UHGV virus genome: UHGV-0178594
Source: a virus
Direction: 5' to 3' (one strand)
DNA length: 64,000 nt
Shown: one piece after another, positions 1 to 64,000 of the stretch
Numbering within the stretch: the first letter of the stretch is position 1
How the letters are laid out: every line of letters starts with the position of its first letter
Notes under the pieces: model-generated
What the model saw: the letters and a program-made list of their open reading frames with translations, nothing else
What the model was told of the DNA's origin: nothing
Database searches by the model: none
Position numbers and translations under genes: made by a program

Positions 1-969
1 TACTCCTAATATCATTCGTGTTGTATAGCCGATCCGGTCCTCAAAATGGGCTACGTTTTTCACCAACAGCTTACGAGGCAACGATTCGTCCAGCTTATTT
101 TCCTGGTCGTAACGATACACGAGGATCTCAATAACCATTCCCGGCGTGATGTCGGGATTACCCGCGACCTCAATATCCATTTTGGGTACGAGCGACAATT
201 GCATATTGCGCAGAGTTTCCATATCCGGATCGGATATATAGCGTATTGGAAGTGAGCTATCGCCATATTCGACATAGCCTTCAGTCATTGAATAGCCGGT
301 AAATCGATACTGAGTATTTGCCGTAACGGCATACTCTTGCTGTATAAGCCTCATTTTTGAAATCGTGTATTCCGCCCTGGGGTTGTTCCCTTCATAGGTG
401 AATGATGGTTTGGCTTTCATAAGGTCAGCTAATGTATAAAAGTTAAACTGACCACGGCAGGCCCAGCATAAAGCGCCTTTATCGCGGGCCATTTCAGATA
501 GCATTTTGGAGGGTTTTTCCCCGGCGGAAAGATGGTACGTACAGCTTCGTTTCAATGCGCTGGAGGCGATTTTCAGTGTACCGGTATACGTCTTGAAAAT
601 GGTATCAGGCGTTTTATTTGTATGCAGGTTAGCCCGTATGGCGGGGATCTTAAATATCCGAACGTCTTCACTGACTGCAATGACCGTGATGACATCACCA
701 GCCAGCACCGCAGATGTTACGAAAAAAGTTGTTTTAAACGTGCCTGAATTGCCTTGTGGATCTCCCATCTCTGCAACCAGTGCTGCGCCGTATTTTGTTT
801 TCCAGTCATCAATTATGGTGCCGGTAATGTCGTGAATTTCCAGTTTCAGCAATGGTGCACGCAGGTTTGCCTTTTCCACATATACGGAAGTGAATATCCA
901 CTCCCTGGGTACTTTGTTTCCGTTGATGGTAACGGACTGTAGAAAGTATTGCTGTAGCTCCTGGGACAT
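1..969 (-). CDS. hypothetical phage protein (partial; continues beyond left edge)
   Basis: Hand translation from ATG at 969..967 (MSQELQQYFLQSVTINGNKVPRE...) stays open toward position 1; start 3 nt after stop of upstream gene; not in ORF track because no in-window stop. Confidence 0.4.
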   Translation of the reverse strand, partial: MSQELQQYFLQSVTINGNKVPREWIFTSVYVEKANLRAPLLKLEIHDITGTIIDDWKTKYGAALVAEMGDPQGNSGTFKTTFFVTSAVLAGDVITVIAVSEDVRIFKIPAIRANLHTNKTPDTIFKTYTGTLKIASSALKRSCTYHLSAGEKPSKMLSEMARDKGALCWACRGQFNFYTLADLMKAKPSFTYEGNNPRAEYTISKMRLIQQEYAVTANTQYRFTGYSMTEGYVEYGDSSLPIRYISDPDMETLRNMQLSLVPKMDIEVAGNPDITPGMVIEILVYRYDQENKLDESLPRKLLVKNVAHFEDRIGYTTRMILGV

Positions 970-972
970 GGC

Positions 973-1740
973 TTACCCCATTCTCAGAGAGGTTTCAGTA
1001 ATAATTCGTTTCGCGTCCAGCTCCCAGGCGGTGATCACGTCTGCTATAACACTAATTGCCGTTTGTGCAGCATAAATACGCTCTTCCCCAATTGGGGCTG
1101 AAACATCAGTAAAACTGATGTCTTTAGCATCCTGAATCGCGCAAATTAGCGGGACGGGTACTCGTACCAGCGGGGTTGTTGCTTCAAACTGCGTTCCTGC
1201 CATCAAGCGAAGACGTGCTCCTAGCGAGTTACACATCAGACTCATGGTCGCCTTATCCGTCGCCATTAATGTAACGTCATACGTCAGATTTGCCTGGGTG
1301 TATTCCAGGGCTACTAAAGGCATACCGCTGCCAGGTTCGCAGAAGTGATCACATCTTTTGCGGTCTATCTGCTGGTCATTGTTGATATAGCTGATATCCA
1401 TTGAGCGCGAGATATTAATCAGAGGGAGTGCATCGCGATTAATGTTCGGATTCTCTGGCTTTCTCCCTTGCCCGGCATTAGCACGGCGAACCGCTTTAAG
1501 GAACTCGACCGCGTTATCAAAACGGGCAACATAAACACGCTCCGCTGGTGGGCGACTCAGGAATGATGCAAAGCGCCTTTCTTCTTTTGCTGGTTCCACC
1601 AGCGTTACGTCAGAAAAAATGTCACTGATTAGCGTAGCAAAAGCGTTATCCACTCTTTCCAGACCAGTTGTCTGGAATTTTCCAGTACGCGTTGTCTGCC
1701 ACTCGCCAATGCGGGACAGGAGAGTTTTGTTGGGTGTCAT
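973..1740 (-). CDS. hypothetical protein
   Basis: 255-aa ORF, 4-nt overlap with upstream ORF (operon); no recognisable motif. Confidence 0.55.
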   Translation of the reverse strand: MTPNKTLLSRIGEWQTTRTGKFQTTGLERVDNAFATLISDIFSDVTLVEPAKEERRFASFLSRPPAERVYVARFDNAVEFLKAVRRANAGQGRKPENPNINRDALPLINISRSMDISYINNDQQIDRKRCDHFCEPGSGMPLVALEYTQANLTYDVTLMATDKATMSLMCNSLGARLRLMAGTQFEATTPLVRVPVPLICAIQDAKDISFTDVSAPIGEERIYAAQTAISVIADVITAWELDAKRIITETSLRMG

Positions 1741-2540
1741 TCGATCACTCCGTTTTGAGTGGTATCAAAGTTCCTGGCCGGGATGCAGTAATAAAGGGAG
1801 CCGACGTGTTGTGTTCCGTAGCTGAAGATTCGATGCACGTACCACCAGCGGCGGGCGAGGCCATTCGCCATTTCTTCGTTCCATTCCAGGATTGAACCAA
1901 CAGGTACGTTGTTTGCAGCAATACGCAGGATTAGCACTTCATCAGCAAGACCATCCTGTTCTCCATCGGCATCAATGGCATGAAACGAATCCCTTCCGTC
2001 CGGGTTATCCAGGACGTATACGATTTCCGGTTCCAGATAGGTAAGCTCACGCTGGTTGTTGTCCAGTTGCGTGAAAGACTCTTCACCTGTTTCATCGTTT
2101 ACGACGCCATAGGTGCCATCAGCCGGGCGGTATAAAAGCGCCTCGAACGCGTCAGGGCTTGATTCAATAATGAGCATCCAATCGGCGCGGATCTGGTCGT
2201 TGAACGCTTTATGTCCGTTATATCGGGTTTTAAGCTGCTGGTTTGGTTCTCTGTTAGCGAGCGATGCCGGTAGGGGAGCGATGTCAGGTTCAATCACTTC
2301 CGTAACAGAGTCACCAGCATTATCAGGCCAATTATCATGGCTATTAGATTGGGTGGCGGCGTGCTCTTCCAGAATACTGAATGGCCCTGCACTGACATTC
2401 CCATTTTCCGTTGTGCTTCCTTCATTCGCTTCAACCGTCGTTGTCTCTTCTCTCTGCGTGCTGTCATGTTCTGTTCCCTTTCTCATCAGGCTTGCATCAT
2501 CAGCAAGCCATTCATCAAAACGGCCCATAAGCGTCCTCAA
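1737..2540 (-). CDS. hypothetical protein with acidic low-complexity N-terminus
   Basis: 267-aa ORF, first gene of leftward operon divergent from higB. Confidence 0.55.
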   Translation of the reverse strand: MRTLMGRFDEWLADDASLMRKGTEHDSTQREETTTVEANEGSTTENGNVSAGPFSILEEHAATQSNSHDNWPDNAGDSVTEVIEPDIAPLPASLANREPNQQLKTRYNGHKAFNDQIRADWMLIIESSPDAFEALLYRPADGTYGVVNDETGEESFTQLDNNQRELTYLEPEIVYVLDNPDGRDSFHAIDADGEQDGLADEVLILRIAANNVPVGSILEWNEEMANGLARRWWYVHRIFSYGTQHVGSLYYCIPARNFDTTQNGVIE

Positions 2541-2691
2541 AGGTCGATTTATCAGGTATCGAAAGGAAGATTTTCGGGAGATTGTGATTTTGGATGGAGG
2601 AGGGGAATTGTTATAATATGCACTTGCGCACGGTGCAACGGTGCGCTATCATTATGACATTCATTAATAATCATGGAGGATAAAATGATCG

Positions 2692-2994
2692 ATGAACAAA
2701 AAGATTAACATAAAGAATTTCAGGGATGAGTGGCTTGATGATTTTTTTGAATTTTCAATACCACACAAAAAGATACCTTCTGATATTCAGATTACATTGT
2801 TGCGGAAGCTGGATATTATCAATGCTGCAACTACTTGGAAGGACTTGAGATCACCACCAGGTAATCGGTATGAGGAATTGTCAGGGAAGCTAAACGGCTA
2901 TTCATCAATAAGGGTGAATAAGCAATACAGGTTAATTTTTAAGTGGGTTAACGGAAAGGCCGAGGACTTGTATCTCGACCCTCACAAATACTAA
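2692..2994 (+). CDS. higB: HigB-family toxin (RelE/ParE superfamily mRNA interferase)
   Basis: 100 aa; C-terminal ...YRLIFKWVNGKAEDLYLDPHKY typical of HigB killer proteins; followed by HTH antitoxin. Confidence 0.75.
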   Translation: MNKKINIKNFRDEWLDDFFEFSIPHKKIPSDIQITLLRKLDIINAATTWKDLRSPPGNRYEELSGKLNGYSSIRVNKQYRLIFKWVNGKAEDLYLDPHKY

Positions 2995-3065
2995 AACAAA
3001 TACCCGGCGGATGGGCCGGGTACTGACCAGAGTCCACTTAATACGCACGCTAGTAAGGGCAAAAA

Positions 3066-3404
3066 ATGAAACAGGCAACCAGAAAACCGACGACTGTAGG
3101 TGATATCCTGCTGTACGAATACCTGGAGCCGTTAGAGCTTAAGATCAACGAGTTAGCAGAAATACTTCATGTTCATCGTAACACCGTAAGTGCTCTTGTT
3201 AATAACAATCGTAAGCTAACGATGGATATGGCATATCGCCTGGCAAAAGCATTCGATACTTCTGTAGATTTTTGGATTAATCTTCAGACCGCAGTAGACC
3301 TGTGGGAAGTCGAAAATGATATGCGCGTTCAGGAAGAGTTAAGTCGTATCAATACTGCTGAAAAATTTATTTCTCAGCGGAACCTGAATAAAAAAGCAGC
3401 CTGA
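3066..3404 (+). CDS. higA: HigA antitoxin, XRE-type HTH
   Basis: 112 aa; HTH LAEILHVHRNTVSALVNNNRKLTMDMAYRLAKAF; directly downstream of higB; hairpin terminator follows at ~3428-3452. Confidence 0.75.
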   Translation: MKQATRKPTTVGDILLYEYLEPLELKINELAEILHVHRNTVSALVNNNRKLTMDMAYRLAKAFDTSVDFWINLQTAVDLWEVENDMRVQEELSRINTAEKFISQRNLNKKAA

Positions 3405-3460
3405 TATAGTTAAACACATACAAAAAGCCCACTTAACAAGTGGGCTTTCCTTTGGAATTA

Positions 3461-3820
3461 ATGAACATTAAACCTATCCGTACAGAACAAGATTATGAGG
3501 CCGCACTGCGTGAAGTCGAACCGATGTTCGATAACGAACCGGAAATGAATACTCCGGAAGGTGATTTCTTTGAGGTTATGAGTCTTCTCATTGAGGAGTA
3601 CGAGAAGAAACATTACCCAATTCAGCCACCATCACCTATTGAGGCCATTAAGTTCCGCATGGAACAGCAAGGGCTGACCGTGAAGGATCTGGAACCGGCT
3701 ATTGGTAAATCAAATCGTGTTTACGAGGTGCTAAATGGGACACGAAATTTGACGTTACCTATGATTCGTCGTTTACATTCCCAGTTTGGCATTCCTCTTG
3801 AAAGCCTGGTTGGTGTTTGA
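3461..3820 (+). CDS. HigA-like HTH regulator (E. coli K-12 HigA architecture), no cognate HigB upstream
   Basis: N-terminal domain plus C-terminal HTH (GTRNLTLPMIRRLHSQFGIPLESL) resembling K-12 HigA; start taken at internal ATG (MNIKPIRTEQ). Confidence 0.6.
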   Translation: MNIKPIRTEQDYEAALREVEPMFDNEPEMNTPEGDFFEVMSLLIEEYEKKHYPIQPPSPIEAIKFRMEQQGLTVKDLEPAIGKSNRVYEVLNGTRNLTLPMIRRLHSQFGIPLESLVGV

Positions 3821-3869
3821 GTTTGGCGGTCTGGAAGACCGCCTTCACCAAAAATAAAGATAAGAAGGT

Positions 3870-4619
3870 TTGAATTTTTATATGAGCAAAGATTCATCAT
3901 TAGAAAATAAAGATGAAAATGTCACAGTCAGGAACACAATAGAAGAAGCCATAAGAGACAAGTTATTTAATAAGTTGTTTGCATATGTTGTGGTTTCTTT
4001 TTTAGTCGTTAACTGGCAGGATATTATTATATTATTTAAATCAAAGTACGATATATATACAACATTGTCTATAGTATGGGTTGGTGAGAAATATCACTTT
4101 CCTTATGTTGGCCCCATCATTGTATCTCCGTTTGTGGCTCATTTTGTTATGCCATTTATATATGGAACCACTGCGTCAGTGGTAATGCCTTATATAACAA
4201 TGTATATATCAAAAGCAACAGGCAGGAACTATGCAAGAATTAGATACATTGACTATGAGTTTGATTTAGAAGAGAGGGCAAGAATAAAAGAGTTGCAGAT
4301 CAACTTGAAGCAAAAAGAGAGCAAGCTTTTAAGTCTAGAAAAGCAAACAGAAGATCAATATAAATTATTGTCTGCAATTGAAGAGAAGAAGAGAGAGACT
4401 GAGAGTGCCAGAGTGGCTCTGTATCACGGCATAAAAGTAATTGTCGATGTATATAAAGCAAAAAAGAAAAGAATTTCCACCCAAGAAGATTTTGCCGATT
4501 TATTAAAAGCAATTGAAGAAAGCGATTTTTATAAAGACACTGGATTGTGGGGTATTAATAAACTAATAGATGACGTAGAGAAAATATATGAGTCTCAATC
4601 GACAACAAAGGACAAGTAA
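3870..4619 (+). CDS. membrane protein with two TM helices and long C-terminal coiled coil
   Basis: AT-rich ORF; hydrophobic segments FAYVVVSFLVVNW and PIIVSPFVAHFVMPFIYG, then K/E-rich coiled coil; terminator at 4622-4648. Confidence 0.55.
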   Translation: MNFYMSKDSSLENKDENVTVRNTIEEAIRDKLFNKLFAYVVVSFLVVNWQDIIILFKSKYDIYTTLSIVWVGEKYHFPYVGPIIVSPFVAHFVMPFIYGTTASVVMPYITMYISKATGRNYARIRYIDYEFDLEERARIKELQINLKQKESKLLSLEKQTEDQYKLLSAIEEKKRETESARVALYHGIKVIVDVYKAKKKRISTQEDFADLLKAIEESDFYKDTGLWGINKLIDDVEKIYESQSTTKDK

Positions 4620-4652
4620 TATAAAAGGCGGGATAACCGCCTTTGTTGTAAA

Positions 4653-5849
4653 TTAAGAACCTTTCTTCACATACTCCATAAACATTTTTTCAGCTTGCTC
4701 AGGTGACGTTCCTGTCATGACCAGCGCATCAATGAACGCTTGCTTCTTCAGTGCGAATTGATCGGCAAGGCGTTGCTGAAGCTCCTTGTTTTTCTGTTTC
4801 TCACGTTGCAAGGCTGCTTCTTTTGCTGCTGCCCGTTTTTTCTGTGCATCGGACAACTTTCTGGCCCTGGTCAGCTGGTCACGTAGCTTGTCAATCTTGC
4901 CGTTGTCCTTTGCCAGTTTTGTGCTTAAAGCGGCCTGGCGTTTCTGATAGAGCTTCCATTCACGTTTAGCTGCCTCAACATTCGTTTTGCTGCTACGGTT
5001 TCGATTGAACGCCTTCTCGTCTTCTTTTGTGAAGTGTTTTGTCGTGCGGCGGCGATCGTCACCAAAGGCAACTTGCGTTGCAGCTTTTTGCAGGGCGCGA
5101 GCAATACTCATCTGCCAACTGGCAGACTGTAGTCGTGTCATTGAGTGGATCACATGTTTACAGGCGACGCCTTGCAGCTTAGGGTTGCGAACTTTTGGAT
5201 AGGCGTATTCTTTTGGCGGGGCCAGGGCAAAGTTACCTGCAGTGGCGATGTAGCGATACCAGTATTGATGGCGACCGCAGTCACAATCGAAAGACACTCG
5301 CCCGGCACACAGTGATTTTGTGACTTTCAGGGCTGATTTATCGTCTTCTGCGATGTCATCGACCATCTGATCCCATTCTTCAAAACGTACCCGGACAATG
5401 TGGTGCTGGTGAACGGATATATCGGACGCTTCCACGCGGATATTAATCACATTGTGACGAAGAGATACGGGCGTAGCTCTTTTGATACCAGAACCGTCGT
5501 CTACGGCGTTATTTGCTCGCTTAATATCGATAGCCTGGCTGGACGCTACCAGTTGTGCGTATGTAATGCCAGCCGTCTTGCTGTCGTATTTTTCGCGAGC
5601 TTTGCTTCGCAGCTTTTCGAAGCCTTTCAGATCGTCACGCGTAAAGAACGTGCCGCCTTTCTTTTTCCCCAGCTTAAGAATGTCTTCGGCTGATTTATTC
5701 CTAAGCCTGCCCGGCGTGAGTGTCCTGTTCGCCTGGCGGCGTTTGCGGTTTTGCTCTTTCCTGATGAGTTCAAATACGCGTGTGAAATCCTTAGAGGACA
5801 GGCCGTCAGTGATATATCGCCCGTCCTGATTTTTCAGGAAGTCAGGCAT
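4653..5849 (-). CDS. SWIM-type zinc-finger protein with basic coiled-coil C-terminus
   Basis: 398 aa; CxC...CxH motif (FDCDCGRHQYWYRY...GVACKHVIH); K/R/Q-rich tail. Confidence 0.55.
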   Translation of the reverse strand: MPDFLKNQDGRYITDGLSSKDFTRVFELIRKEQNRKRRQANRTLTPGRLRNKSAEDILKLGKKKGGTFFTRDDLKGFEKLRSKAREKYDSKTAGITYAQLVASSQAIDIKRANNAVDDGSGIKRATPVSLRHNVINIRVEASDISVHQHHIVRVRFEEWDQMVDDIAEDDKSALKVTKSLCAGRVSFDCDCGRHQYWYRYIATAGNFALAPPKEYAYPKVRNPKLQGVACKHVIHSMTRLQSASWQMSIARALQKAATQVAFGDDRRRTTKHFTKEDEKAFNRNRSSKTNVEAAKREWKLYQKRQAALSTKLAKDNGKIDKLRDQLTRARKLSDAQKKRAAAKEAALQREKQKNKELQQRLADQFALKKQAFIDALVMTGTSPEQAEKMFMEYVKKGS

Positions 5850-6171
5850 TTTCTATCTCCGGTGCCGAGCCAGCGTAATCGCGAATCTTGTTTCTTAGCC
5901 ATGCTGCGTCAGGAAGAGTTAACGTTGTCCCTACCGGCATTTCTTCCATTTCTGACTCATGGCCCACCAGCACGCGAAATACCCAGCGCAAATCAGCGTT
6001 GCCATAGGCGCGATAGGCCGCCAGGTCTGAGCGATAAACCTCATCAATTTTTATCGTGTACTGGAAATTATCGGAGTGATACTCCGATACCCGCTTGATC
6101 ATCTCCTGATGGAATAGTGCGCGCAGCACATCGTCTTCAATGCATCGATCGTCGAGCCTGCTGTAACTCAT
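5842..6171 (-). CDS. hypothetical protein
   Basis: 109-aa ORF overlapping start of downstream SWIM gene by 8 nt (translational coupling). Confidence 0.45.
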   Translation of the reverse strand: MSYSRLDDRCIEDDVLRALFHQEMIKRVSEYHSDNFQYTIKIDEVYRSDLAAYRAYGNADLRWVFRVLVGHESEMEEMPVGTTLTLPDAAWLRNKIRDYAGSAPEIENA

Positions 6172-6502
6172 AACAGTTCCTCACAGTCATAACCTGGGGG
6201 GAACTGTATGCAGGGTGTGAAATGCGAGAAACAGACAGGCCACCAGTTCAGGGGGATGTGGTTCATAAATCCCCTCACTGGTGACAAGTGACTTTCATTA
6301 ATCTTTATGCGGGGGCCAGCTTCATTGTTTGCTGGCTGTAGATTAAAAATTAAATAGTGTGAATGACATGGACGTTATTCTCGAATTGTTAAAGCTAATT
6401 GTTCTGTTTATGAACGCCTCGTTGACCACGCAAATACTGGCGTTAGTATTTTTGTTACTCTTCTACCTGGTATTAAGGGAGTTAACAAAGCTACTGAGTT
6501 GA

Positions 6503-7156
6503 TTAAAGTATCACCGTATCTTCATCAATTACTTGCCCGGCCAGCGATTTTGGTTGGGTATTTCCTGCTTTAGCTTTTTGATCGCTGATAATGGACAGGA
6601 ACGAGGCCATTATCCCTGCTTTGTTTTCTTTCTCTACCGCTCCTGTCATTTGTTTCAGGTAATCCGCGCTGGCAACATTATGGTATACCGTTGCATAGCA
6701 GCACAGAATCATCAGGATGTGCTCTGGTCGGATATCTTGCCAGTTAACTCGATAAACCTCTTCACCGTTGCCGTTGTATTCGGTATCGACGATAGAGTCG
6801 GGGATCTCAAATGCCCCTTTGTTCTTGTCAGGCAGGGATAGCAGCCTTTGTAGTTTCAGCTCCCGGTATCTCTCCATGCCGACAATGATCGCTGCTCTGC
6901 CGTCGGCGTGCCGTGTTTTTAATGTTACCTGGCTGGCACCTGTACCGGCTGAAATGGTTGGCGTGATTTCGTCAACCAGCACCTTAAATTCACTTTTACG
7001 CAGCTCGGCAATTGCTGGTGGAATTTTTCGTTTTTGTTCAATAGCAGATGCAGGGAGCGGCTTTACTTTGTCAATTACAAGCGCGCCGTCTTTCAGGACT
7101 GCCGTAGCCATCAGCGGCTTGTTAGTAGAAAGACTGAATATTGCGATCTTTTGCAT
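6503..7156 (-). CDS. hypothetical protein
   Basis: 217-aa ORF; hairpin with U-run (minus-strand reading) at ~7178-7205. Confidence 0.5.
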   Translation of the reverse strand: MQKIAIFSLSTNKPLMATAVLKDGALVIDKVKPLPASAIEQKRKIPPAIAELRKSEFKVLVDEITPTISAGTGASQVTLKTRHADGRAAIIVGMERYRELKLQRLLSLPDKNKGAFEIPDSIVDTEYNGNGEEVYRVNWQDIRPEHILMILCCYATVYHNVASADYLKQMTGAVEKENKAGIMASFLSIISDQKAKAGNTQPKSLAGQVIDEDTVIL

Positions 7157-7421
7157 GGCTTTTACTCCACGATAGCAGGCACAAAAAAAGGCCGCACATG
7201 GCGGCCTGCTTTGGCGTTATGACTCCCTACCGCGCATCGGCTGAAAGTTAGTCGTCAAAAGAACCTTCAACGGGAGCCGTTTGCGCAATGGATTTTGTCC
7301 AGATTGTGATTTCCAGAATAGTGTCAACAATTTTTTTGAATTTTTTATTCGCGCTGAATTTGGCCTAGGTCATTTTGGCGTAGATGTTTGCTTTTGTAAC
7401 ATAAAACTTCAGTTTTTTTAC

Positions 7422-8045
7422 ATGAAGGATGGTTTTGTGAAGTTAAGGGTTTTGGGAGCAGTGCTCGCGGTTATATTGGGGGGAGTTTCTCTTAATGCTG
7501 CCTATGCAGGCGCATTACCTGCAAAGTATGAGGCTGGGCTGAAGGTGTTGCGAAACGCCAAAACAAACTATACGCCTGATGAAGTTTCAAACTATTGCCA
7601 AAAAGAAAATATCCCACTGAAACCTGTAGAGCCATTCTTTAAAAGCAACATTGAGTTCTGTGTATTTGCGTATGCAGCAGATGAAACAGGAAAGGCCATA
7701 CAAAAGACAGGGTATTCCACCAAAGACACAATGTCGGTGTTAAGTAACGGCGTGTTGCAGTTTGAGCTTTATCGTCAGCAAGGAATGGGAGATCTATTGC
7801 AGCCTTTGTATGGTCTAGCATTGGTGCCGGAAGGTCAGCAGTTTCTGATCAAAAAAGGCCTCATGAGGCAGGAAGATGTAGCTGGTTTCGATGCCATCGT
7901 TGCCTATGAAAAACAACTCAAGGAACAGCGCAATAAAAAACCATCTGCCTCATGCGTGCAAAGCAAAACAGCAGAATACAGCGCAGTGGCTGGGCCTTTA
8001 GCCCCACAAATGGCAGAGCAATGGTGTAAACAATACGGGCAATAA
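7422..8045 (+). CDS. secreted protein (signal peptide)
   Basis: Start at internal ATG giving MKDGFVKLRVLGAVLAVILGGVSLNAAYA signal-like N-terminus. Confidence 0.5.
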   Translation: MKDGFVKLRVLGAVLAVILGGVSLNAAYAGALPAKYEAGLKVLRNAKTNYTPDEVSNYCQKENIPLKPVEPFFKSNIEFCVFAYAADETGKAIQKTGYSTKDTMSVLSNGVLQFELYRQQGMGDLLQPLYGLALVPEGQQFLIKKGLMRQEDVAGFDAIVAYEKQLKEQRNKKPSASCVQSKTAEYSAVAGPLAPQMAEQWCKQYGQ

Positions 8046-8065
8046 GTTACGCAGCGGAGGCAGAA

Positions 8066-8458
8066 TTGAAAAGATTAGCTATTGCTTTATTGGCAGCTTT
8101 CCCTTTGATCGCTCACGCCGGGAATTTACAAGTGAAGTGCGGTAGGTTTGATATAAAAATCTATCCGAACGCCATATTTCTGAATGGGAATAAGGTCGAT
8201 AACGCGCACCGGAAAACTGAATCTGACGTAATGAGCTATGTGTTCCAGGAGTATGCCGAGATGGGGGGAACTTACACGTTGTACTCGCTGGATGTTCCTT
8301 CTCGCGGTGATATGACGTTATCTCATCAATGGCAGAACGCCGATGGCGAAGCTCTGCGCGAGGTTAAAACAGAAAAATGTGGCACTTTCCATTCTTTTAA
8401 AGGGAAAGCGCCCAATGTTAAATCTACGCTTGAAAAACAGCGTGCTGGTGAGCTTTAA
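8066..8458 (+). CDS. small secreted protein (signal peptide)
   Basis: MKRLAIALLAAFPLIAHA signal-like N-terminus; 130 aa. Confidence 0.5.
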   Translation: MKRLAIALLAAFPLIAHAGNLQVKCGRFDIKIYPNAIFLNGNKVDNAHRKTESDVMSYVFQEYAEMGGTYTLYSLDVPSRGDMTLSHQWQNADGEALREVKTEKCGTFHSFKGKAPNVKSTLEKQRAGEL

Positions 8459-8793
8459 GCCCCTTTAATCACGGAGATTTCGTTTCCCGCACGATAGCGG
8501 CGGGGAACGGAACTCTCCATCAGGTCACGAATTACTCCCGCTTCACGCAGTTCCTCTGTCTCCCAGTATCTGTTTGTCACCAGGTCAAGGCTGGCAATGA
8601 CTTTATGCCGGTCATTCGGCATTGCTTCTTTTTCAGCCATTATCATCAGTGAGAACTCTTCATCCAGTAGAATTTGATACCAGACTTTTGACAGTTCCAA
8701 CTCTCTAATGAGGGTGAAGCGCCGCTCAATTGTGGCGGAAGAATAAGTGAAATCAATTTTTTTCGTGACATACATTTTGCTGTGTCCGGTCAC
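8455..8793 (-). CDS. hypothetical protein
   Basis: 112-aa ORF convergent with 8066..8458. Confidence 0.4.
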   Translation of the reverse strand: MTGHSKMYVTKKIDFTYSSATIERRFTLIRELELSKVWYQILLDEEFSLMIMAEKEAMPNDRHKVIASLDLVTNRYWETEELREAGVIRDLMESSVPRRYRAGNEISVIKGA

Positions 8794-8831
8794 TTAGTAG
8801 TTAAAGCCCCGGCATGACCGGGGCAAATCTA

Positions 8832-9758
8832 TTAACTAACAATCCAGTCGGTCGCTGCTACATCTTCTGGCTGTAAATCAATCGCACAGATCTTGCCGTC
8901 GCGAAAGGTGCGCCAGTTTTTCCGTGAGCCTCTTTCGGGCCATACCCAGACACTTTCAGGCCAGGATGCTCGACGGCATACGGTTGCATACCCTGTTTTA
9001 ATCTTCTCTCTGGCGGTATGCAACGACAGGTTTGCCTTTGGACTTTCAGGCACAGGATGGTGAATGGCCTGAAATAGCCCCATCCTGGGATGATACCAGC
9101 GTTTGTTGCGTGGTTCAGCCTCCGACATAACCTGCTTAAAGGCTTTCCGGAAGGGGGCCAGGGCCACAATGGAGCGTCTCGCAAGCAAACCATCGGGAGT
9201 TAAAAACTCATGCGTATCTGTGGGGATCCGGTAAGCGTTGACCAGGTTGCGGCATTTGGCTTCAGTCAGGCCGCATTTCGCCGCTAACTGGCGATAGCCA
9301 ATGTAGCCTTCCGGAATATTGCCTTTCTTTATTTGCTCGACGGTTTCAGCGACTTTGGTCACTTGTGCCGATACTTCGGCTACCTGGGCATTAACGGCGT
9401 TGATCCGGCGTTCATGCTCAAGATGCATTTGCGCCATTTCGGCCAGAATTTCGGCTTTTGATTTTAACGGTCCTCTGGCATTCTCCAGTTCGCGCCAGCG
9501 GTCCACCAGCCGGGCGGTGAATTCGGGAGAGAGCTGCGCGACGACGATAATGCTATCGCGCTTGCCTTGTTCGCCTTCGAAGACGTAATAGCTCGCCGGG
9601 CGGCCTGCAGTGGGCTTTTCCTCAATTTGAGGAAAAGTTATTACGCCCCGTTCCGCCAGGTGTTCAATGGTGCGTTTAACGTTGTCAGGACGCTTACCCA
9701 CCAGCTCCGCGATCTCAATACTGGTCATTGTCGCTTTTTGAGAGATGGACAGATTCAT
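8832..9758 (-). CDS. antirepressor-like protein (Rha/Bro-N-type N-terminus) fused to DUF2829-like C-terminal domain
   Basis: N-terminus MTSIEIAELVGKRPDNVKRTIEHL...; C-terminus ...WVWPE...DWIVS; homologous to 50236..50943 plus 50039..50251. Confidence 0.6.
   Translation of the reverse strand: MNLSISQKATMTSIEIAELVGKRPDNVKRTIEHLAERGVITFPQIEEKPTAGRPASYYVFEGEQGKRDSIIVVAQLSPEFTARLVDRWRELENARGPLKSKAEILAEMAQMHLEHERRINAVNAQVAEVSAQVTKVAETVEQIKKGNIPEGYIGYRQLAAKCGLTEAKCRNLVNAYRIPTDTHEFLTPDGLLARRSIVALAPFRKAFKQVMSEAEPRNKRWYHPRMGLFQAIHHPVPESPKANLSLHTAREKIKTGYATVCRRASWPESVWVWPERGSRKNWRTFRDGKICAIDLQPEDVAATDWIVS
9190..9600. repeat. ~0.4-kb direct repeat (left copy) inside antirepressor gene, ~90% identical to 50390-50760
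   Basis: Long identical runs, e.g. aaaactcatgcgtatctgtggggatccggtaagcgttgaccaggtt and ttcgcgccagcggtccaccagccgggcggtgaattcgggagagagctgcgc. Confidence 0.7.
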
Positions 9759-9973
9759 CAGTGCACCTCCACGCAGTTCATTGGCAGATTCCAGTAATTG
9801 AGGATCTCCATCGCATCAAGAGTGAAGCGAGCAGCAAAAATGCAGGGTTCTTCGGGAAGGTATGAGCGCGCTTCTGCTTCGGTTGCAGCCATGACGCAGA
9901 TATACAGGTGTTTTTGGCAGGAATAGAAACGCCAGATAAATTCAGAATGAGTTGGGGTAGGGATAGTAGCCAT
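9758..9973 (-). CDS. Icd-like small protein (immI-type module)
   Basis: 71 aa, ATGA-coupled to antirepressor gene; paralog of 50943..51167 (EFIWRF...AATE.EARS). Confidence 0.4.
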   Translation of the reverse strand: MATIPTPTHSEFIWRFYSCQKHLYICVMAATEAEARSYLPEEPCIFAARFTLDAMEILNYWNLPMNCVEVH

Positions 9974-10785
9974 ATTGGCAGCCTCCTTTGACTAAGTTAA
10001 GGAGCTACCGCGTGAGGTTCCAATCTCAATGGCGGTAGCACTGACTGGGTTGGAACTACCGGCGTCAAAGGGAACCGGCCTGCCTTTCGGCAGCCCAGCC
10101 AGCACTACCATTGATCTCTGAGCTAAACGCTAAGTATGGCTGTGCGATGGCATGACACAAAAAAAGACGCGTTCGGCGTCTGTGTCGCCTTTGACATTAT
10201 CCGGGGTTCCAATCCCGGCACCCGTTTTTCTAAGGTGCCGTAGAAATATACCCCACGATAATGCCAGGGCGCAACTGTGTGTTTTCTTATGCTTTTCTTT
10301 TCTTCTTTTGGGCTTGCTTGCAGGCGTAGGCCATTGCTTTAGCTTTCACTTCATCCAGCTTTCCGGTGATCACTTCTTTTCCGAGAGTGACAAACCAGTC
10401 ATAGCAACCGCCAGTGATGTTCTGGATTTGAAAGTTGAGGTAGCGAACGGTCATTTTGACACCCCCAGCGCGAGTAAAGAATGCAGATTATCGCGTGAGT
10501 GGCGGACAACGAGTGATGGGAAAAGACAGTAGCTGTTCATAGTGTAGTGACTCCTTGCTTTCGGAGCCGCCATCGACTGTTCCACGGTCTGGTGGCGGCG
10601 CAATAAAGGTTGGAACACCGTGAGTCAACGGGGGCTTTTCAGCCACCTATATTGCACCGCCATTGGTATGGCGGCGGCAATCATACGAAAAACCAAACGG
10701 TTTGTCTCAAAAAGTTGACCGGTGTACCAATCGGTTGTGAATGTACAACGGCGAATCTCACAATTCAACTTAAAATGTTAGAAAA

Positions 10786-11361
10786 TTAATTTATCAATTC
10801 AGTCACCATCTGATACAACGTCATTTCATCAGCATTGTGCCGCCTGAAATCTGCTTTGCCGCCTATTTTTCCATCAGCATGAACAGGAACCAACCAGGGG
10901 TATTGCTCGCGGATCTCTGCTGGCGCTGCGTGTTGATGGTGCCATTTACACAAAGGGAGGACGTATTTATGCGCGTTCTCTGCTGTTCTCCCGAAGATGT
11001 GGTGCAGGGATACCACAGGGCTATGCTGTCCGTGCATATGGCAGGCAATGCAGGGGAGAGCACCGATGGCAGTTTGTATCCGGCGCTCATCTGCTGTGAG
11101 TGTTCTGCCTTTCAGGCCGCGTGACGCGCGAGTTTTTTTGACAGGAGCAGAAGCGGCCTTCTCTTTTCTTCGCTGTTCATATTGCTTCGCTTTTTCAATT
11201 TTCTTTTGCCGATATTCAGGCGATGCGGCTTTTTCTCGCGCACGCTGCTGCTGGCGTTGAGCTTGCTGAAGACGCTTTGCCCTTTGTTCCTCCCGCCATT
11301 TCGGATCAGCCAGTTTTTGCAGGGCTTTTTGTGTCTGTTTCTCCCAATAGCTTTGCTTCAT
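10786..11361 (-). CDS. Ref-like HNH endonuclease (recombination enhancement function)
   Basis: Cys/His cluster LPCIACHMHGQH...LPLCKWHHQH; ORF track begins at TTG 11403, ATG at 11361 preferred; 34-bp palindrome immediately upstream. Confidence 0.55.
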   Translation of the reverse strand: MKQSYWEKQTQKALQKLADPKWREEQRAKRLQQAQRQQQRAREKAASPEYRQKKIEKAKQYEQRRKEKAASAPVKKTRASRGLKGRTLTADERRIQTAIGALPCIACHMHGQHSPVVSLHHIFGRTAENAHKYVLPLCKWHHQHAAPAEIREQYPWLVPVHADGKIGGKADFRRHNADEMTLYQMVTELIN

Positions 11362-11404
11362 AGAAATACCCGGTTTGTCTACATCGCCGCTATGGTTGAT
11401 CAAA

Positions 11405-11438
11405 TGTGTTAGAAAATCAAAATTGATTTTCTAACACA
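11405..11438. promoter_or_regulatory. 34-bp perfect palindrome, bipartite operator candidate (GTTAGAA-N14-TTCTAAC)
   Basis: TGTGTTAGAAAATCAA-AA-TTGATTTTCTAACACA in divergent promoter region between Ref-like gene and rightward early operon. Confidence 0.6.
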
Positions 11439-11633
11439 AAATGAAGATACTTTTTTTCAGACGCTATATCAGGAGGTCATGATGCTTGTCGCAATAAGTG
11501 CAATCCACCAGCAATCCGGTACAGAAATTGGGTTGCTATATGCCCTGTTTTTCACTGTCCTGGCGTTGTTTGAGCTGGGCATTGAACTCTTTGCTCTCAT
11601 CAACTTTTGCGTAACGTTCCTGGGGAAACTTTG

Positions 11634-12245
11634 ATGTCAAAACGCATTATGAAAATTTACATCGCGGGTCCGATGACTGGTTATCCCGACTACAACCGCA
11701 CAGCGTTTTTTTCGAAAGCAAAAGAGCTGATGGAGGTAGGGCATATTGTTCTGAATCCGGCGCTGTTACCTGCTGGCCTCTGCGAGAGCGAATACATGGA
11801 TATTTGCCTTGCAATGGTGCGTTCGGCTAATGCGGTCTATTTGCTCAAGGGGTGGGAGGAATCAGTTGGCGCTCGTGCAGAGCACGAGCTGGCTCAAAAG
11901 CTGGGGCTGAATGTAATTTATGAGTCACCAACCAACATTGAATGCCAGGTTGCTCCGCATATTTACCGGGAACTGGTCAATGCACTGCGTGATATCGCTG
12001 CTGTATATCACGGCACAGAACAGCTTCGTGAGCGTTTAGCCCATACCATTTCCTATTACCTGTCTGCATCTCATGAGCACAAGCTCCGTCAGAAGGTAAT
12101 GATCAAATTTATCATGAGGTTATCGAAATCCCTGGCAAACGCCGATCCAAAGAATCCATTACCGAAAGTGGCAATGAATTACCTGAAGTCCTGCAACATT
12201 GTTTCTGAAGATGGCGTTCTTTTGGTTAGAAGGAGTTCTGCGTGA
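11634..12245 (+). CDS. DUF4406 / nucleoside 2-deoxyribosyltransferase-like protein
   Basis: IYIAGPMTGYPDYN motif near N-terminus; first gene of long rightward operon. Confidence 0.55.
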   Translation: MSKRIMKIYIAGPMTGYPDYNRTAFFSKAKELMEVGHIVLNPALLPAGLCESEYMDICLAMVRSANAVYLLKGWEESVGARAEHELAQKLGLNVIYESPTNIECQVAPHIYRELVNALRDIAAVYHGTEQLRERLAHTISYYLSASHEHKLRQKVMIKFIMRLSKSLANADPKNPLPKVAMNYLKSCNIVSEDGVLLVRRSSA

Positions 12246-12592
12246 GCTGGCGGGGATGGGGAAGGGCAGAAATCATGATACTCCGCCAGTGCGCCGGGAC
12301 TATGACAGTCGAGGGTATTGGGAGACTGATCGGGCGTACCGGTGGTGCTGTCAGGACTAAAGCGCGGCAATTGCGGATCAGCATGATTCTGAAAGGTGAC
12401 TTTCACCAGTCAGCCAAATACCGGCAGAGCGATATAGAGCTGGCGCGGCAGCTTCATCAGTGTGGCGTTCCCCGCCGTGAGATCGCAGAAAAACTCGAAA
12501 TGCCCCTGGGCATGATTAATCAGTACGTTTATTTCGAAAGGAGAGTGCATGAAGTCAGAAGGTTTAACGCCCGCACAACTGGCAGAGCGTAA
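12242..12592 (+). CDS. hypothetical protein
   Basis: 116-aa ORF, ATGA-coupled to upstream gene; overlaps next ORF by 44 nt. Confidence 0.4.
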   Translation: MSWRGWGRAEIMILRQCAGTMTVEGIGRLIGRTGGAVRTKARQLRISMILKGDFHQSAKYRQSDIELARQLHQCGVPRREIAEKLEMPLGMINQYVYFERRVHEVRRFNARTTGRA

Positions 12593-13058
12593 CGCTGAGT
12601 ATGTAACGGAAATTTCCCGACTTGAGAAAGAGCGCGCGGCGCTGGCGGCAGAGAATGCGACACTGAAGGCGATATGTGAGGACCGCCGCACGTTCATCAT
12701 GAATGGCGTGCTGCTTGGTTTTATCCAGATGCCAACAGCGGAAATAGATCCAGCTCTTGAAACAATTCGTGTCGCCCTATCACCACAAAATCCTACCCCT
12801 GCGACCGACGCTTTCTTGGATGAAATGAAGACTGAAGCACGCAAGGAAGGGGCTTACTTTGTGGCGAACAGAATGTTGGCTGCCTGGAAAGCTGGTTTTA
12901 TTGATGATACTGCGAAGAACGCCGCGGATATTGCCCGGATGATTCTTACCTCTACTGATTTTATGGCTAATGCGCCGGAAGGAGATTTTGACCGCTCATT
13001 CTCTGATGGCGTTCTCGAAGATATCGCTGAACAGCTTCGTAAAGGAGTCATCCAGTGA
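12549..13058 (+). CDS. Ead/Ea22-like protein
   Basis: Shares ERAALAAENATLKA coiled-coil and C-terminal IAEQLRKG module with paralogs 14099, 18256. Confidence 0.55.
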   Translation: MKSEGLTPAQLAERNAEYVTEISRLEKERAALAAENATLKAICEDRRTFIMNGVLLGFIQMPTAEIDPALETIRVALSPQNPTPATDAFLDEMKTEARKEGAYFVANRMLAAWKAGFIDDTAKNAADIARMILTSTDFMANAPEGDFDRSFSDGVLEDIAEQLRKGVIQ

Positions 13059-13777
13059 GCGAAATTAATTACCAGGCACTGCGTGAGGCGGCGGAACGTG
13101 CAATTCCAGCAATGGAACGCCTGTTAATGTTGCCAGCTGATGATGATTTGTTAAGTGAACAGGAACTTAAAGATTACGGTGTGGATATTGATGCGCTCAA
13201 CGCCTTCAAATTTCTGGCCGGACCAGAAACCGTGCTGGCACTACTGGATGAACGGGAAAGAAACCAGCAATACATCAAATCTCGCGACCAGGAGAACGAG
13301 GATATTGCGCTAACGGTAGGGAAGCTGTTAATCGAAAACGGTCAGCTTGTTGCCGATACGCTACGCCACTTAGCTGATAACGAAATCGACTCTGATTATT
13401 TTGCTATCACCTCAACTAATGAGAACGGTACTGAAATTGATCATGAGATGTCTATTACCGATTACGCACTGCAAGCTGCCGGAACTGTAGACGAATTGGT
13501 TGCGGCGCTGGAAGCCGCAAAATCAAAACTCAACGAGCAGCGTGAATATTACGAGGGAGTAATCGCGGATGGAAGTAAGCGCATAGCAGAGTTAGAAAGT
13601 GGTTCTCAGGCACAAAAGTTAGTTGAAGCAATCATTGTTGCGATAGAAAACGAACAGGAACGTCTTTTTGATGAAGATTACCTAATGGATTCGAAAGAAT
13701 GCATTGACGTAATTCGTGAAGAAGTAAAGCGATGGAATGATTCCCGCGCCGCTGGCATTCGCATCAAAGGAGAGTGA
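13055..13777 (+). CDS. Ead/Ea22-like protein
   Basis: GTG start in conserved junction; N-terminus [14 protein letters not shown] shared with 19190 ORF. Confidence 0.55.
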
Positions 13778-13778
13778 G

Positions 13779-14102
13779 ATGACCACATCGCATTCTGCAA
13801 TCACCCAGGAAAAAGTATTTCGCTTGCTCGAACGTCTGGAGGCGCTCGCCACGGAGGAGGATATATCCCCGGAGATGCTGGTCGAGTGCAGCCGTGTGAT
13901 ATTGCGTCGCAAGAACGACATCGCGCGGCTGACATCTGGCGCACAATCCGTATCAGCCAGTCCAACGCTTTATTGCAGCTTCTGCAACAAATCCCAGCAC
14001 ACCGTTAAAAAGTTAATTGCCGGGGACAACGTTTTCATCTGCAACGAGTGCGTGAAAGATTGCAACAACATTATCCAGGAAGAGCAAAGGGAATCAGCAT
14101 GA
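13779..14102 (+). CDS. ClpX N-terminal zinc-binding-domain-like protein
   Basis: C-terminus [36 protein letters not shown] closely resembles ClpX ZBD ([20 protein letters not shown]...ICDECV). Confidence 0.6.
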
Positions 14103-14809
14103 AATTTTCCAAATTCTCGGAGTTGGTGAATCGTATTTTGTCCAACAACCACAGCCATCGTCGCGATATGGATGTAACGATCGTTGTTCATTCGCCTGGT
14201 CGCATCGGTTCAACACCATCAGTTGAGGTTCAGTCAATTCAGGTGGGTTTTGATTGGGATGCCGGGAAAGTGCTGATTTTCCCAGCACAGCCACTGACCA
14301 CGCTAACACCAGAACAGATTACTGATATTACGGATAGTGTGCGCAAAGGTCAGTCTTGGCACGCATATCAGGAATACAAGAAGCATAAAGAGCAGTTGGA
14401 AAAATTGTCGATTGAACTGGATGCTGCAAGACGGCGCATTACAGAACTGGAGAGCGAACGCGCGGTGCTGGCGGCGGAGAATGCGGAGCTGAAGTCTGTG
14501 CACCCTCAACCATTCGGAGCTGAGATGATGAAGGCTCTTGATGCGTATGAGAAGCATCAGGATGAAGTGCCAGAGACTGGAATGCTCAATGCATTTTTCA
14601 TCTTGCGCGACAGTATCCGTGTTGACACCCCAGCCACCGATGCTTTCCTGGCTGAAGTACGTGCGCAGGGCGTGGATATGGCTCGTAACGCGATGATTGA
14701 TTTTGTCGATGGTGAAGTTGGGCCAAACAAGAACGTTCCGGGGCTGATTAGAGGCGCAGAGATATGCGTAAGTATTGCTGAACAGCTTCGCAAAGGAGGC
14801 AGCCAGTGA
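14099..14809 (+). CDS. Ead/Ea22-like protein
   Basis: ATGA overlap with upstream stop; [13 protein letters not shown] and [11 protein letters not shown] modules. Confidence 0.55.
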
Positions 14810-15081
14810 ATATCGACACGACAATAACGATCGATACGCTCCTAAATACCGGTCTGGCACTTCTCGGTTGGCTTTACATCATGTCCCGTACATGGCGATG
14901 GCTGGGTTCCATTTTCCTAAAACAGTGGAAAAAACGGCGCAAACAGGAACTACGTCAGAAGGCATTAGAAGCGTTCTATGACGCATTTGAGCTTAGCCGC
15001 ATTGAACCAGGTACAACAGCCAGGATAGCGACAAAAGGCGACCTGATGATAGTGATGTTCAGACAGGAGAAAACAAAATGA
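14806..15081 (+). CDS. small membrane protein
   Basis: 91 aa with hydrophobic segment LLNTGLALLGWLYIM. Confidence 0.45.
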   Translation: MNIDTTITIDTLLNTGLALLGWLYIMSRTWRWLGSIFLKQWKKRRKQELRQKALEAFYDAFELSRIEPGTTARIATKGDLMIVMFRQEKTK

Positions 15082-15302
15082 CAGAACAGACGATGACAAA
15101 TCGCGAACTTGTTGATGCCGCGATTGAACTTGCTGGCGATTTTTATTCCATGTTGGGTTACGAGCATCGACCTGGTTTTAAGTATTGGGAGTCACCGCAT
15201 CCGCAAGAACAACAGGTGTTTGAAATGGCCTGCCGTGCTTTTGAGGTTATTCGCGGTTCTGATGTGATGGAGGCCGTTGCCGACTTGGAGGATGAAGAGT
15301 GA
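15078..15302 (+). CDS. hypothetical protein
   Basis: 74-aa ORF, overlapping stop/start with neighbours. Confidence 0.45.
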   Translation: MTEQTMTNRELVDAAIELAGDFYSMLGYEHRPGFKYWESPHPQEQQVFEMACRAFEVIRGSDVMEAVADLEDEE

Positions 15303-15610
15303 GCATCATTAAAGAAATGCCGGTAGAACGTGATGAATATGGCTGCTGGACACATCCGGAGTATGAAAAGTTTTGCGCAGGTCGTGAATATATATCCACT
15401 GAGGAATTTGACGCCTGGATGAAGGAAAATAATCTTCAGTGGACTATTCGCAGTATGGATGAAGATCATTTTAATCTGGACGCAGATGGTCCCGATATTG
15501 CCGCCTGGGAACCAGAGCGACCAGAGGGCGAAGGATGGTTTGTTGGCTCTATTCATGACACTGAAGATGGCCCGGTTTGTATCTGGCTGCGGGAGAAGGT
15601 TGCCGCATGA
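15299..15610 (+). CDS. hypothetical protein
   Basis: 103-aa ORF in coupled operon. Confidence 0.45.
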
Positions 15611-16293
15611 CCCAGGCGCTGCATGAAGTGAATTTATATAGCCGTATTGATGGTTCAGGCTACAGAAACATATGGGTTGTTGGTGATCTGCATGGTTGCT
15701 ACACCAGATTGATGTCTGAACTTCATCGTGTGGACTTTGACCCGACACAGGATTTACTGATATCGGTTGGCGACCTTATCGATCGCGGCACCGAAAATGT
15801 TGAATGCCTGGAGCTATTGCAGATGCCCTGGTTTCGGTCGGTTATGGGAAACCACGAGCGATTAATGATCGATGCGTTAAGCCCCGCAGGCAACGTGAAT
15901 AACTGGCTAATGAATGGCGGCCAATGGTTCTTCATGCTGGACGCTGATCGGGAAATATTAGCCAGGGCGCTGGTGGAGCTGGTAAAGCGTCTGCCCTATA
16001 TCATTGAGTTGAACACCGGGCATGAAACTATCGTTATAGCCCATGCCGACTATCCTGATAACGAATACCAGTTTGGTAAACCTGTTAGCGATCTCAATGT
16101 TACCTGGCGGCGTGAGCGATTTTATGACGCGGTTGATGGTGTTGGTGGAATGATCACTGGTGCAGATAGCTTTATTTTCGGGCATACGCCAGTAAACAGC
16201 CCGAAATCTTTCTGGAACCAGCACTACATAGACACTGGCGCGGTTTTTTGCGGAAATCTGACGCTAAAGCAGGTGAAGGGAGGCCAGCCGTAA
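15607..16293 (+). CDS. Ser/Thr protein phosphatase (lambda PPase / NinI-like metallophosphatase)
   Basis: Motifs GDLHG, GDLIDRG, GNHE characteristic of PPP-family phosphatases; ATGA-coupled start. Confidence 0.8.
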
Positions 16294-16324
16294 TCCTGAA
16301 CACATCGTTTATGCACTCAAAACC

Positions 16325-16356
16325 GTGTTAGAATATTGATTTTAATTTTCTAACAT
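16325..16356. promoter_or_regulatory. palindromic operator candidate (GTTAGAA-N14-TTCTAAC)
   Basis: GTGTTAGAATATTGATTTTAATTTTCTAACAT between phosphatase gene and 16398 ORF. Confidence 0.5.
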
Positions 16357-16397
16357 ATTATTTTACCGCTCGGAACAAAACAGAGTCGGTATACATT

Positions 16398-17393
16398 ATG
16401 AGTGCAATAATCACACCTCATTTCGTAAACGGAGCTGGTGTGGCTGTCTTTCCGGTAGACAAGCCCACCAGCAACTACATTGGCGCAGGTCGCCGTTTCA
16501 TTATCTCTCCACTTCCGCGCGAACAGGCTGAAAACACGCCAGATGGCGTAGTGGATCTGAACTATTCGCTGGTTGCCAACCAGTCTCTGAAAGCATTTTT
16601 TCAAAGCGAGCGCGTATTTAACGCATTAGGCGGTGAAGATTCGCTTGTTCATTGGGTAAGTTCCAATATCCACGATTGCCAGGCGCACGATAAGCGCGAT
16701 TGCAGCCACCAGCTAACCACTCATTTCTATAACGGCTCTGCCGTTCGCCTGTGCTGGAAGCATGATGCGGAATACATGATGAAGGGGTACGGCAAGCTGG
16801 ATGACCAGTTATCCCTAAATCGTGCCAACTGGGTTATGAACTGGGCTGCGAGCGAGTTAAAACTACCGCCAGAACGCGATCTGAGCATGGTTGAACTCAC
16901 TTTTTGGGCCATTCGCCGGAATCTGAAAGACGAGCTGCCAGATGAAGCCGGTCGCATTGCATTTTGTCAGCCAAAACAGGAAATCCCTACCGGCACACTG
17001 AAAGAATCGGATATCACCTGGGAGCACAGCACCCGTGAGCTGGTGGACATAACCGCAGAGCAGATCGTCAACCTGTCTGTAGATGAGGATTCCGGCCTGC
17101 TGTATATGCGCCGACCAAAAGCGGTTCTCGGTAAAAGCCCGGCTTATCTCCGGTTTGTGATTTCTCGTCCGTGCATCGGATGCGGAGGCAAAGTTAATCA
17201 CCCGTTCATGTACCGCGCCCGCTCGTTAAACGAACACGATCGCTGGGCCGTTCCTCTTTGCGATGAATGCGCCAGAAGCGCAGAAAACGATGTCCGGGCA
17301 TGGGAAAAAGCACATGGCATACGCCTTTACGTAGCCGCCAACCAGCTTTTCGACTTCGCCATCGAGCGCGGAGTGATCACGTTCAATAACTGA
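16398..17393 (+). CDS. hypothetical phage protein with C-terminal Cys cluster
   Basis: 331 aa; CIGCGG...PLCDEC zinc-ribbon-like motif; palindromic site 16325-16356 upstream. Confidence 0.5.
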   Translation: MSAIITPHFVNGAGVAVFPVDKPTSNYIGAGRRFIISPLPREQAENTPDGVVDLNYSLVANQSLKAFFQSERVFNALGGEDSLVHWVSSNIHDCQAHDKRDCSHQLTTHFYNGSAVRLCWKHDAEYMMKGYGKLDDQLSLNRANWVMNWAASELKLPPERDLSMVELTFWAIRRNLKDELPDEAGRIAFCQPKQEIPTGTLKESDITWEHSTRELVDITAEQIVNLSVDEDSGLLYMRRPKAVLGKSPAYLRFVISRPCIGCGGKVNHPFMYRARSLNEHDRWAVPLCDECARSAENDVRAWEKAHGIRLYVAANQLFDFAIERGVITFNN

Positions 17394-17397
17394 TGGA

Positions 17398-17976
17398 GTG
17401 GATCAAAAAATGAAAGAACGCGGGATGATTTTTAACGATGAGATGGTCCGGGCAATTCTTGGCGGGAATAAAACACAGACTCGCAGGATTGTTGAAGAAA
17501 AATTCTATGGACGAGCAGTTGCCGCAGAGTTGCTTGCCAAGCATTGTCCATATGGTCAACCGGGCGATCGTATTTGGGTTCGCGAAACCTACCGGGTACA
17601 TGGCAAAGCGACGGACGTCGCAACGCTGGTTTATCGCGCAAGCGTGCGTAACTCCTGGACAGAACAAACGCACCGGGTTCCGGTCGATGTTTGTAATAAA
17701 CCAGTATCAGAAAAGTGGACGCCATCAATTCACATGCCGCGCTGGGCATCGCGCATTCTTCTGGAAATTACCGACGTGCGTGTGGAACGGCTGCATGACA
17801 TGAGCGAGGCAGATGCTAAAGCAGAAGGCGCAACTCCGGCGACGTACAAGATTACGCCACCTGAAGCTGTTTATCGCGTTGGTTTTGGTGATATCTGGCG
17901 CAGTATTTACGGGCAGGATAACTGGCTATCTAACCCGTGGGTATGGGTAATCGAGTTTAAGCGCATTCAGGAATAA
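17398..17976 (+). CDS. hypothetical phage protein
   Basis: 192-aa ORF; start uncertain (ATG at 17398, 17410 or 17425). Confidence 0.45.
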   Translation: MDQKMKERGMIFNDEMVRAILGGNKTQTRRIVEEKFYGRAVAAELLAKHCPYGQPGDRIWVRETYRVHGKATDVATLVYRASVRNSWTEQTHRVPVDVCNKPVSEKWTPSIHMPRWASRILLEITDVRVERLHDMSEADAKAEGATPATYKITPPEAVYRVGFGDIWRSIYGQDNWLSNPWVWVIEFKRIQE

Positions 17977-18059
17977 ACCGTGAGTATGCATCAAATCGTC
18001 AGTTTTTCAGGTGGACGAGCATCGGCCTGTCTCGTTCATCTGTTCGAAGAGGTAGTGGA

Positions 18060-18263
18060 ATGACAATCGTAAAAACCCATACCGGTACCGTGATCACCAA
18101 AGATGGCCCGCAGGTAAAAAAACTGCACCAAACAGAGCGGATGTGGGTCGTTGGCAAAAACGAGTTTTACCACAAAGAAACTGGACGCCGCCATTTTGCA
18201 GAAAATACGCGCCGCCGACTGCTGTTAGACACCATCAAGCCTATCGAGGTGAAGCATGTTTAA
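18060..18263 (+). CDS. hypothetical small protein
   Basis: 67-aa ORF. Confidence 0.4.
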   Translation: MTIVKTHTGTVITKDGPQVKKLHQTERMWVVGKNEFYHKETGRRHFAENTRRRLLLDTIKPIEVKHV

Positions 18264-18495
18264 ACAGAACGAAAAAGCTATCGCTCAAATTGCTGATTAT
18301 ATCCCGCGTGCGTGCCGAGGTATGCAGTTGCAGGAAGCCAAAGCGCGCCTGGAGAAAAAAATTGCGCTCTATATTGATGACGGCTGTGATGCCGCCGTTC
18401 TTAACGCGGCGTTCGCACCAGCTCTTAACCGTCATACTCGGGAGTCTTTTTTTTCGTGCATCGCAGCGCAACTCCGCAAAGGAGGCAACCAGTGA
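18256..18495 (+). CDS. Ea22-like C-terminal module protein
   Basis: Ends ...CIAAQLRKGGNQ, same C-terminal module as other Ea22-like ORFs. Confidence 0.4.
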   Translation: MFKQNEKAIAQIADYIPRACRGMQLQEAKARLEKKIALYIDDGCDAAVLNAAFAPALNRHTRESFFSCIAAQLRKGGNQ

Positions 18496-18758
18496 GTGAG
18501 TCAAAATGCCAAATTAATGGCAACAAGATAGAACCGTGCGCGGCGTTGACGCAATCCCTGGAACATGACGCTGAATACACGACGCGAAAAGGTCTGCTGA
18601 AATACAAAATCTATAACCATGCATTAATTCATTCACAAGACCTGATCATGCTGCGGTCAGGCGAGTTTTCTAAATCGCCGATTCGAATTTCATTTTGCCC
18701 GTTCTGTGGTGAAAGTCTGAAAACGTGGGAAGCGGAGGCAACCAGTGATCAAAATTAA
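18492..18758 (+). CDS. hypothetical protein with zinc-ribbon-like motif
   Basis: GTG start in conserved junction; ...ISFCPFCGESLKTWEA. Confidence 0.4.
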   Translation: MSESKCQINGNKIEPCAALTQSLEHDAEYTTRKGLLKYKIYNHALIHSQDLIMLRSGEFSKSPIRISFCPFCGESLKTWEAEATSDQN

Positions 18759-19203
18759 CTATCAAGAACTGCGCGAGGCGGCGGAACAGGCAACGCAAGA
18801 TGAATGGGTAGCATATATTTTGCCGGGTCATAACGGCATTTATCCTGCGCGCACGTCTGAGGGTAGGCATTGCGGATACTTTATTGACTGGCCTGGTATT
18901 GATGGGCTGAGAAACGCTGGTGCCAATGCCCGTTATATCGCGGCTATCCCACCAAAAGTTGCTCTGGCGCTACTGGGCGAAATTAAGCGCCTGGAAGACG
19001 CAAATATTGATGCCATGTGCCGAATTGCAGAACTGGAGAGCAATCGCGCGACGCTGGCGGCGGAGCAGCGTATTCAGATTGCAATAAATGAACTGGTTGC
19101 TCTGGCCCCGCGCCTGGATAAACGAGCGATGGATGCACTCTCTGTGACTGTGGTGCACCTGTATAAACTGATTAATAAGGAGGCAACCAGTGAGCGAAAT
19201 TAA
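18745..19203 (+). CDS. Ead/Ea22-like protein
   Basis: N-terminus (V)IKINYQELREAAEQ; internal ELESNRATLAAEQ. Confidence 0.5.
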   Translation: MIKINYQELREAAEQATQDEWVAYILPGHNGIYPARTSEGRHCGYFIDWPGIDGLRNAGANARYIAAIPPKVALALLGEIKRLEDANIDAMCRIAELESNRATLAAEQRIQIAINELVALAPRLDKRAMDALSVTVVHLYKLINKEATSERN

Positions 19204-19888
19204 TTACCAGGCACTGCGTGAGGCGGCAGTGAAAGCAACGTGGGGAGACTGGGACTCATATAAACCACACCGTGGCGCACGTGGTTATGAGGTCCGACTA
19301 AGTAGTCAGGCCATTGCGCAACACGTTCTGAAAAACAACGCTGAATTTATTGCTGCCTTTAATCCCAAGGTTGCTTTGGCACTACTGGATGAGATCAACG
19401 CATTAGAGGAAACGCGTATCAACGATGTTTGCCGTATTGTGGAACTAACAAAACAACTGGAGTCGGCAAAATCAAAACTCAACGAGCAGCGCGAGCATTA
19501 CGAGGGAGTAATCGCGGATGGAGGTAAGCGCATAGCAGAACTGGAAAAACAATGCGCTGAATCGGAGCGAAAAGCATTAAGCAACTTTGAAGAGTGTGCT
19601 GCGATGGCTGAACGTATCGAAGAGTTGGAGCAGGCCAACACAAGACAGGACGCCAATATAAACCACCAGCAGGAGGGCGTGACTCAATCAGTCACCCGAT
19701 ACATATATCACTACAACGCAGTGAATGGTTCTGACTCTATGTCTGGAATTGCGCGGTTAACTTTCATGATCAAATCACAATCTGACCTTGACGCACTTAA
19801 AAGCGCACTTAGCAAGGTTGGTGGTTTCCGTGCAAAAGCAATTACATCTCTTTCATATCTTGGGTGTGAGGAAGATAGCAAACGATGA
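19190..19888 (+). CDS. Ead/Ea22-like protein
   Basis: N-terminus [13 protein letters not shown]; shares [25 protein letters not shown] with 13055 ORF. Confidence 0.5.
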   Translation: MSEINYQALREAAVKATWGDWDSYKPHRGARGYEVRLSSQAIAQHVLKNNAEFIAAFNPKVALALLDEINALEETRINDVCRIVELTKQLESAKSKLNEQREHYEGVIADGGKRIAELEKQCAESERKALSNFEECAAMAERIEELEQANTRQDANINHQQEGVTQSVTRYIYHYNAVNGSDSMSGIARLTFMIKSQSDLDALKSALSKVGGFRAKAITSLSYLGCEEDSKR

Positions 19889-20418
19889 AAGAAGGATTTA
19901 AAGATAATTCAGGTGCAGCGCAAAACACTGGAGAAATCATTGAGGCATTTAATGGGGAGGAAATGCCCACTTTATTCAGAAAAGAATATCCGCGAAAGAG
20001 TAGAGCACTAGAATTGCTGTTTATCATTCTGTTTTTCGTGTTGCTGATACCAATAGCCTCAATATTAGTGACTGTTCTAATGGGGAAAGTATTTGAACCG
20101 TTAGTTGAACTGTATATCGATATAGTGTGGACCCCATTCAGGAAGCTACACAATAAAATTAACCCACATAAGGAAACAGATATGGCAACTTTGAAAAAAG
20201 AAGATCGTTTTACCAAAAAACAAATCGCCGAGGCAAAAATCCTCGATAACAACGGAACCTACTTCATCAACGGTTCCATTCTTCCTGTTTATATCAATGA
20301 AGATGGAGACACTTACCTTATTGAAGAGTACGAAAAAGGCGAGCCGAGCGAACACCTCATTAAAGATTTGTTCGCGGATGGCGTTATTGTTGCTGTTAAT
20401 CCGATTGGCTACAACTAA
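19885..20418 (+). CDS. hypothetical AT-rich membrane protein (possibly two small genes)
   Basis: Hydrophobic segment LLFIILFFVLLIPIASILVTVLMG; second possible start at MATLKK (~20182). Confidence 0.35.
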   Translation: MKEGFKDNSGAAQNTGEIIEAFNGEEMPTLFRKEYPRKSRALELLFIILFFVLLIPIASILVTVLMGKVFEPLVELYIDIVWTPFRKLHNKINPHKETDMATLKKEDRFTKKQIAEAKILDNNGTYFINGSILPVYINEDGDTYLIEEYEKGEPSEHLIKDLFADGVIVAVNPIGYN

Positions 20419-20428
20419 AGCATAAATT

Positions 20429-20941
20429 ATGACCAGTATTACCAGAGAACAGGCCAAGAAAATTATTGAAGCTGCCGATGAGGTTATTAGTGCGCTTGCC
20501 GGAACTAACGAGGATGTTCACCCTGGTAGCGATAACATGCTACGTCTGTGGGATGACCTGAATGACCGTTACGCGCCGCCGGAAGTTGTGCGTGAGCTGG
20601 CGCGTATCGTGCTGGCATCGCTGGAAGCGGAGCCTGTAGCGTGGCGATATCGCTACGTGAAAAAAGGCGTTACGGACTCTCAGGGGGAGCCGTGGGTTGG
20701 TGACTGGAAATATGTACCGACAAAAGAGGATTGCAACGACAGGCCGAGCTATGAGATTCAGGCCTTATTCACTGCCCCGCCAGTCCCGGTGACATCAGAA
20801 GGACTGGTTAAAGCCGTGCGTTTCTATGAACAAGTTAAGCGTGAAAATCCGCCAGTCGAAACCGGAGCATGGAAAGACGCGATTGACTGGGTGCTCAAAG
20901 AGGCCTGCCAGGTTGTAAACACTGGCATCAAAGGAGACTGA
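20429..20941 (+). CDS. hypothetical protein
   Basis: 170 aa; shares LASLEAEPVA...PPVPVT module with 21149 ORF. Confidence 0.45.
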   Translation: MTSITREQAKKIIEAADEVISALAGTNEDVHPGSDNMLRLWDDLNDRYAPPEVVRELARIVLASLEAEPVAWRYRYVKKGVTDSQGEPWVGDWKYVPTKEDCNDRPSYEIQALFTAPPVPVTSEGLVKAVRFYEQVKRENPPVETGAWKDAIDWVLKEACQVVNTGIKGD

Positions 20942-20942
20942 T

Positions 20943-21152
20943 ATGGCTATTGCCGCAAGTTACACCATGCATCTCTATTGTGATTGCCTCCAGTGTACAG
21001 ATGGCAAATATAAGTCGCCAGACTTCGGTGAGTATATCGGTACGTCATGGGCTGGCTGTGCAAAAGAGGCGCGCAAAGATGGCTGGCGAATAAGCAAAGA
21101 CAAAACGCGTGCTTTTGCGCCCGGGCATAAAGTTTTGAGGATTAACAAATGA
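20943..21152 (+). CDS. hypothetical small Cys-rich protein
   Basis: 69 aa; CDCLQC...C. Confidence 0.4.
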   Translation: MAIAASYTMHLYCDCLQCTDGKYKSPDFGEYIGTSWAGCAKEARKDGWRISKDKTRAFAPGHKVLRINK

Positions 21153-22213
21153 CCACTTTAACCGACAAAGAACTGATTAAAGAAATCAAAGAGCGAATCG
21201 GCAGCCTGGACGTGCGAGACAATATTGAGCGCCGTGCTTATGAAATTGCTCTGGCATCGCTGGAGGCAGAGCCAGTGGCAAAAATTATAGCTCACTACCC
21301 ATTAGGAATTGACGTAGGCAAACAAAAGTTCGTACAGGCCATTGGAGAGCTTCCTGACTTTGGAGGATATCTATTCGCCGCTCCACCTGTGCCGGTAACA
21401 CAGGCTAATGTCGCGCAAGCAATTGAAAATCTTAAGCAGAAGTTAGTGGAATGCAATCGCTATAACTACTGCGCAGATGCAGTTAAAGATGTTGAGGATG
21501 CCAGCCGCGTCTTGGCACTCCAAAATCAAAATATGTCAGCACCGATAACGCAGGAGGCCATTGAAAACGCAATTGAATATATCCGCAGTATTGCTTTTCA
21601 CATCGATGAAGACGATTACCACGGCAAGCATATTGCGTATTTCATGCGACAAGCACTGGTCTGGCTGGAAGGGCATTCATGCAGCGACGACAGACAGGAT
21701 AAAGCCGAGAATCAACCAGTACGCGGTAACCAGGCTGCCGAATCCAATCGCGGTAATGAGTGGACCGGCAATCCTGATATTGATAACGCCATCATCATGC
21801 TTGACCGCATAGATACGGCGGAAAGTTACGATGATGACCGTATTGAGGCTGTTAAGGCTGTTTTGCGTAGACTGGCAGGCAACTCTCCGGTAATTCCGGA
21901 TGGTTTATCCACGGTATGCGCTGAGGCTTATCAGGTTGTAGGAGTTATGGCAGATGCGCTTGGTGTATTCGGTGATGCAGCAGTACAGAAAGTTCTGGAT
22001 AACCTGTCACAGCAAAAACTTGTTCACAGAGATGTGCTGCCGTTCTCGCTTCCGGTAACTCCGGATGGTTGGGTTATGGTTCCTAAACAGGTAACGCCGG
22101 AAATCAGCAACGCGATAAACGTTGTGGGTCAACGCTGTACATGCGGAAATTGCTCTCAGCGGTTGTGGGATTTATTACTCGACGCCACACAGCAAGGAGT
22201 TAACCGTGGCTAA
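21149..22213 (+). CDS. hypothetical protein
   Basis: 354 aa; ATGA-coupled; N-terminal module paralogous to 20429 ORF. Confidence 0.5.
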   Translation: MTTLTDKELIKEIKERIGSLDVRDNIERRAYEIALASLEAEPVAKIIAHYPLGIDVGKQKFVQAIGELPDFGGYLFAAPPVPVTQANVAQAIENLKQKLVECNRYNYCADAVKDVEDASRVLALQNQNMSAPITQEAIENAIEYIRSIAFHIDEDDYHGKHIAYFMRQALVWLEGHSCSDDRQDKAENQPVRGNQAAESNRGNEWTGNPDIDNAIIMLDRIDTAESYDDDRIEAVKAVLRRLAGNSPVIPDGLSTVCAEAYQVVGVMADALGVFGDAAVQKVLDNLSQQKLVHRDVLPFSLPVTPDGWVMVPKQVTPEISNAINVVGQRCTCGNCSQRLWDLLLDATQQGVNRG

Positions 22214-22389
22214 CCTGCAACTTATCCTCAAAGGTGAAAAGATTTGAGGATTCGCATCATTAATAACACCGACAAGCATCCGGATGATTATTTGGATTGC
22301 TCGTTAGCAGAGCGCGTGGAATTGATATAAGAGAATCTCCGCGCATCGGCAACACACAGCTAAATATGTTCGCAATAAAGGGTAAATCA

Positions 22390-22791
22390 ATGGCTAAATT
22401 TCGGAGAACTATTATTTTTCTGGCAATGTTATCTGCCTGCCATTTATCACATGCATCGGTTATTGTTGCAACCGCCGCAACAACGGCAGCAATTAGCGCC
22501 TCAGCCGCAAGCGAGCAGGAGCAACGCACTGCAATCAATGCATCCGCAAATACTACCACTGTAGCAGTCACGCAAGATAAGCCAAATATAGGCTTTGTTA
22601 CTTGCGGAAAACGGTATGGAGAGACGGTCGGTTCTCTTGGTTGCGCAGTGTGGCATGACGAACGAGCAGAAATTCCGTGGAAATCATGGCCTGGTTACAT
22701 TCTTGGCGAAAAGATACCCACCAGCTATGAAGTAAATGCTATTTCGTTCGACCAATATAACAGAGTCGCAACGGTCTACTTTTCTTATTAA
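22390..22791 (+). CDS. secreted protein (signal peptide)
   Basis: Internal start gives MAKFRRTIIFLAMLSACHLSHA signal-like N-terminus. Confidence 0.4.
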   Translation: MAKFRRTIIFLAMLSACHLSHASVIVATAATTAAISASAASEQEQRTAINASANTTTVAVTQDKPNIGFVTCGKRYGETVGSLGCAVWHDERAEIPWKSWPGYILGEKIPTSYEVNAISFDQYNRVATVYFSY

Positions 22792-22797
22792 CACGGA

Positions 22798-23097
22798 GTG
22801 ATTATGTGGCGCGGTAATAATCATGGCAGAAGCCATATGATACTTACCGAATATAAGCTAGACCACAAAACCAATAAATCACGCTCAGTATATTTGCTCC
22901 GGCACAATAGCCGCGTAAGGAATACCGTGCTGGAGCAATATCTGACCGTTGAAATGGATAATTTCGGGAATTTCAAGCCAACAATATCGCTTGATGATTT
23001 CCCTCGTGGTTTAAGCGAAAGAGAAGCAATGCTGAAATTAGCAGAATGGCTACAAAGATTGAGCATTGTTATTGAAGATAACTGGAGTCAACCATAA
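22798..23097 (+). CDS. hypothetical protein
   Basis: 99-aa ORF. Confidence 0.4.
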   Translation: MIMWRGNNHGRSHMILTEYKLDHKTNKSRSVYLLRHNSRVRNTVLEQYLTVEMDNFGNFKPTISLDDFPRGLSEREAMLKLAEWLQRLSIVIEDNWSQP

Positions 23098-23273
23098 TGA
23101 AAAACAGAAAGAAATTTTGGATTACTTTTTTGTTTGTATGCCTTTGCGGTTCATTTGTTTTGTTGGCTGGTGGTGTTGAATGGGGAACGATGGGATGTGG
23201 AGTTGGGAGTGGCTTTACGCTTCTTGCAGCCTGGGTTATCGCTGGCGTTCAGTCTGGAGGAGGGTATTACTAA
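23097..23273 (+). CDS. small hydrophobic protein (58 aa)
   Basis: Hand-found ORF below track cutoff, MKNRKKFWITFLFVCLCGSFVLLAGG...; start overlaps upstream stop. Confidence 0.3.
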   Translation: MKNRKKFWITFLFVCLCGSFVLLAGGVEWGTMGCGVGSGFTLLAAWVIAGVQSGGGYY

Positions 23274-23352
23274 GTAATTTTATTACCCCCTTCATAACGG
23301 ATATCACTCTCGTGATAACGGATATTCCAATTTTGATAACGGATAAAGCCAA

Positions 23353-23562
23353 ATGAGGCATTTTTTAAGGCTGGCATTTGTTCTGGCGCTATTTGCTCCT
23401 CCGGCTGCGATGGCTGGAGAACAGCAGCACTGTGTAACTGAATCAGAGAATCTTGTAATAGTCACTCAATGCGATGACGGAACGGTGACCGTGGTTAATG
23501 TACGAGATAACCGTGTAGCCGTGTGTCGTAAAGGCGAATCATGCAAGGAGATAAAGCTATGA
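23353..23562 (+). CDS. small secreted protein
   Basis: MRHFLRLAFVLALFAPPAAMA signal-like N-terminus, Cys-rich mature part. Confidence 0.4.
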   Translation: MRHFLRLAFVLALFAPPAAMAGEQQHCVTESENLVIVTQCDDGTVTVVNVRDNRVAVCRKGESCKEIKL

Positions 23563-24323
23563 CCAAAATCACTAAAGAGCGTATATCAGAGATTATTTCC
23601 CGTATCGAAATGTATGGTCACGGTGCTGGATATACGGCAGATGAAGTATTGGCGCTTGCCAAAATAGCGTTAGCGCCTTGCAAGGATGGTAACGGAATGA
23701 CACTGATTGACTTTTTAGTGAAGGAATTATCTAAGGGAGCTGGATGGCCTGATGGAAAAGATTTTTGCTATCTACCCATTCCGCTGGCAGGTTGTAGTTG
23801 GGCTACGGTTCGTTTTGATACGCGCCATAAAAATTACCAATCATCAAAGAATTATTCCTTTGATGGCATTATTTGCGATATCAGTGACCTTGATCGCAGT
23901 GCGTTTACATCGGTTGTCACTCGTGAACAATATGAAGCAGCTCGCATAGCGTCTCAGAAAGTCGAGTTCAATGGTGATGAACTTGAAAGTAAGGCTTACA
24001 AGTTAGATTTTGAGCAATGGCTGGAACAGCAACGCGGGAAAATCGATGTGGACTGCGGTTGTGTGTCTGCGGAAACATTCATGCACTGGTTGCGGGTAGC
24101 TTATGAGGCTGGCAACCATCCGGATTTTCCGGATAGTTCCCAACAATCGCCCAAGAAAAGCGTAAAAACCTCTCTGGAAAGAGGCTATCTTGAGGCCGCA
24201 TTAAAGATTAAGCCGGGCCATACGCTAGGCGTCATTGATGCCATGTTGGTTCATGAAATGGCTAAGGCTTTATTGCCACTGGTAGCAGATCAACATGAGG
24301 CGAGTCATGCCAACGAAAGCTGA
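23559..24323 (+). CDS. hypothetical protein
   Basis: ATGA-coupled start (MTKITKERIS). Confidence 0.45.
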   Translation: MTKITKERISEIISRIEMYGHGAGYTADEVLALAKIALAPCKDGNGMTLIDFLVKELSKGAGWPDGKDFCYLPIPLAGCSWATVRFDTRHKNYQSSKNYSFDGIICDISDLDRSAFTSVVTREQYEAARIASQKVEFNGDELESKAYKLDFEQWLEQQRGKIDVDCGCVSAETFMHWLRVAYEAGNHPDFPDSSQQSPKKSVKTSLERGYLEAALKIKPGHTLGVIDAMLVHEMAKALLPLVADQHEASHANES

Positions 24324-24591
24324 ACTACAGACGCGTGTAGAGGAACTTGAAAAAGAGAACACTGGCCTCAAAAAAATGCTGGCACGGGCAGAAAGGGAGT
24401 TATCTGGCAAACTTCTGCCAGAAGAACTGCCACCAGCAGATATACCAAAGCGAGTGTCTCGGTGGATGAAGTCTTTTTGTTTGCCGTGGGAGGCGTTTTG
24501 GTGCTACGACCATCGCAGATGGTGTGATGAACTTGATAGCAGTTTTCCCTACTTTGCGGAAGGTAACACCTGCCCTCAATGCAGGGGATAG
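24295..24591 (+). CDS. hypothetical protein
   Basis: 98-aa ORF with coiled-coil N-terminus and Cys-rich C-terminus. Confidence 0.35.
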   Translation: MRRVMPTKAELQTRVEELEKENTGLKKMLARAERELSGKLLPEELPPADIPKRVSRWMKSFCLPWEAFWCYDHRRWCDELDSSFPYFAEGNTCPQCRG

Positions 24592-24926
24592 CATTTAACG
24601 AAATCGATCACCCTATCCTGAACTTCGGAAAGAAGGTATTTTTCACGAGCCAGGACGTCAGGATATTGACGTTCTGGCCTTACCAGATGCCGGAGCTTCC
24701 CATTAAGCAGAATGGCCTCAGAAAACACTTTTACGCTGTGCTTTATCCCCTCTGTTTCACTTTTCAGCGTCAAAATAAAGCGCAATTGCTTGTTAGCCTG
24801 ATTCAGATTCAATACCCGAATTTGCAGTTCGTCTATGCTATTTCGCAATGGGATTGATGCCACCACACTGGTGCAGTCTCTGATTGTCTGAATTGAACGG
24901 CTAACATTGAGAACGTTATTGTGCAT
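24576..24926 (-). CDS. hypothetical protein (paralog of 25234..25584)
   Basis: Shared N-terminal motif ...SIQTIRDCTSVVASIP vs ...SMQTIRTNTAVVDSFP. Confidence 0.45.
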   Translation of the reverse strand: MHNNVLNVSRSIQTIRDCTSVVASIPLRNSIDELQIRVLNLNQANKQLRFILTLKSETEGIKHSVKVFSEAILLNGKLRHLVRPERQYPDVLAREKYLLSEVQDRVIDFVKCYPLH

Positions 24927-24958
24927 GTGCCTGATCCACTAACTCCGGGAGGTTTCTT

Positions 24959-25231
24959 GTGTCAGATCGAAATATAGCAGCTAAAAGCAAGGAAGAGCGA
25001 GACAAGGTGAACGTAGACCTTGCCGCCAGCGGCGTTGCTTACAAAGAACGGCTGAATATACCTGTGATTGCAGAGCAGGTGGCCCGTGAGCAACCGGAAA
25101 ACCTGCGCGCCTATTTCATGGAACGGCTACGGCACTACCGGCTGTTAAGCCTCCAGTTGCCAAAAGGGAGCGATCCGGTGTATCAGAACGAGGATGCGAA
25201 AAAAAATAACGGCAAGATGGGGGAGACTTAA
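24959..25231 (+). CDS. hypothetical protein
   Basis: 90-aa ORF between inverted paralogs. Confidence 0.4.
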
Positions 25232-25233
25232 AC

Positions 25234-25584
25234 ATGCTTAACTATCACGACAACACGCGTTCTATGCAGACAATCCGCACCAATACAGCGGTGGTCGATA
25301 GCTTTCCTGTACATACTCAAGGCCGTGAAGATACCGTGGAAGTGCGACGCATGTTGTGTCGCCGGTCACCGGGCCACCAGCACTTCATCGTAACGTTTAA
25401 AAGCGATGTAGAGCGCGCCGAGAAAATCTCTAACTCCACATCTCTGGTTAAGCCGTTAGCGGAGGTTATTGTGCGCAACAATAAGGCGCGCTTTGTCCTT
25501 GAGGAGCATCATTCTGATTTTAATGAAAAAATCGAGTCAAGCATTTTGCAATATATGAATGGCACGTTCACGCCACCAATGTGA
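25234..25584 (+). CDS. hypothetical protein (paralog of 24576..24926)
   Basis: See paralog; ATGA-like coupling with upstream ORF. Confidence 0.45.
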   Translation: MLNYHDNTRSMQTIRTNTAVVDSFPVHTQGREDTVEVRRMLCRRSPGHQHFIVTFKSDVERAEKISNSTSLVKPLAEVIVRNNKARFVLEEHHSDFNEKIESSILQYMNGTFTPPM

Positions 25585-25645
25585 TTAGCCCCCAGCGTGG
25601 CGCGCGTACAAACCCCGCTTTCACAAACTATGCCTTTTCAATGTA

Positions 25646-25665
25646 TACTGTATGAATAAACAGTA
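25646..25665. promoter_or_regulatory. LexA box (SOS operator) upstream of umuD-like gene
   Basis: TACTGTATGAATAAACAGTA matches CTGT-N8-ACAG consensus, ~20 bp upstream of ORF start. Confidence 0.75.
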
Positions 25666-25683
25666 TTATTGAGGTAAAACGCT

Positions 25684-26073
25684 ATGGGCTTCCCTTCTCC
25701 TGCGGCGGATTATGCAGAGAGCCGTATTTCTCTTGATCAGCAACTAATCAGACATCCTTCTGCGACCTACTTCATGCGGGCGGCAGACAGCCATCACCGT
25801 GAGGGAATATTGCAAGGTGCTTTGCTGGTGGTTGATTCCTCACTTACTCCGGTTGATGGTTCACTGCTTATATGCGCTATGGAGGGTGAATATCGCATAA
25901 AGAGATACAGGAAGTATCCGCGCCAGCACCTGGAGGATTTAAGCACCGGGAAGAAAGAGGCGTTACCAGTGGATGACGATGGATACACGGGCAGTAATGC
26001 TGTTTTTGGTGTGATCACTCATGTCATCAATGATGCCCGAAGTGGGGAATTTGATGATTGTCCGGTTATTTAA
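25684..26073 (+). CDS. UmuD'-like protein (P1 HumD-like, S24 peptidase fold)
   Basis: Strong similarity to UmuD core (GFPSPAADY...HPSATYF...VFGVITHV); 129 aa; LexA box upstream; no umuC adjacent. Confidence 0.7.
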   Translation: MGFPSPAADYAESRISLDQQLIRHPSATYFMRAADSHHREGILQGALLVVDSSLTPVDGSLLICAMEGEYRIKRYRKYPRQHLEDLSTGKKEALPVDDDGYTGSNAVFGVITHVINDARSGEFDDCPVI

Positions 26074-26145
26074 GCTGCAAAGTGCTGGTGCTTTATGCCT
26101 GTGAAGTTTATAATTGTGTACACATAACGAGTACACGAGGTGTTT

Positions 26146-26367
26146 ATGCAATCCATTAACTTCCGTACCGCGCGCGGCAACCTTTCTGAAGTGCTCAACA
26201 ATGTTGAAGCCGGGGAAGAGGTTGAAATCACCCGCAGAGGCCGTGAGCCAGCAGTAATTGTCAGCAAGGCTACTTTCGAAGCCTACAAAAAAGCGGCGCT
26301 GGATGCTGAATTTGCATCCCTGTTTGACACCCTGGACTCCACCAACAAGGAACTGGTTAACCGATAA
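26146..26367 (+). CDS. phd: Phd antitoxin (prevent-host-death)
   Basis: [39 protein letters not shown] matches P1 Phd as I recall it. Confidence 0.85.
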
Positions 26368-26747
26368 TGAGGCATATATCACCGGAAGAACTTATTGCGC
26401 TTCATGATGCGAATATAAACCGCTACGGCGGCCTGCCGGGAATGTCAGATCCGGGTAGGGCAGAGGCCATTATCGGGAGAGTTCAGGCAAGAGTTGCCTA
26501 CGAAGAGATCACCGACCTTTTCGAAGTCTCCGCAACCTACCTGGTGGCTACAGCGAGAGGGCATATATTCAATGATGCCAATAAGCGTACCGCGCTAAAC
26601 AGTGCGCTGCTATTTCTACGCCGTAACGGTATACAGGTATATGATTCTCCCGTGCTGGTGGAACTTGCGGTGGGGGCTGCAACTGGTGAAATCCCCGTAT
26701 CTTCAGTAGCGGAAAAACTACGTGAACTATATGGTTCCAATATTTGA
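26367..26747 (+). CDS. doc: Doc toxin (death-on-curing, Fic fold)
   Basis: [17 protein letters not shown]...[11 protein letters not shown]; ATGA-coupled to phd. Confidence 0.85.
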
Positions 26748-26776
26748 AAAGAAGCCCGCTCAACCAAGCGGGCTTC
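26746..26776 (-). terminator. rho-independent terminator (minus-strand reading)
   Basis: Hairpin gaagcccgct/gcgggcttc preceded on plus strand by A-run (U-run in minus transcript). Confidence 0.5.
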
Positions 26777-26827
26777 CTACTATCACTCAATGATTTTTTC
26801 TGCTGTCAGCCAGCTAATTTCTTGCTT

Positions 26828-27625
26828 TTAGGCGTCAGCATCAGCATCCTCTGCTTCCACATCTGCCGCGACTTCATCGGACTGTTCTTCTTTGGCCTGT
26901 TCTGCAATCGCCGCACGGCATTTCGCCCTGGCTGTAGCGATGGCCTCAACTTTCACGTCATTAGGAATACTTGAGGTGACATACATATCCAGTTCTTCAG
27001 CACGGAATACTGTTTTGTCCAGGAATTCATCAAGCATCCAGGTTAAGGAAAAGTCGCAGGAAATCAGCTCTACTTCGCCTTCCGCGCCGTTTGGGAAATG
27101 GATAAACATCTGCTTGCCCAAGCCAAGCACGCGACAAGCAGCCATCATTACTGCAAGTTCCAGGTCTTTGTTTTCACCTGCTACTGGTTGATCCACACCA
27201 GTAATAGTGCCGTTCAAATGGATATTATATGGCTGATATTTAGAGATGCGTTCTACACGCCATGTGCCGGTTAAGGTTCCCTGGCGGAAGATTATTGGCG
27301 TGACCGAAAGCGACAGCTCTCGAATGAGTTGTTGTGCTATGGCTGGGTCATACAGGGGATCTAACGCGATGCATCCATAAGACTGCGCCAGTTCAAACAA
27401 TTCTTCCTGTGTGCACTGAATGTCTCTTGCCGTAATAAAACGTCTGACTCCCGTTTTTCCGTCACGCCAGATAGCAATGCCATTCTCACTATCTAACTCT
27501 TCGTCTAAACCCAGGTATGTAAGGATGGTTCGCTCAATGGTGGCAAAGGGCAGGGACATATCATCGTTTACATCCACCAGCAGGCCGTTACGCAGGCGAT
27601 ATTGAATGTTTTTGGTATTTTCCAC
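26828..27625 (-). CDS. hypothetical protein with acidic C-terminal tail
   Basis: 265-aa ORF, last gene of leftward operon starting at cre-like gene. Confidence 0.5.
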   Translation of the reverse strand: MENTKNIQYRLRNGLLVDVNDDMSLPFATIERTILTYLGLDEELDSENGIAIWRDGKTGVRRFITARDIQCTQEELFELAQSYGCIALDPLYDPAIAQQLIRELSLSVTPIIFRQGTLTGTWRVERISKYQPYNIHLNGTITGVDQPVAGENKDLELAVMMAACRVLGLGKQMFIHFPNGAEGEVELISCDFSLTWMLDEFLDKTVFRAEELDMYVTSSIPNDVKVEAIATARAKCRAAIAEQAKEEQSDEVAADVEAEDADADA

Positions 27626-27631
27626 GTTAAA

Positions 27632-28282
27632 TCACTCCACAACAAACCAGTCACAGGCCAGTAAATCATCCACAGACGGCAACCAAACGCTGTCCATATT
27701 TTGTGCATCTTTCAATACAAAATGGTCACCATAAGGAACGTGAATGCCGTGTAAATTGACGCTTCCAGCGAGAACTAACCAGCAGAATTGCTTTTCGCCT
27801 TTCCACTCGCGTCGGGCAACTTTCTTGCCTTCCTTCAACCACATTAGCGCATCAGAGAAGTCGGCTGCTTCAAGGTCGATTTCTTCTTGCTGGGTGGTGA
27901 TGCCACCAGCAGAAATAGTTACGCTCCCAGTAAGATTAATCATTACGCCGTTGTCATCCGTAATGATGACCGTGGTTCCATTTTTGGAGGCGTCGTTAAC
28001 CAGGCCATAGCATTCCTCAAATGGTTTCTCCGGGGCATAGAACAGATAACCGTTTTCATAAACGATCAGATACCCGCCAGTTTTTGGTCGGTGTTTTTGT
28101 AAAAACATTGCGTCAACACAAACTGTTGCCCCTTTTGGTTCAACGAGTTCGATGCAGCCCCAAAGTGGGGCATCAGTTACTCCGAAAATAACAACATTTT
28201 TGATTTTCGATGCACTAACGTTTTTGTGAGCTTTGTATTTGGGAAGGAACTTAAAAAGCTCTTTCGTTGGCATGTTATTCAT
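27632..28282 (-). CDS. hypothetical protein with C-terminal DUF2829-like domain
   Basis: C-terminus FSDALMWLKEGKKVARREW...DWFVVE resembles DUF2829 phage domain. Confidence 0.5.
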   Translation of the reverse strand: MNNMPTKELFKFLPKYKAHKNVSASKIKNVVIFGVTDAPLWGCIELVEPKGATVCVDAMFLQKHRPKTGGYLIVYENGYLFYAPEKPFEECYGLVNDASKNGTTVIITDDNGVMINLTGSVTISAGGITTQQEEIDLEAADFSDALMWLKEGKKVARREWKGEKQFCWLVLAGSVNLHGIHVPYGDHFVLKDAQNMDSVWLPSVDDLLACDWFVVE

Positions 28283-28296
28283 AGCCTTTCCTCTAC

Positions 28297-28791
28297 TTAA
28301 AACTTTGCGTACTGAAGCGGTGTACGCTTGATTTCAATGCGGTCTTCCGATGTGCTACCAAAGCCACCAGCACCTCGCTCTGTTTCATCGAGTTCATCAA
28401 CTTCTACCAGCGATACCGGTTCAACACGCTCAAAAATGCCTTGCATGACCGCCATTCCTGGCTTGAGGCAAACGCCTTCACCACCGGGATCTGTAATCAG
28501 TTTTGCTTTGATTTCACCGCGATAATCGGAGTCGATAATTCCTACGCAGTTAGCCAGGCGCGTATGCTTTTTGCAGCCCAATCCGGAACGAGGATAAAGT
28601 TTCAGACACCAGCCAGGAGGGATCGCCATAGCGAGGCCGGTATGCACCCACCAGCTTGAGGAAATAGCGCCGTTGCTATTGATACCTGGCGTTATTTCAA
28701 CAGCAATAAAATCCATCGCCGCCGATCCGGCGGTGGCGTAAACGGGGAGTCTTGCCGCCGGATGAAGGCGTTTCACTTTCACGTTAATCAT
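28297..28791 (-). CDS. dUTPase-like protein
   Basis: dUTPase-like motifs AGSAAMDF, RSGLG, GIIDSDYRGEI, RGAGGFGST. Confidence 0.6.
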   Translation of the reverse strand: MINVKVKRLHPAARLPVYATAGSAAMDFIAVEITPGINSNGAISSSWWVHTGLAMAIPPGWCLKLYPRSGLGCKKHTRLANCVGIIDSDYRGEIKAKLITDPGGEGVCLKPGMAVMQGIFERVEPVSLVEVDELDETERGAGGFGSTSEDRIEIKRTPLQYAKF

Positions 28792-29276
28792 TGCTTTTTA
28801 GCTCTCCGGGTAAATGTATAAATCCGGCGTTTGATATGCGGAGCGGTCGGAACGGAGACGCAGGTATTCTCGATAACACCTTGTTCCTCCAGCGATCGCA
28901 CAGCACGCAAGAACTGTGATGCATCACCACCGCCAGACAGCCAGAATTTGCGGGCATAGACGCTGCCATTACGGATAATTTCTGCGATCACCCGCGCTTG
29001 CGTCTGGCTTTCTCGATAGCCAAAGAGTTCTCTTGCCTCTCCTTGTGGGATAGCCAACTGATAGCCTTTCCCGCTACGGTGACGGACAAAACCGTGAGCA
29101 ATGAGGTTCTTCAGCTCATTTCGGGTGCGGATACACCCGTACTCAGGGAACTGTGTGTTGATATCACCAGGCTTATGCCATTCATCAGGACTATCAGCCA
29201 GGAGGGACAGAAGTTTCCCTGACAGCTCAGGATTAGTGGTTGGATAGCAGTTCAGGGATGGGTAGTAAGTTTTCAT
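28788..29276 (-). CDS. hypothetical protein
   Basis: 162-aa ORF, overlapping stop/start coupling. Confidence 0.45.
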   Translation of the reverse strand: MKTYYPSLNCYPTTNPELSGKLLSLLADSPDEWHKPGDINTQFPEYGCIRTRNELKNLIAHGFVRHRSGKGYQLAIPQGEARELFGYRESQTQARVIAEIIRNGSVYARKFWLSGGGDASQFLRAVRSLEEQGVIENTCVSVPTAPHIKRRIYTFTRRAKKQ

Positions 29277-29617
29277 TTGCGCCCCCTTGCCGGATAGCGC
29301 CCGGCATTTGCATCAGGAGCAATGAAGCCGCTGGTGGGGCGAGTGAAAACATGGTTAATTTTCTCGGTCATAGCGCGATAATTTTCCTGATAGTGGGCCA
29401 GGAGTTTTTCAGCAGCAATGACGGTTACTTTCCGGACGTAGCGTTCAGCTTCCTCCAGATTTCGCCAGTTTTTTTCGAGGGTAAACACGGGAACGGCATC
29501 AAGTCCGGTCATAACACCGAACACCACGACCGCCTGGTCGCGCTTAACGCCCGCAGTGAAGGTTATGGTGTAACCGTCAACAGTGAAGCGTTTTGATTCC
29601 GTAATACGATTGTGCAA
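29273..29617 (-). CDS. hypothetical protein (immediately downstream of cre-like gene)
   Basis: 114-aa ORF. Confidence 0.45.
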   Translation of the reverse strand: MHNRITESKRFTVDGYTITFTAGVKRDQAVVVFGVMTGLDAVPVFTLEKNWRNLEEAERYVRKVTVIAAEKLLAHYQENYRAMTEKINHVFTRPTSGFIAPDANAGRYPARGRK

Positions 29618-29689
29618 AGTACCCTCCGCAATAGGCGAGGGTACTTTACATTAAAATGCACTGTCTAAAAAGATTGTTAGAAAATTAAT

Positions 29690-30718
29690 TTATGAATCCA
29701 TCAGGCGACTATTTGCACCAACGGATGCCCCGCTACGGCGCAAATATCGCATAAGTGTTTCGGGCTTTTTCCATGTGCCTTCCTGCATGATCTCGACCAT
29801 TGACACCTGTTTCTCAGCCATATCAATTGCCGCACCAACACGCGCACTATGGCCTGTCCACGTCCGGTATCTTCCTTTGTTCGGCGTGGCATCTCGTTTG
29901 TTCAGCAACCCCCAGGCATCGCTGAATATTTTCTCCATTGCAGGTGCAGTAAGGGGAGTTGTCGTGATTCTGGCCTTATTACTGCGGTGTATTGGCGGGA
30001 ATAGCACCGCGTCCGGATGTTGACGAAGTCCGGACACCTCCAGCCAGTCGTTCAGTACGGCGGTAGTGCAACGAGAAAGCACCTTATCAAGTCCGGCGGC
30101 GGTCGTGATGGTCTTCGTGTGCGAAATATGCAGCGTTACAGTGTCACCTGTTTGGTCCAGATCTCCGACGCGGATGCGCGAGATTTCTGACATACGCATC
30201 AGGGTATTGTATGCCACGAAGAGAAACGCCCGATTGCGCAGGTCCACCAGCCGCTCGGAACGGGACAGCAATACGTCGAGCAATTTCAGATCATCCCACC
30301 GCAACGGTATAGCCTGGCCTGTTCGCTCGCCTTTTTCCGTTGCCGCTTCGCGCCGGATGCGCCGCATGGCCAGAGACACACTTTTATCGTCCGACAGCGG
30401 CGGGAGGCCACATTGCGAAAGCAGCATGTTAAGCATGGCATAGTGCTTATCAATGGTGGTCGAAGCCAGATCGGCCTCATGCAACTGGAGAAGATACTCG
30501 CGGGCCATTTCCGACGTAATCGGGAACCAGGGGCGCTGGCGCGAGTTACACCACCGCGCCCAGGAATGAAACACCAGACGGAGATCACGAAGTGTATTTG
30601 GGGCATAAGCTCCCTGGTCGTTCATGAACTGCATAAAGTTTTTTGCAGCTTCCTGGTATTCGGTGCCAATATCGCGCAGAAAACCACCAGAACCGCCGGA
30701 GATAACTAGTTCACCCAT
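29690..30718 (-). CDS. Cre-like tyrosine site-specific recombinase
   Basis: Extended similarity to P1 Cre (WFP...YLL.L...SLAMRRIRRE...RNRAFLFVAYNTLMR, SGHSARVGAA.DMA); 342 aa. Confidence 0.8.
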   Translation of the reverse strand: MGELVISGGSGGFLRDIGTEYQEAAKNFMQFMNDQGAYAPNTLRDLRLVFHSWARWCNSRQRPWFPITSEMAREYLLQLHEADLASTTIDKHYAMLNMLLSQCGLPPLSDDKSVSLAMRRIRREAATEKGERTGQAIPLRWDDLKLLDVLLSRSERLVDLRNRAFLFVAYNTLMRMSEISRIRVGDLDQTGDTVTLHISHTKTITTAAGLDKVLSRCTTAVLNDWLEVSGLRQHPDAVLFPPIHRSNKARITTTPLTAPAMEKIFSDAWGLLNKRDATPNKGRYRTWTGHSARVGAAIDMAEKQVSMVEIMQEGTWKKPETLMRYLRRSGASVGANSRLMDS

Positions 30719-30870
30719 GAAACTATTAAACCTCTATATACAGATAACGCTACGTGAAAAATAGAAAACTGACAGGGTAGTTATAAGTTAATTTTCAAAA
30801 TTCAAGCCTTTGATTCGAGGCATGATTTTTCATCCTTGTCAATACTGCCAGTTTACTGGAGATTATAGCC

Positions 30871-30902
30871 TAACTTTAAATAATGCCAATTATTTAAAGT
30901 TA
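30871..30902. promoter_or_regulatory. lox-like recombination site candidate (13-bp inverted repeats, 6-bp spacer)
   Basis: TAACTTTAAATAA-tgccaa-TTATTTAAAGTTA, perfect arms; 153 bp upstream of cre-like start; arm begins TAACTT as in loxP. Confidence 0.5.
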
Positions 30903-31098
30903 GAAATCGGAACTTTTTTCCCAAAAAAACACCGACCAGATCACTTCGCAAATCCGTCAGCCATGCGGTAGCCGCTCCTGGTTACATTTTCTAATAGGAA
31001 CAATCAAAAAAAAGCGGTTTTATCCTTTACTCACCTTGTTATTCAGCATAAATTTGTCACAGGACTTTTATGTTAGAAAACTAAATCGAGTAGGAATA

Positions 31099-32136
31099 AT
31101 GAGTAAGAAGTCGATCGAGAATGAGTACAAACGGTTCCTGCAAACCGCTGAACGGTGGAAAGAGCTGGTGGTCGCAAACTCTGTTTTCCATGATACCAGT
31201 TATGTTGGCGAGGAATTTCGCCATGTTGCATTAACACATGATCCGGCTGTATTAGAAGAAGCTGAAAAATGCATAGCCGAATGGAAAGCCTTTGTTGATC
31301 TGTGTCGCAAGGATGATGACAAAGCCTCAAACATTGTTGAGTCGGTTTATTTACCGATCCCATTCATTGTTGAGGATACTAATCAGAGTACGCACATCGT
31401 TATGCAAAGCGCAACCACAACGAGAACATTTACGCGCGAAGACCTGCTGAAAAAATACGATAAAACTATAAAGAAAAGCATGAAAAACAGGATATTTTCA
31501 CAGGTTGTCGGTGCGCTTGAAGAAGAACGCAGATTCTTCGCCGCTGAACGTGAGGGCGAGGTATACCGCGCAAGAAAAGAAGGTTATACCGATGTGGTGA
31601 TTACCACCAATATTGAGGGCAACAATGGACTTTCACGCTTCAGAGTGGGTACGCACGGTGCGCTGATCTTTGCAAAAAAAGCAAACACAGAGATTCCCGT
31701 TGTTAACAACGTTGGTGAGCGCCGCACCCTTACCATTTACACTGGCATTAAACCGCTTCCGTGCGGACTTCTCGGCGAATTTGACCTTTATCGGGTTCGT
31801 GATCTGGAAAAGCAGCAGCCAAGCTACGTCGTGAAGTCATATATCCTGAGAAACATTGATATCCGCAATCAGAGTTTAAAAAACAAATCAGATAAAATGC
31901 TGGCCGAAGCCGATCCAGCCATACACCAGATCGTAAGCCGGAAAATTCAAGAGGCTAAAGATGCAATGGCAAGGCTGGATAAAATGGACCTGGAACTACT
32001 GGAAGTTATGATTGCCTCCGGCGATGACCTGACAGGCATCCGCCTTACTGAAGCCAGGAAAAAATACGGTAAAAGCGTTGAAGAACGCTATGGGTACACA
32101 TTCACACAAACGATGTACGCGGCAAAACTCTGGTAA
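31099..32136 (+). CDS. hypothetical protein; positional analogue of P1 c1 (between pacB and lox)
   Basis: 346-aa ORF convergent with pacB-like gene; GTTAGAA half-site in its leader; no recognisable motif. Confidence 0.4.
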   Translation: MSKKSIENEYKRFLQTAERWKELVVANSVFHDTSYVGEEFRHVALTHDPAVLEEAEKCIAEWKAFVDLCRKDDDKASNIVESVYLPIPFIVEDTNQSTHIVMQSATTTRTFTREDLLKKYDKTIKKSMKNRIFSQVVGALEEERRFFAAEREGEVYRARKEGYTDVVITTNIEGNNGLSRFRVGTHGALIFAKKANTEIPVVNNVGERRTLTIYTGIKPLPCGLLGEFDLYRVRDLEKQQPSYVVKSYILRNIDIRNQSLKNKSDKMLAEADPAIHQIVSRKIQEAKDAMARLDKMDLELLEVMIASGDDLTGIRLTEARKKYGKSVEERYGYTFTQTMYAAKLW

Positions 32137-32153
32137 TCGCAAGCCACCCACAA

Positions 32154-32175
32154 GCCCCGAATCGCCGGGGCTTTT
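32154..32175 (+). terminator. rho-independent terminator
   Basis: gccccg-aatcgc-cggggc hairpin followed by TTTT. Confidence 0.55.
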
Positions 32176-33682
32176 AAATGTCAATATCAGGAATATCCAC
32201 TTCTGCCAACACCTGATCGCGGAATGTTGCGAGTTCTGCGCCAATGTCTTCATTAGCAGGCACGTAATCCACCAGCATAGTGAAGCAGTAGGTATCCCAT
32301 CTGTCCGGTGACTTGATGTTTAACTTCTGCCGCATGTGCTCCTTGCGCATCATCGCTACCTTCCCTTCTTCGTTAAGCATATACGGGATTTTTGATGCCT
32401 GATCTGCGGTTTTGGGGTCACTATCGATACGCATACGCCCGGATTTAATGGCATCCCCTGCCATAATATTGGCGTAAGCACGCTGATTGACAAAGCGTTC
32501 TCTGTCTCTTAGCGCAAACATAGGCTTACCCCAACGGATGCGAACGGGATTAGCACCACGGCGGACAAGCTGCGCACACGTATCTGAACCAAAGCCATCA
32601 GCATCCACAGCAATGGTGATGTTCGGGTATTTATCAGGAGTGCATTCGTTATAGATAAAGTCGGCAAAAGCCAACGGGTCCATAGTGCCTGGCATCTCCA
32701 GTATCTTAAAGTTCACAACGCGTCGTTTCTCACGATAACCGGATACTTTGCATATATTGAGCACCGATTTATCGCGACCATTACCGACGTCAGCGGTCGC
32801 TACCCAGCCCCAATCTTTCTCCAGCAACACTTTACGCCGTGCGGCGCGGTCGCACTCATCACGACCAAGCAAATACCCGTTAATTGCACGCGGGAACTGG
32901 CCCAGCACCTTAACCATGTACTCCAGCGAATCCCTGCCGCCGTACTCCAGCAATTTCTCACGAATAAAGCTCGGTTCAACGAATGGTGATTCTTCAGAGT
33001 TAAGGACTATTGCCGTCCAGACACCTTCCGGATTGCCTTCTGCCTTTGCCCTTGAATGGTGAGATTCATAAAAGTAACCGCTTGGACGCGTAGGCTGGGA
33101 AAGCATGAGCATACGGTTATCTTTCTGCGTTAACGCCCCCGTCATGACGTTAATCGCCTTATCGGATATGCCCGATGCTTCATCAAGAATTAGCAGTAAA
33201 TGCTCCGCGTGCTCCCCCGCCAGTGCCTCTTCGTTACCGAGTCGATAACCTTTACAGAGCACTTCCCATATCCCTTTACGGGAACGCTCATAAAACATGG
33301 TGTCAGACAGGACAAAATAGGTCTGTAACCAGCCGTGGCGCTTAACAGCATTCGCCCAAAACTGTTTCACGTATTTGAATACGCCTGTTTTTACCTGGCC
33401 TATTTTGTTCGCAACAATAATGACGCGGGCGTCGGGGAACAGGATCATAAAAATTAGTAGCAACATCGCGGTAAGGGACGACTTACCCGTTCCGTGTCCG
33501 GACGTAACGGTCGTCCTGCTTCCCGTCTCCTGCACTGACTGAATGATCTGCTGCTGCTGGTGGGAGGGGAACATCCCAAAAATATCGACAACCGCCTGGG
33601 TAAAGTTGTATCGATACCTGATAACCATATCGCGCCAACGTGGATCACTGGTGACGCACTTAATCTTACGACCACCAGCCAT
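32174..33682 (-). CDS. terminase large subunit (PacB-like)
   Basis: 502 aa; Walker A-like TSGHGTGKSS and overall terminase ATPase/nuclease layout; downstream of PacA-like gene. Confidence 0.7.
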   Translation of the reverse strand: MAGGRKIKCVTSDPRWRDMVIRYRYNFTQAVVDIFGMFPSHQQQQIIQSVQETGSRTTVTSGHGTGKSSLTAMLLLIFMILFPDARVIIVANKIGQVKTGVFKYVKQFWANAVKRHGWLQTYFVLSDTMFYERSRKGIWEVLCKGYRLGNEEALAGEHAEHLLLILDEASGISDKAINVMTGALTQKDNRMLMLSQPTRPSGYFYESHHSRAKAEGNPEGVWTAIVLNSEESPFVEPSFIREKLLEYGGRDSLEYMVKVLGQFPRAINGYLLGRDECDRAARRKVLLEKDWGWVATADVGNGRDKSVLNICKVSGYREKRRVVNFKILEMPGTMDPLAFADFIYNECTPDKYPNITIAVDADGFGSDTCAQLVRRGANPVRIRWGKPMFALRDRERFVNQRAYANIMAGDAIKSGRMRIDSDPKTADQASKIPYMLNEEGKVAMMRKEHMRQKLNIKSPDRWDTYCFTMLVDYVPANEDIGAELATFRDQVLAEVDIPDIDI

Positions 33683-35046
33683 TAGTCATCCTCCGGCTGG
33701 TCTATCGCAATCTCGTCATCTACAGCATCAAAACCGGTATCCCCCGCGTCATAATCACCGTAGATATCAGCCGTGGCGTAAGGGTCTATATTCAGGTCTT
33801 CATCATTGGCCTCAAATTCACCGGCTTTACGTTCTCCGTTCCGGTCGTAATCCCCCATCCCAAGCCTATCAACGATTTTCGCTACTTCAGCCCGGCGTTG
33901 TGCAAGCCATTGTGGGAGTCCAGCTTGTTGCTCGGCAAACTGCTTCGCCTCTTTATCCAGTTGCTCATCATCAACATCGTTAACGTCAGAAACCGGAGGC
34001 TCCAGAAGTGAGATCGCTTTTGCCGCTCGTGCCGCCAGGATAGCCGGGACACTGACGCCCTGCCGCTCGATATATTCAGCAACACCTATATCATCCAGCT
34101 CCTCGCGCTCACGCATACGTATAGCGGCGGCGATAACCCTGGCGGCGCGTGCGTCAGCGCCAATGCGATACTCAATCTCCTTGCCACGCTGCTCGGCTTG
34201 TAGGCGGGCAATCGCCAGTTTTTCTCTGGCCTCAGCCTCCCTGAATGCCTGCTGACGCGCGCCCTGCGCAAGTTTTTCATCCCCCTGGCGTAGCTTCTGC
34301 TCGTTCTGATAGATGGCTGCCAGCCTGGTGATAAAGTCATTCATGTAGTAGGCCGCATCGCTGATCAGTCCGAGAAGACGCTGCCCTGGGTGCATCCCCT
34401 CTGGCTGTGTATCACCGAGGGCGTCAATCTCTTCCTGTAGTCGCTCCGCTTCCTGGTCAACGATAGCCTGATACTGAATTGCTCGTTCCTGCGCCATCTG
34501 AATCGCAAGTCGTAAATGTTCAGTCGCGCCGTTCTTCATCATCTCACGGGCGACGTTGGTGGCAGGCAAAGTGGTGCTTTGAGCTGATGAATCAGGGATC
34601 ATTTGCAATGATCCCTTGTTTCGTTGGGCTTTATCGCTGCTTTTAGGGATCATTTCTCCCATTTCATCACAAAATGATCCCTTCACATCCTTGTGTATCT
34701 TGTTGTTATTACTTGGCTTTTCTTTGTGATCCGCATTTTGTTTTTGCGGCATGGCGCGGAACCGTCCACCAGCCAAAGATTTGTCAGTTTTTGTAAATTC
34801 TGTGCTTTTATTAGCCTTTTTTTGCTCTTTTTTTGAGCCGGTGGCGCTGCTTTTTGCGCGCTGTTTTGTACTTTTCCCGGTAGCCTTAGCTTTCGCCTTA
34901 ACCTCATTTTTTTTCATATTGAGATGCTTTCTGGCGGTGTTAAAGCTGAGGTCATGCTGCTCGCAATATTCTTTTATGGTGATCCCGGTTTCTTCTCTTA
35001 ACTCCAGGAACTTAGCTCGATGCGCTTCCCAGTTAATTAACGTCAT
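33682..35046 (-). CDS. terminase small / pac-recognition subunit (PacA-like)
   Basis: N-terminal HTH-like segment; GATC hexamer cluster inside the gene as in P1 pacA; ATGA-coupled to pacB-like. Confidence 0.55.
   Translation of the reverse strand: MTLINWEAHRAKFLELREETGITIKEYCEQHDLSFNTARKHLNMKKNEVKAKAKATGKSTKQRAKSSATGSKKEQKKANKSTEFTKTDKSLAGGRFRAMPQKQNADHKEKPSNNNKIHKDVKGSFCDEMGEMIPKSSDKAQRNKGSLQMIPDSSAQSTTLPATNVAREMMKNGATEHLRLAIQMAQERAIQYQAIVDQEAERLQEEIDALGDTQPEGMHPGQRLLGLISDAAYYMNDFITRLAAIYQNEQKLRQGDEKLAQGARQQAFREAEAREKLAIARLQAEQRGKEIEYRIGADARAARVIAAAIRMREREELDDIGVAEYIERQGVSVPAILAARAAKAISLLEPPVSDVNDVDDEQLDKEAKQFAEQQAGLPQWLAQRRAEVAKIVDRLGMGDYDRNGERKAGEFEANDEDLNIDPYATADIYGDYDAGDTGFDAVDDEIAIDQPEDD
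34594..34731. promoter_or_regulatory. candidate pac site: cluster of GATC-containing hexamers (TGATCC)
   Basis: GGGATCATT x2 and AATGATCCC x2 as inverted pairs plus TGATCC at 34726; five GATC in ~135 bp inside pacA-like gene. Confidence 0.45.
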
Positions 35047-35435
35047 AGGGAAGCCTCACGTTTTTTCACAGCGGCGTTCCATAGCTGGTTAGTCATCGCC
35101 ACCAACTGACGCTGCTCCTTTCGTAATTGAGCTTCTATCTTTCGGTTGGTGTTTTTCACCAACAGCCGACCGAATTCAGGAGTGCGCCCGCGCACCTTGA
35201 ACTGGTATCCATTCAGGCCATGTAACCAATATTTCCGGGGGTATACGCGGTCGTCTATTTCGCAAATGGCACGACTGGAACGAACAAAAAAACGTATGAT
35301 GTTATTTACGTTTACGCGCGACACATGAAGGTGAGGATATTGTGCTTTTGCACGGCTGGTGATTTCGGTGACCGTCAGATAGCAGTTAGCCCTGATCATG
35401 ATATCCGCTATTTCGGCGCTACTGATTTGCTCCAT
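35043..35435 (-). CDS. hypothetical protein; positional analogue of P1 Lpa (late promoter activator)
   Basis: 130-aa ORF immediately upstream of and coupled to pacA-like gene. Confidence 0.35.
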   Translation of the reverse strand: MEQISSAEIADIMIRANCYLTVTEITSRAKAQYPHLHVSRVNVNNIIRFFVRSSRAICEIDDRVYPRKYWLHGLNGYQFKVRGRTPEFGRLLVKNTNRKIEAQLRKEQRQLVAMTNQLWNAAVKKREASL

Positions 35436-35511
35436 TTATCCCCCGGATAGAAAAAGACCGAGGGGATGATAATCAGCTTGTTAATACTGAGAAGACTGTC
35501 AAAAACACGAT

Positions 35512-35543
35512 CTATTAGAAAATTAATATCAATTTGCTAACAC
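35512..35543. promoter_or_regulatory. degenerate palindromic operator candidate (ATTAGAA-N14-TGCTAAC)
   Basis: Upstream of Lpa-position gene; right arm abuts stop of 35543 ORF. Confidence 0.4.
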
Positions 35544-35926
35544 TACCAGCGGGATAAACGAACAACATGCTTAACTTTTGCCTCCCACTTCCCTTTATGT
35601 TTGTTGATCACCGCCTGCGCCATCTTCAGACTGGCTTCAAAATCGGCTTTTCGACCACTATTGCCCACCAGCAACGCTCCGTCTATTTCGGGTAAGCATA
35701 AATAATCCTGCTCGACGGTAAGCGGCATTGATGATGTAACCTGGCAGGCTTTCCATCTGAAGCGTATGCGCACACTCCTGACTGACATCACGACATAACC
35801 TGATATTGTGCTCTTGTGTCCGGCGTCTGTGCGTGTAGCCTTGCATGATGTTATCTTGCAGGTGATGATGTCCCAACCAATGTGCATCGCATCCTCAGTG
35901 CGTAATTTAGTAGTCTCGTACATCAA
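35543..35926 (-). CDS. hypothetical protein
   Basis: 127-aa ORF; stop abuts palindromic site 35512-35543. Confidence 0.35.
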   Translation of the reverse strand: MMYETTKLRTEDAMHIGWDIITCKITSCKATRTDAGHKSTISGYVVMSVRSVRIRFRWKACQVTSSMPLTVEQDYLCLPEIDGALLVGNSGRKADFEASLKMAQAVINKHKGKWEAKVKHVVRLSRW

Positions 35927-36498
35927 AAAACCTCCCAGTCAGTAGCGATAATATCAACTCCAGTTGCAAACCAGTCTGTCTGCGCCTGTAAATCCCCATT
36001 CATCATTACCAGGCGAGGCATAACCATCACATCACAACCTTCAACAATATCGAATGCCTCTTCCGGCAGGAATTCGACGAGCTTTTCTTTGCTACCAACA
36101 CTGCCACGGAGCATCGATATATAGCTCCCTTTAGGCCATGATGTTCGCCGGGCATCAAGCCCCTTCATCATCCAGTAAAAGGCCGATGAGAACGGGATGT
36201 TCTTTTTGGCGATGAGCACGTTATTCGCTTCTGTGTACTTCAGGAACTTAACTAACCTTACCATCGACTCGGATAACGCAATGTACGGCTCATGATTGAT
36301 TGCTGACACACTTACGCCGTGCAGTCCAACACTTACCACTGTCATATCACCGTTCTGTGCAGTTTCGATGTTGACGCCTTTACGAACTAACGCTGCATAA
36401 AGCTCCTCGCGCTTTTGCGTCCAGCATTCTCGTCGCCCTATAAAGTCACTCAAAACGAGATCATCTTCTAAATACGCGTTATCGTTCGCCGTTAACAT
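35923..36498 (-). CDS. hypothetical protein
   Basis: 191-aa ORF, coupled to downstream ORF. Confidence 0.45.
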   Translation of the reverse strand: MLTANDNAYLEDDLVLSDFIGRRECWTQKREELYAALVRKGVNIETAQNGDMTVVSVGLHGVSVSAINHEPYIALSESMVRLVKFLKYTEANNVLIAKKNIPFSSAFYWMMKGLDARRTSWPKGSYISMLRGSVGSKEKLVEFLPEEAFDIVEGCDVMVMPRLVMMNGDLQAQTDWFATGVDIIATDWEVF

Positions 36499-36950
36499 AA
36501 CGTCTCCTTTTTTACACGCGCGACTATCCCCCGGCTGAACCGGTAGTGACGTCGTAACTTCGTATTAATTAAGGGTTACAGCCTGAGCGGCTATATGATG
36601 AATTGAAAGGAGTTGTGGCGGTGGTGCCTCCACCTGCCAGGTTAGCCACGCCCGGCGACGACACTTATCAGAACGTAGTGAATGAAAATGGCTTCGTCAC
36701 GAGCGCATAGCCGCAATTACCACAACGGAAACGGCGCTCACGCTAATTAAACGCCTTTTCCTGTTGTACGCCGTGCTCTTCCGGCTGTCACACCGAATCG
36801 CCAGGATGGTGAATCCGCAGTCCGACGCTATGAACGGGGCTTGCACATTCCGGCTACCTGGTGTGCCCATGCAGTGTTAGTAAAAGGTACCTAACAGCTA
36901 CACCAGACCGCTAACGACGCATGTGCCATACGCCGTGTTACAACCAAATG

Positions 36951-37026
36951 TGGTGGCCCCTACCGGACTTGAACCGGTGACCGTGCGATTATGAGTCGCC
37001 CGCTCTAACCACTGAGCTAAAGGGCC
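36951..37026 (-). tRNA. tRNA, anticodon CAU (tRNA-Ile2/ileX-like or Met)
   Basis: 76 nt, GGCCCTTTAGCTCAGTGGTTAGAGC...CTCATAA...GGTTCAAGTCC...CCA; close to E. coli tRNA-Ile(LAU). Confidence 0.8.
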
Positions 37027-37455
37027 AGATTACTGTTAATTACGCTTACGCTTTTTGCCAGAACCGCGTAAGGCTTTTGCCGCTTGCTCTACCCCGTATG
37101 CAACCACCAGCAGAAACAATAATGTCCACTCCGGGTTTTTATCGGCAAACGCCCAAAAATCCATCACTTGCAGCCACCTTTTAAGACAAAACGCCATTGC
37201 TGTTAGGTTGCGGTGCCGGGTGCCTCCCGGTGACGTTAACCAGTTAACAATTAACGCCGGATCACTTATGGATTCTCGTTACGCCAGTAAAAAGACCACC
37301 TTTACTGTTTTAACTGTTCCGCGTGCGCTTAGCCGCATTCACCGCAATGGTAAGAGCATTTGGCTGACTGGGCGGCGATGACGCCTGTACGCATTTGGTG
37401 ATCCGGTTCTGCTTCCGGCATTCGCTTAATTAGCCAAATACTCTTAACGTTGCGC

Positions 37456-37542
37456 TGGCGGAGAGTAATGGAATCGAACCATCATCGCTTGCGCAATGGG
37501 ACGGTTTTCAAGACCGCTTGAGCACCATGCTCCCTACTCTCC
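37456..37542 (-). tRNA. type II tRNA, anticodon UGA (Ser candidate), atypical D-arm
   Basis: 87 nt; acceptor GGAGAGT/ACTCTCC, loop CTTGAAA, long variable arm, T-loop TTCGATT, encoded CCA. Confidence 0.5.
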
Positions 37543-37647
37543 AGTGATTGTGATGGTCGGTGCTGAACTCCGACACAGGGTTGTAGCAAGCCCCGCAAAG
37601 CGCGCACTACTGTAGTTGCGGCACATCAGCCTGTGCATTCATCACAA

Positions 37648-37725
37648 CGGTAAGGGTACTTCGTAGGGATTCGAACCCTCTGCCAAGCTCGGCGATCTCC
37701 GACGTCGCAAAATACCCTTACCTGT
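37648..37725 (-). other. tRNA-like fragment / degenerate tRNA
   Basis: Contains GGGTTCGAATCCC T-arm inside an 8-bp closing helix but no canonical D or anticodon arm. Confidence 0.3.
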
Positions 37726-37730
37726 TGTGT

Positions 37731-37806
37731 TGGTGCCGGTTAACGGACTCGAACCGCTGACATCCTGCTTACAAGGCAGGCGCTCTACCAACTGAGCTAA
37801 ACCGGC
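37731..37806 (-). tRNA. tRNA-Thr (anticodon UGU)
   Basis: GCCGGTTTAGCTCAGTTGGTAGAGC...CTTGTAA...GGTTCGAGTCC...AACCGGCACCA. Confidence 0.8.
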
Positions 37807-37810
37807 AATT

Positions 37811-37897
37811 TGGTGGGGAGTGATGGAGTCGAACCATCCGAGTCGCAATGACAGTAGATTTACAGTCTACCCCGCTACCCCTACGGACTAACTCCCC
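37811..37897 (-). tRNA. tRNA-Tyr (anticodon GUA), type II
   Basis: 87 nt; anticodon loop CTGTAAA, long variable arm, T-loop TTCGACT, CCA end. Confidence 0.75.
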
Positions 37898-37902
37898 TAA
37901 AT

Positions 37903-37979
37903 TGGCGATGGTGGGTGGATTCGAACCACCGACCGACAGCTTAGAAGGCTGCTGCTCTATCCTACTGAGCTACACCATC
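37903..37979 (-). tRNA. tRNA-Arg (anticodon UCU)
   Basis: GATGGTGTAGCTCAGTAGGATAGAGC...CTTCTAA...GGTTCGAATCC...CACCATCGCCA. Confidence 0.75.
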
Positions 37980-38440
37980 ACTTGCCGGGTACGTCTCCGG
38001 CGAGGGCTTCCACCTCCGTATGCTTTTCGGCGCACCGCGCCCTGGCTGCAATTCGGTAACAGGGGATGCATAACCCTGGCTTCCAGCGTGATTAGCGCCT
38101 TCAGCATGACGGGATATACCCGTTACAAGACATTATCCCAGAAAGCCATTAACCAATGGCTGTTACGCGGGAGGGACGTAACAGGTAAGGGCGCTGACCA
38201 GAAAGACCTGACCCTTCTCATTCATCTGGTTAATCACACCAGCGCCCTTGCCTGTTATGCCTCCCCGTTCCCTAATACACAGACGGGGACACTCTGCGGT
38301 CGATTTTTTGACGGGGGACGACTCATACCCCGTGGCGTCAGGCTTCTTAGGCCGCTACCATCATCAGATCATCGTTTGCATTTACTTTAATGGTCGGGTT
38401 CTAAACCGCCGCAAAGTCGCTAACCATGACGAAAACACTG

Positions 38441-38464
38441 AAAAAACACCCACCCGAAGGTGGG
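38441..38464 (-). terminator. rho-independent terminator (minus-strand reading)
   Basis: cccacc-cgaa-ggtggg hairpin with A6 on plus side (U6 after hairpin in minus transcript). Confidence 0.55.
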
Positions 38465-39290
38465 CAAATATCCCACTCGCGGTATTGCCACTTAGGCGTA
38501 TGGTCAACCTGGCAACTCGGTGTCCTCAACGGGGAAGGAATAACCCCGCCATACTTACCGCCGCGCCTGTCGCGGTTATCGCTACGTATCAACATAAAAG
38601 CCGACTGCCTGAGCAAGATTCACTTTCAAAGGCCCGCAGAAAGGAATCCATAGTCGGCTTTTATCTTGAAGCGGCTCTCTCTCCGCCCGTCACCGTCCTA
38701 TCCCGGTTGTCGCGTTTGCCACGCCAGCCGTAACGAGGTTTAAAGTCTTTTCACGTTTTCATCACTCGACTGCCGTCTATGGCTGTTCGTTGCAGCGGGG
38801 GTGCCTCCCCCTGGGAATATCCCCGGCCTTACCCCATTCTTTCAAGACACAATGCAAGGCCACATCCGCATAGGTGCATTACCGCAACGTTAAGGAGACT
38901 CAGAGTCAGCAAAATAAGAGGAAAACCCAACTCTGCGCCTCCTTAACGTTGAGGATGTGCACTGATGATGACCCGATGCAGCCTGGCCCACTTAACATAC
39001 TCACTGCCAGATCATCATCAATGAACACCATAAAAAGACCTTCCGTGGCTCAAGTCACTGTCGTTTACTCCGTAAAATGCTCTCGCTGAAACCACTTTAC
39101 GCACTAAACCTGCCGGGCATGTATTTGCACGGTGCCGGAGCTTTCCCTTACCTTAAAATTTACTTTCTAACACTTAAAATTGTTTGATGCTGGTGGGGAA
39201 AGACAATGAAGTGACTATCAAACCCGCAAGCGACATGGGAAGCTCCCCACCAGCACGAAAAATTCTATGTTAAGTTAACTACATAATCAA

Positions 39291-39323
39291 TATGTTAGAA
39301 AAACAATTTTAATTTTCTAACAC
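39291..39323. promoter_or_regulatory. palindromic operator candidate (GTTAGAA-N14-TTCTAAC)
   Basis: ATGTTAGAAAAACAATTTTAATTTTCTAACACA, 4 bp from stop of 39325 ORF. Confidence 0.5.
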
Positions 39324-39324
39324 A

Positions 39325-40533
39325 TTATTTCCCGTAAAGATTTTCAACTCCACCGTTCTTCTTATCCCACTCGTTCGCCCATACCCGGCAAGCATCAATT
39401 ATTTCCTGACGGCGATCGCCCTGCATGAACGGAATGCTTTCATGAAAGCTGCTTGGAATGCAGGCCACACTGAACACTGTATCAAACTCAGTCTGCTTGA
39501 TTGCCTCCAACGTCTCTGGACGCATTTTCAATTCGTCGATCGGTGCATCCTTAGAGTCCATAATCCGGCGATGCAAGCGTGGAAAATCCGTTTCAAGGTA
39601 CGCCATAATTTTATCTGCCAGACATTCGTCTATGTCGGTATTCCAGTCAGTTTCGAAGCCAGGAATTCGGTAGTAAAGCGGCGTTCCCCATACTGACGGG
39701 ATCACATCCATCGTCAGCAGGCGGCTGGTTCTGATTTGCTGATGGTAATTTGCCGTCAGCAACGCTTCGCCACGTTGCCCAGTCTCCGCGACCAGACCAT
39801 GCGGAAACTCATGGATATAGGCAATAGCTTCTCTTCCGTCATACATTAGCGGGAATGTCTCTGGCCTTTGCCCCATGCCACAGGCGCGATTCAGATCATG
39901 ACCAAGCTCTGAGCACTCTCGTTTCAATGTTTCAATAATGCTCTGCGCCGCTGCTAACTTTTTACGCAGTGTGACGAGTTCGCCTTGATACTCAACGCAT
40001 TGCTGATTTAGCTTGGTTAAACGCTCTTTTAGTTCCCGACGCTCTCTTTTCAGCGTGCGGTTATCTTTCTCCGCAACATCCAGTCGTTTTGTCAGGCTTG
40101 GCGGATAGTCTTTTTTGTAACGACTCAAATCGACTTCAGCAGATTTGCGCAGTGTATTTGCCTGCTCAAGACGCGCCTCCAGATTGCCGATCTCATTACG
40201 CATATTCGCGGCAAATTGATTAACTGCATCCCCCAGGCTTTCAACTGTCGCTGATACACCAGTGACTTGAGAAAAACGGATCAAGCCATCATTAACGGCT
40301 TGCTGATATTCCTCAAACTGATCCACCAGCTTATTGTAATCAACTGCCCCATCATCAAGGAGCTGGTTGATTTCCGCCACCAGGTTATCTGTAGTGGCAA
40401 TGACGCTCTCATGCAGTCGCTTTGACAGGTCATCGCCCGGATTTCGTTTCTGTATAAGCGCGATTTGTGTCCGCAGCGTTTCAATTGCGGTTGAGATGAT
40501 CTCCAGGCTTGATGATTCTACTTGCTGACTCAT
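39325..40533 (-). CDS. coiled-coil protein with C-terminal globular domain
   Basis: 402 aa; N-terminal ~200 aa heptad-rich; flanked by GTTAGAA palindromic sites and terminator 40606-40631. Confidence 0.5.
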   Translation of the reverse strand: MSQQVESSSLEIISTAIETLRTQIALIQKRNPGDDLSKRLHESVIATTDNLVAEINQLLDDGAVDYNKLVDQFEEYQQAVNDGLIRFSQVTGVSATVESLGDAVNQFAANMRNEIGNLEARLEQANTLRKSAEVDLSRYKKDYPPSLTKRLDVAEKDNRTLKRERRELKERLTKLNQQCVEYQGELVTLRKKLAAAQSIIETLKRECSELGHDLNRACGMGQRPETFPLMYDGREAIAYIHEFPHGLVAETGQRGEALLTANYHQQIRTSRLLTMDVIPSVWGTPLYYRIPGFETDWNTDIDECLADKIMAYLETDFPRLHRRIMDSKDAPIDELKMRPETLEAIKQTEFDTVFSVACIPSSFHESIPFMQGDRRQEIIDACRVWANEWDKKNGGVENLYGK

Positions 40534-40605
40534 GTTTGTTCCCTTTCTTGAAATTAGTTTTCTAACATATTTTATTAGTATGCAATTTCAATAAAAAGAC
40601 TCAGG

Positions 40606-40631
40606 CAACAAAAAACCCGCCAACTGGCGGG
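40606..40631 (-). terminator. rho-independent terminator (minus-strand reading)
   Basis: cccgcc-aact-ggcggg hairpin adjacent to A-run on plus strand. Confidence 0.6.
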
Positions 40632-40642
40632 TTTATGACCGT

Positions 40643-40969
40643 TTAGACGTGTTGGAGTAGCATGTATGCCATATAAATCAAAGCTATCAGTACGACAACT
40701 ACCTCTGAAATTCTAAACGCGCGCTTTACTATCTGCCGCTCACCGTGGGGTATACCATCCGAGTATTCCTGATCCGTCATTTTCCCCAGCCAGCTTACCG
40801 ATAACAGAGCTGCATTCTCACTCATATCAAGTTCACTTACGGCCTCTCGTATAAGTGGCGCGGTTACTTTCCTGGAAGCAACTTTCATGGTTATGCTTCT
40901 GGTTCTTCCGGCGTCATCAGCAAACGTCAGATTTACGTGGTGTTTTCTGCTCAATGAACAAACTCCCAA
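40643..40969 (-). CDS. tail-anchored membrane protein
   Basis: 108 aa with single C-terminal hydrophobic helix VVVVLIALIYMAYMLL. Confidence 0.45.
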   Translation of the reverse strand: MGVCSLSRKHHVNLTFADDAGRTRSITMKVASRKVTAPLIREAVSELDMSENAALLSVSWLGKMTDQEYSDGIPHGERQIVKRAFRISEVVVVLIALIYMAYMLLQHV

Positions 40970-41151
40970 TCATTGGCTTTCGCGCTTTCCGGGGTAATGC
41001 ATACCTTGTCGCCGGTAACTATGTTTCGGGCTTCTAATGCCCCATCATCCATCTTTTTAAGCTCTATACAGAAAGAATGAGGCCATGAGCAGCGACGAGC
41101 AACAACGTTAGCACCGGCAGGGATAAGTTCAGCCACGTTAAGTAAACGCAA
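40951..41151 (-). CDS. hypothetical small protein
   Basis: 66-aa ORF overlapping downstream start. Confidence 0.35.
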   Translation of the reverse strand: MRLLNVAELIPAGANVVARRCSWPHSFCIELKKMDDGALEARNIVTGDKVCITPESAKANDWEFVH

Positions 41152-41165
41152 AACGATTTCTCCGT

Positions 41166-41609
41166 TTAATCAAGATTTACATATTCCGTGATAGCTTTTA
41201 TGGCTTCATCGGCACTGCGCGCCTCAAAGCAGTAATAGCCTGCTTCCGTGAGGCGAGTCATCCAGACGAGCTGTTCGGGAGTCAGACGGTTTCTCCCGTG
41301 CTTCATCTCAATGCGCATTCCGTGATACCCACCACGAGCAAGGTCAATAGAAAGGTCCGGATAGCCCTTCTTCTGACCTTCTGCCACCATCTTAATGGCT
41401 GTCCTTTTGCCTCTCAGGCCGCCGTTCGGTGTTGAGTGTGTGTGCTCATACACGTATCGCATGTTGCGATACAGCCAATCCAGAACGCGAACCTGTTCGT
41501 AATGTTCGTAATTCCGTTTTAATAAGTCAGGATTTCTTTCTAACTCTCTCAGTGCAGCAGCGTGCGGGGATATTTCAGAATACGCACTATGATGCCTGCG
41601 TCTTCGCAT
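41166..41609 (-). CDS. VRR-NUC domain nuclease
   Basis: PD-(D/E)xK-type motif GYPDLSIDL...GMRIEMKHG; ATG directly abuts a GTTAGAA half-site. Confidence 0.55.
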   Translation of the reverse strand: MRRRRHHSAYSEISPHAAALRELERNPDLLKRNYEHYEQVRVLDWLYRNMRYVYEHTHSTPNGGLRGKRTAIKMVAEGQKKGYPDLSIDLARGGYHGMRIEMKHGRNRLTPEQLVWMTRLTEAGYYCFEARSADEAIKAITEYVNLD

Positions 41610-41798
41610 CAAATTTCTAACACAAACTTCCTGAAATCATGAACACGATAATAACAAGAGCGTTAGTTTTATCAAAACCGAGGGGAATACTACTGAAGAG
41701 ATAGGCGGATGCAACAGGTCGGACTTGTTTTTAGAGTAAATGGTGATGCGGGTCAACAAGCCGGGTAAATTGTATGTCATTTACCCAACTTGTTATTT

Positions 41799-42059
41799 TT
41801 AATGGTTTATTTTATCAGGTTCGTTAATTTCCGTAACCGCCTTGTCGATAGCAATCATCCATCCTTCATAGGATAAATCATCAACAAGTCCCACCAGCTT
41901 ATCGTCAGTGTGCGGAAAATAAATCCATCCCCATTTCGAAGGGTTTTCTATATGCCGCAGGGTAAATACCCGCTTATAACGGTGGTATTCAAGGGCGTAT
42001 CCCTTCCCTTGTGAGTACGCTTTTAAGTCGTCGATCGTAAACCTACGATTCTTCCGCAT
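41799..42059 (-). CDS. hypothetical protein
   Basis: 86-aa ORF coupled to upstream ORF. Confidence 0.4.
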   Translation of the reverse strand: MRKNRRFTIDDLKAYSQGKGYALEYHRYKRVFTLRHIENPSKWGWIYFPHTDDKLVGLVDDLSYEGWMIAIDKAVTEINEPDKINH

Positions 42060-42061
42060 GG

Positions 42062-42496
42062 CTACCCCACGATTCGATATTTCTCTATAGACTCGTCGTA
42101 ACTTGTGTATACGTATGGCTCTGTATCATCAGCATAAGGCGCGACTTCCAGAGCATGAACGGGATTGTATACCGCGTCATTTTCCAGGCGATCGCTCGAA
42201 TACAGATGCCCGGCTAAAACCGTAAGCGCCGGGCGACTCATTTTGTAGATTTCTGCCACATCACTATCTACAACTTGTCCAAATGATATGTCGCCACGCT
42301 CCAGCAATAACGTTTTAAGCGCAGGCCACCACGGCCCATAAAGATGATAAAGCTGTGGATCTCTTTTCAGCCTTTCCGCCATGCCATCCAGATATGCATC
42401 CAGAAACGCCTCTTCACTCCTGCCATTGAGCGCCTGCGGCAAAATGTCCTCAAGGTAGGATTCCGTCGGTTTTACAGTGTCAATTAATGTCGTCAT
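42062..42496 (-). CDS. hypothetical protein
   Basis: 144-aa ORF downstream of darB-like gene. Confidence 0.45.
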   Translation of the reverse strand: MTTLIDTVKPTESYLEDILPQALNGRSEEAFLDAYLDGMAERLKRDPQLYHLYGPWWPALKTLLLERGDISFGQVVDSDVAEIYKMSRPALTVLAGHLYSSDRLENDAVYNPVHALEVAPYADDTEPYVYTSYDESIEKYRIVG

Positions 42497-42532
42497 TCAA
42501 ATTCGGCCCCGGTTGGGGCCGCTCCTTATCTG

Positions 42533-45500
42533 TTAGGCCGCATCGGCGATTATTTTACGCAGTTCATCTAACGAGTAACGCGTAGATACCATCCATGCAG
42601 GACGGTCAAAGTTCACATCAGCAACCGGGTTTGCTTCAAAATTCCAGAAACGCCCGCCAATCTTCTTAATCGCGTCTTTGGCGTTCCGTATTGTCGAGGA
42701 ACCAGGTTGGTCGGCAATGAGATAAACCGCACCGACGTCCTCGCTGACACTCCACCAGCGCCCGCGAACACGCGCCTTAGCGCGAATCGGCTTATCATTA
42801 ACCACAATGATATAGTCATCATTCGCCGCTTCATCAGCTCTTGCTTCAGCCACTGCCGCCTGCTCTTCTCTTTTGCTTTCAGCCTGTTCAAGCCTTTCCG
42901 CGATCTCTGATTCGGTGGCCCCGCCGTTTTTCAGCGATACATAGTCTTGCCACGTTGCTGATTTGAGCGCATCCGGCAACTCATTCACATAGTCACCGTC
43001 TTTCAACTCACGGGCGCGGCGGGTAGCCATTTCTACCAGGCGATTAACAGAAACAGCATCAGCAAAATCGTCCTTACTAATGTGTTTTTCATCAAATGCA
43101 TTGATGACAGCCCCCACCTTAATCCACTGTGATGCCGGTGATTCCAGGGGGTTATCAGCCTGGACTATGGCGAGTTTCGCTCCATCTACCCCATTATTCG
43201 CCAACTGTTCCAATGCCGCCCATCCATCTGCATCACTGAGTGATTTATATTGCTCAAACAATGCATCGCGCCAGGCCACCAGCGCAGAACGTGTTTTTTC
43301 GATCTTCGTCTTAATTTTGGCGATCTTGACCTGATTAAACATCCGTTCAATATCATCGATATTGCTAAAGGCTTTCATTCTGCCCTTGAATAAACGGTAT
43401 GCCAGCACGGTCCTCCAGAATGATTCCAGACCTTCTCCGGACGGTTTGCGGAACAAGCTAAGAATATCTTCAGAAGTGACTTTATTAAGCGAACGACCTG
43501 ACAGACCACGCCCAGCCATCCAGTTTTCGAACTCCTGGACAACATCATCCATCGTTGCCTGTGCGCCCCATGCCTGCATTCCCTGGATGTAATCATACCC
43601 ATACAATGCCTGGAGGAATCCCTCGCCGTCCACGATATTCAGCGGGTTATCACTGGCTTGTATTTTTGCCACTTCACGCTTCAGCGCCTCATCGTTGCCA
43701 TCTGGATATATCCATCGTTCAGGTGCTATATCCGATGCTCGCCCGATTTTTTGGCCTATCACGCCATCATAGGCCGATGACAGCGCGATCTGACCATCAT
43801 CTGTGCGATATGCCCAGTATTTAATAGCTGACCCACCGCCCCATGCATTACCAGGTTTACCAGCAATAACATTCATTACCCCATTGCGAATAGCATCATA
43901 GAACTGATCGCGAGTAAGTATTGTTGATAGCTGGTGGCACTGAACACCACGCGCAGCCGTTGCGCGCGATTCAGCTACCCCCTCTTCAAAAGTTACCGCT
44001 TCAATCACAGAGTCAAACGGCAATGTAACGATTGACCCCGGTGATCGAGCGTAACGACTTGCTCTATCCAGCCAGGCGATACGGCAGAGGTATTGTGCTT
44101 TTTCACCGTCAATTTTTTCCACCCGGACAATCGCTGTTGTTTCGCGATCATCAATGACTGCACGGTAATAACTACCTTTATGCAACAGGATATTCTTGTC
44201 AGTGCGCATATATTCCTGTGGGTTCTGAATAACATCGATACTGATATCCAGCACACCAGACTTAATAGCGCGCTCCACATCACCACGAGAGCGTTTCATT
44301 ATGGTATCCGCGTCTTTTGCCCTGGTGATCGCAAACCGCAGCACCCGCGCACGTTTTCTGTAGCTACTCAACTGCTCAAGCGCGAATTTTTGCCCATTCC
44401 TGTTCGTACCCGCTTTTATCAGGTCGTCAAGATTGCGCTGGTAATACTCTATCTGTTCCATCGCGCTTTTCAGTTCTGTCTCCATCATGCCGATATCTTT
44501 TCCGGCGGCGTTTGCCGCTTTCAGGTAGATATCGAGAGCATTGTTGGCCTCGCGCTGTGCTTTCAGTTTCAGACGTTCTTCACGCTCTTGCGCCTGGCGA
44601 GCCATGATTGCGCGGCGTTCTTCCGGGTTTGCCGCCAGCATAATAGCGCGTTCATCAGCATCATCCGCATCACCATTGGCGATCTCTGACATGTCGGAGG
44701 TCATCACCATCTTGATCCAGTCTTTCTTACGTTTCAGCGTATCCAGACGGAAGTCGTCGAATGTGCCTTTGCCACAATAGTAGTGAACATTGACCTTCTC
44801 TTGCGGTGAACCTACGCGCGCACCGCGCCCATTTCGTTGGTCGATACTGGCTGGTGTCCAGGGTAGTGTCAGGTGGTGGATATCGGTTGTCCCGATATGC
44901 AGGTTAATACCTACTTCAGCCTTCTTGTTACAGATAATGATGCGCGTGCGCCCTTCGTTATAGTCGGCGGCAATGCCTTCCATACCCTCAAGGCCAGCAT
45001 CATTTTTAGCTGAGAGATAATCCTCATATTGGGCAAGTTTGCTGTAGTAGGTTTCCCATGCCCCTTCTTTGTATTCACCGTTTTTATTCGGAGTAGGTTC
45101 AGTCGGCTTATTCACCTTCTTCAGCTTGATGCCGCCAGCCTGGCTAACGGTCGTCGCATTGATAATGCCTATCTCCTGCTCCGGCATTTGCAGTGCACTG
45201 GCGATAATACGGCGCAGCTTCTGGTGCTGGGCTTTTTCATCAATGAAGACAATTTGTTTACCGTTCTTCAGACCTTCACGAAGGTTTTCGATCAGCGCGG
45301 CATACTTCGGCGGGATGGGGTGTGATACCTGCTGCAGATCAATCCCGGCGGCAGCAATGGCCTTCAGTATTTCAGCTTCCAGTTCAATGCTGGCACGTAT
45401 TTCAACATGCGCCGGATGTTCACTAAAGGTGGTCTTCACTACCTTACTGGTGCGCGTACTAACCAGCCCACCAGCGCCGTCTTCTTCGGCCTCGTCTGCA

Positions 45501-48500
45501 TCATCTGCCACTTTACCGCCAGCTACTTTTGGCAGGGCATCAGCAATAGCTTTTACCTTGTCTGCAAGCTCAACGGGGAACTGGAATGTAATCGCACTGG
45601 CATACAGATCCGGATCTATAGCAACCTTATCCATGTCGCGGATGATGGAGAAGATGAAATCATCCGGTTTTTCGTTTGTGATATGCCCGTTTTCATCAAC
45701 CGTCAGCGCATCTTTACTACTTAACTCCTGTGCACGCTTACGAAGCTCTTCATAAGCAGCCTCCTGCTCCCCTGTCATCGGGATCTGCAAGGTATTCTCG
45801 ACAATATCAGGGATTTTAACCGTCGCCCCGACGTCCGCAGCAGTCTTCAGAGTAGTCCAGCGATGGAAAATACCACGCAGGCCATCAAGGTTCTGGAAGC
45901 CAACCAGCCCCTGCTTCTCTTCCACTTCCCCGGAAATTTTCTGGACCTGAACTGTGGCTGTTTTACCAAACACACGAACGAAATCATCAGGCGTAATGAT
46001 GCCCATGCGCATCCACTCTTCCTGCGGAATGACAGTAGACAGCATGTTGAAGGCATCAATCGGACTGTTCACCAGCGGTGTTGCCGTCAGCATGACTACA
46101 CCACGCCCGTTGTTGCGTTTCATCATGTACGCAGCTTTTACAGCCATGTCGCGGGCCATCTTGGATACTGCCGGGTTAGGCAAATATGCCAGTTGTCCCG
46201 CTTCACGCCCGGCATTAAAGGAGTTGCGGTAGTTATGCCCCTCGTCGGCAATCACGCTATCGAAGTTCATATCCTCAAAGTACGGGATATTCTGCTTCTT
46301 CGTTGTACCGGTATTCGCGGCCTGATCCTTAATCTTGTTCTTCTTCTGCGCATCACGGTGTTTACCAGACGCCAGGTCAAGACGCCCCATTTCCACAGCA
46401 TTAAAGACAGCTTGCTGTGAGTTCTCCTCGATGGTTTTTTCTCGTAGCGGGATAGACGCGAATTGTTCTTTTGTCATGATGACCGTTCGCCAATTTGACG
46501 ACGGGATCATGTTCATGCGCTGAACGATAACGGCGCTGGCGGACTCTTTCACAACATTTCTGGTAAGAGGCTGCCCGTTACTGTCGAGGCGGGGTTCGCC
46601 ATTTTCATCAAGCACCGGCGCGGTCAGAATATTGCCGTCTTCATCACGAACTTCATCCAGACCGATAAACATCATATTTGCGAAGGCATCAGCACTGTAG
46701 AAGCTCTGTGCCTCGTGATACCAGTTCTGATAAACCGCCTTCGGAACAACAATACACGTGCGTTTAGTGCGACCTGTTTCGAAGTTATACGCCTCAAGCG
46801 CAAGCGCGGTCGTGGTTTTACCCAGCCCGGTACCAAATCCCATGATGCCGCGCCCATCTTCTGACAAGCGACGAACTTCTTCATTCTGATAAGTCAGAGG
46901 AATGCGCTTTCCACTAATCCCTTCCAGGCCAAGCGGTGCGTTAGAGTGCGTGAACGGAATGAAGCCATTGAATGCGTCGTTATAGTCACGGGCTATCTGA
47001 TCCGCCTGCGGGTGGGTGCGTAACCAGTCGTTAAAGCTAACTTCCAGTTGAGCAATTTTATCCAAGTACTCGTTAGCGTTCTGCCCACGCGGTTTAACAC
47101 CGTTCAGGTAGTTTTCTAACTGGTTCAGGAAGCCGTCTTTATTGTTGGCCTTCTTGAACTCATTCCCGTTTTTGCCGTTTACGGTTCGTAGTTGATAGCC
47201 GGTAAATACCCCGTCCTTACCTTCGTAATCGTCCGGAGATACCAGAATGCCATCGACGACCTTCAGATCAGGTTCAGTGTACTTAAACTCGTCATAGCCC
47301 TGCTCTGCCAGGAACTCTTTTATCAAGCGGCGATCCAGCCAGCGGGCGTTCAGATTAACGGTGACTTTATTTAGTGGCGTGAAAATGCGTTTCTCTTCGA
47401 TTTTCGCCAACTGACGCTCAAAGTTCGCTTTCTGCTCACCTGTTGACGCATCACGCCAACCCACCAGCAATGTTGTTTTGGTTGCAATATCGCCGCTGGT
47501 GGCGCGGTCCATCGGCAGCAGGCAGCCATACCCATCAATAGCGATATCATCAAATTTCGCCAGGTATTCAAGGGCCGCGTCGTCGTCCTCTGGCAGTTCA
47601 CCAGCAAACGCCTCACGAAAGTCGCCCAGCGTTATAGGATTAAGGGCTACATCACTGAAAAGATGTGCTATCACTTGTTCAGGACGTGTAAAGTCAATAC
47701 CGGCAGCACCATCCGTTACATCAAGTCGCCCTGCCAGAAGGTCAGAAGTGGAACCATCCTGTTTCACATTGCCAGTGAACGTCATCCAGTTTTTAGCGCC
47801 AGCTTCAGCAAGCCCATTCAGCTTAATCGCGTGCGGTGGTCCATACTTCGCAACTTCTGCTGCCGCCAGGCGGGATGCATCTGCCAGTTTGTCATCAACG
47901 TTCACCCCCAGGTTACGCAAATCAAGTGCCTTGTTGATCAACTGCCCTATCAACGCACCGCGCATAACGCGCTCCCTGTCTTTTTCTCGCTGTTTGCCAG
48001 CAAAGCGAATCATTGCTGCCACTTCATCACTGACAACCGATGGATAGTCGGACGCGATCGCCGATATCTGGTCCCATGACAAAGCCAGAATCCCGTTTGT
48101 TGACTGGAACGCGATCTGCAGATCGCCAAACGTCGAAACACCATATCGACTTACATCAAGCGCGGAGGATTTGGTTGTCGTGTCCTTAACCCATTTCAGA
48201 CCATCAAACTCATGCCAGATACCGCCTACAAGGCGTTTATCGCCCACTTTCGCGCCCTGCCATGCCTGGGTAGTTACTCCGAGCAAATCCCAATTAATAC
48301 GGCTTTCAAAGCGGCGTGATAACGCGGTTTTCATCGACTCATTGGATACACGACCGTCCTTTTTCACCACCAGGGTATTGCGGAAGCTGGTGCGTTCCAT
48401 GTCGCCGTAAACAAATCGCTTCCCTTCGGTTGTAAACCATTTCCCTTTGAGGAAGGTATCCCAAAGGACGTTTGCCGATTTGAGCGTTGCATCATCCGTG

Positions 48501-49384
48501 TCGGGGATCATCTCCAGGAAGGTTTCCGGGTGTTTACGCAATACCCATACGTCCACCACCGTATCTGTACCGGATTCGCTGAACGTACCAGAAGGCATAC
48601 GATGCGCGCCCAAAAATTCCGCTTTACGGCTGACTTTATCGCGCAATTTTTTGTATTTCGTACCATCGGTCATGCCATTCGGCACCACCAATACAATTAG
48701 TCCACCAGGCTTAACCTTGTCGATTGTGCGCAGCACAAAGTAATTGCCAACGTTCTTCTCGTTTGCATATGCCGGATCAAGCCCGGCGACACCGGAACGC
48801 CCTTCACCAAACGGTACGTTACCAACAGCGTGATCATACATTGCGTCTTTCGCCGCCAGCGCCTCAAACGCCCCGATATTCACATCGTCTTCCGGGTGCA
48901 AAAGCTGGTTTATTCGACCGGAAATCGGAGACAGTTCGGCGCTGGTCATTATCATGCCCTGCCGTTTTGTCTCCTGGAAAATACCTGTGCCCGCTGATGG
49001 TTCCAGTACGTGCCCGCCATCAATACCGTAGTCAGCAAACAGATCCCATATACCTTCAGCCATAAACTGTGGCGTGTAGTATTCGTATTGGCTGCCCTCA
49101 CCATCTGTCAGGCCGCCTTCACCGGTATACCCGGCAAGAATCTGACGTTGTGCGTCAGTTAATTTCGCCCCATCGAAGCCGGGCGGAAGGGAATTAAGAA
49201 GATTTACTGCGGCGTTGTTTGCTGCCCGGCGTGTTTTCTGAATACTGACGCCATCGACTTTCTTAACGCCAAAGGTCACTACAGCTCGCGGTTTATGCAA
49301 CCGACTAACAATTTCAATCAGCGCCCCAATGCTGGTGGCCTGGCTAATTGAATCAATTATTTTGTCCAAAGGAAGCCCCCTCAA
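42533..49384 (-). CDS. DarB-like anti-restriction protein: N6-adenine methyltransferase fused to SF2 helicase
   Basis: 2283 aa (P1 DarB is of similar size as I recall); MTase motifs EPSAGTGIF and GNVPFG; helicase motifs GTGLGKTT, DEGHNYRN, LTATPLVNSP. Confidence 0.75.
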   Translation of the reverse strand: MRGLPLDKIIDSISQATSIGALIEIVSRLHKPRAVVTFGVKKVDGVSIQKTRRAANNAAVNLLNSLPPGFDGAKLTDAQRQILAGYTGEGGLTDGEGSQYEYYTPQFMAEGIWDLFADYGIDGGHVLEPSAGTGIFQETKRQGMIMTSAELSPISGRINQLLHPEDDVNIGAFEALAAKDAMYDHAVGNVPFGEGRSGVAGLDPAYANEKNVGNYFVLRTIDKVKPGGLIVLVVPNGMTDGTKYKKLRDKVSRKAEFLGAHRMPSGTFSESGTDTVVDVWVLRKHPETFLEMIPDTDDATLKSANVLWDTFLKGKWFTTEGKRFVYGDMERTSFRNTLVVKKDGRVSNESMKTALSRRFESRINWDLLGVTTQAWQGAKVGDKRLVGGIWHEFDGLKWVKDTTTKSSALDVSRYGVSTFGDLQIAFQSTNGILALSWDQISAIASDYPSVVSDEVAAMIRFAGKQREKDRERVMRGALIGQLINKALDLRNLGVNVDDKLADASRLAAAEVAKYGPPHAIKLNGLAEAGAKNWMTFTGNVKQDGSTSDLLAGRLDVTDGAAGIDFTRPEQVIAHLFSDVALNPITLGDFREAFAGELPEDDDAALEYLAKFDDIAIDGYGCLLPMDRATSGDIATKTTLLVGWRDASTGEQKANFERQLAKIEEKRIFTPLNKVTVNLNARWLDRRLIKEFLAEQGYDEFKYTEPDLKVVDGILVSPDDYEGKDGVFTGYQLRTVNGKNGNEFKKANNKDGFLNQLENYLNGVKPRGQNANEYLDKIAQLEVSFNDWLRTHPQADQIARDYNDAFNGFIPFTHSNAPLGLEGISGKRIPLTYQNEEVRRLSEDGRGIMGFGTGLGKTTTALALEAYNFETGRTKRTCIVVPKAVYQNWYHEAQSFYSADAFANMMFIGLDEVRDEDGNILTAPVLDENGEPRLDSNGQPLTRNVVKESASAVIVQRMNMIPSSNWRTVIMTKEQFASIPLREKTIEENSQQAVFNAVEMGRLDLASGKHRDAQKKNKIKDQAANTGTTKKQNIPYFEDMNFDSVIADEGHNYRNSFNAGREAGQLAYLPNPAVSKMARDMAVKAAYMMKRNNGRGVVMLTATPLVNSPIDAFNMLSTVIPQEEWMRMGIITPDDFVRVFGKTATVQVQKISGEVEEKQGLVGFQNLDGLRGIFHRWTTLKTAADVGATVKIPDIVENTLQIPMTGEQEAAYEELRKRAQELSSKDALTVDENGHITNEKPDDFIFSIIRDMDKVAIDPDLYASAITFQFPVELADKVKAIADALPKVAGGKVADDADEAEEDGAGGLVSTRTSKVVKTTFSEHPAHVEIRASIELEAEILKAIAAAGIDLQQVSHPIPPKYAALIENLREGLKNGKQIVFIDEKAQHQKLRRIIASALQMPEQEIGIINATTVSQAGGIKLKKVNKPTEPTPNKNGEYKEGAWETYYSKLAQYEDYLSAKNDAGLEGMEGIAADYNEGRTRIIICNKKAEVGINLHIGTTDIHHLTLPWTPASIDQRNGRGARVGSPQEKVNVHYYCGKGTFDDFRLDTLKRKKDWIKMVMTSDMSEIANGDADDADERAIMLAANPEERRAIMARQAQEREERLKLKAQREANNALDIYLKAANAAGKDIGMMETELKSAMEQIEYYQRNLDDLIKAGTNRNGQKFALEQLSSYRKRARVLRFAITRAKDADTIMKRSRGDVERAIKSGVLDISIDVIQNPQEYMRTDKNILLHKGSYYRAVIDDRETTAIVRVEKIDGEKAQYLCRIAWLDRASRYARSPGSIVTLPFDSVIEAVTFEEGVAESRATAARGVQCHQLSTILTRDQFYDAIRNGVMNVIAGKPGNAWGGGSAIKYWAYRTDDGQIALSSAYDGVIGQKIGRASDIAPERWIYPDGNDEALKREVAKIQASDNPLNIVDGEGFLQALYGYDYIQGMQAWGAQATMDDVVQEFENWMAGRGLSGRSLNKVTSEDILSLFRKPSGEGLESFWRTVLAYRLFKGRMKAFSNIDDIERMFNQVKIAKIKTKIEKTRSALVAWRDALFEQYKSLSDADGWAALEQLANNGVDGAKLAIVQADNPLESPASQWIKVGAVINAFDEKHISKDDFADAVSVNRLVEMATRRARELKDGDYVNELPDALKSATWQDYVSLKNGGATESEIAERLEQAESKREEQAAVAEARADEAANDDYIIVVNDKPIRAKARVRGRWWSVSEDVGAVYLIADQPGSSTIRNAKDAIKKIGGRFWNFEANPVADVNFDRPAWMVSTRYSLDELRKIIADAA

Positions 49385-49521
49385 AACCGTTAAATCCGCC
49401 TTAAGCGGTTCGGTTTGAGAGGGTATGGAGAATGTTATTTTCAGGGATGAACGACACTACCGTCAAAATCACATACTCACCATAGTTTGCCTACTTATTA
49501 ACCCATGAGCGGGAGAAATAT

Positions 49522-50007
49522 ATGGCAAACATTGAACCTCGCTGGCTTATTGAGGCCCGTAAAAATATTGGAGTCACCGAAATAAAAGGAGCGAAACACA
49601 ATCCAGAGATCGTTCAGTTCTGGCGGGATATTAAGCGCAGCGGAATTAAAGACGACGAAACGCCGTGGTGCGCTGCATTTGTTGGTGCAATGCTGGAACG
49701 TGTAGGTATCCGCTCAACAAGATTTGAGTCGGCAAAATCCTATCTGGATTGGGGCGAGAAATTAGATACACCGGCATACGGATGTATCGTTGTATTTACC
49801 CGCGTAGGCGGTGGGCACGTAGGCTTCGTTGTCGGACACCGCGCCAATGGCGATCTGCTTGTCTTGGGTGGGAACCAGGGGGATGCTGTTAATATTCGCG
49901 CATTCCCAACATCAAGAGTGTCTGGCTATCGCTGGCCTGCTGGCGAACCACGCAATACAGCTCTGTTACCAGTCGGAGACGCAGCAACCTCAACTAATGA
50001 GGCATAA
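49522..50007 (+). CDS. putative cysteine peptidase / cell-wall hydrolase (CHAP or NlpC/P60-like)
   Basis: Candidate catalytic Cys (TPWCAAFV) and His (GGGHVGFVV) spacing; 161 aa. Confidence 0.4.
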   Translation: MANIEPRWLIEARKNIGVTEIKGAKHNPEIVQFWRDIKRSGIKDDETPWCAAFVGAMLERVGIRSTRFESAKSYLDWGEKLDTPAYGCIVVFTRVGGGHVGFVVGHRANGDLLVLGGNQGDAVNIRAFPTSRVSGYRWPAGEPRNTALLPVGDAATSTNEA

Positions 50008-50030
50008 AAAAGCCCCGGCCAAGCCGGGGC
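50005..50030 (-). terminator. rho-independent terminator (minus-strand reading)
   Basis: gccccggc-caa-gccggggc hairpin next to A7 on plus strand. Confidence 0.6.
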
Positions 50031-50038
50031 ATCACACT

Positions 50039-50251
50039 TCAAGTTACGATCCAATCATTACCGACTGCATCCGCCGTCGATAAATCGACTTCCCGGATCT
50101 GGTATCCATTAATACAAAACCATCCAGTAGTAGAGCTATTATCAGGCCAGACCCATACACCAACACTCCATGCTTTACGGCGGCACACTTCAGCCTGTCC
50201 TTCCCTGATTTTTTTTACCGCCTGCATGATGTCCATCACTCGCCTCCCCAA
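50039..50251 (-). CDS. DUF2829-like small protein (separate ORF here, fused to antirepressor in left copy)
   Basis: ...EVCRRKAWSVGVWVWPD...DWIVT; 16-nt overlap with upstream antirepressor ORF. Confidence 0.45.
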   Translation of the reverse strand: MGRRVMDIMQAVKKIREGQAEVCRRKAWSVGVWVWPDNSSTTGWFCINGYQIREVDLSTADAVGNDWIVT

Positions 50252-50943
50252 CCGATTACCTGGAATTGCCCCATCCTTGGGTGATACCAGCGTTTTCCTC
50301 GGTGTTCAGCCTCCGACATCATCAGGGTAAAGGCATTCATGAAGGGAGATAAGGCCACAATAGTACGACGCGACAATACCCCCTCTGGCGTCAAAAACTC
50401 ATGCGTATCTGTGGGGATCCGGTAAGCGTTGACCAGGTTACGGCATTTGGCTTCAGTCAGGCCGCATTTCGCCGCCAGTTGGCGGTAGCCAATGTAGCCT
50501 TCTGGTATGTTGCCTTTCTTGATCTGCTCGACGGTTTCAGCGACCTGGCTAACCTTTGACTCAACAGCATGAAGCCGCTTTTGCTGCTGAACTGCATTCG
50601 CAGCCATTGCAGCGATCATCTCTATTTCGGTCAACGGCTGGCGTACTTGTTCTTCCAGTTCGCGCCAGCGGTCCACCAGCCGGGCGGTGAATTCGGGAGA
50701 GAGCTGCGCAACGACAATAATGCTGTCTCGTTTGCCTTGCTCGCCTTCGAAGACGTAAGCCTCAACGCCACGACGCAATCCTAAGTTATTGATTTTTTCG
50801 AAAACAGCCATTGGCGGTTTTCGGATAATGCTTCGAGCAACCATACGCTCAATACTACGTTTAACGTCAGAGTGTTGACTTCCCACCAGCTCCGCAATCT
50901 CAATGCTGGTCATTGATAGTTTTTCGAGAATGCAGATATCCAT
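50236..50943 (-). CDS. antirepressor-like protein (Rha/Bro-N-type)
   Basis: Paralog of 8832..9758 N-terminal 230 aa; ~90% identical DNA stretches. Confidence 0.6.
   Translation of the reverse strand: MDICILEKLSMTSIEIAELVGSQHSDVKRSIERMVARSIIRKPPMAVFEKINNLGLRRGVEAYVFEGEQGKRDSIIVVAQLSPEFTARLVDRWRELEEQVRQPLTEIEMIAAMAANAVQQQKRLHAVESKVSQVAETVEQIKKGNIPEGYIGYRQLAAKCGLTEAKCRNLVNAYRIPTDTHEFLTPEGVLSRRTIVALSPFMNAFTLMMSEAEHRGKRWYHPRMGQFQVIGWGGE
50390..50760. repeat. ~0.4-kb direct repeat (right copy) inside antirepressor gene
   Basis: See left copy; same orientation, ~41 kb apart. Confidence 0.7.
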
Positions 50944-51167
50944 CAGTGAGCCTCCGCAATGCCGGGATTGGTAATATTGCGATACCAGGGATTAGTGTTT
51001 GGTTGTGGGGAAGTAGAGAAACGACCAGTGAGAACGCCATACTGATCAGGGATCAGAGAACGGGCTTCTTTTTCAGTTGCGGCAATTGCGAAGTGATCAC
51101 AATGTTTTTGCAGGGAGTGGAAACGCCAGATGAATTCTGGACGTGAGCAATGATTGGCATTAACCAT
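50943..51167 (-). CDS. Icd-like small protein
   Basis: Paralog of 9758..9973; ATGA-coupled to antirepressor. Confidence 0.4.
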   Translation of the reverse strand: MVNANHCSRPEFIWRFHSLQKHCDHFAIAATEKEARSLIPDQYGVLTGRFSTSPQPNTNPWYRNITNPGIAEAH

Positions 51168-51494
51168 AGTTACGGCCTCGTAAGTTGATAAACAACCTGC
51201 GACCCGCTGTCAAACAGGTGGCAGGACGTGACAGGGTTGACAGACTGGCACTTACGAAACCAGCAGGCCGAAGCCTCCCCATCACGCCCCACCATAATTC
51301 GGGCGTAACGTGGTTTTACGGACACAAAAATACCGCAATATCGGAAATGTGCGGTTGTCCGCGTAAGTATTCAGGCTGTCAAACCTGGTCGCAGAATTTG
51401 CTACGACGGCATGAATATAAGCCTGAACATTAGAAAGATCAACAGAATTTTTATCAAATGCTGTTTTTTAGTGACAATGTAAATCATACATTCT

Positions 51495-51526
51495 TGATTA
51501 GAAACATCAATTTAATTTTCTAACAT
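51495..51526. promoter_or_regulatory. palindromic operator candidate (ATTAGAA-N14-TTCTAAC)
   Basis: Between RepL-like gene and icd-ant module. Confidence 0.5.
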
Positions 51527-51582
51527 ACATTTTCGAGCGATGAAATTCCCGCCGCACGGTTATTGTACAGTCAATCGCAACA

Positions 51583-52542
51583 TCATCCCCGAAAGCCCTC
51601 CGGAATTGACCAGTCTTCCCGGTCAAATTCAGACCGATAGCCACGCTGTATCATCAGGTCAAATGCTTCATTGATGGTTGCACATCCCTGGGAACCAGAA
51701 TAATCCATAGAGAAATCCAGGGCGCTGGATCGTTTGGGCTTATTCACTGTGGTAGCACTACGTAACCATGCAAATTTTTTTGCCAGTTTTTCAGCGGTAC
51801 GATACAGAGCCTGCCGTTTTGCGTACCCCTCGTCTGAACGACGCTTTGCAGCTCTCGCTTTTGCTGCCGCCAGGCAGTGGTTGGTATGTTCTTCCCTGAT
51901 TACTGTTTTTTTATCCAGCAAGCCATTATCCGCTTGAGAACTATCTGCTGGTGAAGCCTTTGGCTGAACCGCGCATGATCTTTCTCTTCTTTTGGCTATA
52001 GAGTGACTCTTATTTTCTATTGGCTGTTCATTTTGAACATGGGGGGGCTTGTTCAATTTGAACAGGGGGTTCCCAGTTTCAAAAAAATAACGAACCTTTG
52101 AAATCAACTGCTTAACCAGTTTTGTGGCGTTGGCAAATTTGATGCCCTGCTTACTCCCTATCTCCATTGCTACATGAATGAAGTGGAGAAATTGTGTTGT
52201 AAACCGGTACACGTTACACACCTGAGCATTGTTATTCGCTACCTGATGCTGCTTAACAAGCATTCCGCACTTCGTCGCTTCGGCAAATGCCCGGCGCACA
52301 GTAGAAATACTGCGTCCTGTAATCTCGGACATATCCGCATATGAGCGACGGATCATGTATTCATCGGTAGCTCCTGCCAGGTTGGCGAACTCGGCAATAA
52401 TGGCGCTATGTGAAGGGGAAAGAAAACCGCTATGACGAGCAAAAAAACTCAACTGATGACCTTTGATTTTTTTGTGGTATTCAGTGTTGTTTTTATACTC
52501 AGAAGTGTTGAAAGTAACTGAAACTGAATTTAAAATACTCAC
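51583..52542 (-). CDS. RepL-like replication protein (lytic replicon type)
   Basis: N-terminus MSILNSVSVTFNTSEY...; internal direct repeats suggest an origin inside the gene as in P1 repL/oriL. Confidence 0.45.
   Translation of the reverse strand: MSILNSVSVTFNTSEYKNNTEYHKKIKGHQLSFFARHSGFLSPSHSAIIAEFANLAGATDEYMIRRSYADMSEITGRSISTVRRAFAEATKCGMLVKQHQVANNNAQVCNVYRFTTQFLHFIHVAMEIGSKQGIKFANATKLVKQLISKVRYFFETGNPLFKLNKPPHVQNEQPIENKSHSIAKRRERSCAVQPKASPADSSQADNGLLDKKTVIREEHTNHCLAAAKARAAKRRSDEGYAKRQALYRTAEKLAKKFAWLRSATTVNKPKRSSALDFSMDYSGSQGCATINEAFDLMIQRGYRSEFDREDWSIPEGFRG
52026..52070. repeat. two ~20-bp direct repeats inside repL-like gene (candidate oriL iterons)
   Basis: GTTCATTTTGAACATGGGGGGG and GTTCAATTTGAACAGGGGGT. 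Confidence 0.35.
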
Positions 52543-52741
52543 CAGATAGTTCCGTGAAAAATCTATCTACCGTATAAATCTATGCCAGTGGATTTATACA
52601 CCCAAAAGCCGCTACTCAGCGGCTTTTGCTTTTTTTGGCAGTCGCTACCGGAGCAGTGACCGCGATCCTACTCGATCACGTGCCGTCGGATCAACAGTGT
52701 ATAAAAACACACTGTGTTAGAAAATTAAGCTAGCTTTTAGC

Positions 52742-53740
52742 TCACATCCTCTTAGACACAAAGATCAGCGGAGTCACCGTCTTGTTCTCTTTCACCGGTA
52801 TTTCTTGTTGTTTATTGGCTGATATTGGCAGACCATAAGTGGCATTAGCCCCCAGGGATTCAAGCATCGCCGCGACAATGCGTGCATCATCCTCTGACTG
52901 CATACGGCAGAGCGCCCGGCGCTGTTCTGCGCTGATAAAAACAGGCATTTCCTGGATAGCATCACGCAAAATACGGCGGCATTTCTTCGCGTTCTCCCCC
53001 TGGCTTTCCATCATCGCGGCCTGGTCGCGTAGTTTGTCGCGAAGCTGCATATTTTCCACTTCAAGATGTATCAGTTCCGACTCCAGAACTTCACGTTGTG
53101 CTGATTCGAATATGGCTTGCTGACTCTTCATTGCTGAAAAGTGGTGAACCAGATCCGTAGCAGCATTATCGGTAAAACCTTGTTCGATAAGTGCCGCATG
53201 AATCGCCGCGTCGCGTTCTTCTGCTGATTCAAGCATCAGGCTTTTCTTGTCGAGGCTGATATAGTTAGGCACAGTTACGTAATCAAAACCGTGAAAAGAC
53301 TTTACCAGGGATACAGAGTAATCTGGACCAGATGTAGCCCATGACCAACCACCTGCGCAAGAATTAATCATACCCTGAACAATACGTCCGGTGTCCGTAT
53401 CCAGTATTTCCTGTGTATGGGTAACAATGCCGTTGTCGTCAATTGAAATGTCGATAGTCCTGTTTGACGGCACGTTCTCCAATACAACAGGCTTCCCATC
53501 TACCATCACAACAGAGACTTCCGGCAAGTCCAGGCTTTTCGTTTTGTTATAGTGCATCGCCCGGCGACCATGACCATAATAACCATACATCTCACCCAGT
53601 GCGATACGCTCTTTTGTTTCTGGCGAGTTGAATGTGTCTCGTACCGACTGGATAACGTAATTGCGATTGTTCTGAGGTGTGTGTTTGCGGATTTTCTCTA
53701 CCAGGGAGAAGCGATCCGTAACGGTATTCAGTGATTGCAT
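52742..53740 (-). CDS. hypothetical virion-associated protein (possible prohead protease)
   Basis: 332-aa ORF directly downstream of and coupled to 561-aa portal-like ORF; assignment is positional. Confidence 0.35.
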   Translation of the reverse strand: MQSLNTVTDRFSLVEKIRKHTPQNNRNYVIQSVRDTFNSPETKERIALGEMYGYYGHGRRAMHYNKTKSLDLPEVSVVMVDGKPVVLENVPSNRTIDISIDDNGIVTHTQEILDTDTGRIVQGMINSCAGGWSWATSGPDYSVSLVKSFHGFDYVTVPNYISLDKKSLMLESAEERDAAIHAALIEQGFTDNAATDLVHHFSAMKSQQAIFESAQREVLESELIHLEVENMQLRDKLRDQAAMMESQGENAKKCRRILRDAIQEMPVFISAEQRRALCRMQSEDDARIVAAMLESLGANATYGLPISANKQQEIPVKENKTVTPLIFVSKRM

Positions 53741-53753
53741 TATTTCCCTCCGG

Positions 53754-55439
53754 TTAATTATTGCTCATCACAAATTTTGCAAAGTTGATTAATTGTTCTT
53801 GCGTCCAGTTTTCCGGATCGTCACCGGACGACAACGGCGCGGATTCGTACATACCATGCTCGTTGTTTTGCTCTGATTCATTCGCCTTAAACTCTTGGAT
53901 CATTACGTTGAGAGTGTCATCGTCGATACGAAGCTGTTCGGTGAACAGATAACGCATAAACGCGTCGCTACCCGCCAGTTTCGGGTTGTTCTGGATCTGG
54001 TCCATTATTTGCGAGATGACAGCTACGAAGTTGGCGCGCGCATCCAGCTCTCGGTTTTCCTCTTCCTGGATAGCTGTGTTCATTGAGTTGAATTGCACGT
54101 CATAAGGACGGTTTTTTTCGGTGTAAACCTTCCCGTATTTATAAGCGAGGTGAATGTCATGAAGCCGATAAATAGTCCGCTGGGCGGCCTGTCTGATCCA
54201 GTTCGCGCGTAAGGCGGCCTGGATAGCTGTTTGCTGCCAACCGCCTTCTCCAAGTCCACCACTCATCTGATCAGCCCAGCCAAGCATTGTTGCGTCAATA
54301 CCGAGGCTTGCCGCGAGCTGTCGGAGATGAAACATAACGTCTTCGATACCACTGATATCTGCGGGTATAGATTGCGTATCAATGGTGATCCCGTTCTTCC
54401 CATCCCCCATGACGGGTATCAGATGGTTAAGTACAGATGGGAGAGCATTAGAATTAATCGACCGTTGCGCTACGAGGTCGCTATGACGCTTCAGTGCCTG
54501 GCTGACCCCGCGCGTATAATTCGCCGCGTTTACCGGATCTATCGTGTTCGTTGTGAGTGCAATCAGGCGATCAATTTTTGCAGCGTTGTTTCGCGTTGCT
54601 TTCAGCGCAGCAAGCGCGGCACATAAATTCAGGTAGGGTTCATAACTGTATTCAAGAAACGACGTACCGTAGTTCTGCGTCTCCATTAACGGCTTGTCCT
54701 GCTGTTCACTAAGCAAGGAATAGCCTTTAGTGCCGTAAGTTACTGGCATTACTTTATGCTGAGGCGTCCAGTACGGGTTTTTCATGGAAACCAGATTCCA
54801 CGGTTCGGTTATAACTCTGCGCAAAGTATGCGTATCCAGAATATAATCACCGCTGAATCCGACAAGTTGGCTACCGCGATAAAACTCCTGAACGAAATGA
54901 GGGAGCGTGTAATAGCTCGACTCAATTCCAGTTATCCCCTTCCCTTGCTCTGCATATGGACGAATATAAGACACACCGAAAATAGCCATGATCATGGCCC
55001 ACGATGGCAGGCCATCATTAATCATTGAGCTTAAATCAGCGGTCAATTCCTCACATCGACTTACAGCCTCCTTATCCGCCCCATTTTTCGGAGAGAGAAT
55101 AAATGCGAGGCCTGTTTTTTTTGATGGAGCCAGAGAATGCGCAATGTGAATGTTTAATGCTGTGGAGATAGTCGGACTTTTCGCCATCGTCTCCAGTATG
55201 TTGTATTTTTGCAGGCGGTCACTCGGTAATTCTGCCGATATAGATACAGTATCCGCCGCGCTTGTCATGCCATCGCTATTGCTCCCCAGGATGCCAGGAC
55301 GCAAGGCGGACAGGCCAGAACGAGCAACGACGCTATGCCCGCTCGCAAATACGACCGGATCGGCAGGCGTAACATCACCACCGCTGAAGGCTTTCTTCAA
55401 TGCCGACAGAAAGCCCTTGTTTTTGTCTTTCGTTGCCAT
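53754..55439 (-). CDS. hypothetical virion protein (possible portal)
   Basis: 561-aa ORF downstream of dar-like operon; size consistent with portal; no motif confirmed. Confidence 0.35.
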   Translation of the reverse strand: MATKDKNKGFLSALKKAFSGGDVTPADPVVFASGHSVVARSGLSALRPGILGSNSDGMTSAADTVSISAELPSDRLQKYNILETMAKSPTISTALNIHIAHSLAPSKKTGLAFILSPKNGADKEAVSRCEELTADLSSMINDGLPSWAMIMAIFGVSYIRPYAEQGKGITGIESSYYTLPHFVQEFYRGSQLVGFSGDYILDTHTLRRVITEPWNLVSMKNPYWTPQHKVMPVTYGTKGYSLLSEQQDKPLMETQNYGTSFLEYSYEPYLNLCAALAALKATRNNAAKIDRLIALTTNTIDPVNAANYTRGVSQALKRHSDLVAQRSINSNALPSVLNHLIPVMGDGKNGITIDTQSIPADISGIEDVMFHLRQLAASLGIDATMLGWADQMSGGLGEGGWQQTAIQAALRANWIRQAAQRTIYRLHDIHLAYKYGKVYTEKNRPYDVQFNSMNTAIQEEENRELDARANFVAVISQIMDQIQNNPKLAGSDAFMRYLFTEQLRIDDDTLNVMIQEFKANESEQNNEHGMYESAPLSSGDDPENWTQEQLINFAKFVMSNN

Positions 55440-55671
55440 GATTCACCGCAAAAGGTTTCCGATTTCGTGGCAGCTTATCCAGTGTGTGATTTCATCAGTA
55501 ATTTTTCGTTGTTTTCACCATATGCTGATGTTTTTTCATATGCGGAAATGCTTTTCCAAAAACGCAACCACCAAACAAGGAAGTTATGTTTATAAACATT
55601 TTTGTTGTGTTTTATATCTTTTGTGTTAGTATTCTTATCGCCCATGATGGATAAATTGCATAAGGAAACTT

Positions 55672-55854
55672 GTGAAGTATTCAGAGTTCAAACGCTGGTT
55701 AATCCAGCAAGGGGCAGAGTTCAGGAAAGCGCCTGGTGGCGGCAGTCATCAGAAAGTGAACCTGAACGGAAAGCGGTCGGTTTTCCCGGACCACGGTTCA
55801 AAGGAAATGCCTGAACCGCTACGCAAGAAAATAATGAAGGACCTGGGGCTTTAA
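55672..55854 (+). CDS. hicA: HicA toxin (mRNA interferase)
   Basis: MKYSEFKRWLIQQGAEFRK...GSHQK...LRKKIMKDLGL closely matches HicA family. Confidence 0.8.
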   Translation: MKYSEFKRWLIQQGAEFRKAPGGGSHQKVNLNGKRSVFPDHGSKEMPEPLRKKIMKDLGL

Positions 55855-55884
55855 GCCCCAGCCTTTTTCACTAGGAGCTTCTCT

Positions 55885-56316
55885 ATGTTTAACTATCCGG
55901 TAAAACTGGAGCGCGACGACAAAACCGGCGCGTATGTCGTATCATGCCGCGACCTACCATTGTTTAATTCCGTGGGTGACTCAGTTGAAGAAGCGTTGCT
56001 TGAGGCTGGTTATGGATTGGTCGCAGCGGTTGCGATTGAGATTGAAGAACGCCGACCTGTTCCCACTGGTAGCGAGCCAAAAGAAGGTGAGTACGTTGTC
56101 TCTTTGCCAGTGCTACCAGCAATGAAGGCTGCACTCCACAACGCGATGATAGAAACCGGCACACGCAAAGCAGAGTTGGCGCGCAAACTCGGAAAAAATG
56201 GAACACAGATTGATCGTCTTCTCGACGTCGAACATTCATCGAAAGTTGAAACTGTCGAGCTGGCACTGCATCAACTGAATAAAAATATCGTCGTATCTGT
56301 CACACCAATGCGGTGA
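55885..56316 (+). CDS. hicB: HicB antitoxin
   Basis: 143 aa directly downstream of hicA; N-terminal RNase H-like segment (YPV.LERDDKTGAYVVSCRDLP) plus C-terminal HTH-like region. Confidence 0.75.
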   Translation: MFNYPVKLERDDKTGAYVVSCRDLPLFNSVGDSVEEALLEAGYGLVAAVAIEIEERRPVPTGSEPKEGEYVVSLPVLPAMKAALHNAMIETGTRKAELARKLGKNGTQIDRLLDVEHSSKVETVELALHQLNKNIVVSVTPMR

Positions 56317-56427
56317 CTGCTCCCCGCCCTGCTGGGCGAGGATTTACGGGGTATTTGTTAAAAACGCTCTATTCAAAGAAGAAATACCGAATCCCCCGGA
56401 GGTTATCCGGGGTGTCCGGTCGCCAGG

Positions 56428-57813
56428 TCAGGTTTCCAGCCCAAAATCGCTTTGTTCTGTTTTGGCTTCGAACATCGTGAAGTTAAGCCCTTTCCCCTCT
56501 CCATGTTCCAGTTCAATCTCATTAGAAACAGCGGTCAAAATACTACGTAGATCGACATCTCCACCGCCGAACATATCGCCCAACGCCTGCTGTTTATGAA
56601 TCAGTTCGTCGTTGATTTTTTGTGCCATTTTTTTGAATGCAGCCCCCATGCGCTTCGCGCTTCGATTATTTGCCACGATGAATAGCGCCAACGCCTCAGC
56701 TTCCGGCGTGCTATCACCGAAGAGTCCGCGCTGGGCTATCACCTCTTCCACTGCCTGACCGTTGTCTTTGGCTTCACGAACAAGGTTAATCGCGTCCTGG
56801 AGTGCTGCTATAGCCTGTTTATCCAGACCGTTCACCTGCTCTATACCATCAACCAGACCAGTTACAGCATCATGATGTGCATCGCCAGAAATCGACTGCA
56901 TTTGCGCAAAGTCACTGGCCGCTGTATTAAGCGCGGTCAGGATATTGCGCATTTCCGGATCCGGTTCTTCCGCCACAAGCCGAACAAGTCGCTCATCCTT
57001 ATAGGCTTTGGCAAAAATCGCATTCTGAATGCGATCGATAAGCTGTTTCGTTGGACGTCCATCGGCTGTAAGCAAACCTGCCGTCGCGGTATCGCCTATT
57101 TCGTGCAAAAACGCACGAATAAACGCATCATTGGACCGCGCCAGTAGATTTCCATCATCTGAAGGATTAAATAGCGCCATGACGCTCTCAGTGAGAAATT
57201 GCGCATCCGCATACGCTTTCTCACTTGCAGCCATCTCTTGCAGATCGCTGATGTTTGAGTCGCGTGCAAATTGAGCACGATCAACGTCAGTGAGGCGCTC
57301 GCGAACCAGTACAGGCATCACCATTGCCCTGACGTCTTCGGGATTAAGGCCAAACTCTTTAGCGTGATCGATAAGATATTGTCGGTAATCTTCAGCCTGC
57401 CCTTGTTCATAAGCACGCCAGATTCCCATGCTTCGACCATTACCAGACTCAACGACATTATCCGGACCAACAATCGGGGAACCATGACTACTCATACCCG
57501 AATCAGTGAGTTGTGCCGGGCGTAAATTGGCGGCGATACGGTTAACCTGGAGCTTACTTGACAGTCGGGTGCGATCGCGAGGCTGGAGTTCCTCCGGAAA
57601 TGACGGATTTATACTTCCGTCCAGGTTGTTAGAAATGATGAGCTTTTTGGCATCAATAACCTTGAACGCTGTTTTAACTTCGTCGCCTTTGCTGGTGACG
57701 ACATAGCTGCTACGCCCCAACTTCGTCTCTTGCTTTTCAAGAGATGACACCACAGCGATAACCCCCTCAATGTTCGCTGCGGCCAGAAGTGCTGATGTTA
57801 CGTTTTGAGTCAC
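56428..57813 (-). CDS. dar-operon protein (DdrB-like position)
   Basis: 461-aa ORF last in lydA-lydB-hdf-darA-like operon; positional assignment only. Confidence 0.4.
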   Translation of the reverse strand: MTQNVTSALLAAANIEGVIAVVSSLEKQETKLGRSSYVVTSKGDEVKTAFKVIDAKKLIISNNLDGSINPSFPEELQPRDRTRLSSKLQVNRIAANLRPAQLTDSGMSSHGSPIVGPDNVVESGNGRSMGIWRAYEQGQAEDYRQYLIDHAKEFGLNPEDVRAMVMPVLVRERLTDVDRAQFARDSNISDLQEMAASEKAYADAQFLTESVMALFNPSDDGNLLARSNDAFIRAFLHEIGDTATAGLLTADGRPTKQLIDRIQNAIFAKAYKDERLVRLVAEEPDPEMRNILTALNTAASDFAQMQSISGDAHHDAVTGLVDGIEQVNGLDKQAIAALQDAINLVREAKDNGQAVEEVIAQRGLFGDSTPEAEALALFIVANNRSAKRMGAAFKKMAQKINDELIHKQQALGDMFGGGDVDLRSILTAVSNEIELEHGEGKGLNFTMFEAKTEQSDFGLET

Positions 57814-57904
57814 AATTAACCACCTTTCTGTAAAAAAGGCAGTGTAAAAAGTGTGTTATTTCGGTGACTATTTTAAGAAGAAAGGGGCATTTTGCCCCTC
57901 TCTT

Positions 57905-58276
57905 TTACGCTGCATACCCGTTAGCTGAAACCCAGTTTACGGTCTGTTCTTTGGCCTGGTCGAGTGTCAAAAATTCACCAACATATTGAGATATGCCTCT
58001 CAAAGCATCGATGAACTCCATTTGTGATGATTTAGTAAATGCACCACTAAGGAAGTCAGCAACAATTTTAGGCGTTTCTTGTGCCGCCGGTTGCACTTCC
58101 TCTTCTTGCTGTTGTGCTGGATTATTCGATGAACCAAGCCCCAGCTTCATCATCACTTCAACTATCCGCACGCCAATAGTGACACGTTGTACCGCAGTCG
58201 CGCTTTTTTGCGCTGACATCAGCTCAGACAGTTCTTTGCCTAAGCTAAGGCGCTCCGTTACTGATATTTTCACCAC
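57905..58276 (-). CDS. DdrA-like small protein (positional)
   Basis: 123-aa ORF coupled to DarA-like gene. Confidence 0.4.
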   Translation of the reverse strand: MVKISVTERLSLGKELSELMSAQKSATAVQRVTIGVRIVEVMMKLGLGSSNNPAQQQEEEVQPAAQETPKIVADFLSGAFTKSSQMEFIDALRGISQYVGEFLTLDQAKEQTVNWVSANGYAA

Positions 58277-60222
58277 ACGCCCCCTTGTTGTATCTCTGCC
58301 AGAATGTTGATCAGGTGATCGGCTGCCGCACCAACAAGTGACTCGTTCTCATCATATCGACCTGCGTTGATAAGAACATTAGCTGCCTCCTGAATGCGAT
58401 CAAACTCCGCTCTAATCACCGTCAAATCACGGGACGTAAACTGCAACGGCACGGATTTCAGATATTCCAGCGCACTGTCCGCCTCCTGATCAGCCTCACT
58501 AACTACTGGCCCATCTGAACCTGTATCAGACTCTTGGGGGGATTCAGGTTCAGACTCAGGTTCTGGTTCTTGTACTGCTTCCGGTGCCTGATCTAATGTC
58601 TGTTCAGCTTCGACTACTTCTGATTGATTCTGAAGCGCGTCATAGATATCCATTATAAAAAGGTTCTCCCCATCTCCAAGTGGATAAGCGACGTTAGGAA
58701 ATGCTTTGCGGAAGAGGATTTTTATCTGCGCCTTAAAGGTTTTCAAGTCGCTTCCAAACAGATCAACGTAGCCATCAATATGGTTCGACATACTGGACGC
58801 AACCAATTCGCCTGCAATCTCTTTCAATTCATCGTCACCAGGGAGATATAGCAACTCGTACTGACTGACTTCTTCGTCTGTCAGTTTGCGGTCATACGTA
58901 ATGATTCCGTGACGAGCATATTCGTAATACGGATCAGCCTGATCAGGACGGTCAAGTACAGCTTTATTTCCTTCAGGAACCGCACCAACACCCGCCGGGC
59001 GAGATTGGAGCGCATAGCGATATTTACCAACCTCCAGGGGATCAGGATGTGATGCTGGTTGTGGCTCCTGTTCAGGCTGCGGCTGATCAGTTGGCTCAGG
59101 CTGGCCCGGCAACACATCCACTTTGTATTGATCAGCATTATGTTCACGATAGGCTTTAAGTAATTTGGTTGCAGCGTCCGCTGAACTCCCACCTTTAACA
59201 GCACTGACATCAATACTGAAATTGCCTTCTGGTGCCTCAATCGTGACAAAGCTATCACTGCCTGACGTGACATACTTAACTACAGCACCATTATCCAGCG
59301 TTGTTTGGCCTTCTGTAGCAAGATTATGTTTTATGTGTCGCAGTTGATCATTGAAGGCACGCTCTTTAGTTCCTTGGCTCTTAGCTGACAATAAATTATC
59401 GCGCTTAGCCTGCAATTCCGCGTTAAGGGCTTTTTGTGCGTCTAATTTATTCTGCATATCATTGAGTGTTGAGCGTTTCTCTGCCAGCCCCCGCTGTGCG
59501 TCTTCAACCTGCTCAATCAGCACAGAACGTTCTTCTGCCAGCTTGTCGGCTTCATTGAGATACCCCTCAATATCAGCCTTCATTTTGTCCTGGCGCTCCT
59601 TTGCTTTTTTGAATTTTGCACTGTTACGCTCAATGAGGTTAGAAAGCGCCTGACACACCTGGCTCAGAGATACATCACGCCCACCGATTGGCGCAACAAC
59701 ATGCGTAACGTTTCTTTTGTTAAGAAGAAACTGAAACGCAACCAGCTCGTCATCCCCTTTAATTCTTGTGCCGTCTGCGGTTGGAGAATGGAAAATTATG
59801 CTTGTCGTTTGTCCATCGGTTAGAGGTATTTGTGCTGTTACAACAGGGATATTAGCAACCCGGCGCACGCGCCCAATGATTGCCCCACCGATACTATTAC
59901 GTCCGTCTTCATATTCACCTGCCTCATCCGTACCCGCAGCAATGTCAGTGCCATTCAGGCCGCGATTAAGCGCCCGGACAAATGCTCGCATTGTTTGCGC
60001 TAACCGCAATTTTGTTGTGGTTATAGCTTCGAACATTGCCTCATTGGTAGTTACCAAAATTTCGTTGCCCATATAGGCCAGCTCGATATCTTCCAGCGTC
60101 GCAGGCTCGATAAGTAAATCATCCTCGGTGATATCTTCCGCCACCCAACGATTAGGCGTATATCCAGTGAGCGTATCTGCAAAAGTGGACTGGATATTTA
60201 TTCGAATAGGTTTCTTTATCAT
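58270..60222 (-). CDS. DarA-like capsid-internal anti-restriction protein
   Basis: 650 aa (P1 DarA ~639 aa as I recall); operon order lydA-lydB-hdf-darA mirrors P1. Confidence 0.5.
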   Translation of the reverse strand: MIKKPIRINIQSTFADTLTGYTPNRWVAEDITEDDLLIEPATLEDIELAYMGNEILVTTNEAMFEAITTTKLRLAQTMRAFVRALNRGLNGTDIAAGTDEAGEYEDGRNSIGGAIIGRVRRVANIPVVTAQIPLTDGQTTSIIFHSPTADGTRIKGDDELVAFQFLLNKRNVTHVVAPIGGRDVSLSQVCQALSNLIERNSAKFKKAKERQDKMKADIEGYLNEADKLAEERSVLIEQVEDAQRGLAEKRSTLNDMQNKLDAQKALNAELQAKRDNLLSAKSQGTKERAFNDQLRHIKHNLATEGQTTLDNGAVVKYVTSGSDSFVTIEAPEGNFSIDVSAVKGGSSADAATKLLKAYREHNADQYKVDVLPGQPEPTDQPQPEQEPQPASHPDPLEVGKYRYALQSRPAGVGAVPEGNKAVLDRPDQADPYYEYARHGIITYDRKLTDEEVSQYELLYLPGDDELKEIAGELVASSMSNHIDGYVDLFGSDLKTFKAQIKILFRKAFPNVAYPLGDGENLFIMDIYDALQNQSEVVEAEQTLDQAPEAVQEPEPESEPESPQESDTGSDGPVVSEADQEADSALEYLKSVPLQFTSRDLTVIRAEFDRIQEAANVLINAGRYDENESLVGAAADHLINILAEIQQGGVW

Positions 60223-60836
60223 GCATCTTCCTCCAGGCGCGCTATTTCTTCTTTCAATACGCGAGTTTTCGCCAGTTCCTGCGCCATCTCGGTTCTAATG
60301 ATTTCAGTTTCTCTTGTTGCGCGGTCTGAATTACCTTGCACCTGATTTAATTTTTCTTTGGCCCTTTCAATATCCTCGCGGATCGCATCGCGAGATTCCT
60401 TTGCCTCTGCTAGTTTCTGCGCATTGGACTTAACGCCTTTTATTTTCTTATTCCCATCATCAATATCTTTCGCCGCACGAGCTAACTTACGCGCCAATGA
60501 TTTCTGAAATGATGATGCGCCTTTATTAAATAAAGCAGCCAGTGATTGCCCTAAAGCCATCAGCGTTTTAACTGGCTTGAAAGGAACAATTTTTCCGTTC
60601 AGTTTTACACCAGAAATATCACCAGTATCATTAACCTGAACGTCCATCGTCTGCTCATCGATTCCGATAAGGGTAAACGTGCGCGTCATGATCCCGTCTT
60701 TCTTCCTGCCATTACTGGCGGGGATCACCCTCGCTATCTTGTAGCCTCCTTTACCGATTTCTTTGACGAGTTTTGCCAGCCCCTTTTCGTTTAACTCATC
60801 ATAATTAAGAAGAACATAATTAGACTTATTTGACAT
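60219..60836 (-). CDS. Hdf-like protein (positional)
   Basis: ORF between lydB-like and darA-like genes; start taken at internal ATG (MSNKSNY). Confidence 0.4.
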   Translation of the reverse strand: MSNKSNYVLLNYDELNEKGLAKLVKEIGKGGYKIARVIPASNGRKKDGIMTRTFTLIGIDEQTMDVQVNDTGDISGVKLNGKIVPFKPVKTLMALGQSLAALFNKGASSFQKSLARKLARAAKDIDDGNKKIKGVKSNAQKLAEAKESRDAIREDIERAKEKLNQVQGNSDRATRETEIIRTEMAQELAKTRVLKEEIARLEEDA

Positions 60837-61272
60837 TCCAGTCTCCTTCACACTTTTCAATCATAAACTGGCGTTCTATGCAGTCATTGATAGGGAAAAT
60901 GCGATAAAGCGGATTCAGGCGGCAATTACCGTTAGTCAATGTGACCTTTAGATCCCACTTCGCTGGCTCAAGATATTTCGTGTCGATGAGCAAATATTCT
61001 TCTCTCTCACCGCGTTTTGATGCGTCAACTGGTCTTGTTTTCCCCGAAATAACCACAGATGGATTTTTCAAGTCCTGCAACCAATATTCGATTTGTGCAT
61101 TGCTTACCCAGCTTCGCTTAACGCGAAGCGACACAGGAAACGCTATAGCAGACTCTTTCACTACAGCTTCGCCAATGCTCAAAATATCAACACTCTTGCG
61201 ACGAAATAAGAAACGGTCAATAACGGCAACAAATGCCATGATAAAAATGAAATAATTTCCAAAGTCACCCAT
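60826..61272 (-). CDS. LydB-like antiholin (positional)
   Basis: 148 aa, ATGA-coupled downstream of holin-like gene. Confidence 0.45.
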   Translation of the reverse strand: MGDFGNYFIFIMAFVAVIDRFLFRRKSVDILSIGEAVVKESAIAFPVSLRVKRSWVSNAQIEYWLQDLKNPSVVISGKTRPVDASKRGEREEYLLIDTKYLEPAKWDLKVTLTNGNCRLNPLYRIFPINDCIERQFMIEKCEGDWNVK

Positions 61273-61598
61273 TACTTCTCTCCACCTTTTCCCCCACTCG
61301 CTATTACGCTTAAGAGATTCAAGACGTTACTAGCTCTGGACTTCAAGCCCTGTAAAATTTCACTTCCGTTGTTACTGGCAATCAGAACAACGCAGTAAAT
61401 GATGCCTTCCGGCCATTCATAGCTATCAGCCACCCAAAACCCCGCAAGCCCGGCAGTTACCGCAGTAAACAATTCACTCGCGAGGTTGAGCAGTGACGCA
61501 GAAATGCGCCCGTCTCTAACTCCGAGAAGGAATACGCCGGTTCCACTCAGCAGGGATGTTATGACTGCTACAGCCAGATTTTCATAATCTGCAAACAT
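61272..61598 (-). CDS. holin (LydA-like)
   Basis: 108 aa with hydrophobic helices AVAVITSLLSGTGVFLLGV, LASELFTAVTAGLAGFWV, IIYCVVLIA. Confidence 0.5.
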   Translation of the reverse strand: MFADYENLAVAVITSLLSGTGVFLLGVRDGRISASLLNLASELFTAVTAGLAGFWVADSYEWPEGIIYCVVLIASNNGSEILQGLKSRASNVLNLLSVIASGGKGGEK

Positions 61599-62058
61599 AC
61601 CCCTCCAGAAATGACGTTTAACGCGGCTTCAACTTATCCAGTTTGTTATTTTCCGACTAAATGCCATTCACACAAAATGGATGCATATGATGGCCCGGTG
61701 GTCCGTAAACCTCGTCACTCAGAGCGTGGAGGATGCCAAATTCGCGTATCAACAAAATGGTCCAAACACGGCTTTAAAGAGAAATACGCTTGAATGCGCA
61801 AGATGTGAGCTGATTCTTGAGGACAAAATGATGACATGTGAGTCTTCACAAGCGTCATTCAGTGAATATAATGCCCCCCTCTCAGATACCACTAACTGAG
61901 TGTTCATTTTGCCCGCCGTCATTGACTGGACGGCGGCCTTTTTGTACCAAAGGATTGTATTACTAAAAAAGGTCACAAAAGCACTCACTAATAAAGCCCT
62001 CAACAAAAGAGGGCTTGAAATATCAAAAAAGCAGTGCTGATTGGATTGTTATGATTGT

Positions 62059-62481
62059 TTATACAGGCATCTCAGGCCATGAGATATCTGCATCAACAGA
62101 AGTGTCAACTCTATTAAGAAGAACTCTATACCTCTTTAACTTTGTCAACATTTCTATTTCCTCATCAGTGGCAATATCCATATCAACAGCATCCTGAAGC
62201 GTTGATATTTTTATGCTCACATCATTCATAAGACTACTTTTGGTGTTTTCAGCAATGCTGACTCTATCCTCTAAGCTCATAGGTTGTGGGTCAGATAACA
62301 TTGGATAACCATCGCCATTTGCAATTATTATTTTCCCATTGCCATACCCTGATAACAATTCATCATATAAGTCATCAGGTATATGTACAGTATCGGACGG
62401 CCATGAACCGTTTTTATCGTAATCTTCTTTTAGACTGTCGTCGTAGAAACCACCAGTCTCTTTGCTGTAATACTTTGCCAT
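62059..62481 (-). CDS. tail fibre assembly protein (Tfa / gene U-like)
   Basis: MAKYYSKETGGFYDD... N-terminus and C-terminal ...DISWPEMPV typical of Tfa chaperones; directly downstream of tail fibre gene. Confidence 0.7.
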   Translation of the reverse strand: MAKYYSKETGGFYDDSLKEDYDKNGSWPSDTVHIPDDLYDELLSGYGNGKIIIANGDGYPMLSDPQPMSLEDRVSIAENTKSSLMNDVSIKISTLQDAVDMDIATDEEIEMLTKLKRYRVLLNRVDTSVDADISWPEMPV

Positions 62482-62512
62482 TTAAGCACCTTCATTCTAA
62501 TTAACTATATTT

Positions 62513-64000
62513 TTAATAACCATAAGCAACATACTGTGCATATATTTTATCAGTGGAGCTACTTTTCACTGTAAAACCAGTGGCTGAGTGGTTGTATGTA
62601 TAAAGAATTGAATTGACAGCATTCCCGCTGTGAGGCGAAATCACAACTACCGCACACGCCTCAGGAAAAGTAGTCGGAAAGTTAACCACGCTTCCTGGAG
62701 TTAAATTTGTTATAAACCCCCACTGCATCATCACCCTAGTTGATGTATCCTTATGCCATCCATGAATGTTGGCATATGCTGTGTTTTTAGCCTGATATTT
62801 CGTGTTGAAATTACTATAGTTACCAGGGGTAATCTGACCAGCGGCAGATAAATTCCCCATAACCCTTACATGACCATCAGCACGTCCTAATTCTACGCGA
62901 CCATCACCGCCATCTATCTTTAATGGAGTGTAAACGACATCACCATTAACATTTTGCCCAGTGGTTGATATCTGGAAACTATATCCAGTATTAGTTATTA
63001 GGAATCCATAGTTATTATTATAAGTTAGGCGTATAGCATTTTGGCTGCTGGATATAATTTCACCGGTAACAGTACCACCTGTTGTTGGTAACGCACCAAC
63101 ATGACTTGCCGTTAATGTGATGTCTGCAGAACCATCAAAAGCCACTCCACTTATTTTTCTGGCAGTTTTTAACTTTGTCGCTGTAGCTGCATTACCACTT
63201 GTATTTTGATTTCCGGCAATATTAACGCCCGGAAGATTGATGTTTGCTGTACCATCAAACGAAACCCCGCCTATTGTGCGCGCTGTTTGTAGTTTCGTTG
63301 CAGTTGCAGCATTGCCGGTAGTGCTCTGATTACCTGTTTTATTCACGCCCGGCAGGTCGATGTTTGCGGTGCCATTAAATGAAACACCACCAATAGTTCT
63401 TGCCGTTTGTAATTTCGTTGCAGACGCCGCGTTTCCGGTTGTGTTCTGGTTGCCTGTTGTATTTACACCAGGGATGGAATCCTTCGATGTGTAGACCTGC
63501 GCCCACTCAGACCAACTGGCTGTATCAGTATCTCGTCGCGAACGTACATGTACAGGCGCATGAGCACCACTTGTACCGCTCCAACCTATGAACAACTCGC
63601 CTTCACCAGCGGCAGTTGCGCCCTTAAGATGAAGCACATTCCCGTAAGCAGAAGGATAGCCGTTGTTGTACGCCTCATACATCTGCAATCCAGCAGCAGC
63701 ACCTTGCGTTGTACCGGTGAGCGCAGTAACACGCCCTCTGGACGTAATTGTTGGTATCGAAATGTTCGCAGAACCATCAAAATTAACACCGTTGATTGTG
63801 CGGGCTGTTTGCAGTTTTGTAGCGGTTGCAGCATTACCTGTTGTGTTCTGGTTACCGGCAATGTTCACACCCGGCAGGTTGATATTGGCGCTGCCATCAA
63901 ATGACACTCCGCCGATTGTGCGTGCCGTCTGAAGTTTCGTTGCGGTTGCAGCATTGCCGGTAGTGCTCTGATTACCTGTTTTATTCACGCCTGGCAGGTC
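62513..64000 (-). CDS. tail fibre protein (partial; likely continues beyond right edge)
   Basis: Repeated ~40-aa unit GNQ.TTGNAATATKLQTARTIGGVSFDG.ANI.LPGVN; ORF track start at 63988 may be internal. Confidence 0.7.
   Translation of the reverse strand, partial: DLPGVNKTGNQSTTGNAATATKLQTARTIGGVSFDGSANINLPGVNIAGNQNTTGNAATATKLQTARTINGVNFDGSANISIPTITSRGRVTALTGTTQGAAAGLQMYEAYNNGYPSAYGNVLHLKGATAAGEGELFIGWSGTSGAHAPVHVRSRRDTDTASWSEWAQVYTSKDSIPGVNTTGNQNTTGNAASATKLQTARTIGGVSFNGTANIDLPGVNKTGNQSTTGNAATATKLQTARTIGGVSFDGTANINLPGVNIAGNQNTSGNAATATKLKTARKISGVAFDGSADITLTASHVGALPTTGGTVTGEIISSSQNAIRLTYNNNYGFLITNTGYSFQISTTGQNVNGDVVYTPLKIDGGDGRVELGRADGHVRVMGNLSAAGQITPGNYSNFNTKYQAKNTAYANIHGWHKDTSTRVMMQWGFITNLTPGSVVNFPTTFPEACAVVVISPHSGNAVNSILYTYNHSATGFTVKSSSTDKIYAQYVAYGY
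63118..64000. repeat. intragenic ~120-bp tandem repeats in tail fibre gene
   Basis: At least five copies of the 40-codon unit at DNA and protein level. Confidence 0.6.

Follow-up and report, generated by a model that had tools for sequence, protein, structure and literature searches.

Phage P1 is reported to carry 22 dispersed, asymmetric 17-bp operators of the repressor C1, which control repL and lpa, among other genes (PMC8546580). In the ImmC systems of P1 and P7 (Op2, Op51, Op53, Op72, Op86, Op88, Op94, Op99, and others), operators of this dispersed kind consist of an asymmetric unit of ~17 bp, single or in an inverted pair (bivalent), more than ten sites are scattered over ref, c4-icd-ant, repL, lpa, the tRNA operon, pmg genes, and c1, and the repressor gene adjoins a recombinase/lox-type site and the pac genes. 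All these features recur in the DNA analyzed here, a stretch of 64,000 nucleotides (hereinafter, the window) from a plasmid-prophage that is a D6-like relative of P1. Another short box found at many P1-type gene boundaries is the Lpa-dependent late promoter of P1, which combines a -22 box, AAGTNACTT, with a -10 element. The P1 and D6 pair also provides a precedent in which the proteins are homologous but the DNA target has changed and does not cross-react, namely, Cre/lox versus Dre/rox, although this case concerns a recombinase and a single site, unlike the repressor and regulon considered below.

The preliminary description of the window had listed five full GTTAGAA-N14-TTCTAAC palindromes and seven half-sites as a possible C1-like operator network. 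All of these were recovered, and a weak extra site, absent from the original list, was added at 30980-30996 (- strand); the motif (the word TGTTAGAAAA) is present at 13 intergenic loci of the window. The candidate operators, S1 to S13, and the c1 gene are listed below, with the bivalent sites given without strand.

S1: 10776..10792, + strand, monovalent, TGTTAGAAAATTAATTT, 28.2 bits; overlaps the stop codon of the Ref-like gene
S2: 11407..11436, bivalent, perfect palindrome arms, 29.2 and 30.1 bits
S3: 16326..16355, bivalent; between the ppp phosphatase gene and the pdcB-like (DUF968) operon
S4: 29675..29691, + strand, monovalent, 24.9 bits; right after the stop codon of dre (Cre-like), upstream of the orf117-dut operon
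S5: 30980..30996, - strand, monovalent, weak, 12.5 bits; between rox (30871-30902) and c1
S6: 31071..31087, + strand, monovalent, 25.9 bits; in the c1 leader, ending 11 nt before the c1 ATG
c1: 31099..32136, + strand, gene of the candidate cognate repressor, 345 aa; 80% identical to D6 C1 and 21% to P1 C1
S7: 35513..35542, bivalent; upstream of lpa (35043-35435, - strand)
S8: 39156..39172, - strand, monovalent, 25.0 bits; downstream of pmgS, towards the tRNA cluster
S9: 39293..39322, bivalent; abuts the -35 of a leftward promoter-like TTGATT-17-TAGAAT
S10: 40551..40567, - strand, monovalent, 29.3 bits; overlaps the -10 (TATGTT) of TTGAAA-16-TATGTT
S11: 41606..41622, - strand, monovalent, 20.8 bits; at the pmgM start
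S12: 51496..51525, bivalent, one strong and one weak arm
S13: 52715..52731, + strand, monovalent, 25.2 bits; between the pro stop codon and the start of repL (51583-52542, - strand)

The enrichment over shuffled sequence anticipated in the preliminary description is pronounced. Allowing up to two mismatches, five GTTAGAA-N14-TTCTAAC palindromes were found in the 64-kb window against 0.27 expected, a number reached by none of 100 shuffles; with up to one mismatch, 17 TGTTAGAAAAT-like half-sites compare with 1.47 expected and with a maximum of six in any shuffle. The spacing within the full sites is 14 bp in five out of five, invariant as originally noted. Position weight matrix scores are cleanly bimodal (16 sites at 20 bits or more versus a 99.9th percentile of -4.7 bits), but since the matrix was trained on the very sites it scores, this result signifies separation from the background rather than independent support. 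The recognition unit is asymmetric, with information content spread over ~17 non-palindromic positions and the consensus TGTTAGAAAA-N3-A-N2-T. The five bivalent sites are pairs of inverted units at one invariant spacing; they span 30 bp, and their conserved cores lie on the outside, separated by 21 bp (two helical turns). The exact palindrome pattern, GTTAGAAWAW-N8-ATTTTCTAAC, has three copies in the window. The eight monovalent sites are genuinely single: a would-be partner arm, placed at the spacing seen in the bivalent sites, has a score at the background level (-12 to -48 bits).

Even on a deliberately over-extended map of open reading frames (89% coding), nine of the 13 loci are wholly non-coding, and two more merely touch a gene end. 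The regions 10776-10792 and 31071-31087 were scored as coding by this map alone, the latter owing to an over-long c1 reading frame; once the gene ends are taken from the annotations of D6 and plasmid CP104667, both prove to be intergenic or to overlap a stop codon. With respect to the neighboring downstream gene, the orientation is mixed, S6, S10, and S11 being in the sense and S1, S4, and S13 in the antisense direction, which suits an operator rather than a directional promoter element.

Several of the sites overlap or adjoin promoter-like hexamers, although these predictions are weak consensus matches in AT-rich DNA, and promoter scans yielded no excess over the shuffled expectation. S10 overlaps a -10 element between a terminator-like hairpin, which it closely follows, and the pmgS ATG, 17 nt downstream, whereas S2, S3, and S12 hold a central -35 and S9 adjoins one. 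S2 occupies the divergent region between the Ref-like gene and a rightward early operon that includes ppp, with a -35-like TTGATT at its center. The center of S3 contains TTGATT-17-TATTTT, and its D6 counterpart is likewise bivalent. The promoter-like element next to S9 faces five tRNA genes (36951-37979, - strand) and tci-like genes, and S12 includes TTGATG, the -35 of a promoter-like element directed leftward, towards a1/b1 targets, a C4 RNA (51214-51299), icd, and the antirepressor gene. S1 is located 7 nt upstream of the -35 hexamer in a promoter-like TTGAAT-17-TACATT, which is directed leftward, towards an isrK-like RNA, a second C4 RNA, icd, and ant; the half-site at 10776 thus more probably heads a second c4-icd-ant operon than serves solely as an Omat analogue. 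S6 overlaps the promoter-like TTGTCA-17-AAAACT and is presumed to be the autoregulatory site of c1. S11 lies ~20-35 nt downstream of the predicted start site of the promoter-like TTGATA-16-(TG)TATTAT. Counting against an operator role, S7 is located ~20 bp upstream of the sole predicted lpa promoter, and for S4 and S13, no convincing promoter overlap was found.

Most of the 13 loci have a positional counterpart among the P1 operators annotated in AF234172.

P1 Oref, and Omat at the ref end: S2 and S1
P1 Oc4: S12, with a C4 RNA and a1/b1 targets downstream by Rfam
P1 Oc4, also: S1, upstream of the second C4 locus
P1 OrepL: S13
P1 Olpa: S7
P1 bivalent Oban, heading the tRNA operon: bivalent S9, facing five tRNA genes
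P1 OpmgR and O26: S10 and S11
P1 Oc1: S5 and S6

In D6, a bivalent site just beyond the region corresponding to the window, upstream of hrdC-dmt, is the counterpart of P1 Odmt. Despite the shared positions, the two operator types are reciprocally absent. A matrix built from the annotated P1 operators has 24 matches in P1 but only two weak, chance-level matches in the window and two in D6, whereas the GTTAGAA matrix, in the scan suggested by the preliminary description, has 19 matches in the window, 15 in D6, and a single weak one in P1. Thus, as judged from sequence comparison, the GTTAGAA motif replaces the C1 operators of P1 in the window lineage. Together with the occupied P1-operator positions and the occurrence of both single and paired forms, this reciprocity bears out the proposed C1-like network and its divergent specificity. 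The unit here is TGTTAGAAAA-N3-A-N2-T, as opposed to ATTGCTCTAATAAATTT in P1, and this departure from the P1 consensus indicates a system of the same kind as the P1 C1 regulon but with another specificity. The two consensuses show no significant likeness (column-shuffle p ~0.34), so the change of specificity is not traceable base by base. The bivalent geometry differs as well: in P1, as in Oban and Oc1ab, the span is 28 bp with TCTAA cores 11 bp apart, compared with 30 bp and outward cores here. Furthermore, the window carries two c4-icd-ant operons versus one in P1.

The product of 31099-32136, which the preliminary description had singled out as the candidate cognate repressor on account of its position and of the half-site in its leader (S6), is a C1 homolog: BLASTP against P1 C1 yielded 21% identity over 241 columns (E 1e-7). 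At this level of identity, the protein has apparently diverged enough for a new specificity; its 345 aa include an extra C-terminal helical part compared with the 283-aa P1 protein. Relatives of the window C1 carry a precomputed Pfam match to PF27008 (Phage_P7_repressor_C1), and the D6 record annotates the c1 orthologue as the prophage repressor. The gene order at the locus is dre-rox-c1-pacB-pacA-lpa, and this synteny holds in four divergent loci.

The core of the motif appears to be under purifying selection. At syntenic positions, it persists in four relatives, the C1 proteins of which are only 43-50% identical, forming invariant islands in intergenic DNA with a mean column identity of 48%. 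A site is present in the c1 leader of every relative examined; S5, albeit weak in the window, has a strong counterpart in relatives (L013 9909-9930, 26.5 bits), its core, TTTTCTAA(C/T)A, being an invariant island in the five-way alignment; and S4 is kept after dre in six related loci (L013, L014, L015, L047, L048, and L049). The D6 copies of S6 and S10 are 100% identical and that of S1 94% identical, but the sites are not clearly more similar between the window and D6 than their flanks are, so it is the more distant relatives that carry the argument from conservation.

Very probably, then, the 13 loci are where the D6-type C1 repressor, the product of 31099-32136, has its operators. By analogy with P1 and for reasons of parsimony, we infer that C1 binds these sites, that it does so as a monomer, and that binding results in repression. 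One C1 molecule would presumably be bound per asymmetric unit of ~17 bp, with two inverted units, cores 21 bp apart, forming a bivalent operator. In the lysogen, C1 at the 13 loci would occlude or flank sigma-70 promoters and thereby silence ref, both c4-icd-antirepressor operons, repL (lytic replication), lpa (late activator), the tRNA/tci operon, several pmg genes, and two early operons, while autoregulating c1. The late operons, which carry a separate box, AAATCACA-N7-YANNNT, would be silent indirectly, because lpa is repressed.

Among the alternatives, the one that fares best, although still improbable, is that the sites are operators of another phage-encoded DNA-binding protein, such as the transcriptional regulator at 8455-8793 or one of the helix-turn-helix proteins. 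Several other DNA-binding proteins are indeed predicted in the window and, unlike in P1, the syntenic position yielded no Lxc-like protein: the single candidate compared, the 86-aa product of 41799-42059, shows no similarity to P1 Lxc (E 5.6). However, no regulator of this phage group other than C1 is known to have numerous dispersed asymmetric operators (PMC8546580), and the P1-type operators are gone from exactly the places that now hold the GTTAGAA motif. The presence of the c1-leader site in all relatives examined also argues for C1, as does the dre-c1-pac-lpa block shared by all motif-bearing loci, although the loci were selected on that basis.

That the motif is the sigma-70 promoter core of early genes, an extended -10 (TGnTAGAAA) operating with no dedicated repressor, is very unlikely. 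The sequence TGTTAGAAT at 16326 would make a good extended -10, and the start codons of c1 and pmgS follow the motif at a distance of 12-25 nt; yet, the critical last T of the -10 hexamer is replaced by A in 17 of the 18 sites, a conserved departure from the consensus, and the single sites S1, S4, and S13 point into the 3' ends of convergent genes. Neither the conserved A and T located 7 and 10 bp downstream of the core nor the palindromes of fixed spacing are promoter features.

The late-activator box, which the preliminary description had entertained as an alternative, can be rejected with still greater assurance. Under this explanation, GTTAGAA would be the recognition box of Lpa, that is, a D6-type late promoter. 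A changed box is plausible given that the window Lpa is only 34% identical to that of P1, and hardly any P1-type late boxes (AAGTNACTT-N4-TANNNT) occur in the window, where the one perfect copy is at 6286. Moreover, TGTTAGA-N4-TAAWWT in many sites mimics the 9+4+6 geometry of the P1 late promoters, and some GTTAGAA sites precede pmg genes. Nevertheless, the late operons, at which, unlike P1 late promoters, the GTTAGAA motif is not found, already possess a different conserved box. In D6, AAATCACA-N7-(T/C)ANNNT was read by eye upstream of about a dozen late operons; in the window, seven of the nine matches to AAATCACA-N7-YANNNT are correctly oriented just upstream of late genes, six of them (at gene 7, darB, hydrolase, portal, ddrB, and lydA) ending 27-35 nt ahead of the start codon and the seventh, at mat, 135 nt ahead of it. 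This box probably corresponds, in the D6 type, to the late promoter of P1. Conversely, the genes preceded by GTTAGAA sites are lpa itself, c1, repL, ref, and those of the antirepressor operons, which are C1-controlled early and immunity genes in P1, and their orientation to the downstream gene is mixed.

Finally, the location at gene boundaries, with several sites right after stop codons, and the palindromic form of the full sites might suggest module-boundary recombination sequences (the other alternative raised initially), host-factor sites, or terminator hairpins, but none of these is credible: homology breakpoints against D6 avoid the sites, 11 of the 13 lying more than 500 bp from any breakpoint and the two exceptions both being at the rox/origin break of the D6 record; the exact palindrome pattern has 30 scattered matches in ~100,000 species genomes and none in the species-representative genomes of Enterobacteriaceae, and P1, with the same host, lacks the motif; and single sites cannot form a hairpin, the arms being AU-rich with no T-run.

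The predicted structure of C1 hints, unexpectedly, at a broader relationship. The model, built from 12 sequences, matches only Tus-Ter complexes in the PDB, with TM-scores of 0.37-0.43, and the predicted fold resembles that of Tus. A 67-sequence C1 profile gave a weak HHalign signal against Ter/Tus (probability 13%, P 0.0023), a profile search of the PDB returned no sequence match, and none of the 12 C1 members matched Pfam Ter (PF05472) at E-values up to 10, so that, unlike Tus, C1 has no significant Pfam similarity to the Ter family. Like Tus of Escherichia coli at Ter, C1 would recognize a long asymmetric site, and both tus and c1 have such a site 10-11 nt upstream of the start codon in the same orientation (ATGTTGTAACTAAAGT and ATGTTAGAAAACTAAATC, respectively); Tus autoregulates via TerB (PMC8707476). 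In contrast to Tus, C1 would be a transcriptional repressor acting at many promoter sites rather than a replication-fork barrier, and unlike in Ter, no conserved G-C "lock" position is evident in the motif. We suggest only tentatively that the C1 repressors of P1- and D6-type plasmid-prophages may adopt the Tus fold, with monomers clamping a long asymmetric site by inter-domain beta-strands, and that the chromosomal Tus/Ter fork trap and the C1/operator regulon could share ancestry. Should this be the case, Tus would be a domesticated phage-plasmid repressor, or the reverse, and the operator network would be, in effect, a set of Ter-like sites, allowing orientation-dependent roadblock effects at the sites right after genes (S1, S4, and S13).

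The window aligns with Escherichia phage D6 at 80-94% identity across most of its length and is, by its sequence, a D6-like relative of phage P1. Its immC block shows 99.6% identity to a plasmid from an E. coli urine isolate and is matched in 195 plasmid records. The near-identical plasmid CP104667 is not collinear with the window over the whole length and hence was not taken as its gene map. The features relevant to the analysis are the following.

Genes and sites of the window (coordinates, strand, feature)
10786-11403 (-), ref-like gene
29690-30718 (-), dre
30871-30902, intact rox (TAACTTTAAATAATGCCAATTATTTAAAGTTA), between dre and c1
31099-32136 (+), c1
32174-33682 (-), pacB
33682-35046 (-), pacA
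35043-35435 (-), lpa
36951-37979 (-), five tRNA genes
39325-40533 (-), pmgS
40643-40969 (-), pmgR
41166-41612 (-), pmgM
42533-49384 (-), darB
50236-50943 (-), antirepressor gene
51583-52542 (-), repL
52742-53740 (-), pro

The tRNA genes (Met-CAT, Ser-TGA, Thr-TGT, Tyr-GTA, Arg-TCT) differ from those in the D6 record, where Ser, Thr, and Asn tRNAs are annotated and lie on the other strand. The window also carries 45 copies of Chi (GCTGGTGG), 31 on the minus and 14 on the plus strand, where composition predicts about 1.6 (~28-fold excess).

The palindrome GTTAGAA-N14-TTCTAAC has five matches in the window with at most two mismatches (at 11408, 16327, 35514, 39294, and 51497), against a mean of 0.27 in shuffled sequences, none of 100 shuffles reaching five, and the half-site TGTTAGAAAAT with at most one mismatch occurs 17 times against 1.47 expected. 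The site coordinates in the preliminary description, which had proposed a C1-like operator network, are all correct, and the enrichment over shuffled background is borne out. Among the 13 loci (S1-S13), S2, S3, S7, S9, and S12 are bivalent, that is, inverted pairs, all with one common spacing. In a 22-column matrix derived from 18 half-sites, information is spread over ~17 positions (TGTTAGAAAA-N3-A-N2-T) and 16 sites score at least 20 bits, the 99.9th percentile of the background being -4.7 bits; since the matrix was trained on the same sites, this separation is not independent evidence. None of the eight single sites has a degenerate partner arm (hypothetical partners score -12 to -48 bits), indicating that the unit is asymmetric and able to stand alone. 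Under an over-called ORF map that is 89% coding, nine of the 13 loci are wholly non-coding and two more merely touch a gene end; 10776-10792 and 31071-31087 count as coding solely under this map and, judged by the gene ends of D6 and CP104667, are intergenic or lie on a stop codon. Weak operator-like candidates were also seen at 8825-8841(-) (TGTTAGTTAATAGATTT), between the stop codon of an antirepressor gene and a regulator gene, at 3895-3916(+) (CATTAGAAAATAAAGAT, 10.5 bits), at a gene start, and at about 51430-51445(-) (TTTCTAATG), inside the second of the promoter-like elements in the c4 region.

In P1, 22 dispersed asymmetric 17-bp C1 operators have been reported, which control repL and lpa among others (PMC8546580). 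The P1 record annotates both C1 operators and late promoters, allowing direct comparison, whereas neither operators nor promoters are annotated in the D6 GenBank record. A matrix built from the 15 annotated P1 operators recovers 24 sites in P1, and two each in the window (chance level) and D6; conversely, the GTTAGAA matrix has 19 matches in the window, 15 in D6, and a single weak one in P1. The two lineages hence carry mutually exclusive sets of dispersed sites, in agreement with the earlier proposal of a specificity different from that of P1. A sub-pattern seemingly common to both operator types (AAT(A/T)AATTT, or TTAGA reversed), noticed by eye, was discarded after the matrices had been compared with column shuffles (p ~0.34). 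The positions of the sites correspond.

P1 operators and their positional equivalents
Oref, upstream of ref, and Omat, at the end of ref: S2 and S1, respectively
Oc4, overlapping the -35 of the promoter that drives a1/b1, c4, icd, and ant: S12
Second Oc4-like site: S1, upstream of the second C4 RNA (10028-10115), an isrK-like element, icd, and antirepressor
OrepL, upstream of the lytic replication genes: S13, preceding repL
Olpa, upstream of lpa: S7, preceding lpa
Oban, bivalent, heading the tRNA-tci-ban operon: S9, also bivalent
OpmgR and O26, at pmg genes: S10 (pmgS) and S11 (pmgM)
Oc1, c1 autoregulation: S5 and S6
Odmt, hrdC-dmt operon: a bivalent site of D6 directly upstream of hrdC-dmt, ~700 bp before the window start

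S12 contains a -35-like TTGATG, with the a1/b1 element (RF03163, 51368-51420(-)) and a C4 RNA (51214-51299(-)) found by Rfam downstream, and S9 abuts a promoter-like element facing the five tRNA genes and tci-like genes. The C4 antisense RNA (RF01695) is present at a second locus, 10028-10115(-), next to the isrK-like element (RF01394, 10160-10238(-)), and behind each C4 locus come an icd-like and an antirepressor gene, which amounts to two immI-type antirepressor operons as opposed to one in P1. The product encoded at the syntenic lxc position shows no similarity to the P1 corepressor Lxc. The geometry of the pairs differs as well: cores of paired sites are 21 bp apart, compared to 11 bp for the TCTAA cores of bivalent P1 operators, that is, two helical turns versus one, so that in each case both proteins would share one face of the DNA. 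By analogy with P1, we infer an immunity regulon of the P1 kind in which operator code and pair geometry differ, C1 being the presumed binder. A literature search by text and sequence strings, outside of which fell the D6 genome and immC papers, returned nothing relevant; a prior description is thus possible.

The candidacy of the 31099-32136 product as a C1-like repressor is strengthened by its identity to P1 C1 (21%, E 1e-7) and by S6 (ATGTTAGAAAACTAAATC), which ends 11 nt before its ATG. The 345-aa protein is 80% identical to D6 C1, and its relatives have a precomputed assignment to Pfam PF27008 (Phage_P7_repressor_C1). Most of the 93 cluster representatives recovered by an exhaustive profile search are 250-290 aa long and match query residues ~5-245, indicating that the N-terminal ~245 residues form the family core, extended C-terminally by a helical part in the D6 type. 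Four more distant loci (L013, L014, L015, and L047; C1 43-50% identical) all retain the dre-c1-pacB-pacA-lpa synteny, and GTTAGAA cores follow dre, precede c1 twice, and occur near pmgS or pmgM, as well as upstream of lpa in L014 and L015. The dre-c1 spacer, aligned five ways, has a mean column identity of 48%; its invariant islands are rox (almost unchanged across these relatives, with a few positions differing in L015), TTTTCTAA(C/T)A, and ATGTTAGAAAA, the last lying just before c1; the region upstream of lpa displays a similar conservation pattern. All 13 sites have orthologues in D6, where several pairs possess a degenerate second arm, implying that valency evolves while occupancy is kept. 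D6 additionally has sites at hrdC-dmt and gene 23. Two resistance plasmids, one IncFIB and one IncY, match the dre segment only and keep a D6-type half-site behind the stop codon of the dre-like recombinase gene (L048, 7089-7110; L049, 7172-7193), with no c1 within 7 kb; they may carry a relic of a D6-like element.

Bound to these sites, C1 would occlude or flank promoters. S10 lies over the -10 of TTGAAA-16-TATGTT, at a distance of 17 nt from the ATG of pmgS; in S12, S2, and S3, a -35-like TTGAT(N) occupies the dyad centre and a -10-like hexamer follows past the distal arm; and S9 abuts a -35-like element. A good promoter-like element lies ~20-35 nt upstream of S11, whose location suggests a roadblock. 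These promoters are consensus matches only, promoter scans being not above shuffled expectation.

The preliminary description had also considered a late-activator box. P1 late promoters (AAGTNACTT-N4-TANNNT) are unlike the GTTAGAA motif, and about a dozen D6 late operons were seen, on reading their upstream regions, to be preceded by a common element, AAATCACA-N7-(T/C)ANNNT. Of its nine matches in the window, seven immediately precede late genes and are correctly oriented.

Late boxes (coordinates, strand, gene preceded)
2570-2590 (-), gene 7
7292-7312 (-), mat
49420-49440 (-), darB
49466-49486 (+), peptidoglycan hydrolase gene
55472-55492 (-), portal gene
57841-57861 (-), ddrB
61631-61651 (-), lydA

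In six of the seven, the box ends 27-35 nt before the start codon. The total is only modestly above that in shuffles (9 vs 3.1), and it is therefore placement rather than count that carries the argument. This element is probably the D6-type Lpa-dependent late promoter, distinct from that of P1, and with late genes having a box of their own, the GTTAGAA motif is not a late promoter. One perfect P1-type box (AAGTGACTT-TCAT-TAATCT) co-exists with the D6-type boxes at 6286-6304(+), between gene 26 and mat, and is identical in D6 (71096).

Other readings of the motif fare worse. A pure extended -10 is contradicted by 17 of 18 sites, which have A where the essential last T of the hexamer belongs, and by three single sites directed into the 3′ ends of converging genes. 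Nor is the motif a generic host site: exact GTTAGAAWAW-N8-ATTTTCTAAC occurs in 30 scattered stretches among ~100,000 species-representative genomes, all isolated rather than in networks and none enterobacterial, compared to three in the window alone. Sphingomonadales account for five of the 30 (Sphingomonas, Sphingopyxis, Porphyrobacter, and a Sphingomonadaceae MAG), and a further one comes from Aquidulcibacter (together L022, L033, L034, L035, L036, and L046); these may represent an unrelated site conserved in those groups. The module-junction recombination element raised at the outset fails because homology breakpoints relative to D6 are more than 500 bp away from 11 of the 13 sites, and readings of the palindrome as an IHF site or a terminator were weighed by eye and dropped.

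An AlphaFold2 model of C1 (12-sequence alignment, mean pLDDT 84, pTM 0.54) provides a lead to how a single protein might read such a site. In a Foldseek search against the PDB, significance was reached only by Tus-Ter complexes of E. coli, of which four matched (E 4e-8 to 2e-6, probability 1.00, ~304 aligned columns; next E 0.3), with modest TM-scores of 0.37-0.43; the BFVD search with the same model gave no significant match. Sequence support is weak: the C1 family gave no match to Ter in Pfam, a PDB sequence search with the family gave no Tus signal, and HHalign detected nothing with shallow profiles and, with a 67-sequence C1 profile, aligned C1 86-186 with Tus 146-258 at P 0.0023 and 13% probability. 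Two parallels with Tus stand out. Tus binds, as a monomer, to a long asymmetric site. It also represses its own gene via TerB (PMC8707476). The end of E. coli K-12 TerB (ATGTTGTAACTAAAGT) lies 10 nt before the ATG of tus, in the same orientation as S6, whose end is 11 nt before the ATG of c1. The literature searched contains no mention of a Tus-C1 relationship, and no solved structure of a C1-family repressor turned up. We accordingly treat the Tus-like fold as a lead, not a finding.

P1 and D6 are the same pair of phages behind Cre/lox and Dre/rox. If C1 binds the GTTAGAA sites, the P1-type immunity circuit would have a second, non-overlapping repressor/operator code, which would account for heteroimmunity of P1-like versus D6-like plasmid-prophages, make the early, immunity, and late regulons annotatable from sequence in D6-like elements, which are common in E. 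coli and Salmonella, and offer engineering an orthogonal repressor that acts at single sites. The structural lead ranks above the operator code in importance: if true, it would provide a concrete, testable model of one protein reading a 17-bp asymmetric site and would bear on the origin of the enterobacterial Tus/Ter system.

Follow-up and report, generated by a model that had tools for sequence, protein, structure and literature searches.

The segment at positions 9,974–10,785 of a 64,000-nt viral sequence (analysed as a whole and called the window here) lies directly ahead of an icd-like gene and an antirepressor gene, and a second such pair with its own leader is found near 50 kb. This raises the question of whether both leaders specify c4-like antisense RNAs, as an initial annotation made from the bare letters had proposed, and whether the two circuits differ in specificity. 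The c4/icd/antirepressor switch is textbook P1 biology: RNase P processing of the leader transcript releases the c4 RNA, a stable species of ~77 nt that accumulates and exerts its repression in trans. The RNAs of c4 systems are curated Rfam families, D6-like plasmids have already been described as having a second c4/icd region, and two modules are likewise present in the P1-like phage RCS47; the main value of the present work is that a blind reading of raw sequence was confirmed. The window is a relative of the D6 plasmid prophage (~91% identity), and we consider it highly probable that its minus strand carries two complete P1 immI-type switches, each with a c4 RNA silencing an icd–antirepressor pair. 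Features below lie on the minus strand unless marked otherwise.

Two translationally coupled icd–antirepressor pairs

The gene calls bear out the initial assignment. The left icd-like gene (71 aa, 9758..9973; E 4e-41) and the right icd gene (74 aa, 50943..51167; 59% identical to P1 Icd, E 3e-25) both belong to phrog_1426 and their products are 45% identical to each other. The icd stop overlaps the antirepressor start as UGAUG at both junctions. Both antirepressors, the left one of 308 aa with an N-terminal Rha domain (8832..9758; E 6e-62) and the right one of 235 aa (50236..50943), match the Rha domain PF09669 and phrog_63 (“anti-repressor Ant”); they are paralogues with 65% identity, and the C-terminal half of their shared region is nearly identical. 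The C-terminal ~60 residues of the left protein form a phrog_7385 domain (residues 247–307), which is homologous to a separate 70-aa ORF following the right antirepressor (50039..50251; phrog_7385, E 5e-47). A DUF2829/Tad2-like identity for this ORF and for the left C-terminus was rejected, having no Pfam support at E < 0.01. As neither antirepressor is a homologue of P1 Ant1/Ant2 (a BLASTP comparison of the right one with Ant1 found no similarity, E 0.21), their target can only be inferred; it is probably the same repressor for both.

The right module is a close relative of P1 immI

Searches with covariance models placed both leaders well above the Rfam gathering score of C4 (RF01695; 45 bits), at 77.1 bits on the left and 69.6 bits on the right, with an isrK match (RF01394; gathering score 50 bits) on the left and a c4-a1b1 match (46.7 bits) on the right, so that the proposed c4-like control of the two leaders is borne out at the level of family membership.

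The right c4 RNA (51214..51299) contains the elements b′ CGUAAGU (51250–51256) and a′ CUGUCAA (51237–51243). Its downstream target region (51176..51213) comprises a2 UUGACAG (51207–51213), complementary to a′, and b2 ACUUACG (51179–51185), which abuts the Shine-Dalgarno sequence GAGG (51176–51179). Upstream of it lie further targets (51362..51420; c4-a1b1 55.2 bits, match at 51368–51420), namely a1 UUGACAG (51376–51382) and b1 ACUUACG (51362–51368). This upstream element reaches 45.5 bits against isrK, below the gathering score of 50, and a terminator scan there found none.

Across c4 and the start of icd the module has ~87% DNA identity with P1, and its c4 is almost base for base that of P1, the b′ loop excepted. 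The order of elements is that of P1/P7 immI: promoter, a1, b1, c4 (b′, a′), a2, b2/Shine-Dalgarno, icd and the overlapping ant. The a specificity (UUGACAG/CUGUCAA) is identical to that of P1, whereas in an alignment with P1 and P7 the differences concentrate in b′, b1 and b2 and compensate one another: the b′/target pair is CGUAAGU/ACUUACG in the window, CACUAAC/GUUAGUG in P1 and CACAAUC/GAUUGUG in P7. Thus the b code is new with respect to P1 and P7; it is shared with D6. In the P1 GenBank record, a1, b1, c4, a2 and b2 are features labelled “repression of icd ant translation”, and the motifs picked out initially correspond one-to-one to a′, a1 and a2 of that annotation. A repL-like lytic replication gene adjoins the module, as in P1, but lies upstream of c4 here rather than downstream of ant-kilA. 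The right antirepressor also differs from P1, being a Rha-domain protein without similarity to Ant1/Ant2.

The left leader is made of two stacked units

The left c4 RNA (10028..10115; E 2.4e-13) has b′ CCUUUGAC in a hairpin loop (10064–10071) and a′ GUUCCAA in a single-stranded stretch (10050–10056). In its target region (9982..10023), a2 UUGGAAC (10017–10023) is complementary to a′, and b2 GUCAAAGG (9985–9992) overlaps the icd Shine-Dalgarno sequence AAGGAGG (9982–9988). The upstream copies a1 UUGGAAC (10206–10212) and b1 GUCAAAGG (10188–10195) lie within an isrK-type RNA (10160..10238; isrK 61.3 bits as against 22.4 bits for c4-a1b1), which ends in a predicted intrinsic terminator (10165–10181 plus a U run). 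A putative promoter, TTGCGC-18-TATATT (10245..10274), has its predicted start at ~10238, exactly where the isrK match begins; its counterpart in Stx phage F039 is TTGACT…TATATT. A 39-aa ORF (9992–10111) runs over the left c4 and ends before icd. Recombination between a1 and a2 has removed c4 in one lineage of relatives (L006 and L019), in which icd no longer has a start codon (ATC in place of ATG) and a deletion has taken its 3′ portion together with ant.

Both pairs had been described as lying behind long untranslated leaders. This is the case on the right, whereas 9974–10785 holds a 55-aa ORF, a 29-aa ORF and three RNA elements; the left leader is therefore two stacked units rather than a single untranslated one. 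The motif positions given at the outset were exact in five of six cases: GGTTCCAA at 10016–10023, TTGGAAC at 10050–10056, GCTGTCAAAC at 51206–51215 and 51375–51384, and TTGACAG at 51237–51243. The second TTGGAAC, placed at 10599–10605 where the sequence reads CGCAATA, is in fact 11 nt away at 10610–10616; oriented as a′ is, it falls inside a third c4-like fold (see below) and is not a target site. A further copy of GGTTCCAA at 10205–10212, which is the a1 target, and the whole b set, including the element on the icd Shine-Dalgarno sequence, had been overlooked.

In minimum free energy (MFE) and centroid folds, all three c4-type RNAs of the window adopt the c4 architecture, in which a long closing stem encloses two hairpins and the loop of hairpin 2 (b′) and a single-stranded 3′ stretch (a′) are exposed (z-scores −5.0 for the left, −4.5 for the right and −5.3 for the third). 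They also have in common an (R)CCA-like 3′ end (CCACC or GCCA), a feature relevant to RNase P processing.

Divergent recognition codes and compensatory evolution

The suggestion of different specificities holds for both parts of the code: a′ is GUUCCAA on the left and CUGUCAA on the right, and b′ is CCUUUGAC and CGUAAGU, respectively. Loop-restricted duplex energies, for which loops and targets were defined after the alignment had been seen, are −20.0 (left) and −18.9 kcal/mol (right) for the cognate pairs as against −9.6 and −7.0 kcal/mol for the cross pairs, with shuffled-loop nulls of −11.3 ± 2.5 (left) and −10.4 ± 2.4 kcal/mol (right). With the third unit included, cognate energies span −18 to −20 kcal/mol, the background being about −7 to −12, and at most 2 of 1000 shuffled loops equal the cognate energy at the downstream a2/b2 sites. 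When complete c4 RNAs were cofolded with the target leaders by MFE, cognate and non-cognate pairs could not be told apart, since loop-loop contacts are beyond the method's representation; a duplex scan in sliding windows, in which stem bases took part, proved noisy and was dropped.

Three-way compensated a and b sets are found in P1, P7, D6, RCS47, Stx phage F039, L005, L074 and 30 further loci. In 37 loci related to the left module, the members of each set, a and b, invariably change in step. The isrK-type modules among these show four a types and four b types, and in each such module a1 equals a2 and the complement of a′, while b1 approximates b2, which is complementary to b′. Reassortment of a types with b types is independent: for two of each, every one of the four possible combinations is seen. 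As the recognition sequences of the two modules of the window are unrelated, each c4 is expected to govern no operon but its own, together with incoming relatives of the same code. The heteroimmunity of P1 and P7 is classically set by exactly these a/b elements. For the two circuits of the window, the term “heteroimmune” used initially speaks of superinfection behaviour, which lies beyond proof from sequence, and we use it as a prediction.

A probable third c4 copy upstream of the left module

The outer part of the left leader contains a third, diverged c4-like RNA, here c4L2 (10588..10667; C4 42.3 bits, E 2e-6, below the gathering score of 45), which is probably a further c4 copy. Its loop b′ UGACUC (10622–10627) and its a′ GUUCCA (10611–10616) match putative targets at 10548..10584: a2* UGGAAC (10579–10584), 6 nt after CCACC, and b2* GAGUCA (10548–10553), which overlaps a Shine-Dalgarno sequence, AAGGAG (10551–10556). 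The complementarities are only 6+6 nt, with a loop-only cognate energy of −18.2 kcal/mol against a null of −9.3 ± 2.2 (1/1000), and each of the upstream a1/b1-like sites has a central mismatch.

This Shine-Dalgarno sequence precedes a 29-aa leader ORF (10451..10540), whose stop overlaps the start (ATGA) of the 55-aa ORF (10287..10454; phrog_7786, E 9e-42) that forms the cargo of the upstream unit. L014 and L015 keep the ATGA junction with in-frame indels in the leader ORF (29 vs 31 aa), and L016 has a 61-aa ORF in its place. The latter is at most a possible Icd remnant, sharing with the left Icd only a weak phrog_1743 match and no direct similarity; a relationship of the 55-aa protein to P1 Coi was rejected for want of similarity. 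Homologues of the 55-aa protein form a narrow family of 16 protein clusters with little diversity, on long carrier contigs of 48–94 kb.

In all examined D6-like relatives that carry it, c4L2 scores 38–42 bits. In divergent relatives it is 86–90% conserved against 53–76% for its flanks, a2* and b2* are invariant amid variable surroundings, and stem changes maintain or improve pairing (U.U to C-G or U.G). It is kept where the main module has been lost (L006, L016 and L075) and absent from the divergent relative L074, in which the promoter leads directly to the 55-aa ORF. The covariation within c4L2 is not significant, its score being reached in 133 of 500 shuffles; as the 55-aa protein family is narrow and of little diversity, it affords no decisive covariation test. 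When viral contigs were scanned by pattern for versions of c4L2 with other specificities, only the same D6-like contigs came up, and c4L2 is without mention in the literature searched, which did not extend to the D6 genome paper.

Promoters, an operator-like motif and the c1 homologue

A sequence motif, AATTAATTTTCTAACA, is present as a perfect copy at the head of the left leader (10776..10791), where it is a putative C1-type site. It is matched 17 times in the window, where 0.86 matches would be expected, and is located at both leader heads and just upstream of a c1 prophage repressor homologue (31036..32136, plus strand; tblastn with P1 C1, E 1e-5; 80.5% identical in DNA to the c1 annotated in D6). 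The product of this c1 is the presumed target of the antirepressors and the presumed binder of the motif, which is unlike the P1 C1 operator. A motif cluster at 39–41.6 kb was rejected as a candidate immC, being surrounded by morphogenesis genes.

On the right, the promoter scan predicts an upstream promoter, TTGATG-16-TATGAT (51510..51483), over which lies an inverted pair of motif matches (51496–51525), a candidate operator; together these may be analogous to P1 Op51/P51a. A proximal promoter, TTGATC-17-TATATT (51414..51442), aligns with the annotated P1 promoter P1c4 (P51b). On the left, the upstream unit has a putative promoter, TTGAAT-17-TACATT (10740..10768), recognized by eye below the scan threshold, both hexamer regions of which are kept in divergent relatives; the scan itself offers GAGACA-17-TATGAT (10708..10680) as an alternative.

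A model for the two switches

We propose that both operons start with a C1-type operator and that their leader transcripts would yield a c4 RNA of ~77–88 nt, built of two hairpins and a long stem that closes them off. In each, b′ in the loop of hairpin 2 would pair with b2 on or against the icd Shine-Dalgarno sequence, which we infer to be the key repressive contact, and the single-stranded a′ would pair with a2 just 3′ of c4, blocking icd translation as in P1. As the icd stop overlaps the antirepressor start, loss of icd translation should prevent antirepressor synthesis through lost translational coupling and, in P1, also through Rho-dependent polarity. The a1/b1 sites upstream of c4 may act as competing or decoy sites, and on the left, by analogy with Gifsy-1 IsrK, the isrK-type RNA could be released as a short RNA relieving repression in trans. 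The third unit would follow the same plan, with the c4-like loops matching the Shine-Dalgarno region of the 29-aa ORF that is coupled to the 55-aa ORF. What the sequences themselves establish is family membership, fold, complementarity, compensatory evolution, gene order and coupling; processing of the RNAs, the repression and polarity, the decoy role, binding at the operator and any function of the third unit belong to the proposal.

A broader reading, which we put forward tentatively and rate below even chances, is that the left locus is a three-tier RNA-immunity array. In it, c4L2 would gate the leader-peptide-coupled 55-aa protein, which is almost confined to D6-like elements; the second tier would be a decoy RNA of the isrK type, equipped with a separate promoter and terminator; and the main c4–icd–antirepressor switch, reached by read-through from the upstream unit, would be the third. 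Together with the 51-kb module this would provide three orthogonal locks and a barcode-like, combinatorial compatibility code, in which 7–8-nt codes reassort among relatives and a module is occasionally lost, and which would govern superinfection and induction among co-circulating phage-plasmids.

Alternative explanations

The simplest alternative is that the short complementary motifs recur by chance in intergenic DNA of mixed AT/GC content and have no RNA function. The left 8-mer GGTTCCAA is by itself within chance, with 3 copies in the window against 2.15 expected, since at least 3 occur in 37 of 100 shuffles; GCTGTCAAAC has 2 copies against 0.17 expected, with at least 2 in 1 of 100 shuffles. 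The significance of the motifs thus comes from the covariance-model matches (E-values of 1e-11 to 1e-13 for four independent families/elements) and the three-way compensatory changes in dozens of relatives' loci. Given also the homology of the right module to the experimentally defined P1 c4, the chance reading has a negligible probability, and we regard it as refuted by the covariance models, the P1/P7 alignment and the covariation in 37 loci. Different in kind is the proposal that the left module mainly works as an IsrK-type activator, as in Gifsy-1, or by termination immunity of the P4 CI/seqA type rather than by P1-type trans repression, its c4 region contributing chiefly in cis to a fold that keeps the mRNA inactive and that the short terminated isrK RNA opens. 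Such a mode would suit the upstream element, which prefers isrK to c4-a1b1 by a wide score difference and has an intrinsic terminator; moreover, IsrK has been shown to activate a translationally inactive read-through mRNA in trans (PMC4825925), and relatives of P4 CI and seqA are picked up with the profiles of C4 and isrK (PMC10111431). Against this, b2 sits directly on the icd Shine-Dalgarno sequence in a P1-like a2/b2 layout, and an icd gene is present as in P1, whereas orf45 of Gifsy-1 overlaps the c4-like region. We regard it as rather unlikely to be the main mode; the mechanisms are in any case not exclusive, as an a1/b1 RNA titrating c4 fits both.

For the third unit, the competing view is that c4L2 is a decaying remnant of an old c4–icd module, kept by linkage and without regulatory function. 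We hold this to be possible but less likely than not. The sub-threshold score, the short complementarities, the centrally mismatched upstream sites, the lack of significant covariation and the absence from L074 all fit a remnant, but the conservation above that of the flanks, the maintained stem, the invariant a2* and b2* at canonical positions, a cognate energy as strong as in the bona fide modules and the persistence without the main module do not. That the two main modules are redundant double locks on one C1-type repressor and not two heteroimmune circuits, with codes differing through separate acquisition and not through selection for two immunity specificities, we hold to be rather unlikely. 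The antirepressors, with ~60 consecutive identical residues, and the motif common to both operons are in line with it, as is the differing ancestry of the modules (P1-type on the right, isrK-type as in Stx phages on the left); however, the left code varies among otherwise close D6-like elements and its a and b parts reassort, the pattern expected if specificity is under diversifying selection, and in P1 and P7 these elements are the classical determinants of heteroimmunity.

Relation to known systems

The left module resembles the Gifsy-1 IsrK/STnc1160–orf45–anrP locus in that an isrK RNA with a terminator lies directly upstream of a C4 RNA and an antirepressor operon, and in the translational coupling of an upstream ORF with the antirepressor. 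In Gifsy-1, IsrK trans-activates such a coupled pair, and a processed stable RNA is found downstream of it (PMC4825925); trans-activation by the short isrK RNA is known only for this prophage (PMC4825925). The two differ in that a separate icd lies between c4 and the antirepressor here, whereas the coupled ORF of Gifsy-1, orf45, overlaps the c4-like region; the 39-aa ORF over the left c4 stops before icd. The isrK–C4 modules of Stx and phiP27-type phages also resemble the left module, the pair being annotated in Stx2 phage F039. P4 CI with seqA/seqC belongs to the same RNA clan as C4 and isrK (PMC10111431, PMC4825925). In P4 too, a processed leader RNA pairs with repeated sites up- and downstream of itself, but the outcome is premature transcription termination of replication genes and not occlusion of an icd ribosome-binding site.

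The close relatives named for the double-module arrangement are D6 and the D6-like plasmid pYU39_89. D6 orf82/83 and orf18/19 are syntenic with the two modules, and its right c4 code is identical to that of the window, whereas its left code differs in both a (GUUCCAA in the window, GUCUCAA in D6) and b (CCUUUGAC and CCUUUUGC). The predicted relation of the window to D6 is homoimmunity for the right module and heteroimmunity for the left one. D6-like and P1-like phage-plasmids commonly carry resistance genes in E. coli and Salmonella, and from the mapped RNA codes it can be predicted between which elements exclusion or induction should occur. Together with a and b codes that reassort freely, the probable third unit offers a small testable model of how RNA-immunity specificity diversifies. 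No RNA is annotated at either locus in the D6 GenBank record; like D6, most D6-related plasmids lack such annotation, and a spurious-looking “ash family protein” is called over c4 in them.

C4 RNAs and their target sites in the two icd leaders

All the features treated here are on the minus strand. Scanning the entire window with Rfam at gathering thresholds, we recovered a C4 antisense RNA in both leaders, at 10028-10115 on the left (77.1 bits) and 51214-51299 on the right (69.6 bits; gathering score 45 for both), together with an isrK match at 10160-10238 (61.3 bits, gathering score 50) and a c4-a1b1 match at 51368-51420 (55.2 bits, gathering score 46.7). On folding, all the c4 RNAs, including a third c4-like RNA in the left leader, adopt the C4 architecture, and their z-scores range from -4.5 to -5.3. 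These results support the c4-like control of two icd-antirepressor modules proposed in the initial annotation, and its gene calls hold as well: both small ORFs fall in phrog_1426, the right one being 59% identical to P1 Icd, and both large ORFs combine a Rha N-terminal domain with a match to phrog_63 “anti-repressor Ant”.

Element names follow the P1 GenBank record, which lists a1, b1, c4, a2 and b2 with the note “repression of icd ant translation”; a' and b' are the exposed segments of c4. On the left, a1 (UUGGAAC, 10206-10212) and b1 (GUCAAAGG, 10188-10195) precede the c4 RNA, which presents b' in its hairpin loop (CCUUUGAC, 10064-10071) and a' as a single strand (GUUCCAA, 10050-10056); then come a2 (UUGGAAC, 10017-10023), b2 (GUCAAAGG, 9985-9992), overlapping the Shine-Dalgarno sequence AAGGAGG (9982-9988), and the icd AUG at 9973. 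The right leader has the same order: a1 (UUGACAG, 51376-51382), b1 (ACUUACG, 51362-51368), b' in the hairpin loop (CGUAAGU, 51250-51256), single-stranded a' (CUGUCAA, 51237-51243), a2 (UUGACAG, 51207-51213) and b2 (ACUUACG, 51179-51185), which adjoins the Shine-Dalgarno GAGG. The motifs first noticed are thus a', a1 and a2; the b set, which contacts the ribosome-binding site, had been overlooked. Five of the six motif positions were exact, the second TTGGAAC lying at 10610-10616 rather than 10599-10605, and an additional GGTTCCAA at 10205-10212 had been missed. By count, the right 10-mer stands out (2 seen against 0.17 expected), and the left 8-mer, seen 3 times with 2.15 expected, does not.

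A 39-aa ORF (9992-10111) lies wholly over the left c4 RNA, matches Pfam Phage_ASH (32 bits, cutoff 26) and is named “ash family protein” by RefSeq in relatives. Its start codon lies in the conserved AUGG with which the C4 model opens, and the ORF is probably a conserved RNA gene mistaken for a protein gene; its Gifsy-1 equivalent, orf45, has been reported as translated (PMC4825925).

Relationship to D6, P1 and isrK-C4 prophages

The two regions are closely related to Escherichia phage D6, a P1-like plasmid prophage, with 91% identity across 90% of the length for 8700-11500 and 92% over the full length for 50000-52600. In the D6 record, each of the two syntenic loci carries a gene named “inhibition of cell division (icd)” and another named “putative anti-repressor”, with no RNA annotated at either locus. 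The window shares its right code with D6, but a and b of its left code are both different. Orthologous to P1 immI, the right module departs from P1 in its antirepressor and b code, and the left is one of the isrK-C4 modules that are common among Stx, phiP27-type and Gifsy prophages; in the Stx2 phage F039 the module is explicitly annotated as such. Nor are two modules per element unique to the window: the P1-like phage RCS47 likewise has, besides a P1-type c4-icd (~52.7-53.1 kb), an isrK-C4-icd-ant module between pacB and c1, and both modules drew matches in plasmids such as NZ_AP028855.1 and NZ_CP027443.1. Since P1 immI, the isrK-C4 class and two-module elements were already known, the initial observation, largely confirmed, and its interpretation, which is supported, amount to a known system correctly recognised in a new member.

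Elsewhere in the window, four clustered tRNA genes (36954-37979, minus strand; Rfam tRNA, 44-75 bits) form a cluster of the kind typical for P1/D6-type phage-plasmids. A single 2283-aa ORF (42533-49384, minus strand) with methyltransferase-like and helicase-like motifs, seen in the ORF list only, is one we take to be reminiscent of P1 DarB.

Pairing codes and specificity

In alignment the right leader is almost identical to those of P1 and P7, and its differences are located in b', b1 and b2, where they compensate one another; relative to P1 the a set is identical but b differs. For the left module we compared 33 viral contigs, picked out by a neighbouring ORF as anchor, with D6-like plasmids, the RCS47 second module and one Stx2 phage, tallying codes over 37 loci. 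The code a GGAAC/b GUCAAAGG of this window occurs at 15 loci and GGAAC/GCAAAAGG at 9, followed by GGUCU/GUCAAAGG and the D6-type GAGAC/GCAAAAGG (3 each); RCS47 has GAGAC/GUCAAAGG, the distant relative L074 GGAAC/CCACUAAAG and the Stx2 phage UAGGAC/AAUCAAGG. At every left-type locus compared, a1 and a2 are identical and complement a', and the closely similar b1 and b2 complement b'.

Duplex energies limited to exposed nucleotides gave a diagonal matrix: cognate pairs reach -20.0 (left), -18.9 (right), -19.5 (P1), -20.5 (P7) and -20.1 kcal/mol (D6 left), as against -9.6 and -7.0 kcal/mol for the left/right crosses and about -10 to -11 kcal/mol (sd ~2.4) for shuffled-loop nulls. As both loops differ between the left and right c4 RNAs, the sequence supports the different specificities predicted for the two modules. 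One lineage of D6-like plasmids (L006, NZ_CP069886.1, 2080-2300, and L019, 1730-1950) has lost b1, the terminator and c4 because its a1 and a2 repeats recombined; the same lineage carries an icd ATG to ATC change and a deletion that starts in mid-icd and takes in the antirepressor. This fits the idea that an antirepressor left unguarded is not tolerated, as one event and not a statistic.

Proposed switch, operator-like motif and antirepressors

Citron and Schuster (1990) and later work of the Schuster laboratory reportedly established c4 processing, a2/b2 pairing, the icd block and ant dependence in P1. As the P1 record and a summary (PMC8201110) have it, processing of the immI leader releases c4, whose pairing with a2/b2 blocks icd translation, and ant depends on that translation. 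In both modules the icd stop overlaps the antirepressor start (UGAUG), and therefore the P1 coupling logic applies here too. In Gifsy-1, the short IsrK RNA, likened to P4 seqA, acts in trans to switch on translation of the read-through orf45-anrP mRNA, and STnc1160, a processed RNA that is stable, maps immediately downstream of IsrK (PMC4825925); P4 CI and seqA relatives are said to be detected by the C4 and isrK profiles (PMC10111431). The left isrK-type RNA has a putative promoter (TTGCGC-18-TATATT, 10274..10245), from which transcription is predicted to start exactly where the isrK match begins, and carries an intrinsic terminator; such a short a1/b1-bearing RNA would titrate c4, so that the switch opens. 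The right leader has two predicted promoters, the proximal aligning with P1 P51b and the distal overlapped by an inverted AATTAATTTTCTAACA-type motif pair, a putative operator layout that parallels P1 Op51/P51a/P51b.

The motif AATTAATTTTCTAACA has 17 matches in the window against 0.86 expected, including copies at the head of both leaders and just upstream of the c1 repressor homologue (31036-32136); we infer a putative operator for repressor control of both leaders. It is asymmetric and scattered across the window, frequently as overlapping inverted pairs (for example 10776-10791, 11407-11436, 16326-16355, 29675-29690, 31071-31086, 35513-35542, 39157-39322, 40552-40567, 51510-51525 and 52715-52730). 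In their dispersal the sites recall the C1 operators of P1, which are likewise scattered and either mono- or bivalent, but their sequence differs.

The two antirepressors, both unrelated to P1 Ant1, are paralogues of 65% identity; in the C-terminal half of the region they share, where they are nearly identical, ~60 residues in a row are the same, and both probably act on one and the same repressor. The DNA is closely similar at this run (9290-9450 and 50400-50560, minus strand), and such a run in otherwise 65%-identical proteins suggests recent gene conversion between the modules. At its C-terminus (8832-9014), the left antirepressor has ~60 residues that belong to phrog_7385; on the right this domain forms a separate 70-aa ORF (50039-50251) directly behind the antirepressor. 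L074 has only a small phrog_7385-type protein (about 83 aa, ~3154-3407) after icd, and no Rha-type antirepressor there. Pfam gave no support for a DUF2829/Tad2-like fold of this domain.

A probable third c4-like unit in the left leader

The left region, initially read as a single leader, is made of two units, one stacked on the other. In the one upstream of the isrK promoter, the operator-like motif is followed by a putative promoter, then by a third C4-like RNA (10588-10667; 42.3 bits in a local scan, just under threshold, E 2e-6), and finally by a 29-aa ORF and a 55-aa ORF (phrog_7786), the stop of the former overlapping the start of the latter (AUGA). In this third RNA, a' GUUCCA matches UGGAAC six bases past the 3' CCACC, and b' UGACUC matches GAGUCA at the 29-aa ORF's Shine-Dalgarno region; the duplex energy is -18.2 kcal/mol, with the null at -9.3 +/- 2.2. 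The RNA scores 38-42 bits in all examined D6-like relatives that carry it, is conserved at 86-90% between flanks at 53-76%, shows substitutions that keep or improve its stem, and is retained in three elements without the main module (L006, L016 and L075). Against membership count the short complementarities; covariation over the seven distinct sequences is not significant, and the RNA is absent from the more distant L074. We regard it as a probable, if unproven, member of the C4 family. In this window its a' equals that of the main left c4, and the cross energies between the two are intermediate, at -14 to -16 kcal/mol; among relatives the main a code varies while that of the third copy is constant, and an obligatory interaction between the two is therefore unlikely. 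As far as the literature searched goes, the unit and the combinatorial reassortment of a and b codes may both be undescribed.

The D6-like contig IMGVR_UViG_2908543018_000007 (L016; 1133-1668) has the upstream unit alone, comprising the c4-like RNA, a 61-aa ORF and the 55-aa ORF, with no isrK-c4-icd-ant after it; the unit can thus stand alone. The 61-aa ORF has a weak phrog_1743 match, common to the left Icd. In two D6-like contigs from E. coli assemblies (L075 and L076; GCA_021450845.1 and GCA_028669155.1, 2672-4361), the first with no isrK or main C4 detected, an IS605-family element with TnpB/OrfB and a Y1 transposase directly follows the 55-aa ORF.

Follow-up and report, generated by a model that had tools for sequence, protein, structure and literature searches.

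Boundary sequences of lambdoid phages are associated with the modular theory of Susskind and Botstein (1978) and with the work on HK620 by Clark et al. (2001; J Mol Biol 311:657) and, in the account of both given in PMC3029335, were proposed as foci of homologous recombination that reassort modules. The mycobacteriophages Island3 and Brujita offer a related case, in which recombination at a repeat of ~50 bp was likened by the authors to boundary sequences (PMC3029335). Rad52-like phage recombinases carry out relaxed homologous recombination, with minimal efficient pairing segments (MEPS) of 23-27 bp for Red-beta as against 31-34 bp for RecA, and the regions described were at least 100 bp long at 67-98% identity (De Paepe et al. 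2014; PMC3945230). Ea22, encoded in the exo-xis region of lambda, consists of an N-terminal region, a tetrameric coiled coil and a C-terminal domain; reported features include variable C-terminal domains, a 'highly mosaic' region and, in 933W, a split gene (ea22/L0065) (PMC7093339, PMC10834534, PMC8614690).

The window analysed here, 64,000 nucleotides in length, belongs to a D6-like phage-plasmid of the P1 family. A lambdoid prophage was considered as the host element and rejected, as the element matches D6/P1-like phage-plasmids. From the list of open reading frames and from synteny with the annotated phage D6 and 12 plasmids, one transcriptional unit was delimited.

11634-22213, plus strand: polycistronic accessory-gene operon of ~21 tightly packed genes

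Most of its genes are joined by 4-nt ATGA/GTGA or by 14-nt overlaps. The operon is flanked by ref (minus strand) on one side and by a pmgU-like gene on the other, and no promoter-like sites were found on the plus strand between 10.5 and 23.5 kb.

The initial annotation had claimed that a single sequence recurs at five gene junctions of this region, and a motif search supports that claim. Allowing up to three mismatches, AAGGAGGCAACCAGTGA occurs at exactly five sites across the window; five are also counted at up to two mismatches, where shuffled sequences give 0.14 on average and none out of 100 reached five copies. All five lie on the plus strand at gene junctions, and in each the GTG start occupies motif position 14. 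The 17-base element, hereafter linker-1, is made up of a perfect 7-nt Shine-Dalgarno (SD) sequence AAGGAGG, a 6-nt spacer CAACCA and a GTG in which a TGA is embedded, and gene starts were placed at this GTG by PGAP in related plasmids. At other junctions of the same operon, SD and spacer sequences differ widely from linker-1.

13042-13058, plus strand: linker-1 copy J1, AAGGAGTCATCCAGTGA; upstream ORF ends ..LRKGVIQ at the TGA, GTG 13055 opens an Ea22-like gene
14793-14809, plus strand: copy J2, AAGGAGGCAGCCAGTGA; upstream ORF ends ..LRKGGSQ, GTG 14806 opens a DUF4752 gene
18479-18495, plus strand: copy J3, exact AAGGAGGCAACCAGTGA; upstream ORF ends ..LRKGGNQ, GTG 18492 opens a small zinc-ribbon-like gene
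18732-18748, plus strand: copy J4, GCGGAGGCAACCAGTGA; upstream ORF in the +1 frame, ending ..WEAEATSDQN at TAA 18756-18758, GTG 18745 opens an Ea22-like gene
19177-19193, plus strand: copy J5, exact AAGGAGGCAACCAGTGA; upstream ORF in the +1 frame, ending ..NKEATSERN at TAA 19201-19203, GTG 19190 opens an Ea22-like gene

A true TGA/GTG stop-start overlap, originally assigned to all five junctions, is present at three (13042, 14793 and 18479), where the TGA closes an upstream protein of the pattern ..RKGG(V/S/N)(I/Q)Q. The upstream ORFs at 18732 and 19177 pass through the motif in the +1 frame and reach their TAA stop after a further 11 nt, giving a 14-nt overlap with the next gene. Because two upstream ORFs read the motif in another frame, linker-1 is conserved at the DNA level. 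The same is seen in a wider set of 165 collected junctions, with 92 in frame A (ending ..RKGGNQ), 34 in frame B only (..EATSE..) and a GTG start in all 165.

Comparison at both the DNA and the protein level bears out the interchangeable N-terminal, coiled-coil and C-terminal modules that had been proposed for six ORFs around these junctions. The shared patches and the ORFs are as follows.

13044-13127, 18734-18817 and 19179-19262: N-terminal patch, repeated at the DNA level
12596-12653, 14422-14479 and 19008-19065: coiled-coil patch, repeated at the DNA level
13022-13058, 14773-14809 and 18459-18495: C-terminal tail plus linker, repeated at the DNA level
13508-13598 and 19457-19547: further patch of 91 nt, 89% identity
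12549-13058, plus strand: ORF of 169 aa without Pfam family; coiled-coil patch 12596-12653 and shared C-terminal tail
13055-13777, plus strand: Ead/Ea22-like gene of 240 aa (PF13935, 3e-34), starting at linker-1 and ending (..GIRIKGE) at a second element, linker-2
14099-14809, plus strand: ORF of 236 aa, below threshold for every Pfam family; coiled-coil patch 14422-14479 and shared C-terminal tail
18256-18495, plus strand: ORF of 79 aa ending IAAQLRKGGNQ, sharing only tail and linker
18745-19203, plus strand: Ead/Ea22-like gene of 152 aa (PF13935, 4e-18); N-terminal patch and coiled-coil patch 19008-19065
19190-19888, plus strand: Ead/Ea22-like gene of 232 aa (PF13935, 5e-21); N-terminal patch, and 91-nt patch 19457-19547 in common with 13055-13777

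An Ea22-like nature, attributed to all six, applies to the three that pass the threshold of Pfam Ead_Ea22 (13055-13777, 18745-19203 and 19190-19888); the ORFs 12549-13058, 14099-14809 and 18256-18495 share patches while missing that threshold. The three Ea22-like genes have the N-terminal helix and coiled-coil segments of lambda Ea22, and 13055-13777, which matches it over the full length (E = 1e-26), also has the same ..GIRIKGE tail. In contrast to the lambda exo-xis region, the Ea22-like genes of the window belong to a plasmid prophage; there are three of them, tandem or dispersed, with non-Ea22 cassettes in between. The gene of ORF 18256-18495 is also present in Stx phage VT2phi_272, after NinC.

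Recombinant junctions were found in related genomes. Of 168 syntenic homology-block ends mapped in 13 related plasmids, 33 lie inside the 2.4% of sequence around the five linker-1 copies, an ~8-fold enrichment for which a binomial p-value overstates independence, the plasmids being relatives of each other. Ten of these ends are at J2 (14793-14809) and nine at J3 (18479-18495), while in the same plasmids the ATGA/GTGA junctions at 15078, 15299 and 15607 have none. Plasmid L003, with flanks 99.6% identical to the window, carries one extra cassette of 635 bp between two linker copies: the window follows L003 on its left side as far as ..CCAGTGAGCGA and on its right side beyond, the cassette being confined to L003, so that the crossover falls within linker copy J1. 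Across 14 related plasmids, four upstream types are combined with six downstream types at the linker.

The majority of block ends (99 of 168) lie away from linkers, and linker-1 is therefore one of several exchange points. Many of the others lie at intragenic patches (12658, 13327, 14498 and 19065), and those at 17484, 17722 and the NinC deletion, with its 7-nt microhomology, lack obvious homology. Nine block ends, at 13754-13779, coincide with linker-2.

13756-13781, plus strand: linker-2 copy, CATTCGCATCAAAGGAGAGTGAGATG, coding for ..IRIKGE at the end of the Ea22-like gene and giving SD and ATG to a ClpX-zinc-finger gene
20920-20945, plus strand: second copy of linker-2, CACTGGCATCAAAGGAGACTGATATG, where genes 20429-20941 and 20943-21152 meet
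17967-18060, plus strand: junction resembling a degenerate linker, CAGGAATAAACCGTGAGT, with the 5' remnant of a PAPS-reductase (NinC-like) gene behind it

Homology blocks begin at 20930, in the second linker-2 copy, in three loci, and linker-2 is reticulate in IMG/VR. The NinC-like remnant lacks ~789 bp relative to plasmid NZ_LR890273, and other plasmids have a true linker-1 copy at the position matching the degenerate junction.

Outside the window, the exact 17-mer is found on more than 120 IMG/VR contigs. In IMG/VR, 122 distinct junctions represent 22 upstream and 32 downstream clusters in 78 combinations, forming 40 four-gamete squares; adding the plasmid junctions raises this to 67 squares and 102 combinations of 30 by 34 clusters, against no squares at two control junctions of the same operon. 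These counts cover joints gathered by a search for the motif. At least 10 non-Ea22 gene families follow the linker. Between cassettes, similarity starts at -20 to +4 and extends to +17 to +19 or through the N-terminal patch to its end, a coincidence with the motif edge that is partly built in by motif-based selection, and cassettes unrelated on both sides share an island with a median of 28 nt. Of 5426 complete E. coli genomes, 457 contain the linker together with the N-terminal patch, with 391 of the sites on chromosomes and 136 on plasmids. Lambdoid prophages carry linker-1 in equivalent recT/exo-proximal operons, and an Stx phage has the same gene block immediately behind recT-exo.

These comparisons show linker-1 as a favoured crossover site at which cassettes are swapped, lost or acquired. 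We consider it probable that a translational-coupling linker, placed between the small accessory genes of one long early operon, doubles here as a homology island for cassette recombination. Near-identical linkers before and behind dozens of unrelated genes, sometimes together with the ~20-nt 'LRKGG' tail or the ~45-nt Ea22 N-terminal leader, provide an island of 17-57 nt at which homology-guided recombination could swap, delete or duplicate whole cassettes. Between genomes, Red-beta/RecT-type annealases or RecA are the enzymes we would infer; among the five direct copies of one operon, unequal crossover or slippage may act. Efficient exchange probably needs an adjoining, partly conserved tail or leader, since 17 nt of perfect identity is below published MEPS values. 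After each crossover the downstream gene would keep an intact SD and start, and the upstream gene would soon meet a stop, namely the TGA in one frame and, in many cases, a second-frame stop just downstream; because both are preserved, recombinants would be viable and accumulate.

Illegitimate recombination followed by selection for intact genes (the Hendrix model) would make the linker a mere passenger, carried along as a 3' end or 5' leader. In favour of this, many breakpoints in the operon have no linker, among them 17484, 17722 and the NinC deletion; control junction 15299 likewise combines one upstream gene with varying downstream genes, and boundary sequences are held to be absent from most mosaic joints (PMC3029335). 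A passenger, however, would not be expected on both partners of the L003/window indel with the crossover inside it, nor both with the same upstream and different downstream genes and the reverse. Random joints would also not remake one 17-mer in more than 100 combinations, and the 40-67 four-gamete squares have no counterpart in the controls; we regard this explanation as unlikely.

Somewhat less plausible still is selection on protein modules, with a functional C-terminal peptide and N-terminal helix and the motif as mere coding DNA. The tail ..(A/E)QLRKGG.Q does occur on many proteins and the helix does belong to Pfam Ead_Ea22, but at least 34 of the 165 junctions use another frame (..KEATSE..), the tail is fused to unrelated protein bodies (e.g., ..NKYLNAMWRKGGNQ), the linker stands before at least 10 gene families other than Ea22, and Ea22-type N-termini also stand behind other leaders, lambda ea22 having a diverged leader of its own (AGAGAGGTTCGAAGTGA) rather than linker-1.

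Independent convergence on an optimal ribosome-binding site (RBS) and start context, without common descent or recombination, appears very improbable. Although AAGGAGG is an ideal SD, the 6-nt spacing is near optimal and overlapping NTGA junctions are frequent in the operon, the spacer, the invariable GTG instead of ATG and the TGA are all kept while none is required for initiation; other junctions of the operon have quite different SD and spacer sequences, and the controls are not reticulate. As the motif is kept in two upstream reading frames, neither protein nor generic RBS constraint explains linker-1, and with breakpoints at the junctions the similarity is not a matter of RBS constraint alone. 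The least likely explanation is a target of a dedicated enzyme (site-specific recombinase, homing or HNH endonuclease), comparable to attC for integron integrases: HNH-type proteins are encoded nearby (Ref, 10786-11403; a DUF968/pdcB-like gene, 16398-17393), but the motif shows neither dyad symmetry nor a conserved hairpin (the consensus folds at -0.9 kcal/mol with a positive covariation term), no recombinase is regularly found next to it, DUF968 is missing from lambdoid contexts, and crossovers, instead of being tied to a single phosphodiester bond, are also seen in the neighbouring patches.

A coupling linker that doubles as a homology island resembles several of the described systems. With Rad52-like relaxed recombination it shares mosaics formed via short or diverged homology, an island median in the Red-beta MEPS range and cassettes adjoining recT/exo in an Stx phage; unlike the regions of De Paepe et al. 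(2014), its core measures just 17 nt and coincides exactly with a translation start, and the part played by a recombinase here is putative. Integron cassettes are likewise small genes without promoters that share a transcription unit and are acquired, dropped or rearranged at a junction element that recurs, but the linker has neither an integrase nor the imperfect inverted-repeat attC structure or fixed crossover point; because exchange is homology-guided, the linker cassettes do not belong to the integron family. As in Island3 and Brujita, recombination at short repeats explains a gap in gene content between close relatives, yet the mycobacteriophage case is one event between two phages, and linker-1 recurs in more than 100 combinations.

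The closest likeness is to the lambdoid boundary sequences, in that a short conserved boundary element has unrelated flanks in different phages. Unlike these, linker-1 lies between single small accessory genes instead of large functional modules, combines SD, start and stop, is read in two frames, and also occurs in phage-plasmids of the P1/D6 type. A search of the accessible literature, which did not extend to the HK620 boundary sequences (reportedly seven in number), did not find the 17-mer. The initial annotation's notion of a built-in recombination linker stands as regards the clustering of breakpoints and not as regards selection for shuffling: linker-1 is primarily a strong signal for translation initiation and probably coupling, and its part in recombination may be a by-product. 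For the Ea22 family, the end of lambda ea22 is identical to the linker-2-coded end, and the unexplained '+GE' tail of Ea22 proteins is encoded by linker-2. The linker system is a clear new instance of the long-proposed boundary-sequence idea, not a new kind of system.

A 17-nt junction motif, AAGGAGGCAACCAGTGA (linker-1), was found at five sites in the 64 kb in a search allowing up to three mismatches (each site has at most two), against 0.14 expected from shuffled sequence. This bears out the claim of the initial annotation that one junction sequence recurs at five gene joints.

Linker-1 copies identified by motif search
13042, plus strand, linker-1 copy J1, GTGA stop-start overlap
14793, plus strand, linker-1 copy, GTGA stop-start overlap
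18479, plus strand, linker-1 copy, GTGA stop-start overlap
18732, plus strand, linker-1 copy, upstream ORF in the +1 frame (..EATSDQN*) with its TAA 11 nt downstream, 14-nt overlap
19177, plus strand, linker-1 copy, upstream ORF in the +1 frame (..EATSERN*) with its TAA 11 nt downstream, 14-nt overlap

The motif consists of a perfect Shine-Dalgarno (SD) sequence (AAGGAGG), 6 nt of spacer and a GTG start, with a TGA embedded. The SD, spacer and GTG are present in four of the five copies, inside the upstream ORF, with J1 reading AAGGAGT; this arrangement would allow translational coupling of the overlapping genes. Each of the five copies sits at a gene junction and contains the GTG start, as does every one of the 46 copies in 14 plasmids, and PGAP annotates this GTG as the start codon in related plasmids. 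The overlap of TGA with GTG, initially assigned to all five junctions, holds at the first three but not at 18732 and 19177. In many linker-1 genes a second-frame stop is found within two to five codons of the GTG (GTGAGTGA, GTGAGTAA or GTGAGCGAAATTAA after the linker; e.g., 18492-18499 and 19190-19203), so that upstream ORFs entering in either of two frames are terminated; other downstream genes have no such stop, and the feature may be due to chance. Separately, the phosphatase (ppp-like) gene ends in ..KGGQP* at 16276-16293 with AAGGGAGGCCAGCCGTAA, which matches the linker-1 region at 13 of 18 positions and has no start codon after it. This stretch may be a decayed linker or a chance resemblance.

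The linkers lie in an operon of about 21 small, tightly packed genes on the plus strand (approximately 11.6-22.2 kb). Over 90% of the query, the region shares 99.2% identity with E. coli plasmid NZ_LR890273, and the best phage match is phage D6 (91% identity over the matching 47% of the region). The upstream neighbours are of the P1/D6 type (C4 antisense RNA, icd, ant and ref), as are ppp, a pdcB-like DUF968 gene, a pmgU-like gene, hot, humD and phd/doc. By similarity and by its immunity and maintenance markers, the host element is therefore a D6-like phage-plasmid of the P1/D6 type and not a lambdoid prophage. Stx and other lambdoid phages also carry many of the window's cassettes, its small accessory genes; in one of them, Stx phage VT2phi_272, recT-exo is directly followed by the NinC/18060/18256 block.

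Other features of the element
10028-10238, C4 antisense RNA match (77 bits), with an isrK-like match beside it
10786-11403, minus strand, Ref-family recombination-enhancement nuclease gene, divergent and adjoining the hypervariable operon upstream
13779-14102, 107-aa protein made up essentially of the C4 zinc finger of the ClpX N-terminus (PF06689, 9e-18), lacking the ATPase
17967-18060, PAPS-reductase (NinC-like) remnant, of which the first ~27 codons (VSMHQIVSFSGGRASA..) are left
36951-37979, minus strand, cluster of five tRNA genes (Met, Ser-TGA, Thr-TGT, Tyr, Arg-TCT) on the phage-plasmid
51214-51420, C4 antisense RNA match (70 bits), with a c4 a1/b1 target match

Given two separate C4 antisense RNA matches, the element appears to carry two antisense immunity modules of the P1 immI type. 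P1 Ref is a RecA-dependent HNH nuclease. The zinc-finger protein is conserved in most related plasmids and could act as a decoy in, or modulate, the binding of substrates or adaptors by ClpX. In 10500-23500, sigma-70 promoter-like sites are fewer than expected (4 versus 17.1 +/- 4.6 in shuffles), with none on the plus strand, which is consistent with one long transcription unit relying on internal translation signals.

Breakpoints were mapped as ends of homology blocks in syntenic BLAST chains with phage D6 and 12 related plasmids, yielding 168 internal block ends. Thirty-three of these lie within 20 nt of the five linker-1 copies, a span that makes up 2.4% of the region. This corresponds to an approximately 8-fold enrichment, for which a binomial p-value is only indicative since the loci are related. 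Another 36 lie near other gene boundaries (9.1% of the region), nine of them at linker-2, a second conserved junction. No block ends occur at the ATGA/GTGA junctions at 15078, 15299 and 15607; the block holding these junctions is intact in all loci but L011, which is missing its first few bases.

Plasmid NZ_CP104667 matches the window at 99.6% identity in its flanks and has one additional gene, of 635 bp, flanked by two linker copies in direct orientation. Up to ..CCAGTGAGCGA the window corresponds to the left copy and from there onward to the right copy, placing the crossover inside the linker. The check for recombinant junctions in related genomes, suggested at the outset, thus gave supporting evidence in both the clustering of breakpoints at linker-1 and this crossover. 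Among 14 elements, four types of upstream gene end are connected by linker-1 to six types of downstream gene, and an upstream gene of the 17398 family has three ends depending on the joint (..KRIQGATSE*, ..KRIQGGNQ* and ..KRIQE*).

The remaining 99 of the 168 block ends are located away from linkers and gene boundaries, indicating that the linker is one favoured exchange point among several. Many of these ends directly follow intragenic shared patches, namely at 12658, 14498 and 19065 (coiled-coil patch) and at 13327. Where the window has two tandem Ea22-like paralogues, NZ_CP104667 has a single hybrid gene (9084-9815), whose 5' part corresponds to 18745-19203 and whose 3' part corresponds to 19190-19888, the crossover lying within an internal patch of 83 nt. 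Moreover, positions 7673-8199 of NZ_CP021537 resemble window 12801-13327, placing the window's left-hand cassette within the right-hand cluster. Both cases indicate that cassettes move between the two clusters of the operon. No homology is evident at the ends at 17484 and 17722. The NinC-like remnant has lost about 789 bp relative to NZ_LR890273 (8701-9490 of that locus), and microhomology of about 7 nt is all that overlaps where the ends meet; other plasmids have a true linker-1 copy here, directly adjoining the preceding gene.

The analysis was extended to IMG/VR, where more than 120 contigs among the matches listed contain the exact 17-mer, a lower bound. Together with the plasmid copies, these matches represent at least 165 distinct junctions, in which at least 30 upstream and 34 downstream flank clusters are joined in at least 102 combinations, forming at least 67 four-gamete squares (two upstream and two downstream clusters in all combinations). 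Among the matches listed, the motif therefore stands between unrelated flanks in different genomes. Under identical treatment, two control junctions of this operon, also overlapping, yielded no squares versus 40 for linker-1 in the listed IMG/VR matches alone. Each control 17-mer had at least 120 IMG/VR matches, mostly chance matches in unrelated phages; raw match counts are hence uninformative, and the reticulation of the flanks was compared instead.

In pairs of junctions with the same upstream and different downstream clusters, similarity breaks off at +17 to +19 in 45% of cases, and in about one third it extends to where the N-terminal patch ends; in pairs with the same downstream and different upstream clusters it starts at -20 to +4; these edges are partly built in, as the junctions were selected on the motif. 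The island shared between cassettes unrelated on both sides has a median length of 28 nt (interquartile range 20-47 nt). Among the matches listed, GTG is used in all 165 junctions, and the upstream gene reads ..RKGGNQ* in 92, only the ..KEATSE.. frame in 34 and is ambiguous in 35. The KGGNQ tail is found on unrelated protein bodies, and at least 10 non-Ea22 gene families start at linker-1. The breakpoint enrichment, the cassette indel and the excess of four-gamete squares over the controls provide strong comparative evidence for what is probably recombination at linker-1.

Four other explanations were weighed. Illegitimate recombination followed by selection clearly operates elsewhere in the operon, but it cannot recreate one 17-mer in more than 100 combinations (among the matches listed), nor does it explain a cassette bounded by two linker copies. 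A dedicated site-specific system acting at the motif is unsupported: the motif shows no dyad symmetry and no conserved fold, there is no integrase, and crossover positions vary, none being fixed. A conserved RNA structure around the linker was likewise rejected, the consensus fold reaching -0.9 kcal/mol with no covariation (the covariation term is positive). The linker system does work somewhat like an integron cassette array. Integron attC sites, however, are imperfect inverted repeats that form a hairpin and have an adjacent tyrosine-recombinase integrase, whereas the consensus fold here contains no conserved hairpin and the operon annotations of the 14 elements list no integrase. With neither dyad symmetry nor a fixed crossover point, an integron-like element was discarded. 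Convergence of ribosome-binding sites, envisaged at the outset as a way to account for junction similarity in the absence of breakpoints, is excluded, since conservation extends to the spacer, the GTG and the TGA, upstream genes read the motif in either of two frames, the control junctions behave otherwise and breakpoints do cluster. Two-frame use also excludes protein-level constraint on the motif.

Recombination at a shared junction is probably not confined to linker-1. Linker-2, GCATCAAAGGAGAGTGA(G/T)ATG, specifies the ..IKGE* end of Ea22-like proteins and gives the next gene its SD and ATG.

Linker-2 copies
13756-13781, linker-2
20920-20945, linker-2

Within these copies, CATCAAAGGAGA(G/C)TGA(G/T)ATG at 13762-13781 and 20926-20945 is also the end of lambda ea22 (lambda locus L134). 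In 114 IMG/VR junctions with GCATCAAAGGAGAGTGA, 17 upstream and 25 downstream clusters are joined in 71 combinations, with 149 squares, a reticulation that equals that of linker-1. A '+GE' tripeptide, described as being of unknown significance, is reported at the C-terminus of all Ea22 proteins (PMC7093339). Most simply, this tripeptide would be the translated SD linker of the next gene and, more generally, the KGGNQ and '+GE' tails would be translated ribosome-binding linkers of next genes and not functional peptides. Such a reading explains why C-terminal tails are conserved in the Ea22 family.

The six ORFs initially described as an Ea22-like array belong only in part to that family. Three exceed the gathering score (27 bits) of Pfam Ead_Ea22 (PF13935): 13055-13777 (119 bits), 18745-19203 (66.8) and 19190-19888 (76.3). 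The other three, 12549-13058, 14099-14809 and 18256-18495, do not reach it and have only short patches in common; NCBIfam gave no useful names for the six. Assignment to the Ead/Ea22-like family also includes pro-lysogenic function, and the comparison of these ORFs with lambda Ea22 is one of sequence similarity only. The proposed sharing of N-terminal, coiled-coil and C-terminal modules was recovered: an N-terminal patch, a 58-nt coiled-coil patch and the C-terminal tail with linker are each common to three ORFs, and a 91-nt patch of 89% identity is common to two. Ea22 comprises an N-terminal region, a coiled coil and a C-terminal domain (PMC10834534, PMC7093339), and is known as a multidomain protein with variable C-terminal domains in a 'highly mosaic' region (PMC7093339, PMC8614690, PMC10834534). 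Leaders other than linker-1, among them that of lambda itself, also precede Ea22-type N-termini: 15 of 30 leaders are linker-1 variants (1-3 mismatches) and 8 of 30 are of the lambda type, in a sample without the loci that carry an exact linker-1 copy, which biases the linker-1 share downward.

How the linker might act can be outlined as follows. As the operon has no plus-strand promoter-like sites, each cassette needs translation signals inside the upstream gene. Because the same initiation signal is common to many cassettes, it would create a stretch of identity close in size to the minimal efficient pairing length, reported as 23-27 bp for Red-beta and 31-34 bp for RecA (PMC3945230). Crossovers at the linker would be retained because they give viable products. 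Exchange between genomes may proceed through annealases or RecA, and among the five direct copies in one operon through unequal crossover or slippage. The original proposal of a built-in recombination linker is partly supported by breakpoint clustering, the NZ_CP104667 cassette indel and reticulation relative to the controls, but must be tempered, as most block ends lie elsewhere.

Boundary or linker sequences have been proposed as foci of homologous recombination in lambdoid phages (Susskind and Botstein 1978; Clark et al. 2001; both as cited in PMC3029335). Linker-1 resembles them in being a short conserved gene-junction sequence between unrelated flanks, and is an unusually well-supported new example of this concept and no new category. 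The string GGAGGCAACCAGTGA was not found in the searchable literature, which does not extend to Clark et al. 2001, and searches on the motif string, on Ea22 with mosaic and on RBS/linker sequences returned no earlier description of the linker. A paper on the D6-like plasmid population does not discuss the region.

Whether phage mosaicism arises by homologous exchange at linkers or by illegitimate joints followed by selection has been debated since 1978, and convincing linkers have been described as rare. Of 5426 complete E. coli genomes, 457 carry linker-1 together with the N-terminal patch (81 nt), on chromosomes at 391 places and on plasmids at 136. This prevalence and the more than 100 combinations (among the matches listed) make it a concrete, experimentally tractable case, and a clean and abundant test of the old mosaicism question. 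We consider it rather unlikely that linker-1, with linker-2, is an evolved universal adaptor kept by second-order selection for rendering accessory genes without promoters plug-and-play. Such an adaptor would provide SD and start for the following gene, multi-frame stops for the preceding gene and sufficient identity for phage annealases. If this were true, chromosomal lambdoid prophages and P1/D6-type phage-plasmids would have a recombinase-free cassette pool in common, a homologous-recombination counterpart of the integron. The linker also connects chromosomal lambda-like prophages and P1/D6-like plasmids via a common cassette pool, which adjoins genes influencing lysogeny in Shiga-toxin phages.

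Follow-up and report, generated by a model that had tools for sequence, protein, structure and literature searches.

Temperate phages of E. coli encode a 107-residue protein in which a ClpX-type zinc-binding domain (ZBD) is preceded by a predicted helical hairpin unrelated to ClpX and followed by no AAA+ module; the protein carries a ClpX domain but is not a ClpX. We analysed one such gene in a 64,000-nucleotide stretch of the virus genome UHGV-0178594 (the window). Two pocket residues at which ligands dock on the host ClpX domain are retained, and an isolated ClpX ZBD inhibits adaptor-dependent ClpXP degradation in trans in vitro, which suggests that the phage protein could act as a decoy for adaptors and substrates of the host protease.

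The open reading frame, read directly from the + strand, starts at ATG 13779 and stops at TGA 14100–14102. It therefore comprises 107 codons plus the stop, and an earlier count of 108 residues was wrong. An alternative in-frame ATG at 13737 would extend the product to 121 residues and is used by some database entries; we prefer 13779 because the RefSeq record, the position of the Shine–Dalgarno sequence and the family alignment agree on it. The gene is closely fitted between its neighbours: the stop codon of an upstream Ead/Ea22-like gene (13775–13777) lies one base ahead of the ATG, and the 3′ neighbour begins at 14099 in an ATGA overlap. The AF2 model of the 107-residue protein has a mean pLDDT of 79 and, together with conservation, divides it into two domains and a linker (Table 1).

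Table 1. Positions in the window of the ZBD gene, its parts and related features of the same element
Feature	Position	Strand	Remarks
Inverted repeat TGTGTTAGAAAATCAA-AA-TTGATTTTCTAACACA, perfect, 16+16 nt	11405..11438		Between ref (-) and the operon's first gene (+)
Further TGTTAGAAAATYAA sites	7388, 10776, 16342, 29675, 31071, 35513, 39159, 40554, 51512, 52715		
CDS, 107-aa stand-alone ClpX-type zinc-finger protein	13779..14102	+	Stop codon included; ORF, identical RefSeq CDS, PHROG 6797
Shine–Dalgarno AGGAG	13768..13772	+	6 nt 5′ of ATG 13779, read directly
N-terminal domain, residues 1–53	13779..13937	+	Predicted helical hairpin; AF2, invariant columns, dN/dS 0.30
Flexible linker, residues 54–62	13938..13964	+	Lowest-pLDDT block (~59), indels in relatives
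ClpX-type ZBD, residues 63–107	13965..14099	+	PF06689, PDB matches, AF2 superposition
Zinc-ligand codons	C66 13974–13976, C69 13983–13985, C88 14040–14042, C91 14049–14051	+	
Downstream gene, 236 aa	14099..14809	+	ATGA overlap; N-terminal PHROG 6026 module and Ea22-like mosaic C-terminus
HumD, UmuD′-like	25684–26073		Same element
Phd, P1-type	26146–26367		Same element
Doc	26367–26747		Same element

The C-terminal domain resembles the N-terminal ZBD of ClpX in Pfam assignment, cysteine spacing, overall identity and docking residues. The Pfam family zf-C4_ClpX (PF06689) matches residues 65–101 over model positions 2–39 of 39 with 64.3 bits, above the gathering threshold (cut-off 27; E = 9.1e-18), and among PDB sequences the protein matches two E. 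coli ClpX ZBD entries best, 1ovx and 2ds5 (E ~1e-15). BLASTP aligned residues 64–107 with E. coli ClpX 13–56 at 30 of 44 identical positions (68%). C66, C69, C88 and C91 reproduce the ClpX spacing C-x2-C-x18-C-x2-C and are invariant in family alignments of 16 and 20 homologues, as is C95, the counterpart of ClpX C43. AF2 places the domain at residues 63–106 with a pLDDT of 83–87, and the model fits the ClpX treble clef of two β-hairpins and a C-terminal helix; the modelled domain superposes on the ZBD and ZBD–XB structures 2ds5, 2ds6, 2ds7, 2ds8 and 1ovx with an rmsd of 1.5–2.1 Å (probability 1.00). These results bear out the first-pass annotation, which had placed a ClpX-type ZBD with all four cysteines at the C-terminal end of the protein. 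That reading had also supposed the AAA+ module to be missing, and it is: the sequence stops at residue 107 and contains no AAA domain recognised by Pfam, and the NCBIfam models for full ClpX (TIGR00382 and NF003745), matched only at positions 5–50, give 47.5 and 43.6 bits where 359 and 371 are required.

We noted that two ligand-pocket residues of ClpX are conserved in this domain. In ClpX, F16 and I46 form a hydrophobic pocket that is the common site for λ-O, SspB, RssB and trigger factor (PMC7804408). F16 corresponds to F68 here, which is invariant in the family, and I46 corresponds to I98, which is I, V, L or A in relatives and hydrophobic in most members. Substitutions relative to ClpX cluster on the C-terminal helix, where ClpX positions 41, 42, 45 and 48 are variable and the window allele carries D41K, L42D, D45N and R48Q. 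ClpX positions 31–32 also vary in the family. At the L42 position, which lies a single helical turn away from I46, the window allele has Asp and other alleles have V, A or L; the commonest family allele has Cys at the Y13 position. The P88-type ZBD is closer still to ClpX in its core and is near-identical to it on the C-terminal helix.

The N-terminal domain is private to this family. AF2 predicts residues 10–52 to form a helical hairpin (helices 10–26 and 31–52, pLDDT 84–91), and the invariant residues of the domain are mostly charged (E11, K12, E18, R19, E21, E26, E27, E36, R43, R44 and D47); they are likely to be surface-exposed, which suggests a specific interaction surface. A HMMER search of 1.84 billion representative proteins with residues 1–59 found the domain only in the ZBD-protein family, split into D6-like and P88-like subfamilies; among the matches the ZBD always comes next or the protein is truncated. 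A match in a 1,176-residue repeat protein was set aside as low-complexity. The domain alone has no Pfam family above noise and no PDB relative. Residues 42–45 of the domain form an invariant LRRK stretch with a superficial likeness to LRVVK, the XB motif that binds the ZBD, and to the LKxh consensus given in PMC7226468; as the stretch falls within a predicted helix, we placed no weight on the likeness.

Selection has acted on both domains. We compared 37 coding sequences (those of the window, D6, P88 and 34 IMG/VR loci), which represent 24 distinct alleles; pooled Nei–Gojobori dN/dS was 0.30 in the N-domain, 0.50 in the ZBD and ~1–1.4 in the linker. Selection thus preserves both domains, the N-domain the more strongly of the two, and leaves the linker unconstrained. 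The earlier reading had overlooked the N-domain, which is more constrained than the ZBD and must have a part in the function. Recombination has also used the linker as its joint: P0022 and P0024 are N-domain-swapped variants whose ZBD follows other Ea22-like coiled-coil N-termini. In P0001 and P0010 the N-terminus is lengthened by a module of a neighbour.

Using blastn with 11-nt words, we found a family member in 195 of 5,426 complete E. coli genomes (~3.6%), at 105 plasmid and 100 chromosomal places. The search returned family members only and never matched clpX itself in these genomes, so that recent capture from host clpX can be rejected; capture of the ZBD is instead old, because no nucleotide similarity to the host gene is detectable. 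Across 50,697 phage records the family is confined to a few Escherichia phages, namely D6, CMS-2020a, PhiR41_1, P88 and PhiR44_2. Chromosomal copies belong to P88-type P2-like prophages, one of which is carried by E. coli UTI89, and lie 3′ of the replication endonuclease and ParM/partition genes and 5′ of the portal gene. Two unrelated kinds of temperate phage keep the family, in every case in accessory regions on the early strand. At two IMG/VR loci (L035 4001–4849 and L038 3965–4822) a frameshift after the third cysteine removes the fourth and fuses the ZBD to the downstream ORF, the tail being read in the frame of the window's 14048–14809 ORF. ParM-like and partition genes, which precede the accessory block with the ZBD gene in P88-type prophages such as the P88 and UTI89 loci (L002 and L043), are unusual for an integrated P2-like phage. 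At a further locus of this type (L022) a 66-residue ORF with a signal-peptide-like N-terminus (3789–3989) precedes the ZBD gene.

The sequence family is already catalogued, and its novelty lies only in its possible function. An identical protein in NCBI bears the RefSeq name ‘ClpX C4-type zinc finger protein’, and PHROG 6797 (‘unknown function’) aligns residues 1–106 with profile positions 1–106 of 107 (E = 5.4e-56). Many copies in GenBank/RefSeq, where the homologues include D6 YP_009914770.1 and P88 YP_009113062.1, are named ‘carboxylate--amine ligase’, which appears to be a propagated misannotation, as domain evidence for the name is absent. A full-text search of the published literature found no study of a phage-encoded stand-alone ZBD or of a ClpX-directed phage inhibitor. 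No defence-system model of PADLOC-DB 2.0 matched the ZBD protein, the products of the two genes before it and of the one after it, or the downstream gene in P88.

The window derives from a D6-like, P1-related phage-plasmid, the closest match of which is a 93-kb E. coli plasmid that carries ref, icd/ant, repL, darA, pacA, phd/doc and humD. The ZBD gene is the fifth or sixth in a tightly packed + strand accessory operon divergent from ref, in which a small ORF, DUF4406, a DNA-binding protein, two Ea22-like proteins, the ZBD protein, an Ea22-like mosaic and DUF4752 follow one another, with a metallophosphoesterase further along. A near-identical plasmid, NZ_JBYRJZ010000003.1 (L004; record 53317–53892 and 54345–55277), is annotated with a Thoeris anti-defence Tad2-family protein, a four-tRNA cluster (Ile, Ser, Thr and Asn), DarA/DarB-like antirestriction genes and a HicAB module.

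A repeated motif points to how the operon may be controlled. In the window the 14-nt half-site TGTTAGAAAATYAA is present 14 times where 0.77 would be expected, as near-perfect palindromic pairs at 11405–11438 and 39293–39322 and at ten further sites. Most copies look intergenic and some lie close to ref; others, by approximate mapping onto an annotated relative, lie near icd/ant-like, repL-like and recombinase genes. By analogy with P1 C1, the palindrome ahead of the operon is probably its repressor operator, and the motif probably represents the C1-type operator set of the element. The P1 C1 operator consensus itself, ATTGCTCTAATAAATTT, has no match in the window with up to three mismatches allowed, and a σ70 promoter scan of the window gave nothing useful on the + strand. 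The gene had been assigned to an early operon, and tight one-strand packing and the operator-like palindrome at the operon start partly support this. Given the operator reading, ‘early, derepressed on induction’ would be a reasonable description.

The gene immediately downstream begins with a PHROG 6026 module of ~100 residues that is 88–100% identical across loci; its Ea22-like coiled-coil C-terminal part ranges from 33% to 100% identity. In 33 of 41 sources (40 loci and the window) the module comes directly after the ZBD gene. It is also found in at least 261 protein clusters from Escherichia, Salmonella and Klebsiella, mostly in prophages that do not carry the ZBD gene, and it is missing from D6, P88 and three other loci. 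We therefore rejected the downstream gene as an obligate partner and interpret the association as linkage within a mosaic block. The AF2 model of the module has a pLDDT of 44 and is unusable for fold.

Retention of F16 as F68 and of I46 as I98 makes a ligand decoy the most economical model of function, and we favour it tentatively, at somewhat less than an even chance: an accessory protein of two domains, an orphan hairpin flexibly tethered to a working copy of the ClpX docking domain, would let temperate E. coli phages damp adaptor-dependent ClpXP activity. Once the operon is derepressed, the free phage ZBD would bind the ligands for which the ZBD of host ClpX is the usual docking site. Candidate ligands are adaptor tails and auxiliary substrate tags, such as those of SspB, RssB, UmuD and λ-O- or DksA-type substrates. 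Their capture would selectively damp the adaptor- or tether-dependent branch of ClpXP and leave pore-recognised ssrA-type degradation largely intact, and the conserved N-domain may supply a second binding specificity or a means of oligomerisation.

There is an in vitro counterpart to this proposal. The isolated E. coli ZBD supplied in trans competitively inhibits RssB-mediated degradation of σS by ClpXP (PMC7226468). Such a fragment is, like the phage protein, a free ZBD with no motor attached, and its competitive inhibition is the activity proposed here; it is an engineered fragment, whereas the phage protein is the product of a natural, selected gene and has an extra domain. Wojtyra et al. 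2003 are also said to have used the isolated ClpX ZBD in trans in vitro. Degradation of λ-O needs the ClpX ZBD (PMC7804408), and the ClpX N-domain tethers substrates such as DksA and is needed for DksA degradation (PMC12723719). Competition for adaptors and substrates, which the first-pass annotation had put forward, is thus mechanistically grounded, because F68 and I98 are kept and a free ZBD in trans inhibits σS degradation.

The element itself offers candidate beneficiaries of the proposed decoy. Phd and UmuD′ are classical ClpXP substrates. As Phd and a UmuD′-like protein, HumD, are encoded on the same element, their protection during derepression would be an attractive, if conjectural, target, and P88-type prophages need not share these genes. 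Binding of ClpX ligands by the phage ZBD, the inhibitory outcome and the biological target are plausible steps that we infer.

Several observations count against the decoy. A pure decoy would not need a strongly conserved N-domain. The surface of the ZBD varies (dN/dS 0.5, L42 to Asp, Y13 to Cys), so that its ligand specificity may have drifted from the ligands of ClpX. The gene is dispensable, as P1 and most phage-plasmids are without it and two loci are frameshifted. Furthermore, the ClpXP-dependent triggers of anti-phage toxin–antitoxin systems described so far involve ssrA-like C-terminal degrons and do not need the ZBD (bioRxiv 10.1101/2024.02.24.581848).

The same variability of the ZBD surface is open to an explanation that leaves ClpX aside. 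The domain may be a long-captured zinc ribbon that serves mosaic Ea22-region proteins as a generic protein- or nucleic-acid-binding module and has no effect on ClpXP, for example within a regulator of lysis–lysogeny or of host cell physiology. Consistent with this, nucleotide similarity to host clpX is undetectable by blastn, the ZBD has been shuffled onto other coiled-coil N-termini in P0022 and P0024, and the neighbours are Ea22-like proteins of unknown function. PF06689 also occurs in other architectures, namely small metagenomic proteins (P0025–P0039) and cyanobacterial sigma factors (PMC11119718). However, identity to the host ClpX ZBD of at least 68% far exceeds what keeping the fold would need, F16 and most of the pocket are retained, and P88-type members have preserved the C-terminal helix of ClpX almost unchanged. 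We consider a ClpX-independent role somewhat unlikely.

A direct encounter with ClpX is a further alternative. The phage ZBD could pair with a ZBD of ClpX, whose N-domain dimerises constitutively, and so place the hairpin on the ClpX ring, where it would either block docking as a poison subunit or, as an adaptor, recruit a new client to be unfolded or degraded. The ClpX ZBD is a stable dimer (PMC7804408), and identity to the host domain is high and includes most core and helix hydrophobics (V92, I98, I99, I80, I87 and V85). A conserved binding-type N-domain joined by a flexible linker to a ZBD mirrors the design of an adaptor, and the many invariant charged residues on the N-domain surface suggest a specific partner. 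Against such pairing, the Asp at the ClpX L42 position of the window allele may disfavour mixed dimers, and ClpX ZBD dimers form within the hexamer at high local concentration, so that invasion by a free domain may be inefficient. On these grounds we judge heterodimerisation unlikely. That the gene is a functionless remnant of a captured clpX 5′ end is highly improbable: it is an accessory gene with two frameshifted loci, but dN/dS is well below 1 in both domains and about 1 in the linker, the two-domain architecture has been kept in two phage lineages, the Shine–Dalgarno sequence is good and the operon packing tight, and the gene is present in 195 of 5,426 complete E. coli genomes.

ClpXP controls σS, SOS mutagenesis proteins, antitoxins including Phd, and phage replication proteins. 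It is conceivable, though doubtful, that temperate E. coli phages have domesticated the ClpX docking domain and fused it to a private targeting domain, yielding a trans-acting module that rewires ClpXP specificity on derepression, whether as a decoy or as an adaptor that heterodimerises through its ZBD. This would then be the first case in nature in which a virus controls an AAA+ protease through a copy of the recognition domain of that protease, and it would give mobile elements a new means of tuning proteolysis in the host; the module might serve to shield proteins of the phage-plasmid, Phd or HumD for instance, or to increase σS. The protein would then provide a ready-made selective inhibitor of adaptor-dependent ClpXP activity, and its presence in UTI89 and in ~3.6% of complete E. 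coli genomes would give a genetic handle on what makes ClpX matter to phage-plasmids and P2-like prophages. If not, it is no more than a small, uncharacterised accessory protein whose domain is well annotated.

Other proteins achieve comparable ends by different means. T4 PinA and T7 Gp4.5 act on Lon, and λ CIII acts on FtsH. These are likewise accessory proteins with which phages modulate an AAA+ protease of the host, but they address other proteases with unrelated sequences and mechanisms, and to our knowledge none of them duplicates a domain of the protease it acts on. IraD, IraM and IraP are small proteins that block one adaptor-dependent branch of ClpXP while leaving the protease uninhibited (PMC7226468, PMC6546054); they have no sequence relation to the phage protein and bind RssB through folds of their own rather than by imitating the ClpX docking domain. 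Homology to PinA, CIII or IraD/IraM/IraP was rejected, as Pfam finds PF06689 alone in the whole phage protein.

Stand-alone ZBDs seem to recur in phages. We found other ZBD-only mini-proteins in PHROG 12435, PHROG 5259, Pseudomonas phage PP9W2 (65 residues) and Caulobacter phage Cr30. Like the protein described here, these are phage-encoded and have a ClpX-type ZBD with no AAA+ module, independently carried; they differ in lacking the N-terminal hairpin of PHROG 6797, and they too are uncharacterised. In Cr30 (L041), the ORF of ~70 codons with the ClpX-type ZBD (1486–1725) runs across two CDSs annotated as ‘hypothetical’, so that the record does not label it as a stand-alone ZBD.
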